From NCBI GenBank assembly GCA_036172245.1, contig JAYWIR010000003.1:3100001-3164000 (forward strand): a stretch of DNA of 64,000 nucleotides, given 5' to 3'. Positions 1 to 64,000 of this stretch are shown here, in pieces. The notes beneath the pieces were generated by a model, which saw only the letters and a program-made list of their open reading frames with translations, ran no database searches and was not told where the DNA came from. The stretch's first letter is position 1, and the number at the start of each line of letters is the position of its first letter. The stretch comes from Raillietiella orientalis (taxonomy: Eukaryota). Made by a program: the position numbers and the translations under genes.

Positions 1-998
1 AAGCCACATGCCAAGTTGTGTTGCACCTGCTCGATCCAAGCAGCCCTGAACATGCTACCTTGTTCATAGGTCGCTTAATTCCTGTTATAGTGCGCAAGTT
101 TGGGGACTGTTTAGGTGATCATCTGGATCAGCTGCTGAAAGCTGTACTGAGTAAGTTACAACGTGCCCAGGCTCTGAGCATCGAGCAGGTAAAAGTAATT
201 TCAAAAACTGATAGAAATTGGAATTTGGGAACCAGAGTTTGATCCTCGTTTTTGCTCATCTTATTCATTTGCGACTTGAATTACTTCTTGATTTCTTGTC
301 CATGGTTCCTGGCCCTACTGGCACGTCAGCACTGGAATTTGTACTTTCAAAGTGGTGTGCTAGGCAGTCTTTGTTTTATGGTAATTATGAGCGCAAAGTC
401 AGGTAAAAATGCAATCGTAGGTTTTATGTTTGTCTTCAACTTTTGTTCTTTTGTTGTTAGCATATTAGCACTGTGTAAACTGTTAGATCATGCTTTGATC
501 ACAAACAACATCCAGCTACAGAATATGGTCACTCCAGGAGACCAAATACTTGATGATAAAGGAGTATTAACTAGAAGACAGAGGACTAAGCAGCCCCTGC
601 AATGGACCACTGTGCCTCTACTAGTAAAACTCGTCAAGTTAATAATCGGAGAATTGGACTATATTCTTGAAAACAAAATGGCTTCCAATGAAGAAGAGGT
701 AATCTGAAACTTAAGTCCTCGAGTTTAAAGTAGCTATCGTGTGCGTGTTTTTTTTAAGAGTACTTCCGAGTCTTTGGAGGGTGATCAGGATGATATAATG
801 GCACTGGATATCAGATACGACAGTAATCTGGAAGAGGAAGATCCTGATGCACTTGCTGATCCTCTGTATTCAATTAACTTGGAGCAGGCATTGCACGAGT
901 TCCTTGTTCATTTGTCTATGAAAAGTTGTTTCACGACCTTTCTTAATCATCTGAATCCTCGTGAGCAACACACTCTCAAGAAATATAGGATTTTATAA
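1..998 (+). CDS. IPO9: Importin-9, 3' portion (5' end lies outside the window)
   Basis: Exons 1-188, 236-402, 461-698, 759-998 join through GT-AG introns into one frame: [17 protein letters not shown]...[28 protein letters not shown]...[18 protein letters not shown]...[15 protein letters not shown]...[17 protein letters not shown]...[10 protein letters not shown]. This is the importin-9 C-terminal HEAT region with its acidic loop. Confidence 0.92.
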
Positions 999-1009
999 CA
1001 TACTTGCTT

Positions 1010-4000
1010 TCATTTACGTTTCTTGCTCTTAGATCTTGCTGCACTGGTGCTCTGTTTCCGTACTGTACACTTTTTGCAGTACCAATTCTCATCATCAGCA
1101 GGGGGAACTTGAATTCCTACGCACACCCTGAGACAAAAATCATAACATGCTCACACAGCGTGCTACATACCAATGATACCAGTCATCACAGCCATCACAT
1201 CCAATCATAGGACTGCCATCATCCTGTTTCCCACATCCAGGACAAATCCACACTTTATTGCCATGCTCATCCTAGACCCCACCAATTCTCAAATGCACAT
1301 TTTTGCAACAAATGCCTGCACTTACGATATATAAGCCTACTGTTTCTGTGATCAATTCAGCATCATCTTTTTTCTTTCCTTTAGATGCCACCTTCTTGTT
1401 ACCTTTGGTTCCAGAGCCTTTTCTGCCTTTATCTTCTAAATCATTATCTATCATTTTACTTCCTTTAGTTTTGGAAGAATCAATGTGAGTTAATGCTGCA
1501 AAACGTGCCAATTCTGGTGATCCACCTGGACTTTGGGTTTCCATTTTCTCATCATTTGCACCCATAAACTCATCTGCACTAACACTGCTGTCTTCACACC
1601 AGGTTTTCTTGCCAGCTTTGATGACACTAAAACAGAAGTTCCGTTGTTTCTCTGTTCTCAACTTACATCTTTGTGTGTCCATCCTGAGCATGAGAAAATG
1701 CGGAATCTTGAGATTCGCCGCTACCGAACTTAAAGGTAATTTTCGGTAAAGCATTTGCATCCCCTTTGTCTTGTCCTTCTGCATCTGAATCCGGTATTCT
1801 CATGTGCTTTCTCGAATCTTTGCTTTTTTCTTTTTTTTCATCTAGATCCTTTTGCATTCTTTCTGATTTTTGTTCTCCCATCCTGTCTACTTTCATCTTT
1901 TTAAACTTATTTATGTCTTTCTAATCCACAAACGACAATTTTTATTTTTCTCAAAAGCATACTTACATTGAGTGATTCTTTGGTTGATGAACGGCTCTTT
2001 TCTCCTGTCCTATTTTTGGATTTCCCAACTGCTGCTGAATTTCCCTGGGACTGCAGCGCTGGTTTAATGGAATTAGATACATTTGGAAAAGCAAAAGGAA
2101 TTGAAGGACTACCTGGTATAGTGTAAGGAAAAGTTGGTAGCATGCCAAATACAGGGTTTTGCAATATATTGGGATTGGGAATGAACGTAGGATGAGAAGG
2201 GAGCTTGGAAAAAATAGGAGATTTTCTCATGTCCAGGGGTTCCATTTCCTTCGACGAATTCTGTCCTTCATGGTTGCTTGAAGGCGCACCTATTCTTCTG
2301 GGAGACACACCTTTCCTTAATTTGGCTCTTTCTCTACCACCAGCTTCTTTTAATTTGCGTTTTCTTTCACTATTCTTATCCTCCATGTTTTTGAGCATGT
2401 GTGATTCGGATGCTTTTGATGAAACCAAGGCTGAGGATGCTCCTCCATGTGGTGCATGGGTCATTCCAATAACTGCTGATATGGTATCATCAATATCTTG
2501 AGCTTGCTTCTCATTTGCATTCTTCAAGACATTGGAAACCCTGTCAGACAAAGTCACATCGGTTTCTTGTTTGTCTTTCGAAAATCCCTTTTTCTTATCT
2601 TTCTTGTCTTTTCTCAAATTTGATTTACTAAGGTCACTGTTTCCACTTGTAACCTTCTTATGCTCTAATAAAGGGCCAGGAAGATCTTTGCGAACTTTGT
2701 TTGCAGTTTCCTCACGCACTTTACTTGTGATCATTTTTTTAAATATATTAAGCTTTTGACGATCAACATCTAATGTAGGAAGTTTTTCCATGGGATCCGA
2801 AAATAAAGCAGGCATAGTTGGTGGTCCTTTAGACCTCGAGAAGCCTGTCTTATTTTTTTTTTTATCTTTATCACTGTCCTTCTTCCCTGAGAAGTTTGCT
2901 TTGGTAATCCCAGAACTACTTGGGACTGATGATTTGACCTTTTTTTTGAAAGAACTGAACTTGATGGCTGGTGTTTTACTTTTAACAGATGCTTTGCTAA
3001 ATTCACTAGATTCACTGGCAAAATGCTGTGAAGAACTGAATTTGTTGGAATCTACAGCTGCTGGATTCGTTTTCTTGGGCATTAAGTTTTCTTTTTCTGG
3101 TAAATTTTGCGTTACTGGAAGAGGAACATGAACTGGAGACTTCAGTCTAAGCTCTGGTAATTGGCCCTCTTTTGATGAGATTATCATGCCAGCACTGTTC
3201 ATTGTGATGGTTGACATAACTCGAACTGTATGATCTTCTTCCAATCTGCAAACACCGAAAAAAAAATATTAATAAAAGCTGATGCTTTCCTTATGTAATG
3301 ACTCACAAGTACCTGGTGTCTTTCCCATTTGGAATTTCAATTATTGAAGGCTCTGTTGAAAGTTTGAAAGACTTTGGTGATTCATTTCCACTGTATTCCT
3401 GTCCATGTCGATAATCTTTTTTTTAAAACAGAATTGTTATGCTAACAAATTAAGATATCTATACTTAAAATTTGAATACATTAGTAAGGATAAAAAAGTA
3501 TCAAAAATACACATTCGGTACGTATTGTGCTTATGCTTAATTAAGTTTTAATCAAGGAAGCACCTCATCATGAGTGGGAACATAAAGAAAATACTGCAAG
3601 AGAATGAACCCATTTACTATTTTTTATGATGAAGAAATGATTGAGACTTTTCCTAGAATTTAACCATGATTTTATTAGCAGTTTCTTTTTCACCATCCCA
3701 TGAGTCAAACTCAAGGCAAATGTGAACTTTGCATGATTAACTCATTTTCTAGATTATCTGATACTTGAAAAATGATACTTCTTGATATTAATGTCTACAA
3801 TAAACAAACTCAAACATGAGCATGACAAATCAGGTTATCCATAATTGAGTGGATGAATCCACCTACTCCAGGATGTTGCAATCAGTTATGCAAATCATAC
3901 ATTTATCAGTCAAAAATGCCTCCATAAAATTTCATGATTTTATGATTACATTCATTACAACAAAATGGCAATAGACTCTTCTGGCTGTAACATACTAATA

Positions 4001-7000
4001 AAAATTCTCTACAACTACTTTGCATAAAGTATGGAAAAAAGTGGTTTCCACTAATTGATTATGCAGACAGGCTCTCCAAGCAATGACAACCAACAAAAAT
4101 TTCAGTTAAATTTGAAATTCCATTTTCAATGTTCATTATGATAAATTTCAAAACTTAAGATAGTTTACAAATCTTTTTTTTTTTTTCCACTCAGTACTGC
4201 TTCACAATTGAACTATCTTTCCTGAACTGAACTCAAACTTAAGGTGCCTGGGTACTTTGAGATACATAACTGAAGCACTTGATCAATTCTGCAAGAGAAT
4301 ACTCACCTGAAGAAAGTAAACACTATAAAATACTGGCTAGTACATAACTTTGATCCCCCCTTCCCCGAAAAAATAAATAAATAAATAATAATAATGGATA
4401 TGAATTACTGTACGAATTAATCGCCATCTTCATAAGATCTTTGAATTTGATCACCAAATTTGATTTGTTTAGCAGTCTGCTGAACGAAATTTCCTTCATT
4501 TCGAAGACTTGGTATTAGGTAAGACAGAAACACATTTTAATTAACAATAAGCATACTGCAAAGAACAGAATTCTCTCAACTGGTAAAGTCAACTAACTTT
4601 CCTATTGTTTTTACATGGCTGAATACTTCATCTTACTTCTAGCACAAAATCTAATTGATATGCATTTTTTTTTTTTATAATAGCATAGCATACATTTACC
4701 ATAAATATCTGGTGTTTGAATGAAGGACAATGACTGCAAAATATACTGTAATCAAAAAACTATTCCCATTATCAATTTTAACAATCCACAGTATCATGAA
4801 ATTAAAGTATACTCCATTAAAAGTTACAAAATAAGCAATATTATTTTTAGAGCAGATTCTTCTATTATCAAGATCCATGAAATACCTTGATTTGTTAGAT
4901 TCATAGGTGGCAAATAATCTGGCACATGCGAAGGTCTAATTGTGGTTTCATTACTGTTCTGATCCAGAAACTGGAAACTTGCTTCTCGTGGAACTGGATA
5001 GGCAGCAACTTTGTGACTGAATGGTTGCAATCCTACATTGCTGACGTATTCTTGAAATTGGGAAATATTGATTCCCATATCTTCAAATGTTAATTCAACA
5101 TCTGTTAGATCAGTGTTACTCCGTCCAGCTGCAAATAAACCGTTTTCGTACTGATTTAAGCAATACAACCAGTATTAAATCACCCTTTAATTTACTTTAA
5201 TTCAATCACATCAGAATTCTTTTAATTATTTCATAAGTTTTACTAACAAGAAAATGCTATCAATGATCTCTGACTAAAAAACTTAACCATATTATCCCTT
5301 ATCCAAATTTTCTTTATGAACAAATTAGTGGTTTCAACAAGAGAAATTCATTCTCGACCTTTCAATCCCCAAGTCTTTCAACTCCAAAATGACTCTTAAG
5401 AAATACATTTACACATTCAGTAAGGCTAGTCAAACAATTACATACTCTAATCAATATGAAAAGTTCCACTCAAATCCACTTTAAAGAAACTTTCCTTTTG
5501 ATTTTCACAACTCATTTTGCCTATCTCTAAATTCAAATTCCTAATTGGAAGAACACTTCAACATAGAATCAGTTATGGATGCTTTTTTAACCATTTTCCC
5601 AAGAAATTGCAACAGGTTCATCTATATCTATTACATGCAAGCACTTACTGTCCAAGTGCACATTAACAGCTGACAATAAAAAATGTCCTTTAATGTGATC
5701 TTGTTAATTTTGATTTCTATCACAAAGTATCACACAAACTACTGCACACATTTAGAACAGCGGAATAATCATTACTGTACTCCATACTAAAGTGGTATGT
5801 AATGAATACAATAAGTTAAGTAATGTATAAATATATTTGGTATTTTTTTTCTTACAGTGTAAGTAGAAGTACATATTGAGTCATAAATATGTTCAATACA
5901 ACCTAATCTACCAAAGAAATTTTTGAAGCTCCTTCCTTGACAAAATTTCCAAAAACTGGAATACAAATTGAGCAAAAACTAAACAGCACCATCAAAAGGC
6001 CTAATTTTCTGAATGCAAAAATAAGTTCACATCTTAAGTGCAAAACCAATATTTTTTTTTAAAAAATTATCATTTCTCTTGCAGACTATTCCTTATCTTA
6101 AGCACTAGTATAAAGCAAATGAATTACATAATGTTAAGCAATCATTCTCTAAAGGTGATTACTTTCATCATTTTTCATTCATAACAATGCCTAAATATGT
6201 CTTTTTAAAATTAACAAGAATACAACCACAAAAATCATCAAACACTTGTCTTCAGGCTGGACTGATCAACACATGAATAACTTAAGAATATATTGTCTGG
6301 TAATCTGTTTAACTATCACTAATTACAACTGCAACACAATAATGTTAAGGAAAATCCAATTAAAGAAATACAATTCCAAGGCAGAAAAGTGGGCAAAAGA
6401 ACATCGTTATTCAATGTCCTCTTTCTTGTAGATCAGTGCTACTAAGAAAAAAAAAAAAAAAACAGAACATTGCTGCACAGAGCTGTAACAAATATTAAGA
6501 ACTTTTCTCACTTCTTCTTGATCAACTTGAAATACAGAATCAGAAAAAGAAACCAACAATACATTAAAAATGATGACTGTGTACTGACAATGCCTGAAAC
6601 AATCTAACGAATACCATATACGTATAAAATGAACAGGCAGATCCCACAACACCAGTTTCAAAAAAAATTGGGTTACTGGTGCTATCAACATAACTTCTTG
6701 TTAAATATTCACTTAAATAATACCTTGTAAATATAATTTTATAAAGCAAACTGAATCAATATGATTGGAATTCTTGGCAAATAATTATTTTCTTGAAAAT
6801 CCTATATTTCTGCTGAATCAACCCTCCTCGCTTTTACAAATTTCATAAAAAATATAATCATAATCAAGAATGACAAAATTGCCATAAAGTTCCTCATGAT
6901 AGGTTTCGACTTGGTTAAGATTGTAAGATAATATACTACTTGGGAATGGCAATTTGGTAGCATTTTCAGTGTACCAAACAAAAACTTGCAATAATGTGTT

Positions 7001-7603
7001 ACTGAAATCTTCTACTGTGAATTATAAAGCCTGAATGAGCAATATACCAATTATTCTCAAAAAGCCTTCTAATATTAAAATTACAAAATACAAGTATTGC
7101 TATTTTTTAAAAATGGAACAATTTCAAACGTTACCTAAACATGAAACGCTTGCTATGTAAAAAAAATCCCTGTCGTTTTGGTCTAATGGCAAATAAAACA
7201 AAAAAGAAAATTACCAACTTTCTATGGCAGACTCAACTTTAAATGGCAATTCATGAACTTCAAATAATATGGAAAATCAAACTACTCCTGTCGTTTGAAA
7301 ACAGCAACAAAGGTAGCACTTGAACATTATTTATTACAGCCCACAATCCCACATTTTAGTATGAGCTCAAATGTTCAAACACAATTCCCGATACTTGTTC
7401 ACAAAAAAACCATAAAAACATACTTCACAATACTCACATAATTCGGCATATCTATGAACTCTTTGGGCCAATTGGAAGAGAAAATTCTTAGCGATATCTA
7501 CTAATATATCCAGCGAAGACACTGTCAAAGAGCTAAAACCAATATTTTGACAGATCTGTGATACTACAGTCCTCAATACACTTGCTGAGAACTTGCAAGC
7601 CAT
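1010..7603 (-). CDS. TAF3: TFIID subunit TAF3 (histone fold, long Lys-rich linker, C-terminal PHD finger)
   Basis: Exons approx. 7603-7438, 5128-4886, 3415-3313, 3245-1967, 1920-1667, 1626-1326, 1271-1171, 1127-1010. N-terminus MACKFSASVLRTVVSQICQNIGF...RYAEL|AGRSNTDLTDVELTFEDMGI...HVPDYLPPM is the bromodomain-associated histone fold. C-terminus VWICPGCGKQDDGSPMIGCDGCDDWYHWVCVGIQVPPADDENWYCKKC is the PHD finger. TGA at 1012-1010. Confidence 0.92.
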
Positions 7604-10600
7604 GCTGATGGTCATGTGTAAACGCAAATCGGCAGATTTAAGCAACAGTGTAACACAGTTTTGGTGATAATTTTCTCATGATTACACCAATAACTCCAAC
7701 ACGGGTGGGTTGCGTAACACATGGTTACTCAAAACTCGGCTGTATTCAACTAAACGTAGTGCAAGCTTTACATGAAATACTATCTCGCACTCATGAACAT
7801 AGGCTTTCTCCCAGTTGCGTACACATTGCCTAACTCACCATGTTTTCATACTGATCCAAAGTGTAAACTTTTCTTTCGAAGCAGTGCTTCTGCATTTTCC
7901 GTTCGTGAAAATTTACTCTATTTATTAAAAAAAAAAAAAAATGTTTTTAGAAACATTCAGTTTCCAACAACACTAGGTTTCTATCATACAGATTTAAAAG
8001 ATTCCATAACGGTTCCCTTTTCAATTTGTTTATTTCTTTTAATTCAAATCTTAGACATCTTAGAAACATCTCTATGATTAAAGGACGATTTTGTAGAGAA
8101 AGATGGTAAATGGTTTCTTAAATACACTATTGGTCCTGGTAAATAATTTCGAAAAGGCCCTTCCAGATGATGATGTTTAATTAAATGTATCGCTCAGATA
8201 TAGCATACTTAAATGACAAAGAATTTTCAAAACTAATGATTCGTAAATAACAGATTCTTGAGTGCGTTAACTATTTTCGTGTTACAATAATGAGAAAAAT
8301 CAGTATAATAATTGCAAAGTTCGCATTACATTTGAAACATTTTTATTATCATGCCGATTCTGTTGGAGGAGAGATTTAAAATTCTGACTTAACGTGAAAA
8401 GTAGTCATAGTCACCAAATTAACCCCCATTGTTCTGCAAGTATTAAGTCATTTCTAGAAATGGCACGTCTACTTGAAACAAAAACTCTGAATGATTATTA
8501 CTTAATCCTAAAAAGTTCCAAAAATTCATCATCTACTTCAAAAACTAATAAGTGTCCATAATTTCTTTCTTAACACGTCGTACTCTCAATAAAAAATCTA
8601 TTGCAGTTAATGGCCAATGATTCTCATATGTATTTACATCAAATTAGAAATCAATAACTTAAAAAAACGTGCAAAAATGCTAAGAGAATACAATTTCAGG
8701 ATGATTCCTTTAAAAGCAAAGATCCGCTTTAGCGTCATTCCGGGATTTTTGTGATAGCGAAATCGGATGAGAAACAGAAACGTATTTTCATTCGTACATG
8801 AAATTTGTAAAACTCATAAAGTGGATTCCCTTTTGTTGCTAGGACGTCAGAAACGGTACAGTTTGCAAAATAAATACGGAAAATGGCAATTCTAGGATAT
8901 CAATTGTCCTGCATATTTTCATACACAACTATCTTCAAATCAGTTCACCTGAAACAAGGAAGAGATCTTGGTAGTTCCCTTTCTTTAAAAAGAGCAGTTC
9001 GAGGGCTTATTTAGAAAAGCAAACAAGCAACAAATGCATTGTTTGAGACTACTTATCATACTCAGAAGCAGTTAGTAAGATGAGTACAATTTTTTTCCCT
9101 ACACGTGTTTCGGCTATGTTTAACGTCTGTGCAATTGTATCATTATTTGACATTATGGTAGTGAAAATGAGCATCGCAGTGGAAATTAGAAATACAAATC
9201 GAGTTTATGACATAAATGACTTTTTCTACGCTATTCGTCAGGTCGTTGTGCATTTAAATAGAAGAATTCCTAAAGTATTAGCTCTCGTGTTCTACATTTT
9301 TCGCTCCAGGCTTTTGGATTAGAGCTACACAATTTAGATGACCTTGTTTAATTAATTTAATTCCAAATCAATTTACTTGTATGGAAGAGTGTCTTTTGCT
9401 TAATTCACAAGGATTATTGAGATCCTTTTCAAAATAAACCGAAAAGTAGATAACAATTCAGTGACCTAAGTTTTTGCTAGTATGAATAGGTACAAAACAA
9501 AATGGATGATCTCTTTGAATTCCAGTTGTGAGTTTATTTTGAGTACAAGGAAATTTATAACGAGGGAGAATTAGTTCTTTTCCCATCAGCAGAGTCATTC
9601 TTATTTGAACTAGGGAATGCAGAGTAAATTCTCTTGTTTATTTTCCAATCTACAGCAGGAAACTCATTATCCTTATACATTGAAGATTCAATAGAACTTA
9701 AAATATGTATAGCAGGAAATAAAAGACGAAGAACAATCTCTAGAAACAAAACTGCTAAAAAAAAAATAGTCGTTGGGATGTGACGAATTCTGTAACCGAT
9801 ATAGATTGAAAGAATTTAAAAATGAACTTCATTTCTATTGACATCATCTTTAACACATACCCTTTTCCATTTTTTAATTGTTTACTTCTTGGTATTCTCA
9901 GGAAAAATCTCTAAAGTGGCGAGTTCATGTGTTTCTTGTGAGCTGGGAAACTTCGGAATCTCAAGCTTGGTGTTTTAAGAGCCGTGTAAACCATGATACG
10001 GTTTTAGTCAGCAGAAACACGAACATATGTGAACTCTGTTTTTGAATACATTTGTGAACTCTGTTTTTATCACATGCAGTATTCGAATCTAGGAAGAATT
10101 GATATTTGCAAGTTGACAACTATACTCATGTTTGTGTGTGTGCTTAAACAGTGCATAATTATTTCTGTTTGCATCAAAGATGAAACTACTTTTGATGGCA
10201 TTCGATCACAGGATGGATTTCTCGATCCTCCAAATGTTTTCGGATTCAAAATTGCATCAATATACTATGAAAAGTGGCAGATGTGGAGCAATGAGACTTA
10301 CATTTGCGCTCATAAACGGTGTGTTTGTAAATCAGCTGCTTGTTCATGGGGAATTGAATAATTTTATAATTGGAATAAATAACAATACTATGTATTTCTT
10401 TCATGTGTTCTCAAATCTGACATTCGAACAGTTGGCATTCAGATTCCAGCCTTTGGAATCATCTTTACGTGCATTGTATTCATGCGTTACCCATAAGAAG
10501 GATTCGAGAGTGCCTTTCCAGAAACACAATCAGGATAAAATTAAGCTGTGTTGCTATTTTAATTTTCATCTCTGTGCATTTATTTCGGGAAAAATTATTT

Positions 10601-11526
10601 CTACGCCCTTGATGTCTTTCATTTGGTTTGCTCCTTGTTATCTTTAATGTGTGAAAGTGTGGAATGTGCACATGGGTTGAGATGGCATCATATGTGATAT
10701 TGACCTGATTAGCTCAATCCTTAATCAAGGTTCATTTCCGATTTCTCTAAATGACCGTGGACAATGGGTGTTCTTTAAATGTGTTCAATTTTTGCCATTT
10801 TTCTTACACTCCACAAATTCTACTCCGAATCTAAATTGATGTATCGTTACAAGTCGATATCAATGAGGACGTAACTTGTAGTTTGGGAGCAGACTGCTAA
10901 TTTTTTTTTTCTTCTAAAAATGTGGTTGAAATCTGGAGAAGTTCTCCATTTTGGGGAAAACACACACATATTTTTCTAATATTTAAGATCATTCATGCCA
11001 TGGAAGAATTTATGTTCATTTATTGTTTGAAAAGTTCAGTAAGTAAATGAATGTATTCAAGTAGTCAAAAATTAAGCAACTGGTCGACAACTACTGAATT
11101 AGAATTTAGCATTGAAGCATAATCATTCCAGTTTTCGAAAGAGGTGAAAATCCCAATCACTCTTGTCGAACTATTCGAGGATCACATTATCCTAGAAAGA
11201 ATTCGGAGTTTTGTAGACTTCTGGTATCTGGCATCTTGGAACGTGGATCTTGGAAGAGAACAATTTAGATAGTAAGCATAGTTTTCAACCAAAAATAAAA
11301 ATCAGTGAACTACTCCTCTGTAGAGTACACTGAAGTCTGTCTGAGATACACGACGTATGCCCAGAGGATTTTCGTAGAATCGTGTGTCTCAAGACGAAAC
11401 ATCTCTGAGTGATGGGCATGGACGTGGCATCTCAAGTTTCACATTCTGTTCTTAGTTTTGCTTAACGAGGAATCGGGCTCGAGTTTGGAACGGAAATCAG
11501 CGCTGAACACGTACTCGATTTTTACA

Positions 11527-11718
11527 AAAAAAAAAAAAAAAACCCCAACATTCAGGGCTTTCATCCTTCCAAAGGCGCTGATTTCTCTGGGTTGCCAACT
11601 CCCACTTGGCGAAGAGCTAATAAGGCAAAAAAGAAAAAACCGTTTCTTGTCGAGCGCTCCGATGCCCAGGGAAGGAAACCCGGCCTTTCTGCTCCGCCCC
11701 CCCGTCACCCAGGAGGAT
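11527..11718 (-). mobile_element. Short 3'-UTR remnant of the L1/Tx1-like family
   Basis: GC-rich patch in an AT-rich spacer. The minus strand reads T-tract + ctcttcgccaagtgggag, matching T-tract + cccttcgccagtggag in the 3' UTR of the 19271-20443 element. Confidence 0.4.
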
Positions 11719-12373
11719 TATTTTTTCTTCTATAAGTTTTCCACGGGCCTCGCGACAAATTCCGTGCAATTTAGAGCACTCCGTTTCACTAAGAATAGGA
11801 GGGTGATATTGTTAGATGGGTGTTTGCTCGAGCGGTTGGTTCAAACTGCGGATACGGAATTGTGTTCAAGTGTCCAGTGTGTGCATGGAATCTTTCTCGT
11901 TTTTTTCCATTCTTGCGTTTCATACCTTGACGGGAATTGCAATTTTGCAAACGTTTACCGATAAAGAACTGTCTCTGGAAACTTTAATTTAGTGGAGGTT
12001 GACGAATAAAGGTACGGAGTGGATCCTGGTTCATGCACGCCCGAGGTCGCAACGAGGTGTTTGAATTATGTGCATAATTCTATTTCCGTGGCATACTTTG
12101 TGTCGTACTCCTTAATAAAATTGAATTGCTTATGGACTTTAACCAAAGTCGTCGTGGTTGGCAATATGTGAAATGAAAGGTACTCTGGGTGTATGAAAGG
12201 GAATGCCTTATATTTTCACCGAAGCTCTTATGTGTTAGGATTTTGTTGTGATAGTAACATACGATAACAGATCCATGCTCCAAATATGATAACTGCACTG
12301 TATCTGTGATTGAATTGCAACATGTATGTATGCATGCTGATGTATTTTAGCAAAGTTAAGGTGGAAGCAAAAA

Positions 12374-13286
12374 ATGACATCTATGAATGGTACTTCAATA
12401 AACATTATGCTTGACACGTATCAAGCTCTGTCATCTGACCCTGCAACTTCAGCAAGTCTTGCCAGGGATACCTTAGCCATGCAATTCTTAGTGTTTATAT
12501 TAGATTCTGCAGAGGAATTGGTGCAAATCAAGGTTCTCGAAATTTTGCTCAATTTAGCAAAACAACGTCACTGCAGGGCTAATTTGTTTGCTGTGTACGG
12601 TGTCAAGGAATGTATCTGTGTTCTGGTTAAAAAACGAAGGTACATAGTAAATGCATAATGATTCTCTACATACTCTGAAATTAAGAAAGAACAAACTACC
12701 TGCTTGCTTAGAAAATGCTGTTTCACAGCTTGAAGAACTTCTTTTGGAACAAACTAAACTGTGGAAAAGCAATCAATTAGCAGCTCCTATCAAACAAGAA
12801 TGCAAGTTCATTGATGCAGGTTCTGTAAAGACTGTGCATATCAAGATGGACAAACCAATAAATCAGGTAAATTTGTATTCACTTTCGAGATTTTAACTCA
12901 CTCACATTTAGAGTCAAAGGCAACAATGTGAGGATAAACTCCTTCAGCTGAAAGGAATTATTTCCGTTACGTTTGACTCTGAAGGAACTTTATGTTCCTG
13001 TCAAGTGAAATCCGAGTTGCCTTCCCAACAGCTCCGAAAGATAATTGCAGATGTGCAAGGGATAAATATTGTTGCTGTGACATGCTCTAGGAGAGGGATG
13101 AAGCCTTTAGTGAACACAGACGATGCTAACCTTGTTGATGATGAACTTCCTAAGTATCTTCCAGAAGAAGAATCGCCAATCAAGGAAAAAGCCCTTGCTT
13201 CTTCAGGAATATCAGCATTGAAAGAAAAAGCAGGATCATGGTTAGGAACAGCCAGCAGTTTTCTACAGCGCTCTTTTTATTGGTGA
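12374..13286 (+). CDS. ARMC1: Armadillo repeat-containing protein 1 (ARM repeat + HMA-like domain)
   Basis: Exons approx. 12374-12639, 12686-12866, 12912-13286. QCEDKLLQLKGIISVTFD is HMA-like, and PKYLPEEESP plus the C-terminus SWLGTASSFLQRSFYW* are typical of ARMC1. Confidence 0.88.
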
Positions 13287-13325
13287 TTTCGTTACAAAAA
13301 TCAGTGATATTTGATGGAAAAGCAG

Positions 13326-14957
13326 CTATTCTCCAAGACTTAACCACAATTGATCTTCTTCAGTTGGAGTTTCCCTCCAATCAATCAGATCATGTTTCAG
13401 TGCCTGGGTATTTGATTTTCTATCTAATGTAGCTAATGGCTTGGATGAATCAGTGGGAATGTTCGATTTTGTTGAGTCACTGATAACATCCTCTGATTGG
13501 ACTGTGGATTCGTTTGTTTTAAATGCTGCTCCCAGTGATGTTGAACTTGAGTGCTCCTTGCTAGCAGAATTGCAATATGTGCATATAGCACTTCACTAAT
13601 TGTTGAAATGAATGTACCTGTCCATCTTGGAAGAGCAGGCTACTGTGTGCCCTGATGGCTGATTTGCCTGAGACAACATTCCAGAAATTTCACACCAGCT
13701 CTTCTGTCCTAGATCACTCATCTTGGATGCAAGAACAGATACTTGCTGACCCACATTATGGATAAGTTTATGCTCACGGATCTGAGACAAAATTTCATAT
13801 GTAAATCATATCACAATGGCATTAGAAAAATTACTGCTTCATTTAGTCTTGAAACCTTCTGACTGGCCAGATCTCCCATCTTAGCAGCATTTTCACTTGC
13901 CTGGCCAGCCAGGCGGCTAGCACCACATGACAGCAAAGACCAACCCTTAACAACTGTTTAGCAATATAATTCATTTGTTTGGAAAACTTACAGATGCTAA
14001 TGAATTTATTGCTGAGTCTAGAATTTCTTGAGATTGATACTTTGATGGTTGAACTGAATATCCAAATCCTTCATATCGGTTTTGATTTTGAGCAAACCCT
14101 GAATTTTCTCATGTTAATCTGTTTGTGCAATTGGAGTAAATTTCAACTTACTCGCACTAGTGTTATCCTTAGATGTTTCCTCTCTAAGACAACTACTGCT
14201 AATAGAATTGTTGCAAACACTGTGTTGATACAAGGCTGTATCTGATTGACTATAATGCATTGTAGGTGAAACAAGTATCTTCTTCTTAGCTGTTTCTAAA
14301 TCCCATGACTCTCCTTTTGATAAAGCAGCAATCTTTAGGAAATGGGTTAATCATGGTCACTATACGAATAAAAACTTTCAACCTTATCTCTATATAAGGC
14401 AGCTGCTCTACAATGGTATTTTTCTGTTATGTCCATGGAATGTTTATAATCAGGTTGACTACACAAGAACTCTCTTGCTTGTCTGTTACCTCCAACCTAG
14501 ATTGTGTCACAAATTGGAAAAGATGAAAAATTACATGCTATAACTTTTCACAAAAACAGGAGGATCATGTATGTATGTCATTACTGATCTCTTAGTCGAC
14601 ATTGAAAGATTGACCTTGATACTCACTTGCATTTTTTCTAGCTCTGTATCTTTCCATTTATCCATGGTGGCAGAGCGAACAAATGATAGGTGTACACCAA
14701 GGCTTCGGTGTTTTCCTGAACACTGTAGACAAATCCAGATGCCATAACTTACAGAGACCCATTGTGGATTCCTTGCACCACAGTCAAAGCATACCTTTAA
14801 AGTGACTTAATAAAAACGATTTCAAAGTGCAAAGGTAGATTTTATTATTCATAAGTAAAAGAGAATCATATGTGAAATAAATTGCATAAAAGTTTACATT
14901 ATTCTCATCTTTAGGCTTCAGATCGCCTAAGATCTTCCTTGTTCTCGGGCTAGCCAT
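13326..14957 (-). CDS. ARFGAP1: ADP-ribosylation factor GTPase-activating protein 1
   Basis: Start [20 protein letters not shown]; the next exon reads [41 protein letters not shown] (C-x2-C-x16-C-x2-C-x4-R ArfGAP zinc finger). Several short introns follow. The last exon 13560-13326 ends [21 protein letters not shown]. Confidence 0.93.
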
Positions 14958-17399
14958 CCCACCATCCCACATAAACACTTGGCAATTACATCATTAACAT
15001 CAATGCATAAATGTCATTTCCAATAAACACACGTTGTCGTGTGCAGCACCTATTGCTGACGTCCAAATCGGCATTTGCATTACCAAATAAGATCACATCC
15101 GTGTTTTGTTTAAATTAACATTACACACAAAAAAGTCTCATTGCCACATGTAGATCACATTTTTTATAATGTTAGAAGGTACATTATCCTTTTTTTTTCA
15201 TGTTATAAATGTTTCATTGCTATTTTGCAAAGTGCTGCAAGTGCTATTCATGTTTACAGACTAGGGAATCTACATTTCTTGTAAAGTCAGATTTCCCTTT
15301 TATTATATTATATTTATTTCCCTTTTATTCATATCTCATTTCATATTTCGGTTCTTTCTATATCTTTTCTGATGCATGTTATACAGGGATAAAAGTTGGT
15401 TTGCTATCGTCTGTGGAAAAGGTTCGACACCTCGAATCAAAATTCAACGATGAAAAACCCAGCTGGTTTTCGTAAAAACTCGAGTAAGCCAAAATAAAAG
15501 TTTTGAATATATTAATACAATTGATATTTTTTATCAATTACATAATGGAAGATCCGACATTGACAAATCTTTTATCTTGGAACCTCCATTCATATTCCTA
15601 TCGTATAGTACATTGAATGTTTCTGGATGTTTCGATCGAAAAAAAACAAATGTTCATAAATTAGTTTATGACTTATGATGTTCTACATGGAGTAATGTTT
15701 CTTTTGTCTCAAATGGAGCAGTACAAAATGCATTTCCAAGATTTTTAATTATTGCTTCTTAACAGAAGTTCATGGACTATGGATTATGAATTATAAAAAT
15801 ATATACATACTGTATAGAAAATAAAAACTTTCATTCTTAAATATGATTATAAAGGTTGTATTTTCTGTGGGGTAATAATGCTCTTGCTATTTTTTTTGCT
15901 TCAAATATTTATGTGTACAATTGTCTTCTGTTAACATATGGAATCCAAAGCGCCTACGCATCCTTAGTCCTCTCAGAATGGAACGTGGTCCTCTGAAATG
16001 AGTAAAATATCTCTTAACTGTTCGGCCTCATCAGTTTATTGGGTGCAACTATGGATTCTGCACACAGTTAAAAGTTAGATGCCAAAGATTTTTTGAATAT
16101 TTTACATCAATTTCTTTGAATAACAGTCGTTACTTTGTTATCGATAATTGATTGCATCATCCAACTGCCATTTATAAGATTGTGTTTTCCAAATTGTAAA
16201 GACATGTAGAAATAAGCTATTATTCTCGATGATTTTGAAATTCAAACACTAATTCAAACCACACTTAAGGGTGTGCTCCATATAAATCGTCGACTGCTGA
16301 AACCTGGAAAGTATCATGTACCTTCATGTTTTCGAAAACTGGAATGGATACACGTGGATGACAGTTTAGTTTCACTTTAGCGTTCTTGGACGCTCGTCAC
16401 TATCGTAGTTACATCAGTATCATGAGATCCTATATGCAACAGTAACATATAGATTCATGCTTGCTTAAAATGTCATTTGTTCCCTTTAATGCCATAAGCA
16501 ACACAATACTGCTTTGTTGCTCAGAGGCCACTTTCCACTGTAGCAATGAAACATTGACATTCTTATTTGATGTTCTATCATTTTCTGAATGCTAGACAAT
16601 TTTTCAGTGTATGCCTCCAAAATTCTAGTCTTTTAACTTCATAAGTGATTCTAGTCTTCGACTTGGATTCTAGATTTACTTAGTAGATTTGCAATTATTG
16701 CTGAAAACATCTGAAATACTTTAACTAGACAACAGATCATATACTCTCCTTCTTCTTCTGTTTCAGTTATTACTTTAATGTTTGATTTGCTTATCCCTAG
16801 ATGTCTAATTGCTACAAGAATAGCTGAAACATAGCAAAAAGTTATCGATGTTTCGACAATACAGTTGCCATGACTTATACAGGTGGACAGAATATGCCTT
16901 CAAGGGCAGAAGGATCCAAACGAATTAATAAAGGTCCAAAGTAATTAAGCTCTGCATTCGAAACAGACTTTCAGAGGTAAGTCTAAGTACTGTCATTCCT
17001 TTGTAGAAATGAAAAATTTCAAAATTCAGCATGCAGCAGTGCTAGAAGGATCCCAACATAGTTTTCGCTATCCAATGAGGCTTCCTGTTTGAATCATCAG
17101 ATTACAATCAAATAACCACTTTGTTAAGCAACCAAAATCTTGGAATCTTAGAATCACATTGGTAACAAAATGTACTGGGAAGTATATGCTTCATATTGGA
17201 GGACAAAATAATATGAGCTGAAAAAATTATAAAATATGCAGTGATGCAGACACTCATTTGCAGTTTTCTCAGAGCCAGGAAGAAGCAGAATTTGTGTATT
17301 TTTGTGACAAATAGTTCACGACTACCTGAAGAAGTGAAAAGATCAAAAATATCAGTGTTCTTTTTCTGGTCAATAGGAATAGATCAGAACAGTTCTCCA

Positions 17400-18250
17400 T
17401 CAAGTAAAAGTACTTGTTGTATGCCAAGGGAGTCTTGGGCATCGCATGCCATCCTGCACAAACTGTTTTCTAATCATCCTAAATTTAGGCAGGAGCTAGA
17501 AATAAACGAAAATAAAAATATTACAAGTAGTGCTCGGTGGACAGATCACAATAACTCCATGTTTTATGTAAGTGTTGACCCCGTGCACAAAACGAAAAAT
17601 TCTTCTAGCAAGGAATTTACATTCAGATTTTCTTCAGAACTCTTGCAACGCTATGACACACTTGCCTGCCGCATGTGGTATGATAATAAGAGGACAACAG
17701 TCTTGGTTTTATTGCATCCTGAGTGTAACCATATAATCGGAATCTTTCCCTTTTTTACTCATGAGAAAGAGATCAATAATGATGCATTGCCACAGTTTGT
17801 ACTTCTGCAGATCCTGAAGCTGCAGAAGTAGAAACATTCGAGCATCTTAATCAAGAAGAACAAACAGAGTTTGTTCTTGTTGATTGAGATGCCCTTGGGA
17901 TAATCAAAAGAGTCCACCGAAAGAAGTTTCTGCATAAGGACAGTTACGCCATTCATGGATGGGAACTGCGGGTTGGGTTCTCAAAGTAGATGTTGGATGT
18001 GGGGAACCGGTAGTGATGAAAGCGGAAGTTGTCTGAATGGGAGCTCTTTTCCATTTCTTCGTGATTACACGTTTCATTTGGCTTCCCTAAATTTACCGAG
18101 AACTGATACTCAGATATCTGTCCCTCTCCCACTGAGTTGGAGGCCACACTATCCCCGAGGTCCTTCAATTACTGACCAGCATTCTAAGATAAAATGTCTT
18201 TGCATAGAAATTTCAAACCTTTTCCAAATGAAGCAGAGTGAGGTTTGAAA
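17400..18250 (-). mobile_element. Decayed R2-superfamily (RLE-type) non-LTR retrotransposon fragment, second copy
   Basis: Minus-strand relic peptides: WERDRYLS (RT domain 7 YxYLG-like, ~18120), ITKKWKRAPIQ (thumb-like) and ENSLCRMACDAQDSLG (17411-17470; resembles the CRxxCxxxETLxH zinc knuckle). Stops and frameshifts throughout. 18105-18205 is a DNA-level paralog of 20522-20620. Confidence 0.45.
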
Positions 18251-18269
18251 GTTCATCGGATCTACCGAG

Positions 18270-21050
18270 GAAGAGGAAGCAGAAGAGAAAATAGGAAGGT
18301 GTCTGGTGACCGTTCGACCATGCAGGCGAGATCCAAGGAATCTCGTGAGTGTTTCTCTGAGAGCATCCTCTCGAGATGACCACAATATCGCACTTTTCGA
18401 ATTCGAAAGCACTAGTTCTTCAAAGGGGACTCGACTTATGCTGCTGAGAATGTCCCGAATGCTACTTAAAGGACATACTTGATTACCGGGAGAATGGTTA
18501 AATAGCGGGCATTTAACCATTTTAGACCAGATTTCAGACCAAATGAGGCAACTGTATTCAAGATGTTCACTTATCCTTTAGGAATTCTGATTTGGAATAG
18601 CTGTGAAGCATCAGAATTTTTAGTGTGCCGCTCCAACTGGAGTTTTTCACCACCGAGTTAGTAATTATCGGGGATAATGACAACATGCTCTTAGCACTGT
18701 ATTAATGAAGACAAGATATTTATGACGTAAGGAAGCATGGTGCTTTTTAGTCACCCAACACCAAACATCAACCATCACGACTGTGAATGAAATGTAGAGA
18801 AATTTTAAATTTCAGCCTCTCACTGAATTGACCTGTTAGGGTTTGCAGAGATAATTTTGGATATAGAAAATTATATGCATATACTAGGATGTTAATTGTT
18901 CTTGTGTTGATTTTGAACACGGAACATACACAAGGGGAATCATGGACCCTTTGAGTTGTCTAATTTAGTCGTCTAATTTGATCTGTTTGTTTCATCAGGT
19001 GGATAACATCAGTTTCTAAGTATGCCGTGGTGGTATTTGATATCGGTGAATCATATTGTGTATGATGATGACACCGAATTCGTTTGGAAGCTTTTCTATT
19101 ACTTATCAAGTTGTCTAGGGTTATCTGAAGATTTATTTATGAGTTCCTTGGAGAATGTAGTGGAACATTTGAGGCGTGGTCTGGCGCTTTATTCGGGCTT
19201 TTCCAATTTTCTTGATATGAGGGAAAAGACTGAAAAAATGTATTGTTGCTTAGAGGTAATCCCAGAGTTTGGTGGCCCTGGTGAGGAGCAACCCGTGGAT
19301 CTCCTGCAGCCCCGCAAACTGGACTACCTGGCTCCAGGAGTCCGTTTCCGAGTGGGCAAAAATCAACGGCTCCAGCGAAGTGGACTTCTGCCTTCGTCGA
19401 GGCAGGAACGCTGGCCAGCCCCTGCGGGAGATCGTTTCCAACCCACAGAAGCTTTTGTGGGCTTCATTCATCCCCCTTGCCCCAGTGCTACCCTCCCTCA
19501 GAGAAGCCAGGGACAGCCAAGAGGAGGCTTCGTATGAAGTGTCCTGCCTCATCGGGGGCAGGAAAAAACTAATGAAGGCGTGAACGTCCCGGGAACTAGC
19601 AGACGCTACAACCCCGAGTGTCCCGCCAAATGGAATTGTGCGCTGGAGCGAGCTGCTCGGCAAGCCTCCGGAGGAGGTGAAGTGGCCCCCGGCGTATTGG
19701 GACAGTGGCACCCTCCCTTTGGATTGGCAGGAGACGGCGCTGCTTGTGCTCCATTGGGGACTTTTGAGCAGAGCACGCCTGTCTCACTGGACATTGGGGA
19801 GATTGGATGCCCATTGTACAGAGTGTGGGGAAACGGAGACCTTCCCCCACTTACTAATCGAGTGTGTGTGCCCTCCGCCTCACGTGGGATCGACTCTCGT
19901 CGGCCATAAACGTACCGGTGGGCGACCCTGAAAATATTTTTCGTCTCCTCCTGATGCGGAACTCCCTGCCAGGTGCCTCGTGTGTTGCAGTTCTCTGCTG
20001 CATACGGGGAATATTGGACAAGTGGAACGCGTCAATAAGAGGCCGCAGTAGTCGGAATGACATCCACTGGGCAGTTATCTCCATGTAGAAGGCTTCCCGT
20101 TGGCGCCGGCTGAGTAAAATTCTGCCAGCACTTGTTCGCATCCGGAACCAGATGCAGAGGCCTCCCCTTGGCGAACCGTAATCCCTTCCCTTCCCTCTCC
20201 TCCCCATAAACATTGTCCCCCAAGCGTTTTTACTTTTTTTTGTTTTTATTTGCTCTTTTTCCCGTCCCCTTCGCCAGTGGAGAAGGCCTTATCGACACTC
20301 AAGTCGGAAAAAACAAGTGCATAAGAAATAAGAACAAGGTGTTCTGACAGGAACACAAATACAATTAATTAATAATTGACAGCAATTAATAATTGTAAAA
20401 ATATTTTTTAAATAATAAAAGCCCCGGCTTACCCGGGTGAAAGATCCCAGAGTTTCATTCACACCCACGAAAGGATTCTATCTGGTGACTGGTCAACTTT
20501 TCGTTTCTTATAAAGCATAATGAGACTCAGATATCTGTACCTCTCCCCCTAAGTTGGAGACCACTCTATCCCCGAGGTCCTTCGGTTACTGACCAGCGCT
20601 CTAAATAAAATGTCCTTACCGTTGGTTGTTCCATTCCTTGTTTGTGCTTCATGTCTTTAAGAAACAGTCCGTACTTCGAATTATCCATTTGCCAATGCAT
20701 GAAATTGCCGGATCGTTCCAAATGGCACACTCTCATCGAAGTATCCGATTATTCTCCACTGCCTCGCGTCGAGCCGGGGGACCTGGGCCCCAAGTCTCGA
20801 TCGTTTTTCCCCTCAGGGCACAAGCAAGCATACTGGGCAACGGCGTGCACCTATTCGTCCACTCCCTGGGATTCGAGGCTGAATGGATTCATCTGACTTC
20901 ATGGATGAACTCCCATCCCTGTGCCTCCGTACCGCGATGCAGGGCAGAGCCTGCCCGTGCCCAAGTGTTCAGCTGCATGCAATGTGTGTGTGACGGGGAC
21001 AGATGATCGTGGCCCCCTTTGCGTTTCTGTTGAGAGGGGGTCATATTCGG
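18270..21050 (-). mobile_element. Decayed R2-superfamily non-LTR retrotransposon, first copy, interrupted by the 19271-20443 insertion
   Basis: Relic motifs in the expected order on the minus strand: RGTEAQG (~20930, QG motif), VHAVAQYA (~20840, YADD position), ERYRYLS (~20535), then beyond the insertion IKKIGKARIKRQ (~19200, APLKPQQ-like thumb) and SRLHGR (~18325). Highly degenerate; boundaries approximate. Confidence 0.4.
19271..20443 (+). mobile_element. 5'-truncated L1/Tx1-like non-LTR retrotransposon (ORF2 C-terminus with zf-RVT, plus 3' UTR) flanked by a 12-bp TSD
   Basis: GC-rich insert. The frame 19269-19931 has one stop, then a frameshift: ...LHWGLLSRARL...HCTECGETETFPHLLIEC (Cx2C-x7-H-x4-C zf-RVT). 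The 3' UTR has a T-tract. Direct repeat atcccagagttt at 19259-19270 and 20444-20455. Confidence 0.8.
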
Positions 21051-21770
21051 GAAGGGCATCGATGTCAAATGTGCCTCCAATGTTATTATAGTGGGGGTTT
21101 ACAGGAGAAATACTTCAATGGACGGTTCGCGGCGTCCACGAGCCTTTACGTGGCGATGGCAGCGGCTGTTGGAGATTCCTTTACACTCATAACTATCTGT
21201 GGGGGTTTTGGGTTCGATCTCGATCGTGCCCAGTTAAGCATGGAAAATGGTGGGTTTTGATTAGGAGCTACAGTAACGTTGGTAGCACTTTCATGTGTGT
21301 GGGTTTTTCGTTTCCGTTCTCAGATGCCTAAAGAGAAAATTTCCTGTTTACAGTTGTGCCACAAAAACTGAGCACCAGTTTTGTAATCGCTCGGTTATCT
21401 CAGTAGCTTTTAAATGTCAGTGTGGGTGGATGAGTGGATTTTCGTAAATTTGATTCAGTGATGTGGTTTCATGAAGTGTAGACTGAGTGTGGATTGTGAG
21501 ATTAAAATTTATGGCCTCTGGAGTTGGCCAGATGCACATGATAAAATGAAATGTTTGAGTTACCCTAGATGTCACACCCAGTGATACTACTAACGGTGAA
21601 TTAATTGAAAAATTTGCATTCTCTAATCTAGTTCATGCTGCAGAACCAATACAATAGCCCAGCAATTAGCAATGCCAAGCACCAAAGTTGAAAAAATGAG
21701 TTCCTAATATTAATTGGCTCCCCTTTTTTGTTATTTTGTTTTCGTTTATGATTTGTAATAAGCATTGCAG

Positions 21771-24700
21771 ATGGAAAATGCAAATGAAGACTACAGCCAG
21801 CTTTGCCAGAGTCTTTTAGAATGGGTACTGTATACTAAATTGCATTTTGTAATTCCATTTTTGAATAATCTATAAATGAGAACCTCAGTTTTCATAGGCA
21901 AAGTTGAAAGTAAAGTTAAAATTGTGTCCCTAGTAATTTGTGTTTATTAGTGTTATAAAATAGCATAGTAGAGTTTTTTTCAGCTCAATACTATTAACAT
22001 CAAGGCTCCACACCAGTCTGTTGCAGACATTTCTGATGGCATTGCATTGGCTGAGGCACTCAAGGAGATGTAAGTTCCGATTTAAACCCAAGTTTGCTTG
22101 AGTGCATTGGCTGGTATGAGTTTGGGATTATTAAAGCCTGCAATCAGCATTTATGCGTTGCTAAAAAAAATGTCATAAACTGTAATTGCATATAGTTTTC
22201 AAAAGAGGTTACAATTTGCTGTAGGTGTTTCCTTTGTAAAAAGAATAAAGTCTGTTTTTCACTTTTTAGAAATCTTGTATGAAATAATGAATTTGTTACT
22301 TTGACAAAATTGTATTCTTAGTGGCCACTGGATTTTGTTTGTTGTCAGTGTGCAAAAGTTCAGGAGATGTGAAGTTATGATCATTATACAGGAAAAACAT
22401 TAGACATTACTCTAAGTTCCTTTCTTGTTTTGCTGCATTGATCTTTTTCATAAGTATCCCATCATAATGTTCAGCACGGTTCATCAGCAAATTTTTATTT
22501 GCATTAATTTCACTTCATTTTCTGATGTGTTTTAGTTCTAATTTGTTTGGATATTTTCCCAATGTATTATGATTATCTCTAGTTGGTTATTTACAGTTCT
22601 ATTCTGGTTTTTCACTTTTTGTGTTGTTGGGTCTATTTATTCTTACTAGATTTTTTTTGGTGAGTAAAGTTGTATGAAGGAATATTCTAATTGTAACATG
22701 CAAAAGTTTTTGTCTTCATATTTTGTGCAGTTCTTCCGTACTTTTCATTATTTTCTTTCCTTCATTTACATAACCATTATTCATACAGATTTAGATCTAC
22801 ACTTTAAACACAATGGTAAGTGTTCTTGTGATTTAATTAATGTTTGTCACAGCATATTGTTTAGCCAGTCATTTCCAATTGTTTTCAATTCTCTTTTTGC
22901 TAAGATTTGCACACAGTTAACTAAAAACCTTTATTTCTGTCATCATTTTTCACAAGTTTTCAGAAGTCTTTCAGATTGTGCAGTGCTTGAAGAGTGCTTC
23001 AGAAACCTTTCCCTAACTCTAATCCATTCTGTTAGAAAGGTAATACTGCGAAATTTTTGCTTTATTTGTAAATGGTTCCATCTTGATTGAATCATCTAAA
23101 GCAGTTAAACGGTTTGTTCAAAAGCATTAATGTCTGTTGATGTATTTTACTTCTGATATGCATGTATGTAATAATAGAGTAAGTCTGCATACTGAAATTA
23201 TTTCATTCATACAGTCTCAGAGTTCTCTTTTTGCAAAGAGAGGGTTTGAGATGGTTTATAAGCAAGAGGGAGTTTGAGGACCAGTACAGTTGAGCTACTA
23301 CACAGTAAAAGCAGGAGGAATTTAGAACAAGCACAGGTTCAAAAAAAATGGTCAGTTTTGTACCAAAGTTTGAAGTAAATGACAGTTTTTGAGCTAGATC
23401 ATTATATTTAAGATCATTATAATAGATCATTATACAAAAGTTACGTTTCAAATCTGGAAAACTATTAGACAGGAATTTAGGTTAAGTACTAAAGAGCTAA
23501 TAAATTAGAATTTGATGAACCTTTAAAACAAAAAATGGTTTGTTTTGAGACAAATATTGCTTTGATAAAAGTTACCAATAGGTTTGTTGATATCAGGAAA
23601 TGTTGTTTCATTAATCTTCATTCAGGAGTTAATCAAAATGTAGTCTGAATAGTCACGGAAAATAAAAAAATTCAACAGTTAGAAATTATTGAATGAACAA
23701 TAAAGAATTTCTAAAGGTTATACTGATGTGTAGGTATTAGATTGATGTTTCAGGATACTATTTTGAATTACTTGCAAGGTCAAAAATAATTGCTCCCAAG
23801 AGAATTGTCTTGAATATAAAATAGAAATGGGAATAAGATGGCAATAAGATTGGTTTAATTTAACTGAACTTCAAAGATTCAAAGATTTTAGCTTCTCCTG
23901 AGGAAGGAAATTTAAATTTAAAATGATATTGACATTGTACATCATTATTTCAATTATTTAAAAGTAATATGATTTTTAAATGTGTCATAATCAACACAGA
24001 ATTAGGAAGGACAACATTCTAATGTAATATCTTTATTGTTACCCATGTATCGTTTGCACGGTAATAATATAAATTATTTGCAGCATATGTACTATTTAAT
24101 TCCCGGTTTCAATAAATAGAAATGAAAAGCAAATCCTAGAAACTGTAATTTATTTTGAAAATTGTGCCTGTCTTCTTCGATTTACATCTAGAATGCACAA
24201 ATAAGCAAGTACTTTTTTTATGATGTGATTTGCCCATTGTAATCGTACACTGTGGAACAAGGAGCACATCTGTAATTGTTGAAAGCACAATCAAAATGCC
24301 TTCATGGTTTTCTGATATCTGCATAGCATTAATGAAGGATTGTATTGCATGAGTAAAACGCAGATTCATATTTCACAGTACATGGAAATATCAAGAAGGC
24401 TTTGCTTGAGCTAAATTTATGTTAATGAAATAAATGACATGATGTGTATTTCTGAAAATCAAATTCTCCGAATAGAATTCAATTAGTGGTAATTAATTTT
24501 TGTGAGATCTACTTCTTAGCATACCTTTTTATTTAAAAAAAAAACCACTAAATAAAAAGGTACGCTAAGAAGCTTAAAAGAGGTATGCTAATGCCTTTTT
24601 TTTTTTTTTAAAAAAAAAAAAAAGTATTATTCAGTAGGTGATGAAAGAATGGTTTTCATTTTGAGATTTTTGTGTGTTGATTCTTTGTTTCTCAAAGAAG

Positions 24701-27700
24701 TATATTCTGGTATTTCTATCAAAACTCTTAGGACTTGAGGTAATGCAGGATTGTATTCATTAAATCCTTGCTATGGTCATTTGTTGTTACATAGTAAGTT
24801 GCGTTAACAATGTATATTTTTTTTTTAGTCCTTTTTTGGCATTTTGGAGGCTATTTCTAAAATATGCTGTAGGAGTTTGTTTGCTAAGTAAGCAAAAAAT
24901 GTGTGTATGTGTTATGGTAGCAGGTTGAAGAATACTTTTTGTTTTTAAATGTGTATTATTTGGATCACATTTCCATGTGTGATTTCTTATTTAATTTGAA
25001 GAATTATGTGGAAACATAATATGAAATGTACTTTAATGAGAATTTGTGTAAACAGCAGTTGTTGTTTACACAACTTGTGTTTACTCTCGCAATAAAAGAC
25101 ATTTGTTTGCAAACAACATTTGCTCACATCTATCAACAGCTTGTACGCCTATTTGAGTACGTGTACTTGTTCAGGCTGGATGTATGGATCCCTAAATTAC
25201 AATTTTCTAATTGTTTATTGTTCTTAGTTCCCCTAAACATTTTGATGATGAATGGTTACACAAAATGACATTTGGAACAAATGGAAATCGTCATTTAAAG
25301 GTATATAAATCTGATTACATTTTACTTTCATTAGATGCTAAATTTTTCCAATAAGGTGCGTATTTTGATAACTGTTTATTCTGTTCTTGAATCAAGTCCA
25401 AAGTTTAGCTTCTGAAAAAAAATTCCAGTAATAGCAAAGCTAAAGACTGTAAAGCAAATGACATCATTTAAGTAATTTGGCTACATTCATCTGTTTACAT
25501 CATAGTACTTCGTGTTTTATATTTCTTATTAATTTTTCAGTTCATTTTTACCAGTTAAAAACTTTGAAGGATTTCTTAGGGGTCTGTCAGGTTCAGTGAT
25601 CCCTCTTTGTTCCAGTTGCTTAGCTGCTACTAAAGTTGTTGAATATTGAGCATAGGTATAGCAGGAATGTAGGTAAACAAATCTAAACTTGATAGGCATT
25701 GCACCTGTATTTAAGCAAAAAACAGATACATTGGATGAGTTTTGTTTCAGTCTTTTGTGTATATCTGTAGCATTCAGTTTTTCATATTCACCAAGTTTAT
25801 TATTTTTTCAGTGAGCCAACTTTTATCTTTTAAAGTTTATACTCTTTTTTTGCATATCCTGTGTTCAGTTGCATTACATCATTGAGGTGGCTCTTAACTG
25901 CTCGCTCTGCATAATTTTGTTCTGTTTTTTCGTTTTCGTGAAATAAGATTTTGATTGAATCAGTAATAACTTTTTTTTTAACCTACATGGCATTTTGCTT
26001 TTGTCTCCCGTCCTAAGCTTTCAAGTATAAAGAATATATTTAGCAATAGTCACTTTCAAAGATTCATTTTATTTATAGAAGTTTTTACAACATGTAGGTT
26101 CTTTTTAATGTCCTCATTTTGCAGCAAATTTTTTGGGAAAGAATATGAAAAATTAGATATATTCCTGCCTGATTACAGATGTTTTTCTGTTATTCCAAAT
26201 TGTTTCATGTCCGTAAAAATGTCAAAGGCTGCATGTTTACTCGGGATTCTTGTCATCTTTTACTTATTTTTTTTCACAGCATCATCATGATTTTGAATGT
26301 ATTATGTTTGCTTAATGTGTTTAAGGATGTCTTGTTTCCTAGCTACTTGATCCCTAAATTCAAAGAGCCTGAAGAGTTGGTAATGCATGTATTAATTACA
26401 TCTTTTTATTAATTCATTTTTGACATAGTAAGAAGCTTATTTTACATTTATGTGTCATCTATATTATGTATGTTATCTGCACTTCATTCACTTTATTTTG
26501 TGATTTTTTATTCCTTGGTGTGTCTTTTTATGTTGAAATGTTACTTATGAGCACCACTGATTGTAGCAGTTCTATAAGAGATTACACATGCAAATATTTT
26601 TTAGATTTCTATTTCTTTTTTTCAGAGCGTAATTAAAAATCCCATGTTTATACATGGGATTTTAATTTATTTTGCAAAGTCTTAGAGGATTTTGTGTGAT
26701 GTGTCTGTAAGCAGGTGTCTATTTAGAAAAGTTTTCATTGTGTTTATGTAGGTTCTTTATTTGGAGAAATTGAAACCTGAATTTTCTATTGTTATTCCTG
26801 AATTCTACAGTTTTTTGGGTTCACGTTTTCCATTTTTCGAAACATGAATTTTGAAATTTTTTTCTTTTCATCATAAAATTTCTGGGTTTGTAATGTATCT
26901 CTTAGTTAATTTTTCTGTTTAGCTTCCAATTTTTCGAGTTTAGCAAATACTGTTAAATCATGTTCTTTAGCATTCTATTGCAGCTGATTCAATGGGTGTG
27001 GGAGAAGCACTTTTTCCTTGTTATTTTGTTTGTTTGTTTATTTTGCCTAGTTTTGTTTTTCTGTTGGAATATTATCCAACAGAAAACAAAACTAGCTTCA
27101 AAAATTGCCACACCTCATATGTTAATGTAGCATTGATGTATTGCCCCTCTCCCCACCTCACAAAGCATTTTATTTGTATTTCCTCATTTTTGCCGTTTTT
27201 GGAGAATAATTTCTAAATACATTCGTAATTTAAAAGAATTTGCATTCAAACTTTTCCTTTGCTTCTGATGGTACTTGTAGGCTGCAAGCCCCATTTAAAT
27301 TTTATTTCCTAGTTTTTTGCTTAATATTTGCATTTATTAGGTTTTTATCTTGTTGTAAAGAATTCTATCCACAACAGACAATGCGATTTTAGATCAACAA
27401 TTTGCGGAAAGTGCTCCAAGCTGTAGCTGACTTCTACCAAGATAGTCTTGGAGTTTCCTTATCAGACAGCAGTCTTCCTGATCTGAATCATATAGGTAAA
27501 AAAAATCTAAAGTTCTCTATTTTTATTATCTTAAATTTCTGAAGAATGTCAAGATCCTCAGCACACTGCAAAGTTGTTGCAACTTGTTTTGGGTTGTGCT
27601 CTGAACTGTGAAAAGAAACAAGGTAGGAGCAGTTTTATATTGAAATGTATCATTTAGAATAGAATTTATACAAAAAATAATGCTAATGAGGGAAGAAATA

Positions 27701-30285
27701 CAGGAATCTTTGATGACTGCCATCAAACAACTGATGGCTCGTGAACTAGTACCTGTAGAGATGGAACCAGATGATCAGTACCAAATCAAACCATTGCTTG
27801 AAGAAATTCATCAGCTGCGTGAAAAAAATCTGAAAGATGAAAAGTGTTGTGAAGAACTTAAACTGCAAGTGAGCAGCAATGTGCATCATTAGTAGTATAA
27901 GCTGCTAATATAAACTTGCAGATTTTACATTTACAAGAAGAAAAGCTTTCATTAATTGCAGAAAGGGAACAGTTTGCAAAAAAACTGCAACTGGAACTAA
28001 TAAATAACAAAGAATATCACCATAAAGTGGAGCTAGGGGTTTTAAGAGATGAATTAGACAGATTAGAATCCAGTAAGCAAACTACTTTTCTGGCCAATGT
28101 TCACTGTTCATTTTCGTTGAATGACTCTTATCTTGAATTGGGGATATTCAGTATTCAATTAATTTTACATTGGTCTACAGTTTTCAATTCATTTGCCTTC
28201 CTTCTGAAATTCTTTTGATATTTTGCTCTTTACTTTTACTTTGCTGTTGTATGGTGTTTATGTGTTTTGTTTTGCATTGTTGATTTTTTTCTCTAGATAA
28301 CGAGGACTTACAAGCATTAGTTCACTGTCTTGAGAAAGAAAAAGCTGAATTGATGACAAGATTAGATGCTATGCAAACAGCTACTGAAGGCATACGTCAA
28401 ATGCAGGATGAATTAGATATCCTTCGAGAGAGTCAAGTGCGTTTTAAATGTAACAAGTTACCAGCATCAATATTATTTAGGCCAGGTTCCAAAATCAGGA
28501 AGCTGTACTTTCACAGTGTAAACGGAAACTTGAAGAATTTAGTACAGTGAAGTGCCAGTTACGTCTGTTGGAGGAAAAAAATATGGAATATTTGCAGCGT
28601 AATCTAGTCTTAGAAGAGGTAAAATGCATGTTTTTAATAATCAGGATGCTGGTCTTTATAGCAACAAAAGCGACATAACAATAGCAAGCTTGAATTGGAA
28701 ATGCTGCAGGAACAAGTAAATACTGCAAAGCACCAGTTGCAAGAACAGACTGTTCGTATGCAGCAGTTGGACATGCAAATGTCTAGCATGGAAGAAGAAC
28801 TACAGACAGTAAAACGAGAAAAAGAGGTGAGACCAAATATGTGAAAACAGTTAACAGATAGCTGCTAGTGTTTAATTCGAGAACGGGATGCCTTGCAAGA
28901 AAATTTAGATGAGATGCGTTGTGCTCATGGTCATTCTGCTACTGCTAATCCATACTCTATTCTCTCAAATGAATCTCTAGACATTGTATCACCTGCTCTC
29001 AGGTAGAGATTAGTGTAGCGATTTCTCAAAGCTATTATGTGCTTCAGAGAACGATTACTACGTTTAGAACACGAAAATAGACAGTTAAAAGCATTGATAC
29101 CAAATACTGCAACAGAGAACCAGGAATCGGCACTTGGAAGGTGTGCAAATTATTCGTGTTTTCCTGTTTCATCTATACAGTGCCCTTGTTCCACATCTGC
29201 ACATGCGTACACCTTTGATTCAGACTTGTTATCTCATAATGCATTTGCACATGTTTCTCAAACTTTGGTATCATCCCCAAAGTGGTCTACTTTAGCTGCA
29301 GAAAAATTTTATATTGATTCCGTTTCATTACCTTGTCAGATTTTTTTTCCCTGTTATTTAAGGGGAAATGCTATTCCCAGCTATATTAAGTTTAATACAG
29401 AGACTACAGAGCTAAACTCTGCCACCGCGTCTTCCAGTAATTATTTGGAAGTTTCACTTGGAAGCAGTATGAAACTGAAGGAAGTACCTGCTTCCTGTGA
29501 TCCATATTCCTCTACATTTGCCTCAGCTTATAACTGTCTGAACTTAAAAAAAAAAAGAACTGTGTTTACTGTTCTGATCTGTGATGTACTCTGCAGTCTG
29601 TTTGCACCCTGATATGTGTAAAAACATTTATGAAATAAATAAGTGTACTTTGACAAGACTTTGTAACTATAAGATTGTATGTATGATTCTATTTGCATTG
29701 GCAGGAAGATGGAAGTTGCAGAAAAGTGTCCAGCATCCACTGAAGAAGAAAAGGGTATGCCTTACAGAATGCGGCGCTTAAAGTCTTCTTCCTCCTACAG
29801 ATGCTCGTATCCGATACTTAGAACAGCAGCTCCAGGAAAAGGACAAGATGTATCGAAATTATTTGGAGAAAGCTAAGTCAGTCTTGAATGGCATGGGACC
29901 AAGAAATCCACAAGAATCAAAGGAAGAAATTACGATTTTGAAAACTCAGCTCCAAGAAAAAGAGCAAAAGATTCAAAGTTTAGAGGTATAGAGATGGTGT
30001 TGATAAGGTGGCTGATGTAAAACATTTTAGAGGGAACGTCTAAGGAATCATACCATCAAGGATGTAGAAAGCAAGTTGTTGACAACCAGTTTAAACAATC
30101 AGGTAAATATGTTGCAACTCTGCAACACAAATAACACAATTGTAGACTCCAGTCACTGAATTCAATTCAGAAACATCTACATTTTTGAATCAGCAGAGGC
30201 AGATGGCACAACGCAAACATGTGAAGTACGTACAGTTTTGTTTTCCGATGACAAAATTTCTCTCAGTAAAAATAGTGGCTATTAA
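21771..30285 (+). CDS. HOOK: Hook family dynein adaptor (Hook domain + coiled coil)
   Basis: About 17 exons: 21771-21824 (MENANEDYSQLCQSLLEW), 21984-22069 (VADISDGIALAEALKEI), 25228-25300 (PKHFDDEWL), 27393-27495 (NNLRKVLQAVADFY..LPDLNHI), 27545-27622 (LLQLVLGCALNCEKKQ), ... RERLLRLEHENRQLK, YRNYLEKAKSV, FLNQQRQ. Last exon 30267-30285 follows a 41-nt intron; the 3' end is slightly uncertain. Confidence 0.9.
24512..24572. repeat. 24-bp inverted repeat (hairpin) in HOOK intron 2
   Basis: Arms cttcttagcatacctttttattta (24512-24535) and taaataaaaaggtacgctaagaag (24549-24572), one mismatch, 13-nt loop. Confidence 0.85.
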
Positions 30286-30305
30286 GAGAGAAGAATATCA
30301 GACAG

Positions 30306-31959
30306 TCATTTATTCTTCTTTGTTGTTTGAGAATTCTTAAGAGGAGGACCAAGATCTTGGATACGGCTCTTTGGTATTTGATATTCCTCACACAATATTT
30401 TTGAGATGAAGTGTCTTTGGTCACCTTGCACAAAGATGGCAGCCTTATTGTCACCTTTTGTAAAAGTTTCTCCTGCACTTACAGAAATTGTTCTTTGTAT
30501 GTGCCTGGCTACAACGTCTTGACTAAGACCAAAATCAAGCAGTCCTGTAACTAAAGTGACCTGGACCCCAGCTGTTGGACTGATTGATTTCCTACATACA
30601 ATTTTGTTGCTAGCACGTTTTTGAATCATCAGCTTGATGGATGGTGGTGGTCCCTTTTGTATTTTACTGTTCACTCCCTGAACTTTCAGCTGGAATGCAG
30701 TGCCCATCTGTGAAAAAAACTGCAAAAACAAATCTTTCCAGGAGATTTTGTCAGCACTAGTCTGTAAACAGTCGCACAGTATATGATTTAACTTCACCAT
30801 TCTAAAGAAGAGTTAGTGACAAAATGCATCATTGAATTCTTCCTTACTGTGTCTCATTAGTGTCTTGTAGATTGTTTTCTTTCACATACTGAGTTACCAT
30901 CTGCCTTACTTGAGCTGCAGTAAGTGTTTGTCCTTTTCTAAGCACAACTGCAGCTTAGTCATTCACAATCTTCAACTCACTTTATGTGGAACACGGTGAA
31001 GAAAGGTAGTACTCTTGCATTAACTGCATATAATTCCACGATGTCTCGCCGTAAATCTGAAGGGGATTCCTTTCCAGTCTGTGCAACAGCTGTAACAGCT
31101 TCTTGAACATGTTTGTGTTTTTTGTTTATCCAGGTGATATTATCTACTCCTTTTTGCACCTGTTCCATCTTGATATAATTTTCCTGTATCATCTTTTGTA
31201 AAAAAACTGAAAATTTTTTGTACGAAGTTGCACGCAGATTAAGAGGCTCTGGTAATTCCCACAAAGGAATGATATGATTTTTAAAGAAAGTACTTGATAA
31301 TATGGGTAGTTTCTGATCAAACATATGTAATGCTTTTAAGAAACACTTAAACAGGAAATCATCCATTTGTTTTTGCTTGTTATCTAATGAGGATTCCTCT
31401 GGGGGAACCTGCTTATTAAGCACAAAAGGCTCCACATCTTGTGGGTACCACTTATTGCCTAAAGCCCATATGGAATCCCCAATCAAATGCAATAGTTTCA
31501 CAATGGTATCAGAAAAGAAGTAAGCAACTCCAATTGGAGAATGATCTGACTCTGCCAGAACGCATATCTGTTCTTCTGTACGATTTTTTGCAAGAGTATT
31601 CATGATTTCTTTGTCTAAAGATTTTCTCTCCCATATGGAGCTGATATACATGTGCTCAAGTGTGCAAATTTGCCAAATATGTGGCTGTTCCCAAATAGTA
31701 TACAGTGTTGGAAACAATACATTTTCTTGCTTACAAAACAGAGGTATTTCATGTAAAATATATACCAATAAAACTTCATCATCAATACTTTTATCTTGAA
31801 ATACATTAATTTCATTGTCTGACCAGTCAAAATTATATGCAGGAAAACGTTCTTGAACTTCCTGTCTAAGAAATTCACTGTGGAAACACTTAGGATTAGG
31901 TTTTTCCCTTACAGAACTTACCATTCTGCAGGACTCAAAACTTTTGCAGAAAAAGGCAT
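30306..31959 (-). CDS. EIF2D: eIF2D / ligatin (degenerate PUA, winged helix/SWIB, SUI1)
   Basis: Exons 31959-31922, 31877-30981, 30937-30848, 30801-30600, 30560-30306. Motifs LFPTLYTIW, LPILSSTFFKNHI, LNLRATSYKKFSVFLQKM, KRASNKI|VTLVTGLLDFGL...VQGDQRHFISKILCEEYQIPK. The start codon is inferred from a 44-nt first intron. Confidence 0.88.
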
Positions 31960-34938
31960 GACAACTGAATGAGCAATTTGCCAATACTTTTTGATCTTCA
32001 AACTACTTTGGTTTCAAAGTTCCTAAAATTTAACAAGCTAAACTTTAAATGAAATCCATCAGTGCATCTAATGCATGTTTTGCAATGATAATTTTGGACA
32101 AATTCTAGATATAGGTAAAATTCTCAAGTTGTTTTCAGTTGAAATAAGCAATAGTTTATCTGGAATTTGGATATGCAAACTCATACTGTTATGCAACTCA
32201 AATAATCTGTTTGCATAGTAACATGAGTTATGCAAACATTCCAATTCTTATTTGGAGAAGGGCTGTTCATGAATAACTTGAATTTATGTTTACCAAATTG
32301 AAAGTAAGTTGCAATCACTTGATGCTATCAAGCCAAATGCAAGTAAAATATAACGAAACGCTTATTATGATCAGGAAAATAAGCCTTAACAACCAGTTTC
32401 CAGCTCAGCTCTCATGCACTACGTTGTTAGAATCAATAGGGGTTAACTATGTATTGAACGAAGGAACTGGACAAAAAAGTTGCCGGTATTCACAGATTTG
32501 CATTTTCACTTACAAACAGTCATACAAAAATGTTGGGCTTTGCCCCTAAGGTGGCACACACACTTGAAATTCACATAATAAGTCAACAAGTGGAACAACC
32601 CTCGGAGGTTAATGAGAAAACAACACATAAATGATTGCCATTTCCAAAAATATGTCTTAAACTATCTTTTGGGTTCCACATGCACACTTCCGCACCTTCT
32701 AAAGACTTGTGCACACTTGATGCCTGAAGGATGACACCTCAGCAGTTTTCCTAAATCTCTGGCCAAGCATGAATAAAGTAAACGTTTAGGCTCAAAATTA
32801 TCAAGCAGATTGATGCATTACGAATAACGATATATATAGATATACAAGTTCAGCAACCATTTTTCTGAGAGAAACACTCAGGACCTCAAGAGGACCGAAC
32901 AGGCGGCAGTATCCTTTAAAGTAGTCTCACATGAACAACCACATTGTCAAAACCAAGAACAAAGCAGGACTCATCAAACAGACACACTATGCTGCGAGTA
33001 AAGACACGAGAGAGCTGGTCGACGGTAACGCAATGTTGGTTGAGAACCAACGCAGGAATATTTTCAAATCATTATCAACGAAATGCTGAGCTTTTAATGA
33101 GATAACCTTTTAAAAGTCTTTTGACCTTAAAGTGCTTAGATCTTCAACAGCAAGATTGCCGCAGGGGGACTAATACTGACTGACACATTACTTCAGATTG
33201 TACACTTGTGGACCGATTTTTTGCAATCGCTTATTTCAATCAAAAATAAATGAACACCAGTGTTACCGTTATAAAAAACACTCGTAACTGATTCAATAGT
33301 ATTGTTTTCGCACAGCACACAACAAATCTGTGGAGATTATCTTTAGGATAGTAGACAGCCACTACTTTCTACAACATCTTTCTATTGAAGAATTTCATCA
33401 GTTCTTTATATCCGAAGATAATTCAAATCAGAGACAGTTCTTTCTCATGTATTCCACAATTTGAATTCAGAAATGTATTTCCACTTTTATCCCAAGACTT
33501 TATGCTTTTCAGCGTTTTTCTAACCAGATTATCTGACAATTCGTTATGCAGTTTTCGATTATTAGCTATAAACCTTGAACTTTTCGATGAGTAATGTATT
33601 CAAATTTAGTGAACGATCCAATCATACTGTTCACAATTCAAGCTTTTCTTTCTAGTTTTTCCCTATATTATTCAATTGAAGTACCTTAATCACAATAAAA
33701 ATCCAGAAATAAATTTAAAAAAGACTCCAACTCATTGAGAAATTTTCATTTTTGCACAAATATATCTAATCCCTTGTCTACCGATTTACTGCTTGCAAAA
33801 TTCATGGAACTATCCGAATGAGTGGGTTAGAATAATTTTCTTTAGCATAGGAAAGACAAGGCTTTCTCGTAATGGCAACCAATTTCCATCATTGGGTACA
33901 CTATTTAATCGAATCTCTAAGGAAGGATAAGGATCAGGATATGAATATTAAACACTCATTAATCTCTACGTTCAATAAAATTTCCCACTGGTGAAAAGTA
34001 GAATTTTTCCTCCAAGGTAAATACAGTGAAAACAGGAAGCCCAAACAGACATAACATTAGAGATTATGATGGCTTTTTCCAATGATCTAAATATTTCCGA
34101 TGAGCTATGATATGAGTTTTCCAAGAACTATACTCACTTCCGAAGTGAACTCTTCGTTCTGGATATAGGATTCTTGTTCTTATATCTAAAACTGAGATCA
34201 TACAAATCTGTACCTCTGATTTATTTATTATTTTGCAAATCTCTTTTAACTGGACAGATATTTACTTCCACTGGTTTTTGCTTAATGATGCTTACAGGTT
34301 ATCAAATTAAAGTGAGTGTTCTAAACTCCTAGAGATTATGCGCTGTTCCCATCATTAGAATTAGTTATTTACTTTATTTCTCAAATTCTTTTCTTTCATT
34401 TATTTTTTCTTTAATATATTTGCAGTGGCTGAGTTTTTTTTTTAAAAAAAACTATGCATTTTTGTTATACTTTTAAAGCACCAATAAACAGGAAAACCAT
34501 TAACCAGTATAAGATTTTGTGAAGCAGCCACTTCAGTTTTTCCGGAATATATTCGATCCAATTCGTTCTTCACTGCATGTCGAATGTTGGGTTCATTATT
34601 CTCGTTTCATATTTGATTTGAGTCAACACTCGATTTACGTTTTTGATCTTGCGTGTTTATTCGCCCTAAGCACTTCATCATGCGTTAATTTAATATAACG
34701 ATTCTTATGTACATGTTCTGGAAATTGTTGTGTTTAGTATAGAACTTTGTTTTTGCAGAGCGTAGCCCTGAATTTGACTTATCTGCATTACATGAACAGT
34801 ACTCTCAATTCAAACAACCTGAACCTGCTAACGTCAGAAAAACAATCAGAAATGCTATATAAAAATGGTATTCCTGTGTGATTTGTAAACATACAGTTAT
34901 AAATGGATGCCATCAGGTTTGCATAAACAAACACAACC

Positions 34939-36147
34939 ATGTTTATTTGTATTGTGACATACATCATATGTAGCGTCGCATATGTTTACTTGTGCATTCT
35001 AAATTTTATTAAATTCGCGTATGCGAAAGTGAAATTATTGAACAGAGAAAACAGCTTGAAAGGAAAGGTAATTGAAAAGATCAACTACAAGAAACGGATG
35101 TATTGCATGGAATCTTTGTATTCAATTTATTTATAAAAATTTAAATCAGGTTGTTCTAATTACTGATGCAAGCTCAAAATTGGGAGATGCTCTAGCACAC
35201 ATCTTATATCAGAAAGGTTGCAAGCTGATTCTTGCAGCTCCAGAAAAAGCAGAACTGGAAAGAATAAAAAATGATGTCATGTTAAAATATATGGTGAATC
35301 TATGAACGGCCACCATGTTTTGTTTCTAATGGAAATTGTGTATTTATTAGACAAATCCAGCTTACCCTCCTATTTGTATGGCACTAGATCTCATGGATGT
35401 GAATTCATCAGCTGCAAAAGCTCAAGAGGCATGGAATTTCTACAATACTATCGATGTTTTGATCAATAATACTGGTATTGGATTTCGGGGAAGCGTGTTG
35501 GCAACCAATGTGGATGTCGATATACACATGATGACTGTCAACTATTTTGCCCCTGTTGCACTTACTAAAGGTTTGTAATCTTAAATGCTTTGTTTTCCAC
35601 AACATACATACCCAGCTATTCTTCCATTTATGACTAATCAACAAAGTGGTCATATTGTTGTCATAAATAGTGTACAAGGCAAACTTGCAATTCCTTTCAG
35701 GTAGTATATATATTCCAATATGTAATTCTTTTTTAAGATCTGCGTATGCTGCACCTAAGCATGCAATTCAGGCCTTCTTTGAGTGCTTACAGGCAGAAGT
35801 ATATAAGATGGGTATCAAAGTAAGCATAATATGCTTTGGAAGTCTAGAAAGTAATAAATCAGAAAACACCATGAGAGGATCAGAAAGTATATTTGGTGGT
35901 AACTAAGTACAGTCAGTTCAGCTGATTTTTTTTCATTGCAGATCTAAGTATTGCAAAAGGAATTCTTCCATCTCGAGCAGCAGCTGCAACAGTGGATGCT
36001 ATTGTCAATGGACATCAACATGTTCTCCTTGCTCCAATATTTCCTCGTCTTATTGTATGTCTGCAAGCCATCTGCCCTTCTTTGTATGCATGGCTCATGC
36101 AAAAAATGGCAAATAGCAGCCAGTGTGTGCTGCATGCTGAGTGTTAA
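34939..36147 (+). CDS. DHRS7B: Short-chain dehydrogenase/reductase, DHRS7B-like, with an N-terminal membrane anchor
   Basis: Exons from 34939-35067 and 35150 onward give LKGK|[82 protein letters not shown]. TAA at 36145-36147. Confidence 0.85.
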
Positions 36148-36212
36148 ATAAATGGCAAACACTCATGATTAGTATTGGTTCAGGTCATTTTCATGTTCAG
36201 TATTAGTTCAGG

Positions 36213-36797
36213 TCACTTGCACATGACTTTAGAGATTCGAATGTAATGATATAGCTTAAATAGTAGAGCCAACAAGGTGGAACTGCAATGCAGCATTTTA
36301 CGACGAGTATCATCTTTACGGACTAATATTACAGGAGAGTCTGATGTTAAATCTTCCAAAGGTAAACTCTTGAGCTCATTCACATCATTAGTCAGCTGAT
36401 ACTTGCAGCATGGATCAAACTGCCAGGAAATCATGTACAAACTTGTGCACAACATGGATGTTATGCACATGACAGAAGATAACCCAAAAATTTTTTCACT
36501 GCTTTGCATTCCTAGTGATACATTTCCAGTTTCCAAGATTAATACTAAGCAATTTTTCAACAAAACCCATTTACCTATGATAATAGCACTTATTCCGGAG
36601 AGTACGGCAACTTTGTGCAAACCATTTCCCATTGAAATCCAGCGTGTAGTCTCATTTCCGAGACCAGTTTCTTCGATTATTATTGTTTTGCAGCCTACCT
36701 TCATGGCCAGTTCCAGTTGCAGTGCGCATCCGTTTTTGCTCTTGTCGTCATCATCGTTGTGGCACCTTATTATAACGTATCTAGAAAAGTGAGACAT
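36213..36797 (-). CDS. TMEM11: Mitochondrial membrane protein TMEM11 / PMI
   Basis: IIIEETGLGNETTRWISMGNGLHKVAVLSG, LYMISWQFDPCCKYQ and SPVILVRKDDTRRKMLH are TMEM11 signatures. One 63-nt in-frame intron at 36574-36512. Confidence 0.92.
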   Translation of the reverse strand: MSHFSRYVIIRCHNDDDDKSKNGCALQLELAMKVGCKTIIIEETGLGNETTRWISMGNGLHKVAVLSGISAIIIGKWVLLKNCLVLILETGNVSLGMQSSEKIFGLSSVMCITSMLCTSLYMISWQFDPCCKYQLTNDVNELKSLPLEDLTSDSPVILVRKDDTRRKMLHCSSTLLALLFKLYHYIRISKVMCK

Positions 36798-38194
36798 TGT
36801 TATTCGGGGACTTTTTATAAAATATGCATAATAATAAATAAGAAACTATGCAAAATTTTTTGTGTAGTATTGCCTTTTTATAAAATAGTTCTCAATAGCT
36901 TTCTTTAAGTAAATTATAACTTTTACCTCGAAAAGGACATGATTTAGCAGGCATTAATACATGCAAATGATTACCACCCGTAACAAGATTTAAAATTTCT
37001 GAAGCTCAAGGTTGCCAGTATCATGATGAAAGTTATTAATTATTTTCTTGTGAGCTTGAGTAGAAAACAGCCACATGATCAAATTCTTATAAAAGGTTCT
37101 GGATTCCAATGAAAGACTCCAACTGGAAAATGCAAAATCTATTATTTCAAGTGTTCGAAGCGAGGAGTGAAATGCCTGATTTCAACAGACTTTATCAAAG
37201 TTATTTTTTTTACTGGGGTGCGGTCTAAATTGCTAACAGAAACAAAAAAGTGAAAATGCAGATGCATCCCCCCCCCCTCCAAAAAAAAACCTTTTGATTA
37301 CAAGTAAGCAACAAATACTTAAATTTTCCTAGCAAAAGCTGTGTAAGGAGTTGACACAGATAAGCAGTAATAAAACAAATTTACAAGCTCTAAATTTAGG
37401 CAGAATTGCATTCAGGAGATAGATACATTCTCATTTGAACACTATTTGGTAAGTGACCTTTCTCGGAAGCGAACATATCTGCAAACAATAGTTGTCACCA
37501 TTGGCATTTCGCAAGAAAATTTTACGCTTGAGTTTCCACTTTGTCTCCTTAAGTAAACTTGCTTTCTTTGCTTATGTTTGCACTTTCTAAATATTACCAA
37601 AAGTGGAGTCTAGATTGAGTTTCTTTGACAACAAAAATAAAAGCATCCGTATTCGAAAATTCGTAAACAAATAATACGAAGGTTAACGCTTTAGGATCTG
37701 CATATCAAAAGTCACCGCTTTCTATTGATTCTGTTTATTCTAATGAGCTATATTGTTTCATTCTTTTAAGCAGTGCAAACTTATTGATGATTCACTCTGC
37801 ACCTTTTATGAGTTCATTGTGAAATTGAGAATGCTATGCTCGGAGCTGAAGTGTTTGCAGGTAAATAAAAAGGTAATAAAAAAAGCGAATAGCACGCCAC
37901 TTATCTCTCTCTCTAGCATACAAGAACACTCTTTCAAAGAAGTTTTGCTGGCGCATCACGAGATTCAGACCGGACAGGATAATAGGAGAATGTTGAATGT
38001 TACGAGCCCCTGGAAACAAAGCATGAACTGCTAAAACAGTCTAACTTTTCACTCAGTTGAGAAAATGAAAATACAGAAGCTGTACTGTTTTCTTACTAAC
38101 TGTGTGAGTTCTCTAGCATTGTATCCTTTTTCAATGGATAATACAAATCGTCATTTATCCTTATTAATCTTATAAAACAGAAAGCATCTTTCGT

Positions 38195-38385
38195 AATAAA
38201 GTTTCTTTTTCTTTGTCTCCCCTTGACCTATGCTCCCGAGGCGAACCCCTCTGGTCTGCTTGCCAGTTTCCAGCAGGTTCCTTCTCGTAGTTATAAGTAA
38301 CTTGGCAGGATCGAACGTTCTGCCGCAGAAGTATATGTTTATTTTTTATAAATAAACGTTCCGGTGTGACTGGCCGTGTTAACCA
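38195..38385 (+). mobile_element. L1/Tx1-like 3'-UTR-only copy (A)
   Basis: Aligns with 39300-39465: gctcccgaggcgaacccctctggtctgcttgccag vs gctgccaaggagaacctcactagtctgcatgccgg, then tatgtttatt..ttttata..aacg..cggtgt. Confidence 0.6.
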
Positions 38386-38399
38386 GTGCTGCACCTGAA

Positions 38400-39465
38400 T
38401 GGGCCAACCAGTGTCATCCCGCGAAGGGGACACGAAACCCACGCCGCACCCCCGATTTCTCGGTGCCGATCCTCCACGTGGGGATTCTAACCCGCAACTG
38501 GTGGTGCCACGCTCGGAGTCCACAGCCATGCGGTCGCTTATGCGGGCGGAGGAGACCTCAGAAGGCTCCATGTGTGCCCTCTAGTCCTAGTCCGAAAGGA
38601 TTGAAGCTCAGCTGATAGGCAGAATCCAAAAAGGAAAACGTGGCAGCAAGTGTCCTGGTGGGAAACGAACCACCAGACTGAGGACACGCCAGGCGCAAAG
38701 CGGCAGGGCATTTAAGGAACAACAAACTACATCCGCCAACTACCAACTAGGGTGAGCAGCTGGGAATTCCACAGAAACACCTCGAGTGTCCCCCTCCCCC
38801 CCATCGCTGAAGAACAACCGGCCCTCTCCCTGAAGCGGCAGGAGTCGGAACTCCTGCTGCTGCACTGTGGCCTCCCGTGCAATGCCCGCCGGTCTCCCTG
38901 GACCCAGGGGGCTGTGGACCCAAACTGCTGCGGGGAACAGGAATCCTTCCCGCACCTGCTCGTAGACTGTGTTGCCCTCCTGACCCTGTGGTTGCGTTAC
39001 TCAACAGCCCTTGGTGCACCGACGGACAATCGCAAGGACGCCTCTTCGTGCGCGATCCCCAGCAGCTCTATGCTGCTACCTACGCGGGATTGTGGCTGTC
39101 TGGAGTTACGAGAGAGGAGGACGGCATGACAGGACGCCGTCTGCTCCTTCCTGCGCCTCCTGCAGGGGGCAGCAGGATATCTCCACCTGGGGCACACTCG
39201 GGTGGAACTTGCCGGCATCCTGGAAAGGATGCAGAAGACGCCCTCCAGCTCCCAGTGATCCTTTCTCGTGTTCCCCAAAGTTTTTGTTTTTTATTGATTT
39301 TTATTTTTTTTATTTTTGTTTGCCCCTCCGCTGCCAAGGAGAACCTCACTAGTCTGCATGCCGGTCACTCAACAGGTTTCGAGCATTTTCGGATGATGTA
39401 GGGCCAATGACCCTACACATGTATGTTTATTATTTTTATAATGAACGCCGCGGTGTTATTGGGTG
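38400..39465 (+). mobile_element. L1/Tx1-like 5'-truncated copy (B): zf-RVT region plus 3' UTR
   Basis: LSLKRQESELLLLHCGLPCNARRSPWTQGAVDPNCCGEQESFPHLLVDCVALLTLW is colinear with LPLDWQETALLVLHWGLLSRARLSHWTLGRLDAHCTECGETETFPHLLIEC of the 19.3-20.4 kb copy. Same ccccaa + T-tract 3' UTR. Confidence 0.75.
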
Positions 39466-39479
39466 CTGAACCAAACTAC

Positions 39480-41505
39480 ACCCTCAGTCTATTTCCCTGC
39501 AGTGTTCTCCACCAGGAAGCTCCAGAGTCAGTGAAGGCTGCCGGGGGATTTCTCTCGAAACACCTTCCCGCTTTCGTCCAGCGGTATTCGTGTTAAGGAA
39601 ACCTTCCTCTCGGTTTGCGAGTGATTGCTTCGCGAGCAGAGTCACTCAGAACCACCGCTGGCGGGTCAAGAACTCAGCCGCCTGTGAGCCGTGTCCAGTT
39701 CCACAGCACCTTGCTTCTGCACTGCTGTGCAGAAAGATGTCCCATCCACGGCATCCACTAAATGGGCCGGAGTTGCTTGGCGATGTCCCGGACAGGGTTC
39801 CTCCAGCGCCTCGTGCCGGAGCGCGCACCGCGGTCCGATCCGGTCCGGACGAGCGTGCGCGCAGGAGAGAGAGGGAGATCCCACATTATGGAGAGGCTTC
39901 CATCGTCAACCTGGAGGGATCAACTCCTCCAGAGGGGACCCATCAGTGAAGTCAACCAGCACTCCTCTGGAGTATTCGCAGTATCTGCAGCATCCTCTTC
40001 CTCCGGCGTCGTCCCCGATCCTCTTGAAGGGCATGCGGGATGAGGAGACCCGTTTCTCTTTCCCAGAACGAGGTTTGTCGGGAATTTCGAGTCCGCCATC
40101 GGCTTGCCGAAGGGCCGCCGCCAGCTGCGCGCGCGTCACCTCTCTCGATTGGTCCACCGGGCATCTCCAAGGCCTCCTGGTCGTGACATCCGACTGCCCT
40201 CAAGCGGAAAAGTTCTGGGAAAGAAACGGCTGCAGACAACCGGCGGGATAAGACCCCTTCCGCGATTTGGATGGAAAGCGGATAAAATCCCAGGTGGCTG
40301 ATCGGTGGGCACCGTCCTGGACGACGCGCTGACCCTACGGTGACCGGCCGGTGGAGCTTCGTAGCATCGCACCTAGGCTGCCCCCTTGCGGGTCGCTGTG
40401 CGCCACGCGGCCACCGCCATCCCTTGCGCTGAGGAGGGAGGATCCTCGAGAGATGGGCGCCGATGCCCCTGGGCAGGGGAGCTTCACCGAGCTGCGGCAG
40501 GTGTGGAAACAGGAACCGCCCTTCCGTCCCCTCGGGAGCTGTGGCGTGTAGGCGGCTGCGGCTTCCGCGCGCAGCACCGAAAGTCCCGGGTTTGAATCCC
40601 CCCGTGGGACGCTAGGAGGGCTCTAGGATTCTTGGACACGGCGCTGGGATGACGCTCGGCAGGTTGGAGATAGGATGTCTCTGCCGGCCAGCCGGAAGTA
40701 GGGCAGGTCCTCCGTGATCCTCCCTGAAGTCACGGAGCGCCTTAGTTTGTGTCCTAAAGCCTCGACCCTCTGTCCTTCCGGAGTGCGTCCTCCGTCGTGT
40801 TCGTGGAGTTGAAATCCCCCGAAGGGTTTCCAGTGGCCGATTGGCAACGCCCGGCAGCAGTCCCGTTGCAGGGCTTCGTCCCTGGAGGGGTCGGCGCGAT
40901 GATGCTTCGAGAACAGCGCGCGGACCTTCTCCACCCAGCCCTCACAGCGAAGGAGCTGCGCCAGCAGCGGCGGGATGTCGTCCATTTCGCTTCGGAGGTT
41001 CGCTGATGTGGTCCACCTGCGGCAAGGGGAGAGGGAGGAAGGCGCCACTTGCATCGCACGCAGGCTGCAGAAGCTGCGTATGCGGACCCCTCCTGCCCCG
41101 AGGTCAAGAGGTGACCCCTTCCCCTCCCTCCACAAACACACATTTATCGTTCATTTCCCCTCGTTCATCGCCTCCTGGTCCTTTCCTTCCCCAACTTGCA
41201 AGGCAGCTGACTTGGAAGTTCCTCTCCCCCCCCCCCTTAAACTGCTCGCGGGGTCCCAAGCGTGAAGTAAAAACGAGCTCCTGACCATTTTGGATAGCTG
41301 GCGCCCTCGGCGCGAACGGGTGGTCGAGGTGAAGGAAACTCGGAACCTCAGTTCCAGCACAAGACCGCGGGGGGGACTCTGCCAGCACTAGGGTGAGCCG
41401 CTGGGAATTCCATAGAAAGACCTCGAGTGTCTCCCTCCCCCCCATCGCTGAAGAACAACCGCCCCTCTCCCTGAAGAGGCAGGAGTCGGAACTCCTGCTG
41501 CCTGC
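39480..41505 (+). mobile_element. L1/Tx1-like copy (C): decayed, internally deleted ORF2, 3'-truncated
   Basis: 41387-41500 is near-identical to 38746-38860. Upstream relic peptides in L1 ORF2 order: PGGINS (GGDFN-like, ~39915), STGH...FWERN (SDH...WKLN-like, ~40155-40228), DAPGQGSFTELRQVW (PGxDG-like, ~40460-40505). Confidence 0.5.
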
Positions 41506-42603
41506 CCGCTCCTGGAGGATGGGAACAGGGCGGCAAAGAAAGGTCGCTCTACAGCCGGTGCGGAGATGACCGGGATGCAGGTAACGGAAGGTGTCGGTCA
41601 GGAGAGCGAGAGGAAGGAAAAACCCGTGGCGCCAGAAGGAAAGAAAGATACACGAGTCCTCCACTGGGCGAAAAGAATGGCCGGAGGCGGAGCTGTGGTG
41701 TCTACCGACTCCGCGACAGATGCTGTCCGGCGGGAAGAGTCGAAGAGGAACCCCCCGAGGACGAAACAATGCCGCGTCCATCCCACTCTCGGCTTCGGAT
41801 GGAGGTGCAGAAGTGCGGGACCCGCTCCTCAGACGGCGATCACGTCACCGCAGCTATTCCTGCGAGGCGGAAGCGCGCGTGCCCTGCGCCCACCTCTATG
41901 GGGCCTTTTCCTGCTCCGGTCGTGAGGCGCGGGTCGCTTACAGCGTGCTTTCCAGGGTGGGAACGGCTGGGAAGCTCTTCCCTAGCCCTAGCAGCTGCCC
42001 ACTTTCTGCCCAACCCTCAAGAGGGGTGAGAGCAAAGAGAGGGGGAGGCATCCCGTTATCCCCTCCCCCTCCTCCACCACCACCACCACCTCCCCGCGCC
42101 TTCAGCGATGCGACGTCGAACTGTGCCGGTCCACGCGCGGGTGCATTCACTAGAAGACCCCTCAGAGAGGATGGCGGGAAGGAGAGCGAAGTGTTCCGGC
42201 TGCCCGCGGGCGTGATGTCCTCCGGTCTCCGAGCGGACTCCGAGGGGTCGTGACGAATCCTGAGAAGGAAGAAAGGGCGGCAGTCAGGGGGGCGGTCTCT
42301 CCGCGCTAAGCGGCGGCTCTCAAAGGCTCCCGGAAGGCGGATCGGAAGGGAGGAAGAAAAGGAGGAAGATGAGGGACACCCTTCCTTCGGGCACGGGCGA
42401 CTCGCGGCAAGGTTCCCGTTTATTCCTCCAGCTCGGTTCAGGGACCGCTGCCGTCCGTGCCTTCCCCCTCCGCGGGGACGCCCCAGTTCGAGCGGTGGCA
42501 GTTGTTGAGCGATCACAGTCGGCCTCCTTGCGGCAGTGGCAGGTGCGAAAAGGGGGGGTCACCAGCAGCAGCGAGGGGAGGAGGGGGACGACCAGGAGAG
42601 CCC

Positions 42604-43604
42604 TCAGAAGAGGCTCTTCAGGAAGCCCACGGGGTCGGTGGCCTGGAAGCGGAGAAGAAGGAAGATAGAGCGTGGAGGGGGGGGGGGCTCCTTGACCTGA
42701 GATCTACTCGGGTCTTGGGTCCTGGTCGCAGAAGAGGCTGCCGGAGACGCCCGCATCTTAGCGATGTACCTGGAATAAGGCGGAGGAGGAGGAGGGCCGT
42801 CTCGGAAGAAGAAAAAAAAGGAAGGGGAGGAAGATGGAGGGGGAGCAAACGACTCCGCTCGTTCTCCTCTTCCTCCCCCCCCCCTTTCCCCGAGAGAGAA
42901 GGAGAGGGATGAGCCGCTCACTCCTGCAGCTGCTTGATCTGGTTGTCCTTCTCCGCTTGCTCCTCCTGCAGCATCTTCATCAGGCTGAACAGCCTCTCCA
43001 GCTCTTCCTGCGTGTGCCTCAGCTCCTCCTCGGCCCGCGCCAGCTTCTCCTGGCACTCGCTGTGCTCCTTCCGAGCAGCGTCCAGCTCCGCGTTGAGCCT
43101 TCCAAAGTCTCTGCCCATCTCCTCGTCCCCGATGCCTCCTCGGGACTTCTCGGGGAAGGAAGCAAGGGAAGAGAGGGAAGGGCAAAGTCAGCTGGCTGCC
43201 GAAAATCGAGACGCCGTTCCCTCACCTCGGCTTCCTTCCTCACTTCCTCTTCTATCCTGCGGATCTCCTCCTCCTTTCGGTCGAGCTCCTTCGCCCTCTC
43301 TTCCAGGCTGCGCCGGGCCTCTTCGACCAGCTGCTGCTGCTGCGGGGCGGCCGCCGCCTGCCTTTCGAGCTCCGACTAGAAGGGAAAGCGGAGGCGGACG
43401 CAAGGACAGGAAGGGACGCGGGGAGTGGGAGGAGGAGAGAGCGGGCGTCCACCTTGAGTGACCTCCCTTTCCCCAGAGCCATTCTCACCCTCGCCTTCTC
43501 TAGCTCCTTCTCCAGCTGACGCAGCTGCCCCTCCGTTCTCTCCTTCTCCTGCTTGACTTTGGACAGCTTGTCGGTCAGCTCTTCTAGCTCTCTCTTTGGC
43601 ACGA

Positions 43605-43636
<32 letters not shown>

Positions 43637-46600
43637 GCAGCTTTCGTCTGTCTCTTTGCCGTCTCCTCCAGCTGGGATCGCAGCTCCTCCTTCTCCTTGG
43701 ACAGGGAGCGGACCTGAGCCTGCAGCAGCTTCTCGGCCTCCTTCTCGGCCGCCCTGGCCTGCTCCAGGGCCTCCAGCCTCTGGCGCAGTTCCTCGGACCG
43801 CTGTCTCTCCTTGCGCAGCTCCTCTCGGGAGGCTTCGACCTCCCGTCGCGCTCCTTCCTGGAGGGCGGTCATCTGCTTTTCCCTCTCCCGGAGGGCCCGG
43901 GTCGCCGCCTTCTGCTCCTCCTCTCCGGCCCCAGCTCCCTCACTGCGCAGCCTCTCCAGCTCCGCGTCGGTGTGCTGCAGCTCCTGCTGGAAGCTGACCA
44001 GCATGTCCTGGGACTTTTCCAGCTGCAGGACCAGCTGGTCCCTCTCCGCCATCAGCTGCCGCAGCTCGGCGTTCAGCCGGAGGGCCTCCTTCTCCCACTT
44101 GTCCCTCCTCTCCAGGGCGGTCTTTAGGCGCCCATTCTCCTCGCCCAGGGCCCGGACCTCCGCCTGGCAGCGGGAGACCTCGGCCGCGGCGGCGGCCAGC
44201 TCCTGCTCCAGCTGCCGTCGGAGGTGCTGGACGGCGCCGGGGTCCGCGGCGGCGTGGGCGGTGGCCGCCGCCCTGCGGTTCAGCTCCTCCTGCAGCACGT
44301 CCCTCTCCTCCTCGGACCGCCGCAGCTCGTTCGCCGTGCGGTCCAGACGCTCGTGCAGCTTCTCCATCTCCTGCAGCATCTTCTCAAACTCGACCTTGGC
44401 GGCCTCGTTGGCATCCTGGTACTTGGCGATCCTCTGTTCCCCTTCCTCTAGCCTCCGGCGCAGCTCCGCCACCTCTGCCTGCGCCTTCTCGGCAGCGGCG
44501 GCTCCCGCGCTGGCAGTACCACGGTGGTCGTGCGCCCTCAGCAGGCGGTCCATCTCGGAGTGGGCATGCTGGAGCTGCTCCTGCAGGATCGCGTTCTCGG
44601 ACTCCAGGGACTCCGTCCCGCGGCGGAAGCGTTCCTGCTCCTCCAGCCTCTCCTGGAGGATGAGCACTTCCTCCCTCGCCTCCTGCAGCTCGCGCTCCAG
44701 CATTTTCCTCCTCCACTTTCCTGCCTTCCTGATCGTCCGCCTGCCTTTCCTCCTCCTCCTTCGTTCCCCGTCCTCGTCCAGTTCCTCCGCCTCCTCCTCC
44801 CCTTCCTCCTCCTCGTCCTCCTCCCCATCTCCGTCTTCCTCGTCCTCTTCGTCTTCCGCGGCGGCGGCGACGGAGGGCGCGTGCGGCGGCGGCTCCCGGT
44901 AGGGTGTGGTCTCCATCAGCCGCATGAGCTCCTTCTGCTTGTTCTCCAGCTCGCGGCTCAGCTTCTCGTTCTCCTGGACCGCCTTGCCGCGGCTGCCCTC
45001 CAGGTACATCACTTCCACGCGCAGCTTCTCGCCCTCCTTCTCCGCCCGCTCCAGCTGGGCCCGCGCCCGCTCCAGGTCCTCCCGGGCCTTCTCCAGCTTG
45101 TCCCGCAGTCTCTCTCCTTCGAGCTGCAGCCTCTCCGCCCGCGCCTGCAGCCGCTCCTCCGCCTCCTCGCGCTCGCGCGCCCGCGTCTGCTGCTGCTCCA
45201 GCTCCGCTCGCGCGCACTCGCGCCCTTCCAGGAGCAGCTCGCGGTCGGACTGGCACTTGGTCAGCTCCCTCTGTAGCTGCTGTAGACGGTTCTGGGCGCT
45301 CTCCAGCTGCGCCCGCAGTTGCGTCGCCTCCAGCGAGCTGCGCTCGCGGGTCGCCTGCGACGCGCCCGCCTGTGCCCTCAACTGCTCCGCCTCCTGCATG
45401 GAGCGCCTCAGCGCCTCCTGCAAGGAGTCCCTCTCGGACTGCGCGCTGTGCAGCTCGGCCTGGCCACGCTCATGCTGCTCCTGGAGCTGCCAGATCTTCT
45501 GGTACAGCGCGTCTGCCTCCTTCCGGCTCTTCTCGCTGGCTTGCTCCAGCTTCGCGGACGCCCGCTCGCACGCCTCCTGCAGGCTGGCACGCTCCTCCTG
45601 CAGGCGCCGATTCTCCTCGCGCGCCTTTTGCGCGGCCTGCTGTTCCCTTTCCAGGTCCGACCTCTGGCGGGAGCACTCCTTGTGGAGGTGGTCCGCCCGG
45701 GACTGCAGGCTGGCCAGCTCCGAGGCGTTCCTGGGGGCAGAAAGAGGGGGGAGAGGGAACGCTGGTAAGGGGCGCCGAGATCCCTCCTCACCTTTCCGCT
45801 TTGGCTGCCATCCTCTTCAGCTCCTCCCGGAGCGCGTCCCGTTCCTCCTCTGCTTTGAAAGCCTGCGACTTCGTTCGGTCCAGCTTTTCCTTCATCTGGG
45901 TCAGATGCTTCAGCAGCTCCTCCTTCTCCTGGCGCGACCGCTCCGAGCTGGTCTCCTTCATCAGGGACTGGTCCCTGAGCACCGCGATCTCGGCCTGCAG
46001 GGACTCCTTCTCCTTCTGCATCCTCTGCTGGTTAGTCTGCAGGGACTCCAGCTTCCCGCTCAGCTGCTCCGTCTCGTTCTTCAGCATCTCCTTTTCCTTC
46101 AGCGCCTTCATCAGCTGCGCCTGGATCAGGGAATAGCACGACGTCATCGCCTCCCTCCGCGCCGACTCCTTTTCGATTCCGCCCCCTTCCGTCCCTGACG
46201 ACCTTCCTTTCTTCCACCCCCCTTCCTCCTGGCCCCACTCGGTGCCGCGCCTTCCCGTCCTCCCTTTCGTTGGAGATCCCCCGCTCCCCCTTCCAAAGCA
46301 TCCCTTCCCGACTGCGGCTCCCCTTCTCCGATCCCTGCCCGACCTGCGTCTTTTCCGCCTTCTCCTTCTGCTTGACGCTCTCCTCCATGGCGAGCTCCTT
46401 CTCCCTCTGCAAACGGGACGCGTGCCCTAGGTGCTTGTCCACCTGTGTCTGGAGACCATCGCACTCGTCCAGAAGCCTCTCCTTCTCCATGGACACCTGT
46501 GGGAGGGAAAGAGGAGGCGCTAGGAGGGGGAAGCCCCGCGCACCCCTTACCTTCTTCATGTCTGCCTGGCAACGCTCTAGTTTCCCCTGAAGCTGGTCCA

Positions 46601-49600
46601 TCTCCCTCTGCTGGTTGTCGATGGTGTCCTGCAGCTTGACCAGCTGCTGCTGGAGCTTCTCCTGCGCCAGGGTCGCTCTCTCGGCCTCCTCCTTCATCTT
46701 GCCGATCTCCAGGAGCGCCCGATCGTGGTCGGCGTGCACCCTGGCCAGCGTGCCCTGCGCCCGGTCCTGCTCCGCCTGGAGGGCCTCCTTCTCCGACTGG
46801 GCGTTCTCGAGCCTGGCCCGGAGCCGGTAGATCTCCCCTTGGGACTTCTCCAGTTTCCCCTGCATCTGCTCCAGCTCGGCCGCTGTCCTCTCGAGGTCGC
46901 TCTGGCTGATGCGCAGCTCCGCCTGAGAGCGGCGCAGGTCGGCCTGCATCTTCTCCAGCTTCCCCGCCGTTCCTCCTCCTCCCCCGCTGCCGCCTCCGCC
47001 GCCTTCGGCCTCCCTTGGACCGCAGACTCCGACTCCCCAGGAACGGTGGTGGTGGTGGAGCAGCGAACCGGAGGGGGAGCCGCCAGCCGCCGCCACCGCC
47101 GCCTCCAGGCGTTCGTTCTCGGAGCGTAGGCGCTCGTTCTCAGCCTCGAGCTGGCTCAGGCGCACCCGGCCCGCGTCCCCTGCCTCGAGGCGGTGTGTCC
47201 GGTCGAGCTCAGCCTTGCACTTGCCCAGGTCGGACTGCGAGGCCTCCAGTTTGGCCTCCAGCCGGTCCTTCTCCACGTACAGGCGCTCCACGCGCAGCTG
47301 CAGCTTCTCCAGCTCGCTCGCCTGCGTGTGCAGCCGGATCTTGTGGTCCGCCACGTCCCTCTCGTGCAGCTCCCTCTCTTCCTGCTTCTCGTGCTCCGCA
47401 CGGTCCCTCTGCTCCCGCAGCTGCTGCAGCTGTTTGTCTCTGTCCGACAGCGCCTCCTCCAGGGACGTCACCGCGCCCTCCGAGGTGCTCTGATGAGCCT
47501 GCACGCAGGCCAGCCGCGTTCGCACCATCTCCACCTGGTTGTCCTTCTCTTTCAGCAGGTCCTCCAGGTTCTCCACCTACGTACAGAAGCCCTCCCCGTC
47601 GGGAATCCGGCATCAGGGGCAGAAGAGAGCGGCAAAGCGGGGGGGAGGGGGAGGGACCACCCGAGCTTCTTCCCTGCTGGGGCGCCGCGCTGTCCCCCGG
47701 GGTCGACGTGGCAGCCCGGGAGGGGAAGGGACGAAGAGGGATCCAGCGCTCGGTTCCGGGGGGAAAGAGGCCGGAAGTGGAGGGCGGAAGTGGCGGTCCC
47801 CACCGCCTTGGTGTCGTTTCCCCTTCCTGCTATCCCCGCCCGGAGGGTGTCCCCTTTCTTCACGAGGGAGGGGATAGATCCTCCATAGAGGACCGGTAAT
47901 GGCGAGGGGAGGTGGTGGCGTGCGCGGGGAAGGCACCCACCTTTCTCTGTAGGACGTTCAGCTTCCTCTCTTTGATGTCCATCTGGTCCTTGAGCTCGTT
48001 CAGCTCGGCGTGAAGACGGTTGCGCTCCTGGACCGCCTGCGCTGCCTGCTGCGTCTTCTTCTCGATGACCTTATTCTTCTCTTCCAGCCTCTGTCGCAGC
48101 TCCTCCACCTGGACAGAAAACAGGCGTCTCTGCTGGACTGCTCCCTATTAGCTCAAGGGCCGCTCTGCGGCAGGAAAAAGAACGCTCCCTCTCCGGCACC
48201 TTGCGCCCTCCCCGCAGCTCCTGAATGTGGCAGAGAGAGCTCCGTCCCTAGCATCTTTGGCAACGCAGTCCGTCCTCCCTCCTTCCCAGGTCCTTGTCCT
48301 ATTCCCTTCCTTCTCCTCTTCCTTTCCTCTTCGTGACCCCTACGACACCAGCTGAGCGCGTCCGTGCTTCGTTACAGCGCTCCTGGACGCGAGACCAATC
48401 CTATGGAAGCGAACTGATGACGTCACGAAACCGTTCGCTTGCGGCGCACCCCGAGAGCCAGTAGACACTCCTAAGCTCGCATATCTCCCGTCTTCTCTTT
48501 CCCGCCCTTTCCAAAAAGGGATCTAGGAAGGAGAACAGGAAGGATAACACCCCTTTCTACGACGGGGACCCTTGCAAAATCCAGTCATCTCCTGTAGCGA
48601 TCGAAAGCGGGAGAAAAAGGGTTCATGAAGATGAAGAGCGCGGAAATAGACGATCTTTTCTTCTTCCGCTTGGATCGCCAAACACCGTCTCTTCTGTACC
48701 CGACTCCTTTGTCACCGTCTCTCTTACCGTCATCTCCTCTGTTCCTGTCTCCCTTGCCACCACCTCCTCTTTCATCATTCCTTCTGCCCCCTTCTTTCTC
48801 ACCACCGTCTCCTTTGCCGCCGGCTCTCCTGCCTCCATCGTTTTTGACTCCATTTCTTACTCGTGTTGTTTTTATTGTCGTCTTCGTTCCTCTTCCTGTT
48901 GCTCTTCCGTCTCGTTCTCTGCCCCGCCGCATGCCCGAACCGCCATCTCCTGCAGGTCGGCTCGTGCATGCCGTAATTTCCCGAGATCACCCGCTCTAAC
49001 CACCCGGCTTGATTTCGCGTTCTCCTCCCTTCAGTCCTTCTCCCAGTAGGTCGAGTTCATCCGTAGTGGGAGGCGAGTCAGCATCTCACTGTCAGCCACG
49101 GAACTGTGGCCCTCTAGCAAGTTCCCGGAGCGATTTTCGTACCAGCGTGGCACCTCACTCCGTTCCCGTGCTCTAGCAAAGCTCCCCGAGCGAGCATTCG
49201 TCGCGTTCCCAAGGGTGCCTCGTCCTCCTCGCTGACCCTCAGGTGTATCTCAAACGAGGAGAGGGAAAACTTCTGAAAAGAACCTGGATTCTGGGAAGGG
49301 AACGGTCCTCCCTCACTCTCTTTGCCTCCTCTTCGGAAGGCGAGTCTCCTTCCGCTGAGACCGCGGACTGCTGTGGTCCTACTGGATGTCCAGCATGTCC
49401 CAGCCGTGCAGCTCCTTCGAAGGATGCGTCAGCATCAGCACTCCCTCCCCTGCTCCCATCCCGAGGTGTCGACACGCGTAACGAACCCAAGAAGTCCCTC
49501 CCTCTCTCCTTGACTACCGCACTTACGTCGCTCTGGAGCATGTTGTAGTGCTCCTCCTTTGCTGCCAGGGACTCCTTTAGTACGGCTATGTGCTTCTGGT

Positions 49601-52600
49601 AATCAGCCTGCTGCTCCTCCACGGACTTCAGCTTGGTTGCCAGAGTGAAGATCTCTTGGTCCCGCTTCTCGATCTCCTGCCTTCCGGCATCCACCTGCAA
49701 AACGCAGCTTCTGTCTGCTGGCATATGCGGAGCGCGTGAGGCCGAGGGGGTAGAGGGTGGTTCTGCGAAACCGTGGTCTCCGCTGACCTGAGCCCCGTGA
49801 GCAGCAGCTCCTTCCCCCGTGGGTCGGTCGGAAAGCTGGAGGGAGGGGAAGGTTGGCGTACCACACCGCACGAACGTGCCAAGTAAGGGAGCGCCCGGGA
49901 AAGGGCTCTCGCACGGCAAGGACGAGGGAATAGGCGGAAAGGGAAGGAAGGCTCTTGTCAGCCTTTTCTTCCTTCCGGCTCATCGAAGGCGAATTCTCAG
50001 GCTTCCCTCGGCAGGAAATCGCCAGTACCTCGGCGGACTCCAGGCTGGGGGCGCGCTTACAAGAGACCTGCATCTCCGGAACGTGCGGACGGAATCTCGT
50101 AGGCAACCAGCAGCACTCAAGAAGCACGTCCGTTCGGTTTGGGCGGCTTCTGCAACATGGCTGCAACATGATGGGATCTTCGGAGGAACAACCGCGAGCA
50201 CAGTTCTCTGCTTTCATGGAAAGAAAGGGGAGCTCGGAGTAGTCAAGGGAGGGAGAGTGGAGGACGGGATGGCTCCCATCCCTGAAGGGGAGGGAAGACT
50301 CGGGTGGACAATGGCTTGTCCTCGGACGCGCCGGAGGACCGCATTCCGGCTGGAGGAGGATCGACACCACATGTGCGCGAGGATCGAAAATGCAAGGATC
50401 AGATGCAATCACCTGCTTCTGCACGGCCAGCTGCATCTGCTGGAACGTCTGCCTCTCGTCATCTTTGGCTGGATAAAGACAAACACAGAGATTAAAAGCC
50501 GTGAAGGGACACGGTCAGAATTTGCAGAATGAATTCGAAGGTACCAGACACAGAGAATCCGAGGGACAATCGCGGTACATCCCAGCAACAATCGCAGTGC
50601 ACTGCAGCGACAATCGCGGTGCGTTCCGGCAACAATCGCGGTGCGCCCCGGCAATAATCGCGGTGCGCCCCCGCAACAATCGCGGCGCACTGCAGCGACA
50701 GCCGCGGTGCGTCCCAGCGATCGTGATCAAGCACTCCACTTCCAGTCTATCAAATTACTGTCTCCTCTGCTCTGGAGAAGTTCCAACAGCTTCTTGATAC
50801 TTTCGTCCCTGGTGGCGATCGTTTGCTTTTGACTGTCGATGCGCAGCTCCAGCTCCTGCAAAGAACAGGCCAAAGATCAGATCTCTTTCTCCCGAAAGTA
50901 CTTGGCTTCCTTTTCTTGGTCTCTGTACAGAGCTCGCATTCCGCTCCGATCCCGTCTCCCCAGCTACGCAGAGCAAGCGTCCCCCCCTTGCAAGGACGCT
51001 GAGGGTGCCTCGGCAGTCCCACGCTCCGGAGCTTTGGAGCAAAGGAAAACGGAGGGAGTTCCAGCGCTGGCTCCTGGTGCGCGGCACGACTGCGCGGCAT
51101 CGCCATTTCGCCTTCCGTGCCACCGCGCTCCAGCCGCCGTCCTGCCGCACCAGGATGTCAACGTGGCACCATCTGAGGTTGTCTCCATCAAAGGAAAGGG
51201 GAAAATTGGGAGGGACTCTGGGACTTCAGATGTGGTTTTTCTGGCGCCCCTGTCGCCATCCCACCCCACCCCACCCCTCGTTCGCGTGTGGACCTCTGTA
51301 TCCTCTCAGAGGGGCTCGGGTTTGCAGCGGCGCGGGATAGCGCACTCCTTCGGGCTTACCTTGACCGTATCCTTCAGAATAATGACCTCCCTGGCGAGGT
51401 GCTCGTTCTCAGAGAGCAGAGACTCCACCTGCTGCCGCATCTCCGCAGAGGGCGCCTGCTGGTGCATGCGTAGGCGGAGCTCGTCCTCCAGCTGCCGGAT
51501 CAGCATCGTCTGTTTCTGGAAGAGGGAGAGGTGGGCGAAAAGAGCAGAGACCCTCTATTTTCCACCACTTGCCTCTAAGACCTTCCCTCCCTCCCTCCAG
51601 GCAAAAGGAGCGCCCCGTGGAGCTCCTTCGCAGTTCAGGAGGTCCCTGACTTACTCGAATCGCTCCTAATCCTCCTTCTACCGCGAGGAGTGGCGAAGGC
51701 TTGGGCGGTTGCCGGGGTGAACGCCTAGGCTCATCGCATCCCGTCTTCTACCGTGTCCCTCTCTGCCGCGCCACGCCCGACCCTCCCGCTGCGAAGGCAC
51801 GCATACCGCCGCGCCAGCTCTCTCCGTGAACAGTCCCTCCCCTCCTCCCGCGAGAAAGAAAGGGTCGGGAAAAGGGGGAGGGGATGGTGCCAGCGTCGAA
51901 ACCTTTTGGGGGGAGCAGAGGAGAATGCGAGCCTTCGCCTCCTCTCCTTTTTCCGACCAACCTCCCTGCCCACCTCCGCCCCCCCGCAGCCTCAAGTGGG
52001 AAGTGGCGAGGTGAAGGGGCGGCATTTTCTCTCTGGGCAGCGCTAGGGGAGGTCACCCCAGGCTGCGCGCACCGAGGAAGGGGGAAGGTTCCAGCGGATC
52101 CGAGACGGGTTGCGAGGATGAGGAGAAAGGGAGGAGGAAGAAGGGAGGAGGCGAGGAGCGGGTGGCCAGCGAGCCGGGAGGAAAGACGTACAGGAGGAAC
52201 ACCTTTCCCGTGGGATTTGTGAGGTGAAGTCGGTTTCTTAGTCAAGAGACGACGAGGGGCACGAGGCAGAGAAATTCCCGCCCTCCTCCACGGGAGTCAC
52301 GCTGAGGGTGCTGACCAGGGAGCGCTTCCTACTCTCGCAGCATACATGTCTGGCTGCACGTGTCACACGACATTCAAAGAGAAGAGCTCGTCCTCCTCGT
52401 TTTTCCAAGGAAGAAATGAGGGACCAAGATGGGGTCGGTTCCGCAAGACACCAAGAGGAAGTCTTTGTCATGACGCGGGCAAGACGGAGTCGCCGCCACG
52501 ATTACAGTCGTGAGGCGCCGGCTCTCAAGCTACGCACGCACGCGCGAGAGAACCCCGGAGATCCGCTTGCAGCCTGACCTGAGCATCGCGAACAACGAGC

Positions 52601-55600
52601 GGGGTAGAGCGAGCGCGCACACGTCCCACGTCTGCGTTGCCCCGCGCTCCTCCGGGACGGCGATGAACGTGTGCTCTGTCTCGCACTGGCAGCTGGGCAC
52701 GGAAGCGTGCCATCGGATCACGTGCGAACGCACGCACGGACACGCACTCGCAAACGACGTCTCCTCCTCCGCTTCCGTTTCCGACCGGAAGTCTACGGAT
52801 GTTTCCGCTACCGTGCAAAACGGCCGAGTGCCATCCAGCCGTCGCCAGGCGCTCGCGCCCAGCTCACGAAAGAAACCGCGAGGCGAAACGTGAGGGACGC
52901 TTCGAAAGATTCCCCGTCCCAGAAGGGAGGGGGAGGGGGCGCATGTCTCACTGTTTCCAACCCCTCAACAACGCCACCCCCGCGCGTGCAAATCAGGAAA
53001 CCGGCAGCGTGCTGCGAGATGATCTTGAGGAAGCTCGGAGCGAACGTAGAGGTCAGCTTAGAGTTCTCATGTTCGGAAGCATCCCTGGGAGGATCTTCGA
53101 GGTCCTCACAAGGAGATGAACTTGCGGATGGTTTTAAATCCCTCTTATCGAAGCGCATGACTTCGACAGAAGACGGTACAGAGGTGCACGGCACGCTCGC
53201 ACAAGGATGCTCAAGAAACGTCAGACGAAGAAGCTGCATGTATCGACCGAATGCCACGATCCACGTGCCGGACTCACGAGATGCCTCGATGCGTGATGTC
53301 TCGTTGCCCTTTTCACCCCCGCGCTGCCGTTTACTCGAGAGGCACGTGGGACGTAACTCCAGGGGGCAGTTCCTCGTTCTGAATGGATGCCCTTCGTTTC
53401 CGAAGAGTCTCTCTCCAAGAGTGGAGGAAGGATCTGCTACCGGTTCTCGACGACTTGAGGATGGCTCCACTCCGACAGTTATCTCGAGCACGCATGCGCC
53501 CACAGTGGAAACGAGGAAGCAAGCGTGCACGATGGGAACGCAGCAGAAACTTCCCGTTTCTCGCCACTTGTCCCTTCTCCCCCCCCCTCCTCCGTTCGCA
53601 ACGACGAGGGACCAGGGTGTGTCCGCGTGTCCGCCGACTGCTCTCGCAAGGACGCGTGCGTGCGCCGAACTGGAATTTCAGAAAGAGTCAGAATACATTT
53701 GGGGTGATCCTCCCGGACAGCCGTGGATGTAAGGTAAAAGCGTCTTTCCGAGTTTCACAGCACCCCAGATCTTCTCCGTGACAGGCGACGCTGCGAGCCG
53801 CACCAGGTTCTCCTCATCCCACCCACGTCTCCCGTCTCCCTGGACGCTGTCCAGCAGTATCGACGGACCGCCTGACGGACCAGGGAACCCCGAGTTTACG
53901 ACTTTCCGAAGTAGTCGGTTATTGCGACATTCAGGCGAGAGTCCTAACAAAGCAGCAAACAAGAGATCTCGGGCTCCGCAGCTTCTTCCCGGGCGCGTAC
54001 ACACAATCGATTGAACAAACGCATCTCGAGAATCTGGGATTTTTGGTTTGATCCCGTGAAACTGCTTTCGCCGAGGAGAGAGAGTGAATCGAAGAAAAAG
54101 TCCCTTGGGTAGAAGAAATCTTTTGATCCTTCACAGACGATGCTGAGGAAAAGGATTTATGTGTGTGCGTGTGTGCGGGGGGGGAGGGTATATATATATA
54201 CGTATATATGCACATCACTTATCCACATTATATATTCAGTGGAACGGAATTTCTGCATGTGCGTATATAATATAGGTATGTCGCTTATATAATATGTGCA
54301 CGCACACACACATGTAAGTGCATTATAACGTGTATATATATTATGGTGCGTACATATATTATAATGCATTATATGTAACGTGAATATATACATACACATA
54401 CATGCACGCACCCACATACACATATTCACAGAGAGCTTGAAAGCACCGAAGGCGAGCAGATAGGGCATTTTCGGATTCATTCCGTCTCTCGGAAATTATT
54501 CATTCTGAATCCTCGGGCAGTGACCACGAGCGTCGTCGGTTAACATGTGCAAAGTATAGGTCCGAAAGCAGCAAATGATGTGTGCGCGCGCGCGTGTGTT
54601 TTCCTTTCATTCTTTTTCTTTTCTGTGCATGAATCAAGCCAAACACTTTCGAATTGGGGGCTGACATTGAAATTCAGAAACTTATATTGATTGGCAAGAG
54701 ATCCCCAACCCCTGCTCTGGGAGAGATTCCTCTCTCCGCCCGCGGCCCTCGCTGGAGCAAGTATTTCACCCGCGATCTGCGCGCCTTGCTCTTTCTCGCT
54801 CGGAAGGATCCCCGTCCGCTGTCCGTCAGATTTTCACCCTCGAGTGCACGCACCACGACCAAGATAACCGCGGGACGCTTCCACCCCCATGGCATCCGAT
54901 CCCATTTACCACTCTGGGCTCGTGGAAAGCGCTTCGAAACCTCGAGAAAATGGTGCTCGGTGCGTCACCGTCGCGATGCCTCTGGCTGCGGCGAAAGGCA
55001 GCTTCACCATTCCGCAAACGGATATTCAGGCGCATCTCTTGGATCTTCGGGGGAAAACGAAAACGAAATCTCAGGATGCCTTTTTCGTTTCTGAGCGTTG
55101 GACCTTTTAGAGGATTTGCCAATGCAACGCAACCTTTCGTGCGCATTAGGACACACACACGCAGTCTCGTTTTCAGAGATCTGCGTTCCGGTTTTGTTCT
55201 GTGTGGAGCTAAAACTTCCCTCTTCCCGCCCCGCTGACTTTCCGGATTCTGCACCGCTCATTTCGAGATGCAGCTTCCCCGATCTCCACCATCCACTCCT
55301 CCGTTATTCCGGGTGGTAGACTTATTGCCCTGAATAATGCAGAGGAGAGCTTGGTTCCACCTTGCTACTGATGGATGCTTGGTATTTCCTTTTGGTATTC
55401 AGAAAAACATCGCCGGCAAAAATCCTCATTTCGGGATTTTTCGCGGATGAGGAATGCTTGAATAAACCTCCGCAGTTCATCCTCTTTGGGATTTGAGTAA
55501 GCCATGCATTGCACTTGAACCGTCTCTTGAAGTCGATTTATTTTCGTGCAGAGCACAGAAAATAGATATTAGATATGCGTGTTTAGGCATGCATTTTTAC

Positions 55601-58573
55601 TTTCATTCAGTGGAATGGATGAATTATGTCTGCATGCTTCTGTATCGTGAATTTGATATGTTCTTTAGCGATCAACTTGAAATTTACATTGTGTGATCCA
55701 ATGCATAACTTGGAAAGTATAAAACTTGAAGCCGCGCGTTAAGTTTCCAAAGATGGTACAGAACTAAATTCGGAACCTCTCCTCCGTGTATTCTATTTCC
55801 TCGGATTTTATAAGCATTTTCTACAGCACTTTTTATTGCCTTTACTTCAAGGGTAATGAATACCGCCACACAGTCTATGCACTACTTCTTAAAGCTTTCA
55901 CATCCGATAGGGCGTTTTTTTTCGATGATATTCCTTCCTCTTTCTTTTTCTTTTTCTTTTTTTTTAAAAATCTCTGTCTAGCAGACAGTCGTGGTAAGCA
56001 GTCTTTTATGTATAGAAGCTCTGCAAGCGGCGGCAGGCACACCCTGTCAAACAAGGAATCCATCTTTTGCGCTCCATACCCGGAAACGGATGCCAGGTTG
56101 TAGAAACAAGGCATCATGTACGGGTTATTTGTTTGCCGGGGGGGGGGGGGAGGGATATGGGATATGGGCAAACTAGTTTCGAATGAAAATGAAAAAATGA
56201 TGCTGAACAGCTGAATACATGAGTACGTCTTCCTTTACATGCTCGTGCATGTGTACCGAACACATCGTTATGTACTTTCGGCGAATTCATTTCGAAATCA
56301 GATGGGAACATCGATTTTTATATATATTGCGGGATCGGGAAGCGTGTTCCCATCTTTTCACGATCGTGACATGGCAGTTCATATCAAATGCAAACCCAGG
56401 CAGCAGAAACAAAGCTTCAAGAAACTTCCGGGTTGCAAGGACAATCCCGTCAAAGTGCCCTCTATGCGTGCATCGAAATGTACCGTCGAAATATTGTGGA
56501 AAATGCATCTCGGCAGGACATGGCTGTGGTTCAACAGGGATTCCACGTGTCTGCCGTTGGAAGAAATGAAGACCAAATCGGAAATGGAATTAAGCAAAGC
56601 CGCGCTTGGGAATTGGCATGCCGATATACGACGATTCTACCGACATGTTTCACGACTGCATATTCGACTTTTGCTAACATTTTAGTTATGGTTGGGTATG
56701 AGTTTGGTATTTACGCCTTCCTTTCCCCTGATTCCGTAATTCCCAAATCGAATCCGTGGGATTCGGGTACGCAGACTGAATATTAGTTCCTTCGTATGGG
56801 AAATGTACGCAGACACTGCCCATTACAGAGTTCATAAAATCATTCGATAAAATCGTCCTGCGAGGAAGGATTTTTTTTGCAGGCGTTTGGAAAACTTCAC
56901 GGTTTCCTTTCTGATTATGGCAATGCCATTTGCCACTCGAGTTAGTTATTCACCGCTGACTGGAAGTTTACATATTCACGTATCTATCGCCGAAAGTTTT
57001 TTTTTCTTAGACATGAGATTAATTTGAAATGACTGCTCATAAGTGCTTCCAACTGCTTCGTACAATATCGATTGTGAAACAACTGGCCAATTCCGAAAAG
57101 ATATAAAAAAAATCGAAGTATAATAAATCACGATTAGCATGCAATTTAGACCGCATTATTACTGTACTTTTACTTTCAAAAAAATGAAGATGCCCACGGA
57201 TGCGATCAAAAAATAAACAAATAAATACGTACAGTCCAAAACGCGGAAATTGAAACCAAATTTATGTTTTCATGGATTCCGAATAATACAAACTTTCAGC
57301 TAACTATGACTTACAAGAAGTATCTATAAATTGGCATTTCTAGAGAACGAGGCAGTTTTGCAGTTTTGTGGTGATTTCTTCAAATATGCAAGAGAGCATT
57401 GAATGCTTTCAGTAATAACATGTATGAATCTGTGCAAATTAATGCTAACGAGTAAGTCCCACAAAAATTTGCATTTGTATCATTTATGGTCGTTATCAGA
57501 GTAACATTCATTCTGTTGCAAAATGGATTCGAATTACGATACACGTGTACAAGTTTCATGTCTTCGAGCCGGGCACATTATCATATGCTTTAAAACAAAA
57601 ATTAAGATTATTAAAAAAAAAAAAATATCTAGCAAAGGCACACAAATAATGCTAAATAATTCTAAATCTGTGTCATTTCTAAATTATCAATCTTATAAAG
57701 CAAAAGAGTTCTTACTTGATTTTCGGAATTTAATAGCTTTAACTGATCATTCATTAAAGCATACTTTGCCATTTCTTCTTTGCGCAAAGCTCTTTCCTTC
57801 TTTAGCTCTGGACTCCAGAATGTTTTTATGCTGTGCATACTGGAACCCAACTTATCGTTGCTCATTTCTACATCTTTTCTTAAAGAAGAAAGTTCTCTTT
57901 GTAATTCCTCATTTTGCTTCTGCAGTTCGAGAATGTAGGTATCTCTGGTAATACCATGCTTCATGGACAATTCTCTTTTGGGAGAATGCATTCTGCTGCC
58001 TCTTGATGAATAACGATCGTTGGAAATACCTTCTTCTCCTATATTTGTTCTATCTATCGACTTATCTCTTGCACGGGAATGATGTCCCGATTCCGGAACA
58101 CGTTCATATGAACGATCTCTGTGATCACGAATGGGGACAAATTCTCTTTCAGATACATCTTTATCAGGTGCATAACGGTTTCTAGCCGGAGTATTGGAAC
58201 GATGGGAGTGAACAGGGTTAGATGCTATCAAACTTCTTCTATCAGAAGAGTCCATAACTGGACTGCAGTTTTCTTCGGTATACATATGTCTCTTATACTT
58301 TCCAGAAGAATTCACAAAAAATGCATTGTTAGAGATACTATGGGGGATACAGTTATGGATGAATTGCACAGGAGAGTTATTATTCGAACGAGATACTGCT
58401 CTATTGCTTCGCCTACTATATGCAGAACCATTCTGTGAGGAAAAAAAAGATGAACAATTGTGCGAAGGTGATTTATCAACGTATGGAAGTTCGGTGTGGT
58501 GGTAACTATGCTTCTGAAAAAAGGTTGGAGATTCTGCATGGTGCATGGTAGCAGTTTCTGGGGAATCTTGCAT
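42604..58573 (-). CDS. brp: Bruchpilot-type ELKS/CAST/ERC presynaptic active-zone protein, ~1900 aa
   Basis: 14 exons in consistent phase: 58573-57716, 51515-51360, 50855-50759, 50468-50413, 49694-49527, 48108-47941, 47576-46551, 46496-46344, 46120-45792, 45730-43489, 43375-43226, 43148-42922, 42769-42697, 42642-42604. ELKS motif KLGSSMHSIKTFWSPELKKERALRKEE; BRP-like LIRQLEDELRLRM, DDERQTFQQMQLAVQKQ, HIAVLKESLAAKEEHYNMLQSDVEELR; long coiled-coil extension; C-terminus PVGFLKSLF*. Start Met inferred. Confidence 0.9.
50565..50718 (+). repeat. Minisatellite, 7 x 22 bp (consensus RACAATCGCGGTGCRYYSCRGC), in brp intron 3
   Basis: Units: gacaatcgcggtacatcccagc / aacaatcgcagtgcactgcagc / gacaatcgcggtgcgttccggc / aacaatcgcggtgcgccccggc / aataatcgcggtgcgcccccgc / aacaatcgcggcgcactgcagc / gacagccgcggtgcgtcccagc. 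Confidence 0.9.
54159..54430. repeat. Compound (TG)/(TA)/(CA) low-complexity microsatellite in brp intron 1
   Basis: Alternating purine-pyrimidine runs such as gtgtgtgcgtgtgtgc, tatatatatatacgtatata and catacacatacatgcacgca. Confidence 0.75.
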
Positions 58574-59054
58574 TTCCTCGCAGTCACGTAAACTACACTG
58601 TTGGAGACCAAAGGATCTAAAATGTGAGTCCAACAACCTGTCATATCTATATCTTAGTTCTCAACATCCGATATTAAAATGGTTATATGTAAAGGATTCA
58701 AACGGAAAGGTACGCATCAGCACAATGTAACCACACTTCGTTTTTGATTCCGTTTACTGGAGTTATGCAAGAATAGTCTCGTTGGGGGGAAAATCAATAA
58801 AGTTGCTCATGGCAAGTAGCAAATTGAGGCGCGTTAAAACGAGACTGTTCTTGGACCCCTTTTTTTTTTTTTGGTTTCCCCCCCCCCCCCCGTAAATAAT
58901 TCTGATTAATCACGATGTTCATCTTCCAGGTGAGTGAAAGATTCTTCGAACATTGTGTTTGGTGCTCTTTGTGCACGTGTTCGGTGGCCCGTTGTACCAT
59001 CGGATTTGTATAATTTGTACGTGTAAAAGCCACCGGCAGTTTTAATTTTATTTC
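58574..59054. promoter_or_regulatory. Putative bidirectional promoter region between brp and MED20
   Basis: Divergent start codons ~480 nt apart. Contains a T13 run closely followed by a C14 run and a CACGTG E-box near 58975. Inferred from gene geometry only. Confidence 0.4.
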
Positions 59055-60350
59055 ATGGGTGTTACAATGTAAGTATATGTTTAAATTCGTTTACGGTTTG
59101 CTGCAGTGCCAAGCCAGTATTGTGCAGTTTCCCATTCCTGAAGGAAAAACTGGACCCCAAATCATCGAATTGTTATCGAAAAGAGTATGCGCCATAGGCG
59201 CTGTTCAAAATGGAATGTTTGGTGTTGACTGTGAAACTTACACCTCCACGAGCCTTGTGCACGGTGAGTGGGACTATATTCTTTCTTTCCCCCATTTTCG
59301 ATTTGATTTTTGCGGAATATGAACTTTGCTGATTTTTGTTCAAAAAAAAACGTTCAATTTTGTGGTAATCATTGTTTTTTTTAATAATTAAAAACGGTTG
59401 TTTGTGAAGCTGTTCTCAGCTTCCGTTGCTTGAATAATGCAGACTTCTAGATTGCCACTTTAAAATAATCCAACAAATTATTAAAGTTGTAGCTAATTGC
59501 GTAAACAATGGTAGAGGTGATTACATGTTTACAGAGAGAGTATAACTGCATTAAGATCTAAAGTCCTAAGTTTACAATTGACATAAATGTTTATGTGTCA
59601 CACGAGAAAGTAAATGAACCCTCCTCTTGTTCGAAGAATATTTGTCTTGCTTGGAAATCGCATTTTACTAGACAAAATTGTGGTGCATATTACTGAGAAG
59701 AGGCATTTGTTGTTATCTAGAAGTATTAGATGCTTTCATTTCAGACTATCTTGCATGAGTAGCTTGTGTAATTTACAATATACATAATTTGCAGGTCCTC
59801 AGAGGTCTATTCAGATTTTGCACAATTCCGAATATCCAGTGACAGTGTTCTCAGTCCTGGAAAATGGCTCAAAGGCAATCTGTCTGACAACAGACTTGCT
59901 ATTTGATCTCCTTATGAGGAATCTATCCCAGTTCTATGTTTCAAAGAAGACCACTCGCATTGAATCCCGAGGTCCCAGATTTGAGGTGGCTGGGGGAGAC
60001 TTCTTGGTCAAGCTGGGGACTGTGACCATGAGCCAGAAGTTTAAAGGCATTTTGTGTGAGGTAGGGCTGGATCCTGCAGTTGTCATTCATAATCCAGTAG
60101 ATAGAATACCAGCCTTGTTTGTTGCCAGGAAGTTGTTGGGAATTAATGAGAGAATTCATGCAAAGCTTTTTGGGTAGTTGTGTTCCACACAGTCTGCCTC
60201 CATATTTGCAGGTAAATCCTCTGATTATTGTTTTCACACAACAAAGTGTCAATACAGAACAGAGCTGGTGAGGTATATCATCCAAGAGATACAATTTTTC
60301 AATATATGGAACACTTTGGACAGCTAAAGAAGATCACAGTAGCACGATGA
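59055..60350 (+). CDS. MED20: Mediator subunit 20
   Basis: Exons 59055-59068, 59118-59263, 59795-60060, 60101-60211, 60258-60350: [19 protein letters not shown]...[10 protein letters not shown]...LHNSEYP...[40 protein letters not shown]...[14 protein letters not shown]...[14 protein letters not shown]. Confidence 0.93.
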
Positions 60351-63300
60351 GAATGTAAGACACACATATCAGAAGAGCAGTCAGTTGTGTGTGCTGCACA
60401 TCTCTCCTTGAGAAGAAAATTCAAAAACCATATTTATGCATATATTAAAATATATCCCAATGATAACACTTGATCTTCATGATCATGTGTTTTGCGAAGT
60501 CTGAAACCGAATTTGCATCATACAATAAAGAGGCTTCTTCAGCCAAGTATACATTATTAGCACTTGTTCCTTACAACGTATGAGCCATGTTTGTTGCCAT
60601 ATGGGACAACTTTGCATCTACTTCAAGTACATATCTGAAATATCAAAACAGGCCTTGTATTTAAATACATGGCCTAACCAACAGTAGAACCAATCCCTTT
60701 ACTTGACCAGAGGCTTCAACAAGGAAGCATTCATCCTAATAAAGTTTTACATTTCGATAGCGAATTTCTGATCTGTGGAAAATTTGAAATGGAGCTTTAG
60801 GCCAATGCCTTGGTATACTTTTGATCTTCCTTAACAATTGTACAAAAAAAAAAAAAAGGAAGATCAACAGTTACAGGAAACAGACATATATGTAAGCACG
60901 ATCTTTAACATGCATTGCGATATGCCGATATGGTAATGTAAACATTACTTGCCAACTAGCCATTACATACTTAAATGCTTTTATTGCTCAAAAAAGCCAT
61001 AAAAAACTAGAAGGCAAAGTTTATTCTACTCAGAATGCATTAATCCCAAGGTGTATTTTGATATATACAGGTGAGCAAAAAGTCTCATTCAGCCAGATCT
61101 CTTGTGAGGAATGGAGACATCACTAATGCTCCACAGAGGCACAGTGCTGCTGAAATTCCAAAGCATTGCGTTTGATTTGAAAAGACGGTTTATGAATGCA
61201 GGTGAGCTTTCATTATTCTACCGCATCCATGGTAGTGATTTTGCTACCTACGCCTTTTCAGCCGGCATAGCAAAGGAACGATAAACTTAATGGCACTGCA
61301 GTAACGTATCGGAGCGACGCTCGTTACCACAATTTCCAAAAAAACAAGCATGTAGCCTTGTAATTGCCCGAAAACGTGTAAACCGTTCAGCACGGCACAA
61401 TTACGGAGTCATGGTAACTAAGAAGCAAAAAGCACGTTCATGAAATTCAAGTGTGAGGTGAATGAATATGATCCGGAATGAATGAATAGAATCTCAACGA
61501 CAGGAATTCAGTTCACCGAGAAAACATAGAAGATCTGATGTTGTCGACCTGTTGCTAGAAGCTTGAAAATTCTCCCAAGGCTTACATTTTGAAAGAAATA
61601 CTTCTATGTCGGGATTTCTGTTCTTTGCAGCCTTGGTGTTTCCTTCTTTAGAAATCCTGTAATTAAGCCTTTACATCCTCCACACGATAGGGCGGAAGCC
61701 TCGCTTGCAAAAAAATCATCTTGTTGAATGTACAACGACTGTTCAAGGGCTGCAGAACTCGCGTTTATCAGCAAATGCATTCTATGATGACACCCTGGAG
61801 CCGTTAATTTTCTTCCCAAGTGATCCGGGAGGCGTACGAAAACTTGCATTTATATACTTTATTACCCTGTGTGTAAGAATGGAGACTAACGTCTCAATAA
61901 AACACCACTCAGCGTAAGGGACCTGGATCGAAAAACATGCCAAGAAAATGTGAAGATGCAATATTTGGAATCTGTCCGTCAATAGTGAGAAAAGCATGAT
62001 ACCTCGATGACCTCTTCAGTTTTCAAAGTAGAAAATTCAAGTGGTGTACTCAGTGCCTCATTGAGAAGAAACCGCCTCCGAAATAGTTGCTCCACATTTA
62101 ATGAAATATCCTTGGATCCATCGGGCGGGTTTTCTGTTTCATTCCCAACACAGAAAACTAAACTGCGGACTTGATGAATGGCAGGTGTACCATTCGAATG
62201 TACCATTCGAAGCATACTGCGTTGGGATTATGCCTGCACTTCCACGATCACTGTTCAAAGACATTGTGCTTCATTTTGTCGACGAGTTGTGCAGGTGATC
62301 GGATGTTTCCTTATTCACTACCTAACAGAATTCTGTATTTTCCGGAGAAACAAAAGACCTATTCACGTTTTCATAGCTGTTAGGAAAGGAATGAATTTGT
62401 GGAAGGTAGGGAGGTTTGCAGTTGAAGAATGAAAGTACAGTTCAAGCTGTGAAATTTCTCAAGAATTCCAGAAAGCCAACGAAGTTCGGAATTTAGAAAT
62501 TAGTTCGATTCAAAAGGATATATCAGACTACAGAAAACGGGAACGGATGCAAAAATACAGTGAGGGAGCTTATGTAGACATGTGTAATCCGAAAGGAAGT
62601 GTAATTTTGCATAAAACTTGCCATTTGTAAAAATTTGAAGTCGGGCTACAAATAAGTCGTGAAAATTTACCCGTACGGGCCTTTTATTTTCGTGGAAGAT
62701 GCTTGAAAATAGATCGAAATTCTGATTTCATAATATTCTTATAAGGAAGGGGTAATCTGTCCCTCCTTCGTCAATTTGTCAGCGTATGTGATTGCTACAC
62801 TGGAGCAAAATGAGCTTGCTTACCTAAAAGTTTTTTAGATAAAATTAATAAAAAGGTTTTTAGGTACATAAATTTTTTAGATTAATTTTCAGATAAAATT
62901 AGATACCTTTTTAAATTACGAAGAGTGTGAAATGACTGGCTACGTCTGCGAATTCCCATGTCTCGAGAACAATATGAGGACTTTGGTAACTTCTGATACA
63001 TTTCCGTTCAGCATTGTTTGTATTTGATTGAAACAAATTTTTTTCCACTGATGATTTCGATGACTTTTCAATGCATAGTTGTTGCAAATGCAAATCCATC
63101 TTATCAAGACTATTTTAAGTACACCCAACTGAAAGGAAAACTGCTCGAAACTATTCTTATTTATTGTCGGATTCTTTTCCAATGTGTTTTTGTAATGAGT
63201 TTATGATTACATTTGGAGGAGAGCATCATGCATTTATTATAAAGAATGAATCAAAATGTAATGTTTCGTTTCTTAGGTTTTTCCGACTCTTCGTACTCGT

Positions 63301-64000
63301 GTTAATGGATTTTTGCCTGGTATGGTGTGTTTCTGGGATCATAAGGTGTTTAATGAAATACTCCTGAAATATGATGGAAAGCTGCAGTAAAAAAAAGAAG
63401 TTTATTTGAATTTTGTTGAGTACGATACATTAACTTACCTAATTATGCATGTGACCATAAATTAGTGCACACTTTCACCAGCTCAGTATTTTAAAATAGC
63501 AGAAAAATATTCAGGTAACTAGCATAGTGTGCTGGATGAAGAACTACCAATCTGAACGTATATGGACATGAAACCCAAGAATGAAAACATTTCCATATGT
63601 AGAAACACTTCTGGTAACCCAGACAACAAAGTTGAAATGAGGCACGAAGCCTTTTCGGATCCCACATGCTGTTGCTAAACGCAAATGAAGTCGAATTTTC
63701 AGTGAAATGGCCTGTTCGAAATCAGCACACATTGCATTAATTTTCCCATTGAAATAAGGGTATCTAGTGTAACCGGCCACAGAGCCATTGCCTGCCGTGA
63801 AGACTTTTCCGGCATTGGTCTCCCTGAGGTTCGAAAGAGCCAAAAGAGCAGGAATGCTGCTGTGACTTCATGCTGAAGGAATTTTCGAAACAGCTATGAC
63901 ATCGAACTGTGATTCCTCGCTGAGATCATTTATCCTTGAAAATCAGAAGCCTAGATTCAGTTATGATGCACTGAAGCAGTTATATCCGACGTTTATTACT

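Follow-up and report, generated by a model that had tools for sequence, protein, structure and literature searches.

Structure of the brp/ELKS gene

The window, the 64-kb stretch of DNA that was analysed, carries a single ELKS/CAST/bruchpilot (brp/ELKS) gene on the minus strand, which straddles the right edge of a GC-rich island. Its model was predicted from the genomic DNA and from ortholog alignments, and comprises 13 exons (12-14, depending on two ambiguous in-frame stretches), all minus-strand. Exon 1 (57716..58573; 286 codons; GC 0.39, GC3 0.325) opens with the first ATG of its ORF at 58,573 and ends at a GTAAGA donor. Intron 1 (51516..57715; 6200 nt; GC 0.496 overall) holds the right-hand compositional edge and leads, through a TTCCAG acceptor, to exon 2 (51360..51515; GC3 0.85), which continues exon 1 in phase 0 (SENQ joined to KQTMLIRQLE). 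Next come exon 3 (50759..50855; GC3 0.72), the 56-nt exon 4 (50413..50468; GC3 0.90), which matches an 18-residue spacer of ortholog L003, exon 5 (49527..49694; GC3 0.79), whose enclosing ORF matched Pfam Cast with 52.3 bits, and exon 6 (47941..48108; GC3 0.84). Exons 7 (47097..47576; GC3 0.91) and 8 (46551..46958; GC3 0.92) form a stretch with a further Cast match of 37.4 bits, and are followed by exon 9 as modelled (46239..46496; GC3 0.85). The C-terminal part is encoded by exon 10 (45792..46120), which is Lys-rich and nonetheless has a GC3 of 0.89, the 2242-nt exon 11 (43489..45730; GC3 0.89), a long coiled-coil region that is Ala/Arg-rich and acidic with poly-Gln runs, exon 12 (43226..43375; GC3 0.84) and exon 13 with the stop codon (42918..43148; GC3 0.87).

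The modelled intron 7 (46959..47096; 138 nt) is in-frame, stop-free and Gly/Ala-rich and has a weak acceptor; it may be coding instead, as the orthologs have a variable linker of 25-28 residues at the same place. Additionally, the last 35 codons of exon 9 fall in a gap of orthologs L003 and L005, and given this gap the true donor may lie at about 46,344. The first-pass annotation had set an AT-type exon 1 against G/C-ending exons 2-14 separated by tiny introns. The contrast between exon 1 and the remaining exons was borne out, whereas the count of 14 was replaced by 13 (possibly 12-14), and the description of the introns suits introns 7-12 (54-138 nt) but not introns 2-6 (290-1418 nt).

The Cast domain (PF10174) was found in exon 1 with 75.6 bits against a cut-off of 29.1, above the Pfam gathering score and thus in the ELKS/CAST/Bruchpilot scaffold family. 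In tblastn searches, six orthologs gave ordered matches from 58.4 kb to 46.4 kb that were colinear across the exon 1/exon 2 junction, and blastp against the L003 ORF aligned residues 210-1261 of the window protein with L003 residues 445-1546 (39% identity, E 0). The end of exon 1 (57,716) and the start of exon 2 (51,515) correspond to neighbouring residues of the orthologs, the phase is shared and the splice sites are canonical; because the two exons join exactly where the orthologs are continuous, a chimeric assembly is unlikely. Insect Bruchpilot has a long additional coiled coil at its C-terminus; in the window protein, approximately 980 residues lie beyond the ELKS core without a Pfam match, part of which aligns with L003, and a 737-residue C-terminal query retrieved 25 library proteins at E <= 0.001 (best, 1.1e-10). 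The search with exon 1 gave 515 proteins at E <= 0.001 among 773 candidates, from arthropods, with Strigamia (51%) as the best named match. In a tree of 31 rows built from exon 1, the window sequence was placed on a very long branch (2.73 vs a median of 0.34), outside the insect, malacostracan and chelicerate groups and without a starred placement; no insect or hymenopteran sequence grouped with it.

Extent and edges of the GC-rich island

GC was calculated for exons, introns, flanks and 500-bp bins, and CpG o/e was profiled as well. The plateau between 38,501 and 54,000 had a mean GC of 0.621 (sd 0.045, minimum 0.522; 31 bins), compared with 0.360 (sd 0.053, maximum 0.582; 89 bins) outside 38,001-57,500, and remained at 0.53-0.69 when exons were masked. 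Accordingly, the sliding profile confirmed the previously proposed island in an AT-rich window (0.62 inside 38.5-54 kb vs 0.36 outside). We delimited an unstranded, GC-rich and CpG-replete domain at 38360..54000 (15.6 kb; GC 0.62, CpG o/e 0.83). Isochores are homogeneous over hundreds of kilobases, whereas this domain gives way to AT-rich DNA on either side inside the window. A smaller patch that is also GC-richer was observed at 19.2-21.3 kb (GC 0.44-0.58 in 500-bp bins).

The left edge is sharp, with GC rising from 0.29 to 0.63 over approximately 200 bp between 38,100 and 38,400, and repeat-derived sequence lies at the start of the island there. Minus-strand AATAAA motifs occur at 42,419, at four positions in 39,290-39,431 and at 38,338; they were dropped as a marker of this edge, as they do not fix the 3' end. 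The right edge is stepwise, falling from approximately 0.6 at 53.9 kb to approximately 0.3 at 57.0-57.7 kb, which agrees with the earlier remark that composition grades back across intron 1. This gradient of about 4 kb is wholly inside intron 1 and ignores gene structure. The minus-strand transition zone (54001..57715), the 5' part of intron 1, is graded and patchy, with GC declining from approximately 0.55 to 0.3 and a CpG o/e of 1.0-1.26.

Codon usage, noncoding sequence and protein composition

G or C occupied the third position in 93 of the 286 codons of exon 1 (0.325) and in 1393 of the 1580 codons of exons 2-13 (0.88; Fisher p 1e-83). Four-fold sites behaved similarly (GC 0.30 vs 0.87). 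The commonest codons of exons 2-13 were GAG (251), CAG (160) and CTG (137), with AAG also among the dominant ones in this long coiled-coil protein. Meanwhile, nine ORF segments of neighbouring genes had a GC3 of 0.29-0.48, and exon 1 resembles them.

Noncoding sequence was shifted as well: GC was 0.605 in introns 2-12, 0.60-0.75 in the tiny introns (54-138 nt) and 0.613 in the 3' flank. GC was thus raised at every site class, as gBGC (GC-biased gene conversion) requires, and the noncoding shift was strand-symmetric, as it also requires, with skews of at most 0.06 (GC skews 0.058, 0.009 and -0.010 and AT skews 0.009, -0.007 and -0.034 among introns 2-12, intron 1 and the 3' flank). Skews this near zero argue against transcription-coupled asymmetry. 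A GC3 (here 0.88) far above intron GC (0.61) is typical of genes in the GC-rich regions of mammals and birds. Considering that four-fold GC exceeded intron GC by 0.26, some additional selection on the codons of exons 2-13 is possible.

The ortholog set consisted of seven metagenome loci, which are distant (41-65% amino-acid identity) and have an overall GC of 0.33-0.47. GC3 was taken from the four whose longest ORF overlaps the ELKS match and was 0.43, 0.52, 0.48 and 0.20. In the 2369-codon ORF of L003, GC3 stayed between 0.32 and 0.60 in all 23 windows of 100 codons, without a 5'-3' switch. Judged against these distant orthologs only, the GC-richness is probably not intrinsic to this gene and was derived in the lineage of the window.

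The protein has drifted toward residues with GC-rich codons, which is likewise expected under gBGC. In columns aligned with 10 orthologs, the drift was clear in exons 10-13 (GARP 0.29 vs 0.15-0.25; FYMINK 0.126 vs 0.18-0.25) and weak in the conserved exons 2-9 (GARP 0.21 vs 0.18-0.23; FYMINK slightly lower), and the protein of exon 1 was shifted the opposite way, to AT-type residues. Specifically, the C-terminal half contains 12.3% Ala and 12.7% Arg, compared with 6.9% and 7.6% in L003, and is reduced in Ile, Asn and Lys. The suggested Gly/Ala/Arg bias therefore holds for Ala and Arg but not for Gly (3.2% vs 2.1%), which is not enriched unless 46,959-47,096 is coding.

CpG pattern

CpG o/e was 0.83 in the island and 1.0-1.13 at 54-59.5 kb, compared with an average of 0.52 in the flanks, where many bins had only 0.1-0.5. 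Vertebrate CpG islands and large unmethylated domains have GC above 0.5 and CpG o/e above 0.6 in a CpG-depleted background. Such values were reached here, also against a CpG-depleted background: GC was at least 0.52 in all 31 bins, and o/e was at least 0.6 in 28 of them. However, vertebrate CpG islands are centred on the promoter or 5' end, whereas the present island spans 15.6 kb of gene body and 3' flank (exons 2-13 and beyond), and exon 1 and the 5' flank, with the presumed promoter, are CpG-replete but AT-rich (GC 0.33-0.44). This polarity, AT-rich at the 5' end and GC-rich at the 3' end, runs opposite to the promoter-centred GC gradients known from plants, birds and yeast.

The 5' 4 kb (55.5-59.5 kb) had a CpG o/e of 1.00, yet a GC of only 0.39, and the CpG-replete zone outruns the GC-rich part by 5 kb. 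The CpG deficit of the flanks amounts to approximately 0.015 GC per base (about 1.5 GC points), compared with an island-flank difference of 0.265. Because this share is small and the 5' part is CpG-replete but AT-rich, the absence of CpG loss cannot explain the island. Judging from CpG o/e only, the brp/ELKS gene appears to be unmethylated in the germline, and the neighbouring housekeeping genes, which are CpG-depleted, are presumably methylated.

The 3' flank and other sequence content

A GC-rich 3' flank, possibly 3' UTR, extends over 38400..42917 on the minus strand (GC 0.613, CpG o/e 0.80). It contains a retroelement relic on the plus strand at 38716..39129, which derives from the element's 3' end and has a relationship to the reverse-transcriptase zinc-binding region, and a second, partial copy at 41,333-41,569; the two share a 115-nt repeat that is 95% identical. 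The first relic has a homologous copy in the AT-rich flank, at 19,677-19,876 (68% over 151 nt by blastn; 3e-11 by tblastx), and this flank copy matched Pfam zf-RVT below the cut-off (E 1.7e-4). GC was 0.66 at 38,788-38,980 within the island and 0.58 in the copy outside it. The relics were therefore GC-rich, as previously noted, but since this is true outside the island too, their GC is largely their own and provides weak evidence for a regional process. A self-comparison of the window revealed only 115 nt repeated inside the island and approximately 150-190 nt in common with the flank.

Of 147 ORFs (70 aa or longer) that were taken from the noncoding parts of the island and the 18-21.6 kb patch and scanned against Pfam, those in the island matched no transposon family. 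Matches at E <= 0.01 were limited to three ORFs, namely Cast on exon 5, zf-RVT in the flank patch (below the cut-off) and HC2 (far below it). The longest ORF, of 374 aa at 52,608-53,732 on the plus strand, was rejected as a hidden gene, as this length is at chance level (reached in 19 of 300 second-order Markov simulations), and codon periodicity was absent from all eight long island ORFs tested. Rfam returned no matches and ARAGORN no tRNAs. An eIF2D exon had no match in a word-indexed search, and the protein atlas gave an eIF2D cluster with Arthropoda as its most frequent phylum.

One DNA run (X1; 0.06 share of words) yielded 64 short contigs, among them pieces of 151 nt that match exactly at 51.6, 51.9, 52.9 and 56.5 kb; 35 of the 64 were only 90-95% alike, suggesting dispersed repeats. 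The run is shallow and may be the assembly's own sample, and none of its records shown bridges either edge of the island. No description of the locus emerged from literature searches combining bruchpilot with codon usage and GC content, and those on bimodal GC3 in centipedes, copepods and mites found nothing on point.

Origin of the compositional switch

A regional, strand-symmetric process acting on all site classes fits these data. We favour, with modest confidence, a local and long-lasting AT-to-GC fixation bias, most likely gBGC, across approximately 16 kb including most of an intact brp/ELKS gene. Such a preference for fixing G/C over A/T would act on synonymous sites, introns and the 3' flank, and on amino acids where the protein tolerates it. 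It would be driven by meiotic recombination that recurs and concentrates in the gene body and 3' flank, and the germline-unmethylated state may help to place the bias, while the CpG-depleted housekeeping neighbours, presumably with little recombination, would stay AT-rich. Several observations count against gBGC or complicate it. GC peaks in the gene body and 3' flank rather than at the presumed promoter; as the 5' 4 kb is CpG-replete but AT-rich, how far the island extends does not follow from a simple model in which unmethylated DNA attracts recombination. On its left, the island has a sharp edge in repeat-derived DNA, which resembles an insertion or a domain boundary more than a place where conversion tracts tail off. 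Relics that are GC-rich by themselves make up part of the 3' flank.

A recombination-independent bias of regional mutation or repair, acting through chromatin state, replication timing or an unmethylated, germline-silent gene, predicts a strand-symmetric shift of all site classes equally well, and the location of the island inside a CpG-replete zone amid depleted flanks would suit it. This is a real, if unlikely, possibility, as CpG loss contributes so little of the GC difference and the CpG-replete zone is 5 kb longer than the GC-rich part, so that an unmethylated state alone is insufficient. To our knowledge, localised GC rises this large in animals have been traced to gBGC wherever tested so far, which also counts against it. 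The noncoding GC might alternatively derive mainly from accumulated GC-rich retroelement relics, the exons being GC-rich for a separate reason; the two relics, the GC of their relative in the AT-rich flank and the imperfectly matching X1 contigs speak for this. It is nevertheless very unlikely, considering the few nucleotides repeated in the self-comparison, the lack of transposon-family matches among the island ORFs scanned, the GC of the tiny introns, and the exon GC3, which at 0.88 cannot come from insertions.

Selection in an abundant neuronal transcript for G/C-ending codons or for a GC-rich mRNA, with translation, stability or transport as the benefit, would account for the excess of four-fold over intron GC and for the dominance of GAG, CAG, CTG and AAG. 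We regard it as highly improbable, and as untenable as the sole cause: the shift extends to the introns and to 4.5 kb of the 3' flank, the orthologs have a GC3 of 0.20-0.52, and the 286 codons of exon 1 in the same mRNA keep a GC3 of 0.33. A switch within one transcript cannot be caused by selection on expression level, and the earlier argument that translational selection alone is insufficient was upheld. As to an assembly chimera or contaminant, with exons 2-13 taken from another GC-rich organism or locus, the abrupt left edge and the lack of bridging records in the shallow X1 run would be compatible with it. It is scarcely credible, however, given the exact exon 1/exon 2 continuity, a right edge that is an interleaved gradient of about 4 kb rather than a single junction, and the related relic common to the island and the AT-rich flank. 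Moreover, X1, possibly the assembly sample, has exact 151-nt pieces from both GC-rich intron 1 and the transitional 56.5 kb at similar low depth.

Comparison with known systems

With gBGC as the preferred explanation, the locus appears to be a local instance of an established, recombination-linked process, not of a novel one. Mouse Fxy (Mid1) underwent a spectacular GC gain after its move into the pseudoautosomal region (PMC12290510, citing Galtier and Duret 2007). In both genes, an ordinary 5' part is combined with a 3' part sharply raised in GC, and many AT-to-GC amino-acid changes are implied. However, a known translocation put the 3' part of Fxy, as that account has it, in a large chromosome region of high recombination, whereas the present locus, in an arthropod, is an island of 16 kb flanked on either side by AT-rich genes. 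For gerbils, runaway GC hotspots have been described, in which GC has risen locally to extremes in coding DNA and its surroundings, a rise attributed to gBGC (PMC7403616). The rise is of the same kind here, but the gerbil case, as described, concerns a mammal and a large region of many genes rather than one gene-sized island.

The honeybee is likewise an arthropod with an AT-rich genome. Its GC and crossover rate are reported to be correlated in coding and intronic as well as intergenic DNA, and its low-CpG-o/e genes (methylated, housekeeping) to have suppressed crossing-over, whereas its high-CpG-o/e genes are tissue-specific (PMC4406589). Mean GC is given as 0.33, with a range of 10%-70%, and single genes can span several compositional domains (PMC4406589, PMC4028053). 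Flank CpG depletion is much stronger at the present locus (o/e 0.1-0.5 in many bins) than in the honeybee, for which a gene mean of 1.19 is given.

A more specific reading, which we consider distinctly unlikely, is that in a methylated, AT-rich, non-insect arthropod lineage a germline-silent synaptic gene has a stable recombination or conversion hotspot, or another GC-driving regime, restricted to its body and 3' flank. Such a regime would be sharp-edged and off the promoter, and would have recoded approximately 1580 codons and reshaped the half of the protein that evolves fast.

Significance

The rise of GC3 from 0.33 to 0.88 within one gene is a clean natural experiment, in which promoter, expression level and mRNA are shared and only the local regime differs. 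The locus therefore separates neutral regional forces from codon selection, and it allows such forces to be seen altering a synaptic scaffold protein (Ala and Arg up; Ile, Asn and Lys down). In practical terms, such genes would be mis-modelled by gene finders whose training set is the AT-rich genes of this genome, and could be lost in GC-biased sequencing. If gBGC is the true cause, behaviour like that of the honeybee and of Fxy would be extended to another arthropod lineage, and the locus, small and well delimited, would lend itself to studying how hotspot edges are set under mosaic methylation. If other neuronal genes lie in similar islands, this would represent a gene-class-specific compositional compartment outside Hymenoptera and vertebrates.

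Composition of the brp locus

Mean GC content was 0.621 (sd 0.045, minimum 0.522) across the 31 500-bp bins of 38,501–54,000, versus 0.360 (sd 0.053, maximum 0.582) across 89 bins outside 38,001–57,500. The first-pass annotation had described a GC-rich island that switches composition inside brp, the minus-strand ELKS/CAST/bruchpilot gene; the analysis confirmed this island at high significance. On a 100-bp scale, GC rose abruptly at the left edge (0.29 at 38,100 and 0.63 at 38,400), and the right edge fell patchily, from ~0.6 at 53.9 kb to ~0.3 at 57.0–57.7 kb. Noncoding GC formed a plateau of 0.53–0.69 across the island once modelled exons were masked. The sole further GC-richer stretch in the window was a 2-kb patch at 19.2–21.3 kb (GC 0.44–0.58).

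Specifically, exon 1 had a GC content of 0.39 and a GC3 of 0.325 (93/286), whereas exons 2–13 had pooled GC1, GC2 and GC3 values of 0.72, 0.35 and 0.88 (GC3, 1393/1580; Fisher p 1e-83 against exon 1). GAG:GAA was 2:20 in exon 1 and 251:40 in exons 2–13, CTG supplied 1/15 and 137/193 of the Leu codons, and GC at four-fold sites was 0.30 and 0.87, respectively. Introns 2–12 (3855 nt pooled; GC 0.605), six introns of 54–138 nt (0.60–0.75) and the 3' flank at 38,400–42,917 (0.613) were also GC-rich, and intron 1 had an overall GC of 0.496. Four-fold GC exceeded intron GC by 0.26, and strand skews of noncoding DNA were negligible. Translational selection had already been excluded as the sole cause in the first-pass annotation, and that exclusion is strengthened by the difference between exons 1 and 2 of a single mRNA.

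Neighbouring genes showed GC3 values of 0.29–0.48 across nine ORF segments; the Pfam-matched ones among them encode a Bromo_TP histone-fold protein, an ArfGAP, eIF2D, a mitochondrial morphogenesis regulator and Med20. The eIF2D exon (30,980–32,002) had clear Pfam matches (WH_eIF2D, 9.9e-23). None of its 418 word-sharing candidate proteins reached E ≤ 0.001, a result suggestive of lineage divergence or of limited reach of the word index.

CpG content and possible germline methylation

CpG o/e was 0.52 in the left flank (1–38,200), with many bins at 0.1–0.4, 0.83 in the island, 1.13 in the transition zone and 1.00 in the AT-rich 5' part of brp (55.5–59.5 kb). Two groups were apparent: the neighbours were depleted (eIF2D, 0.28; ArfGAP, 0.28; Med20, 0.16) and the whole brp locus was replete (0.83–1.13). 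This contrast suggests mosaic germline methylation, in which brp looks unmethylated and its housekeeping neighbours methylated. Mosaic methylation is known from invertebrates. Missing CpG decay was ruled out as the cause of the island, because the CpG deficit of the flanks amounted to 0.015 per base and the GC gap to 0.265, and 4 kb of CpG-replete 5' DNA had a GC content of only 0.39.

Gene model of brp

Exon 1 matched the Pfam family Cast with 75.6 bits (cut-off 29.1), as did an exon 7–8 stretch (37.4 bits). Of 773 candidate proteins from a word-indexed search with exon 1, 515 reached E ≤ 0.001; every named match was an arthropod ELKS/ERC/CAST protein, the best being from Strigamia (51% identity, 79% of the query covered). 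Six orthologs used as tblastn queries gave same-strand hits in order, running from 58.4 to 46.4 kb. The last base of exon 1 on the minus strand is 57,716 (…SENQ, donor GTAAGA), and exon 2 begins at 51,515, following TTCCAG (KQTMLIRQLE…); the join is an unbroken SENQKQASLIRQLE in orthologs.

A purpose-written dynamic-programming exon chainer, which used codon log-odds, required GT/AG splice sites and kept phase, yielded 13 exons from 58,573 to 42,918 encoding 1866 residues; the chainer learned its codon table from homology-supported stretches of brp itself and is thus not independent of the modelled gene. The 2369-residue ORF of L003, a metagenome locus carrying a distant ELKS relative, aligned with residues 210–1261 of the product (39% identity, E 0), crossing the exon 1/2 junction and supporting the 56-nt exon 4. 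The 138 nt at 46,959–47,096, in-frame and stop-free, encode a Gly/Ala/His-rich peptide at the position of a variable linker of orthologs, and may be intron 7 or a coding insert. The predicted end of exon 9 is ambiguous as well: its final 35 codons fell in a gap in L003 and in a second such locus, L005, alike. The C-terminal half forms a rapidly evolving coiled coil that matched no Pfam family, and with a 737-residue query just 25 library proteins reached E ≤ 0.001. Within exon 11, a perfect plus-strand (GCT)10 at 43,605–43,635 encodes part of a poly-Gln run of 12 residues, and an imperfect TCC-type repeat at 44,748–44,857 encodes a long acidic run.

Protein composition

Conserved exons 2–9 were nearly unshifted relative to orthologs (GARP ~0.21 vs 0.18–0.23; FYMINK ~0.175 vs 0.19–0.24). 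Exons 10–13 were strongly shifted (GARP 0.29 vs 0.15–0.25; FYMINK 0.126 vs 0.18–0.25) in alignments that partly involve coiled-coil look-alikes and not strict orthology; alignment-free whole-segment composition agreed with the shifts in aligned columns. Relative to the C-terminal part of L003, the C-terminal half of brp was richer in Ala (12.3% vs 6.9%) and Arg (12.7% vs 7.6%) and poorer in Lys (7.0% vs 10.9%), Ile (1.0% vs 4.4%) and Asn (1.5% vs 4.9%). The Gly/Ala/Arg richness noted earlier holds for Ala and Arg, but Gly was not notably raised (3.2% vs 2.1%).

The exon 1 product (57,716–58,573) leans to AT-type residues relative to its orthologs, the N-terminal regions of which are Gly/Pro/Ala-rich. 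Of 16 comparisons in aligned columns, 15 gave exon 1 a lower GARP than the ortholog (0.17–0.24 vs 0.14–0.34) and all gave it a higher FYMINK (0.24–0.30 vs 0.18–0.27). The exon 1 branch was very long in a 31-row tree (2.73 vs a median of 0.34).

Repeats and side features

Self-comparison of the window revealed a single 115-nt repeat inside the island (38,746–38,860 and 41,387–41,501, 95% identical), both copies of which are remnants of the 3' end of a retroelement. A GC-richer patch at 19,200–21,300 in the AT-rich flank holds a related relic at 19,677–19,876 (blastn 68% over 151 nt; tblastx 3e-11), the ORF of which (19,584–19,931) matched Pfam zf-RVT below the cut-off (E 1.7e-4). The GC-richness attributed to the retro-relics stood for the island copy (0.66) but is weak as an island effect: the flank copy already reaches 0.58, so this richness is largely intrinsic. 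Two direct-repeat copies of 98 nt, 88% identical, lie at 18,104–18,201, ~1 kb upstream of the patch, and at 20,521–20,617 inside it. The island's noncoding parts and the 18–21.6 kb patch yielded 147 ORFs of 70 aa or longer; none of those in the island matched a transposon family, and the long ORFs of the island noncoding parts were within chance and lacked codon periodicity.

Short strings at 38,370–38,560 and ~40,400–40,620 resemble a tRNA T-arm by eye and might be tRNA-derived SINE relics at the island's left edge; ARAGORN and Rfam reported nothing. Intron 3 contains a CpG-rich minisatellite at 50,546–50,718 (22-nt unit, ~7 copies, 77% matches). GC-rich minisatellites often go with recombination hotspots in other animals.

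Origin of the island

Scanning metagenome contigs with exon 7 gave 167 matching stretches, seven of which encode relatives at 41–65% identity. Overall GC was 0.33–0.47 at all seven loci, and GC3 was 0.43, 0.52, 0.48 and 0.20 in the four where the longest ORF overlaps the match (L004, L006 and L007, with the longest ORF outside it, were left out). L003 showed no 5'–3' GC3 switch (0.32–0.60 over 23 windows of 100 codons). The ordinary GC of these relatives and the lack of a switch in L003 indicate, from distant relatives only, that the GC rise is derived in the R. orientalis lineage.

An assembly chimera is very improbable as the source of the island. It would need two organisms' copies of the same gene joined at exactly complementary residues, with the junction in an intron along which composition shifts in a gradual, patchy way over ~4 kb. 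One retroelement family is common to flank and island. A single DNA sequencing run contains exact 151-nt pieces from the GC-rich and transitional parts at similar low depth; this run is shallow, may come from the very sample that was assembled, and showed no bridging record.

The data require a regional process that acts alike on both strands and lifts G+C wherever sites are neutral or under weak constraint, independent of expression and blind to exon-intron structure at the right edge. GC-biased gene conversion (gBGC) linked to recombination would raise GC across the island and fits this description. Three features fit it poorly: the presumed promoter and exon 1 lie outside the island though unmethylated-looking, the left edge is very sharp and starts in repeat-derived DNA, and four-fold sites exceed introns in GC. 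A regional mutation bias independent of recombination may, on the single sequence analysed, have raised island GC instead. We consider gBGC the best available candidate mechanism; in the closest known cases it is the established cause. A honeybee study reports that crossover rate correlates with GC in exons, introns and intergenic DNA, that recombination is lower in methylated housekeeping genes of low CpG o/e, and that the gBGC parameter B increases with GC (PMC4406589). Another gives a honeybee GC range of 10%–70% (mean 33%) and genes spanning several compositional domains (PMC4028053). Further reports describe a GC rise in mouse Fxy after entry into the pseudoautosomal region (PMC12290510), gerbil GC hotspots as another gBGC case (PMC7403616), and an insect-wide survey that also argues for gBGC (PMC10978632).

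The mildly unusual feature of brp is an AT-rich 5' end with a GC-rich body and 3' end in a gene-sized island, and the island is a further case of an already known GC-rise phenomenon.
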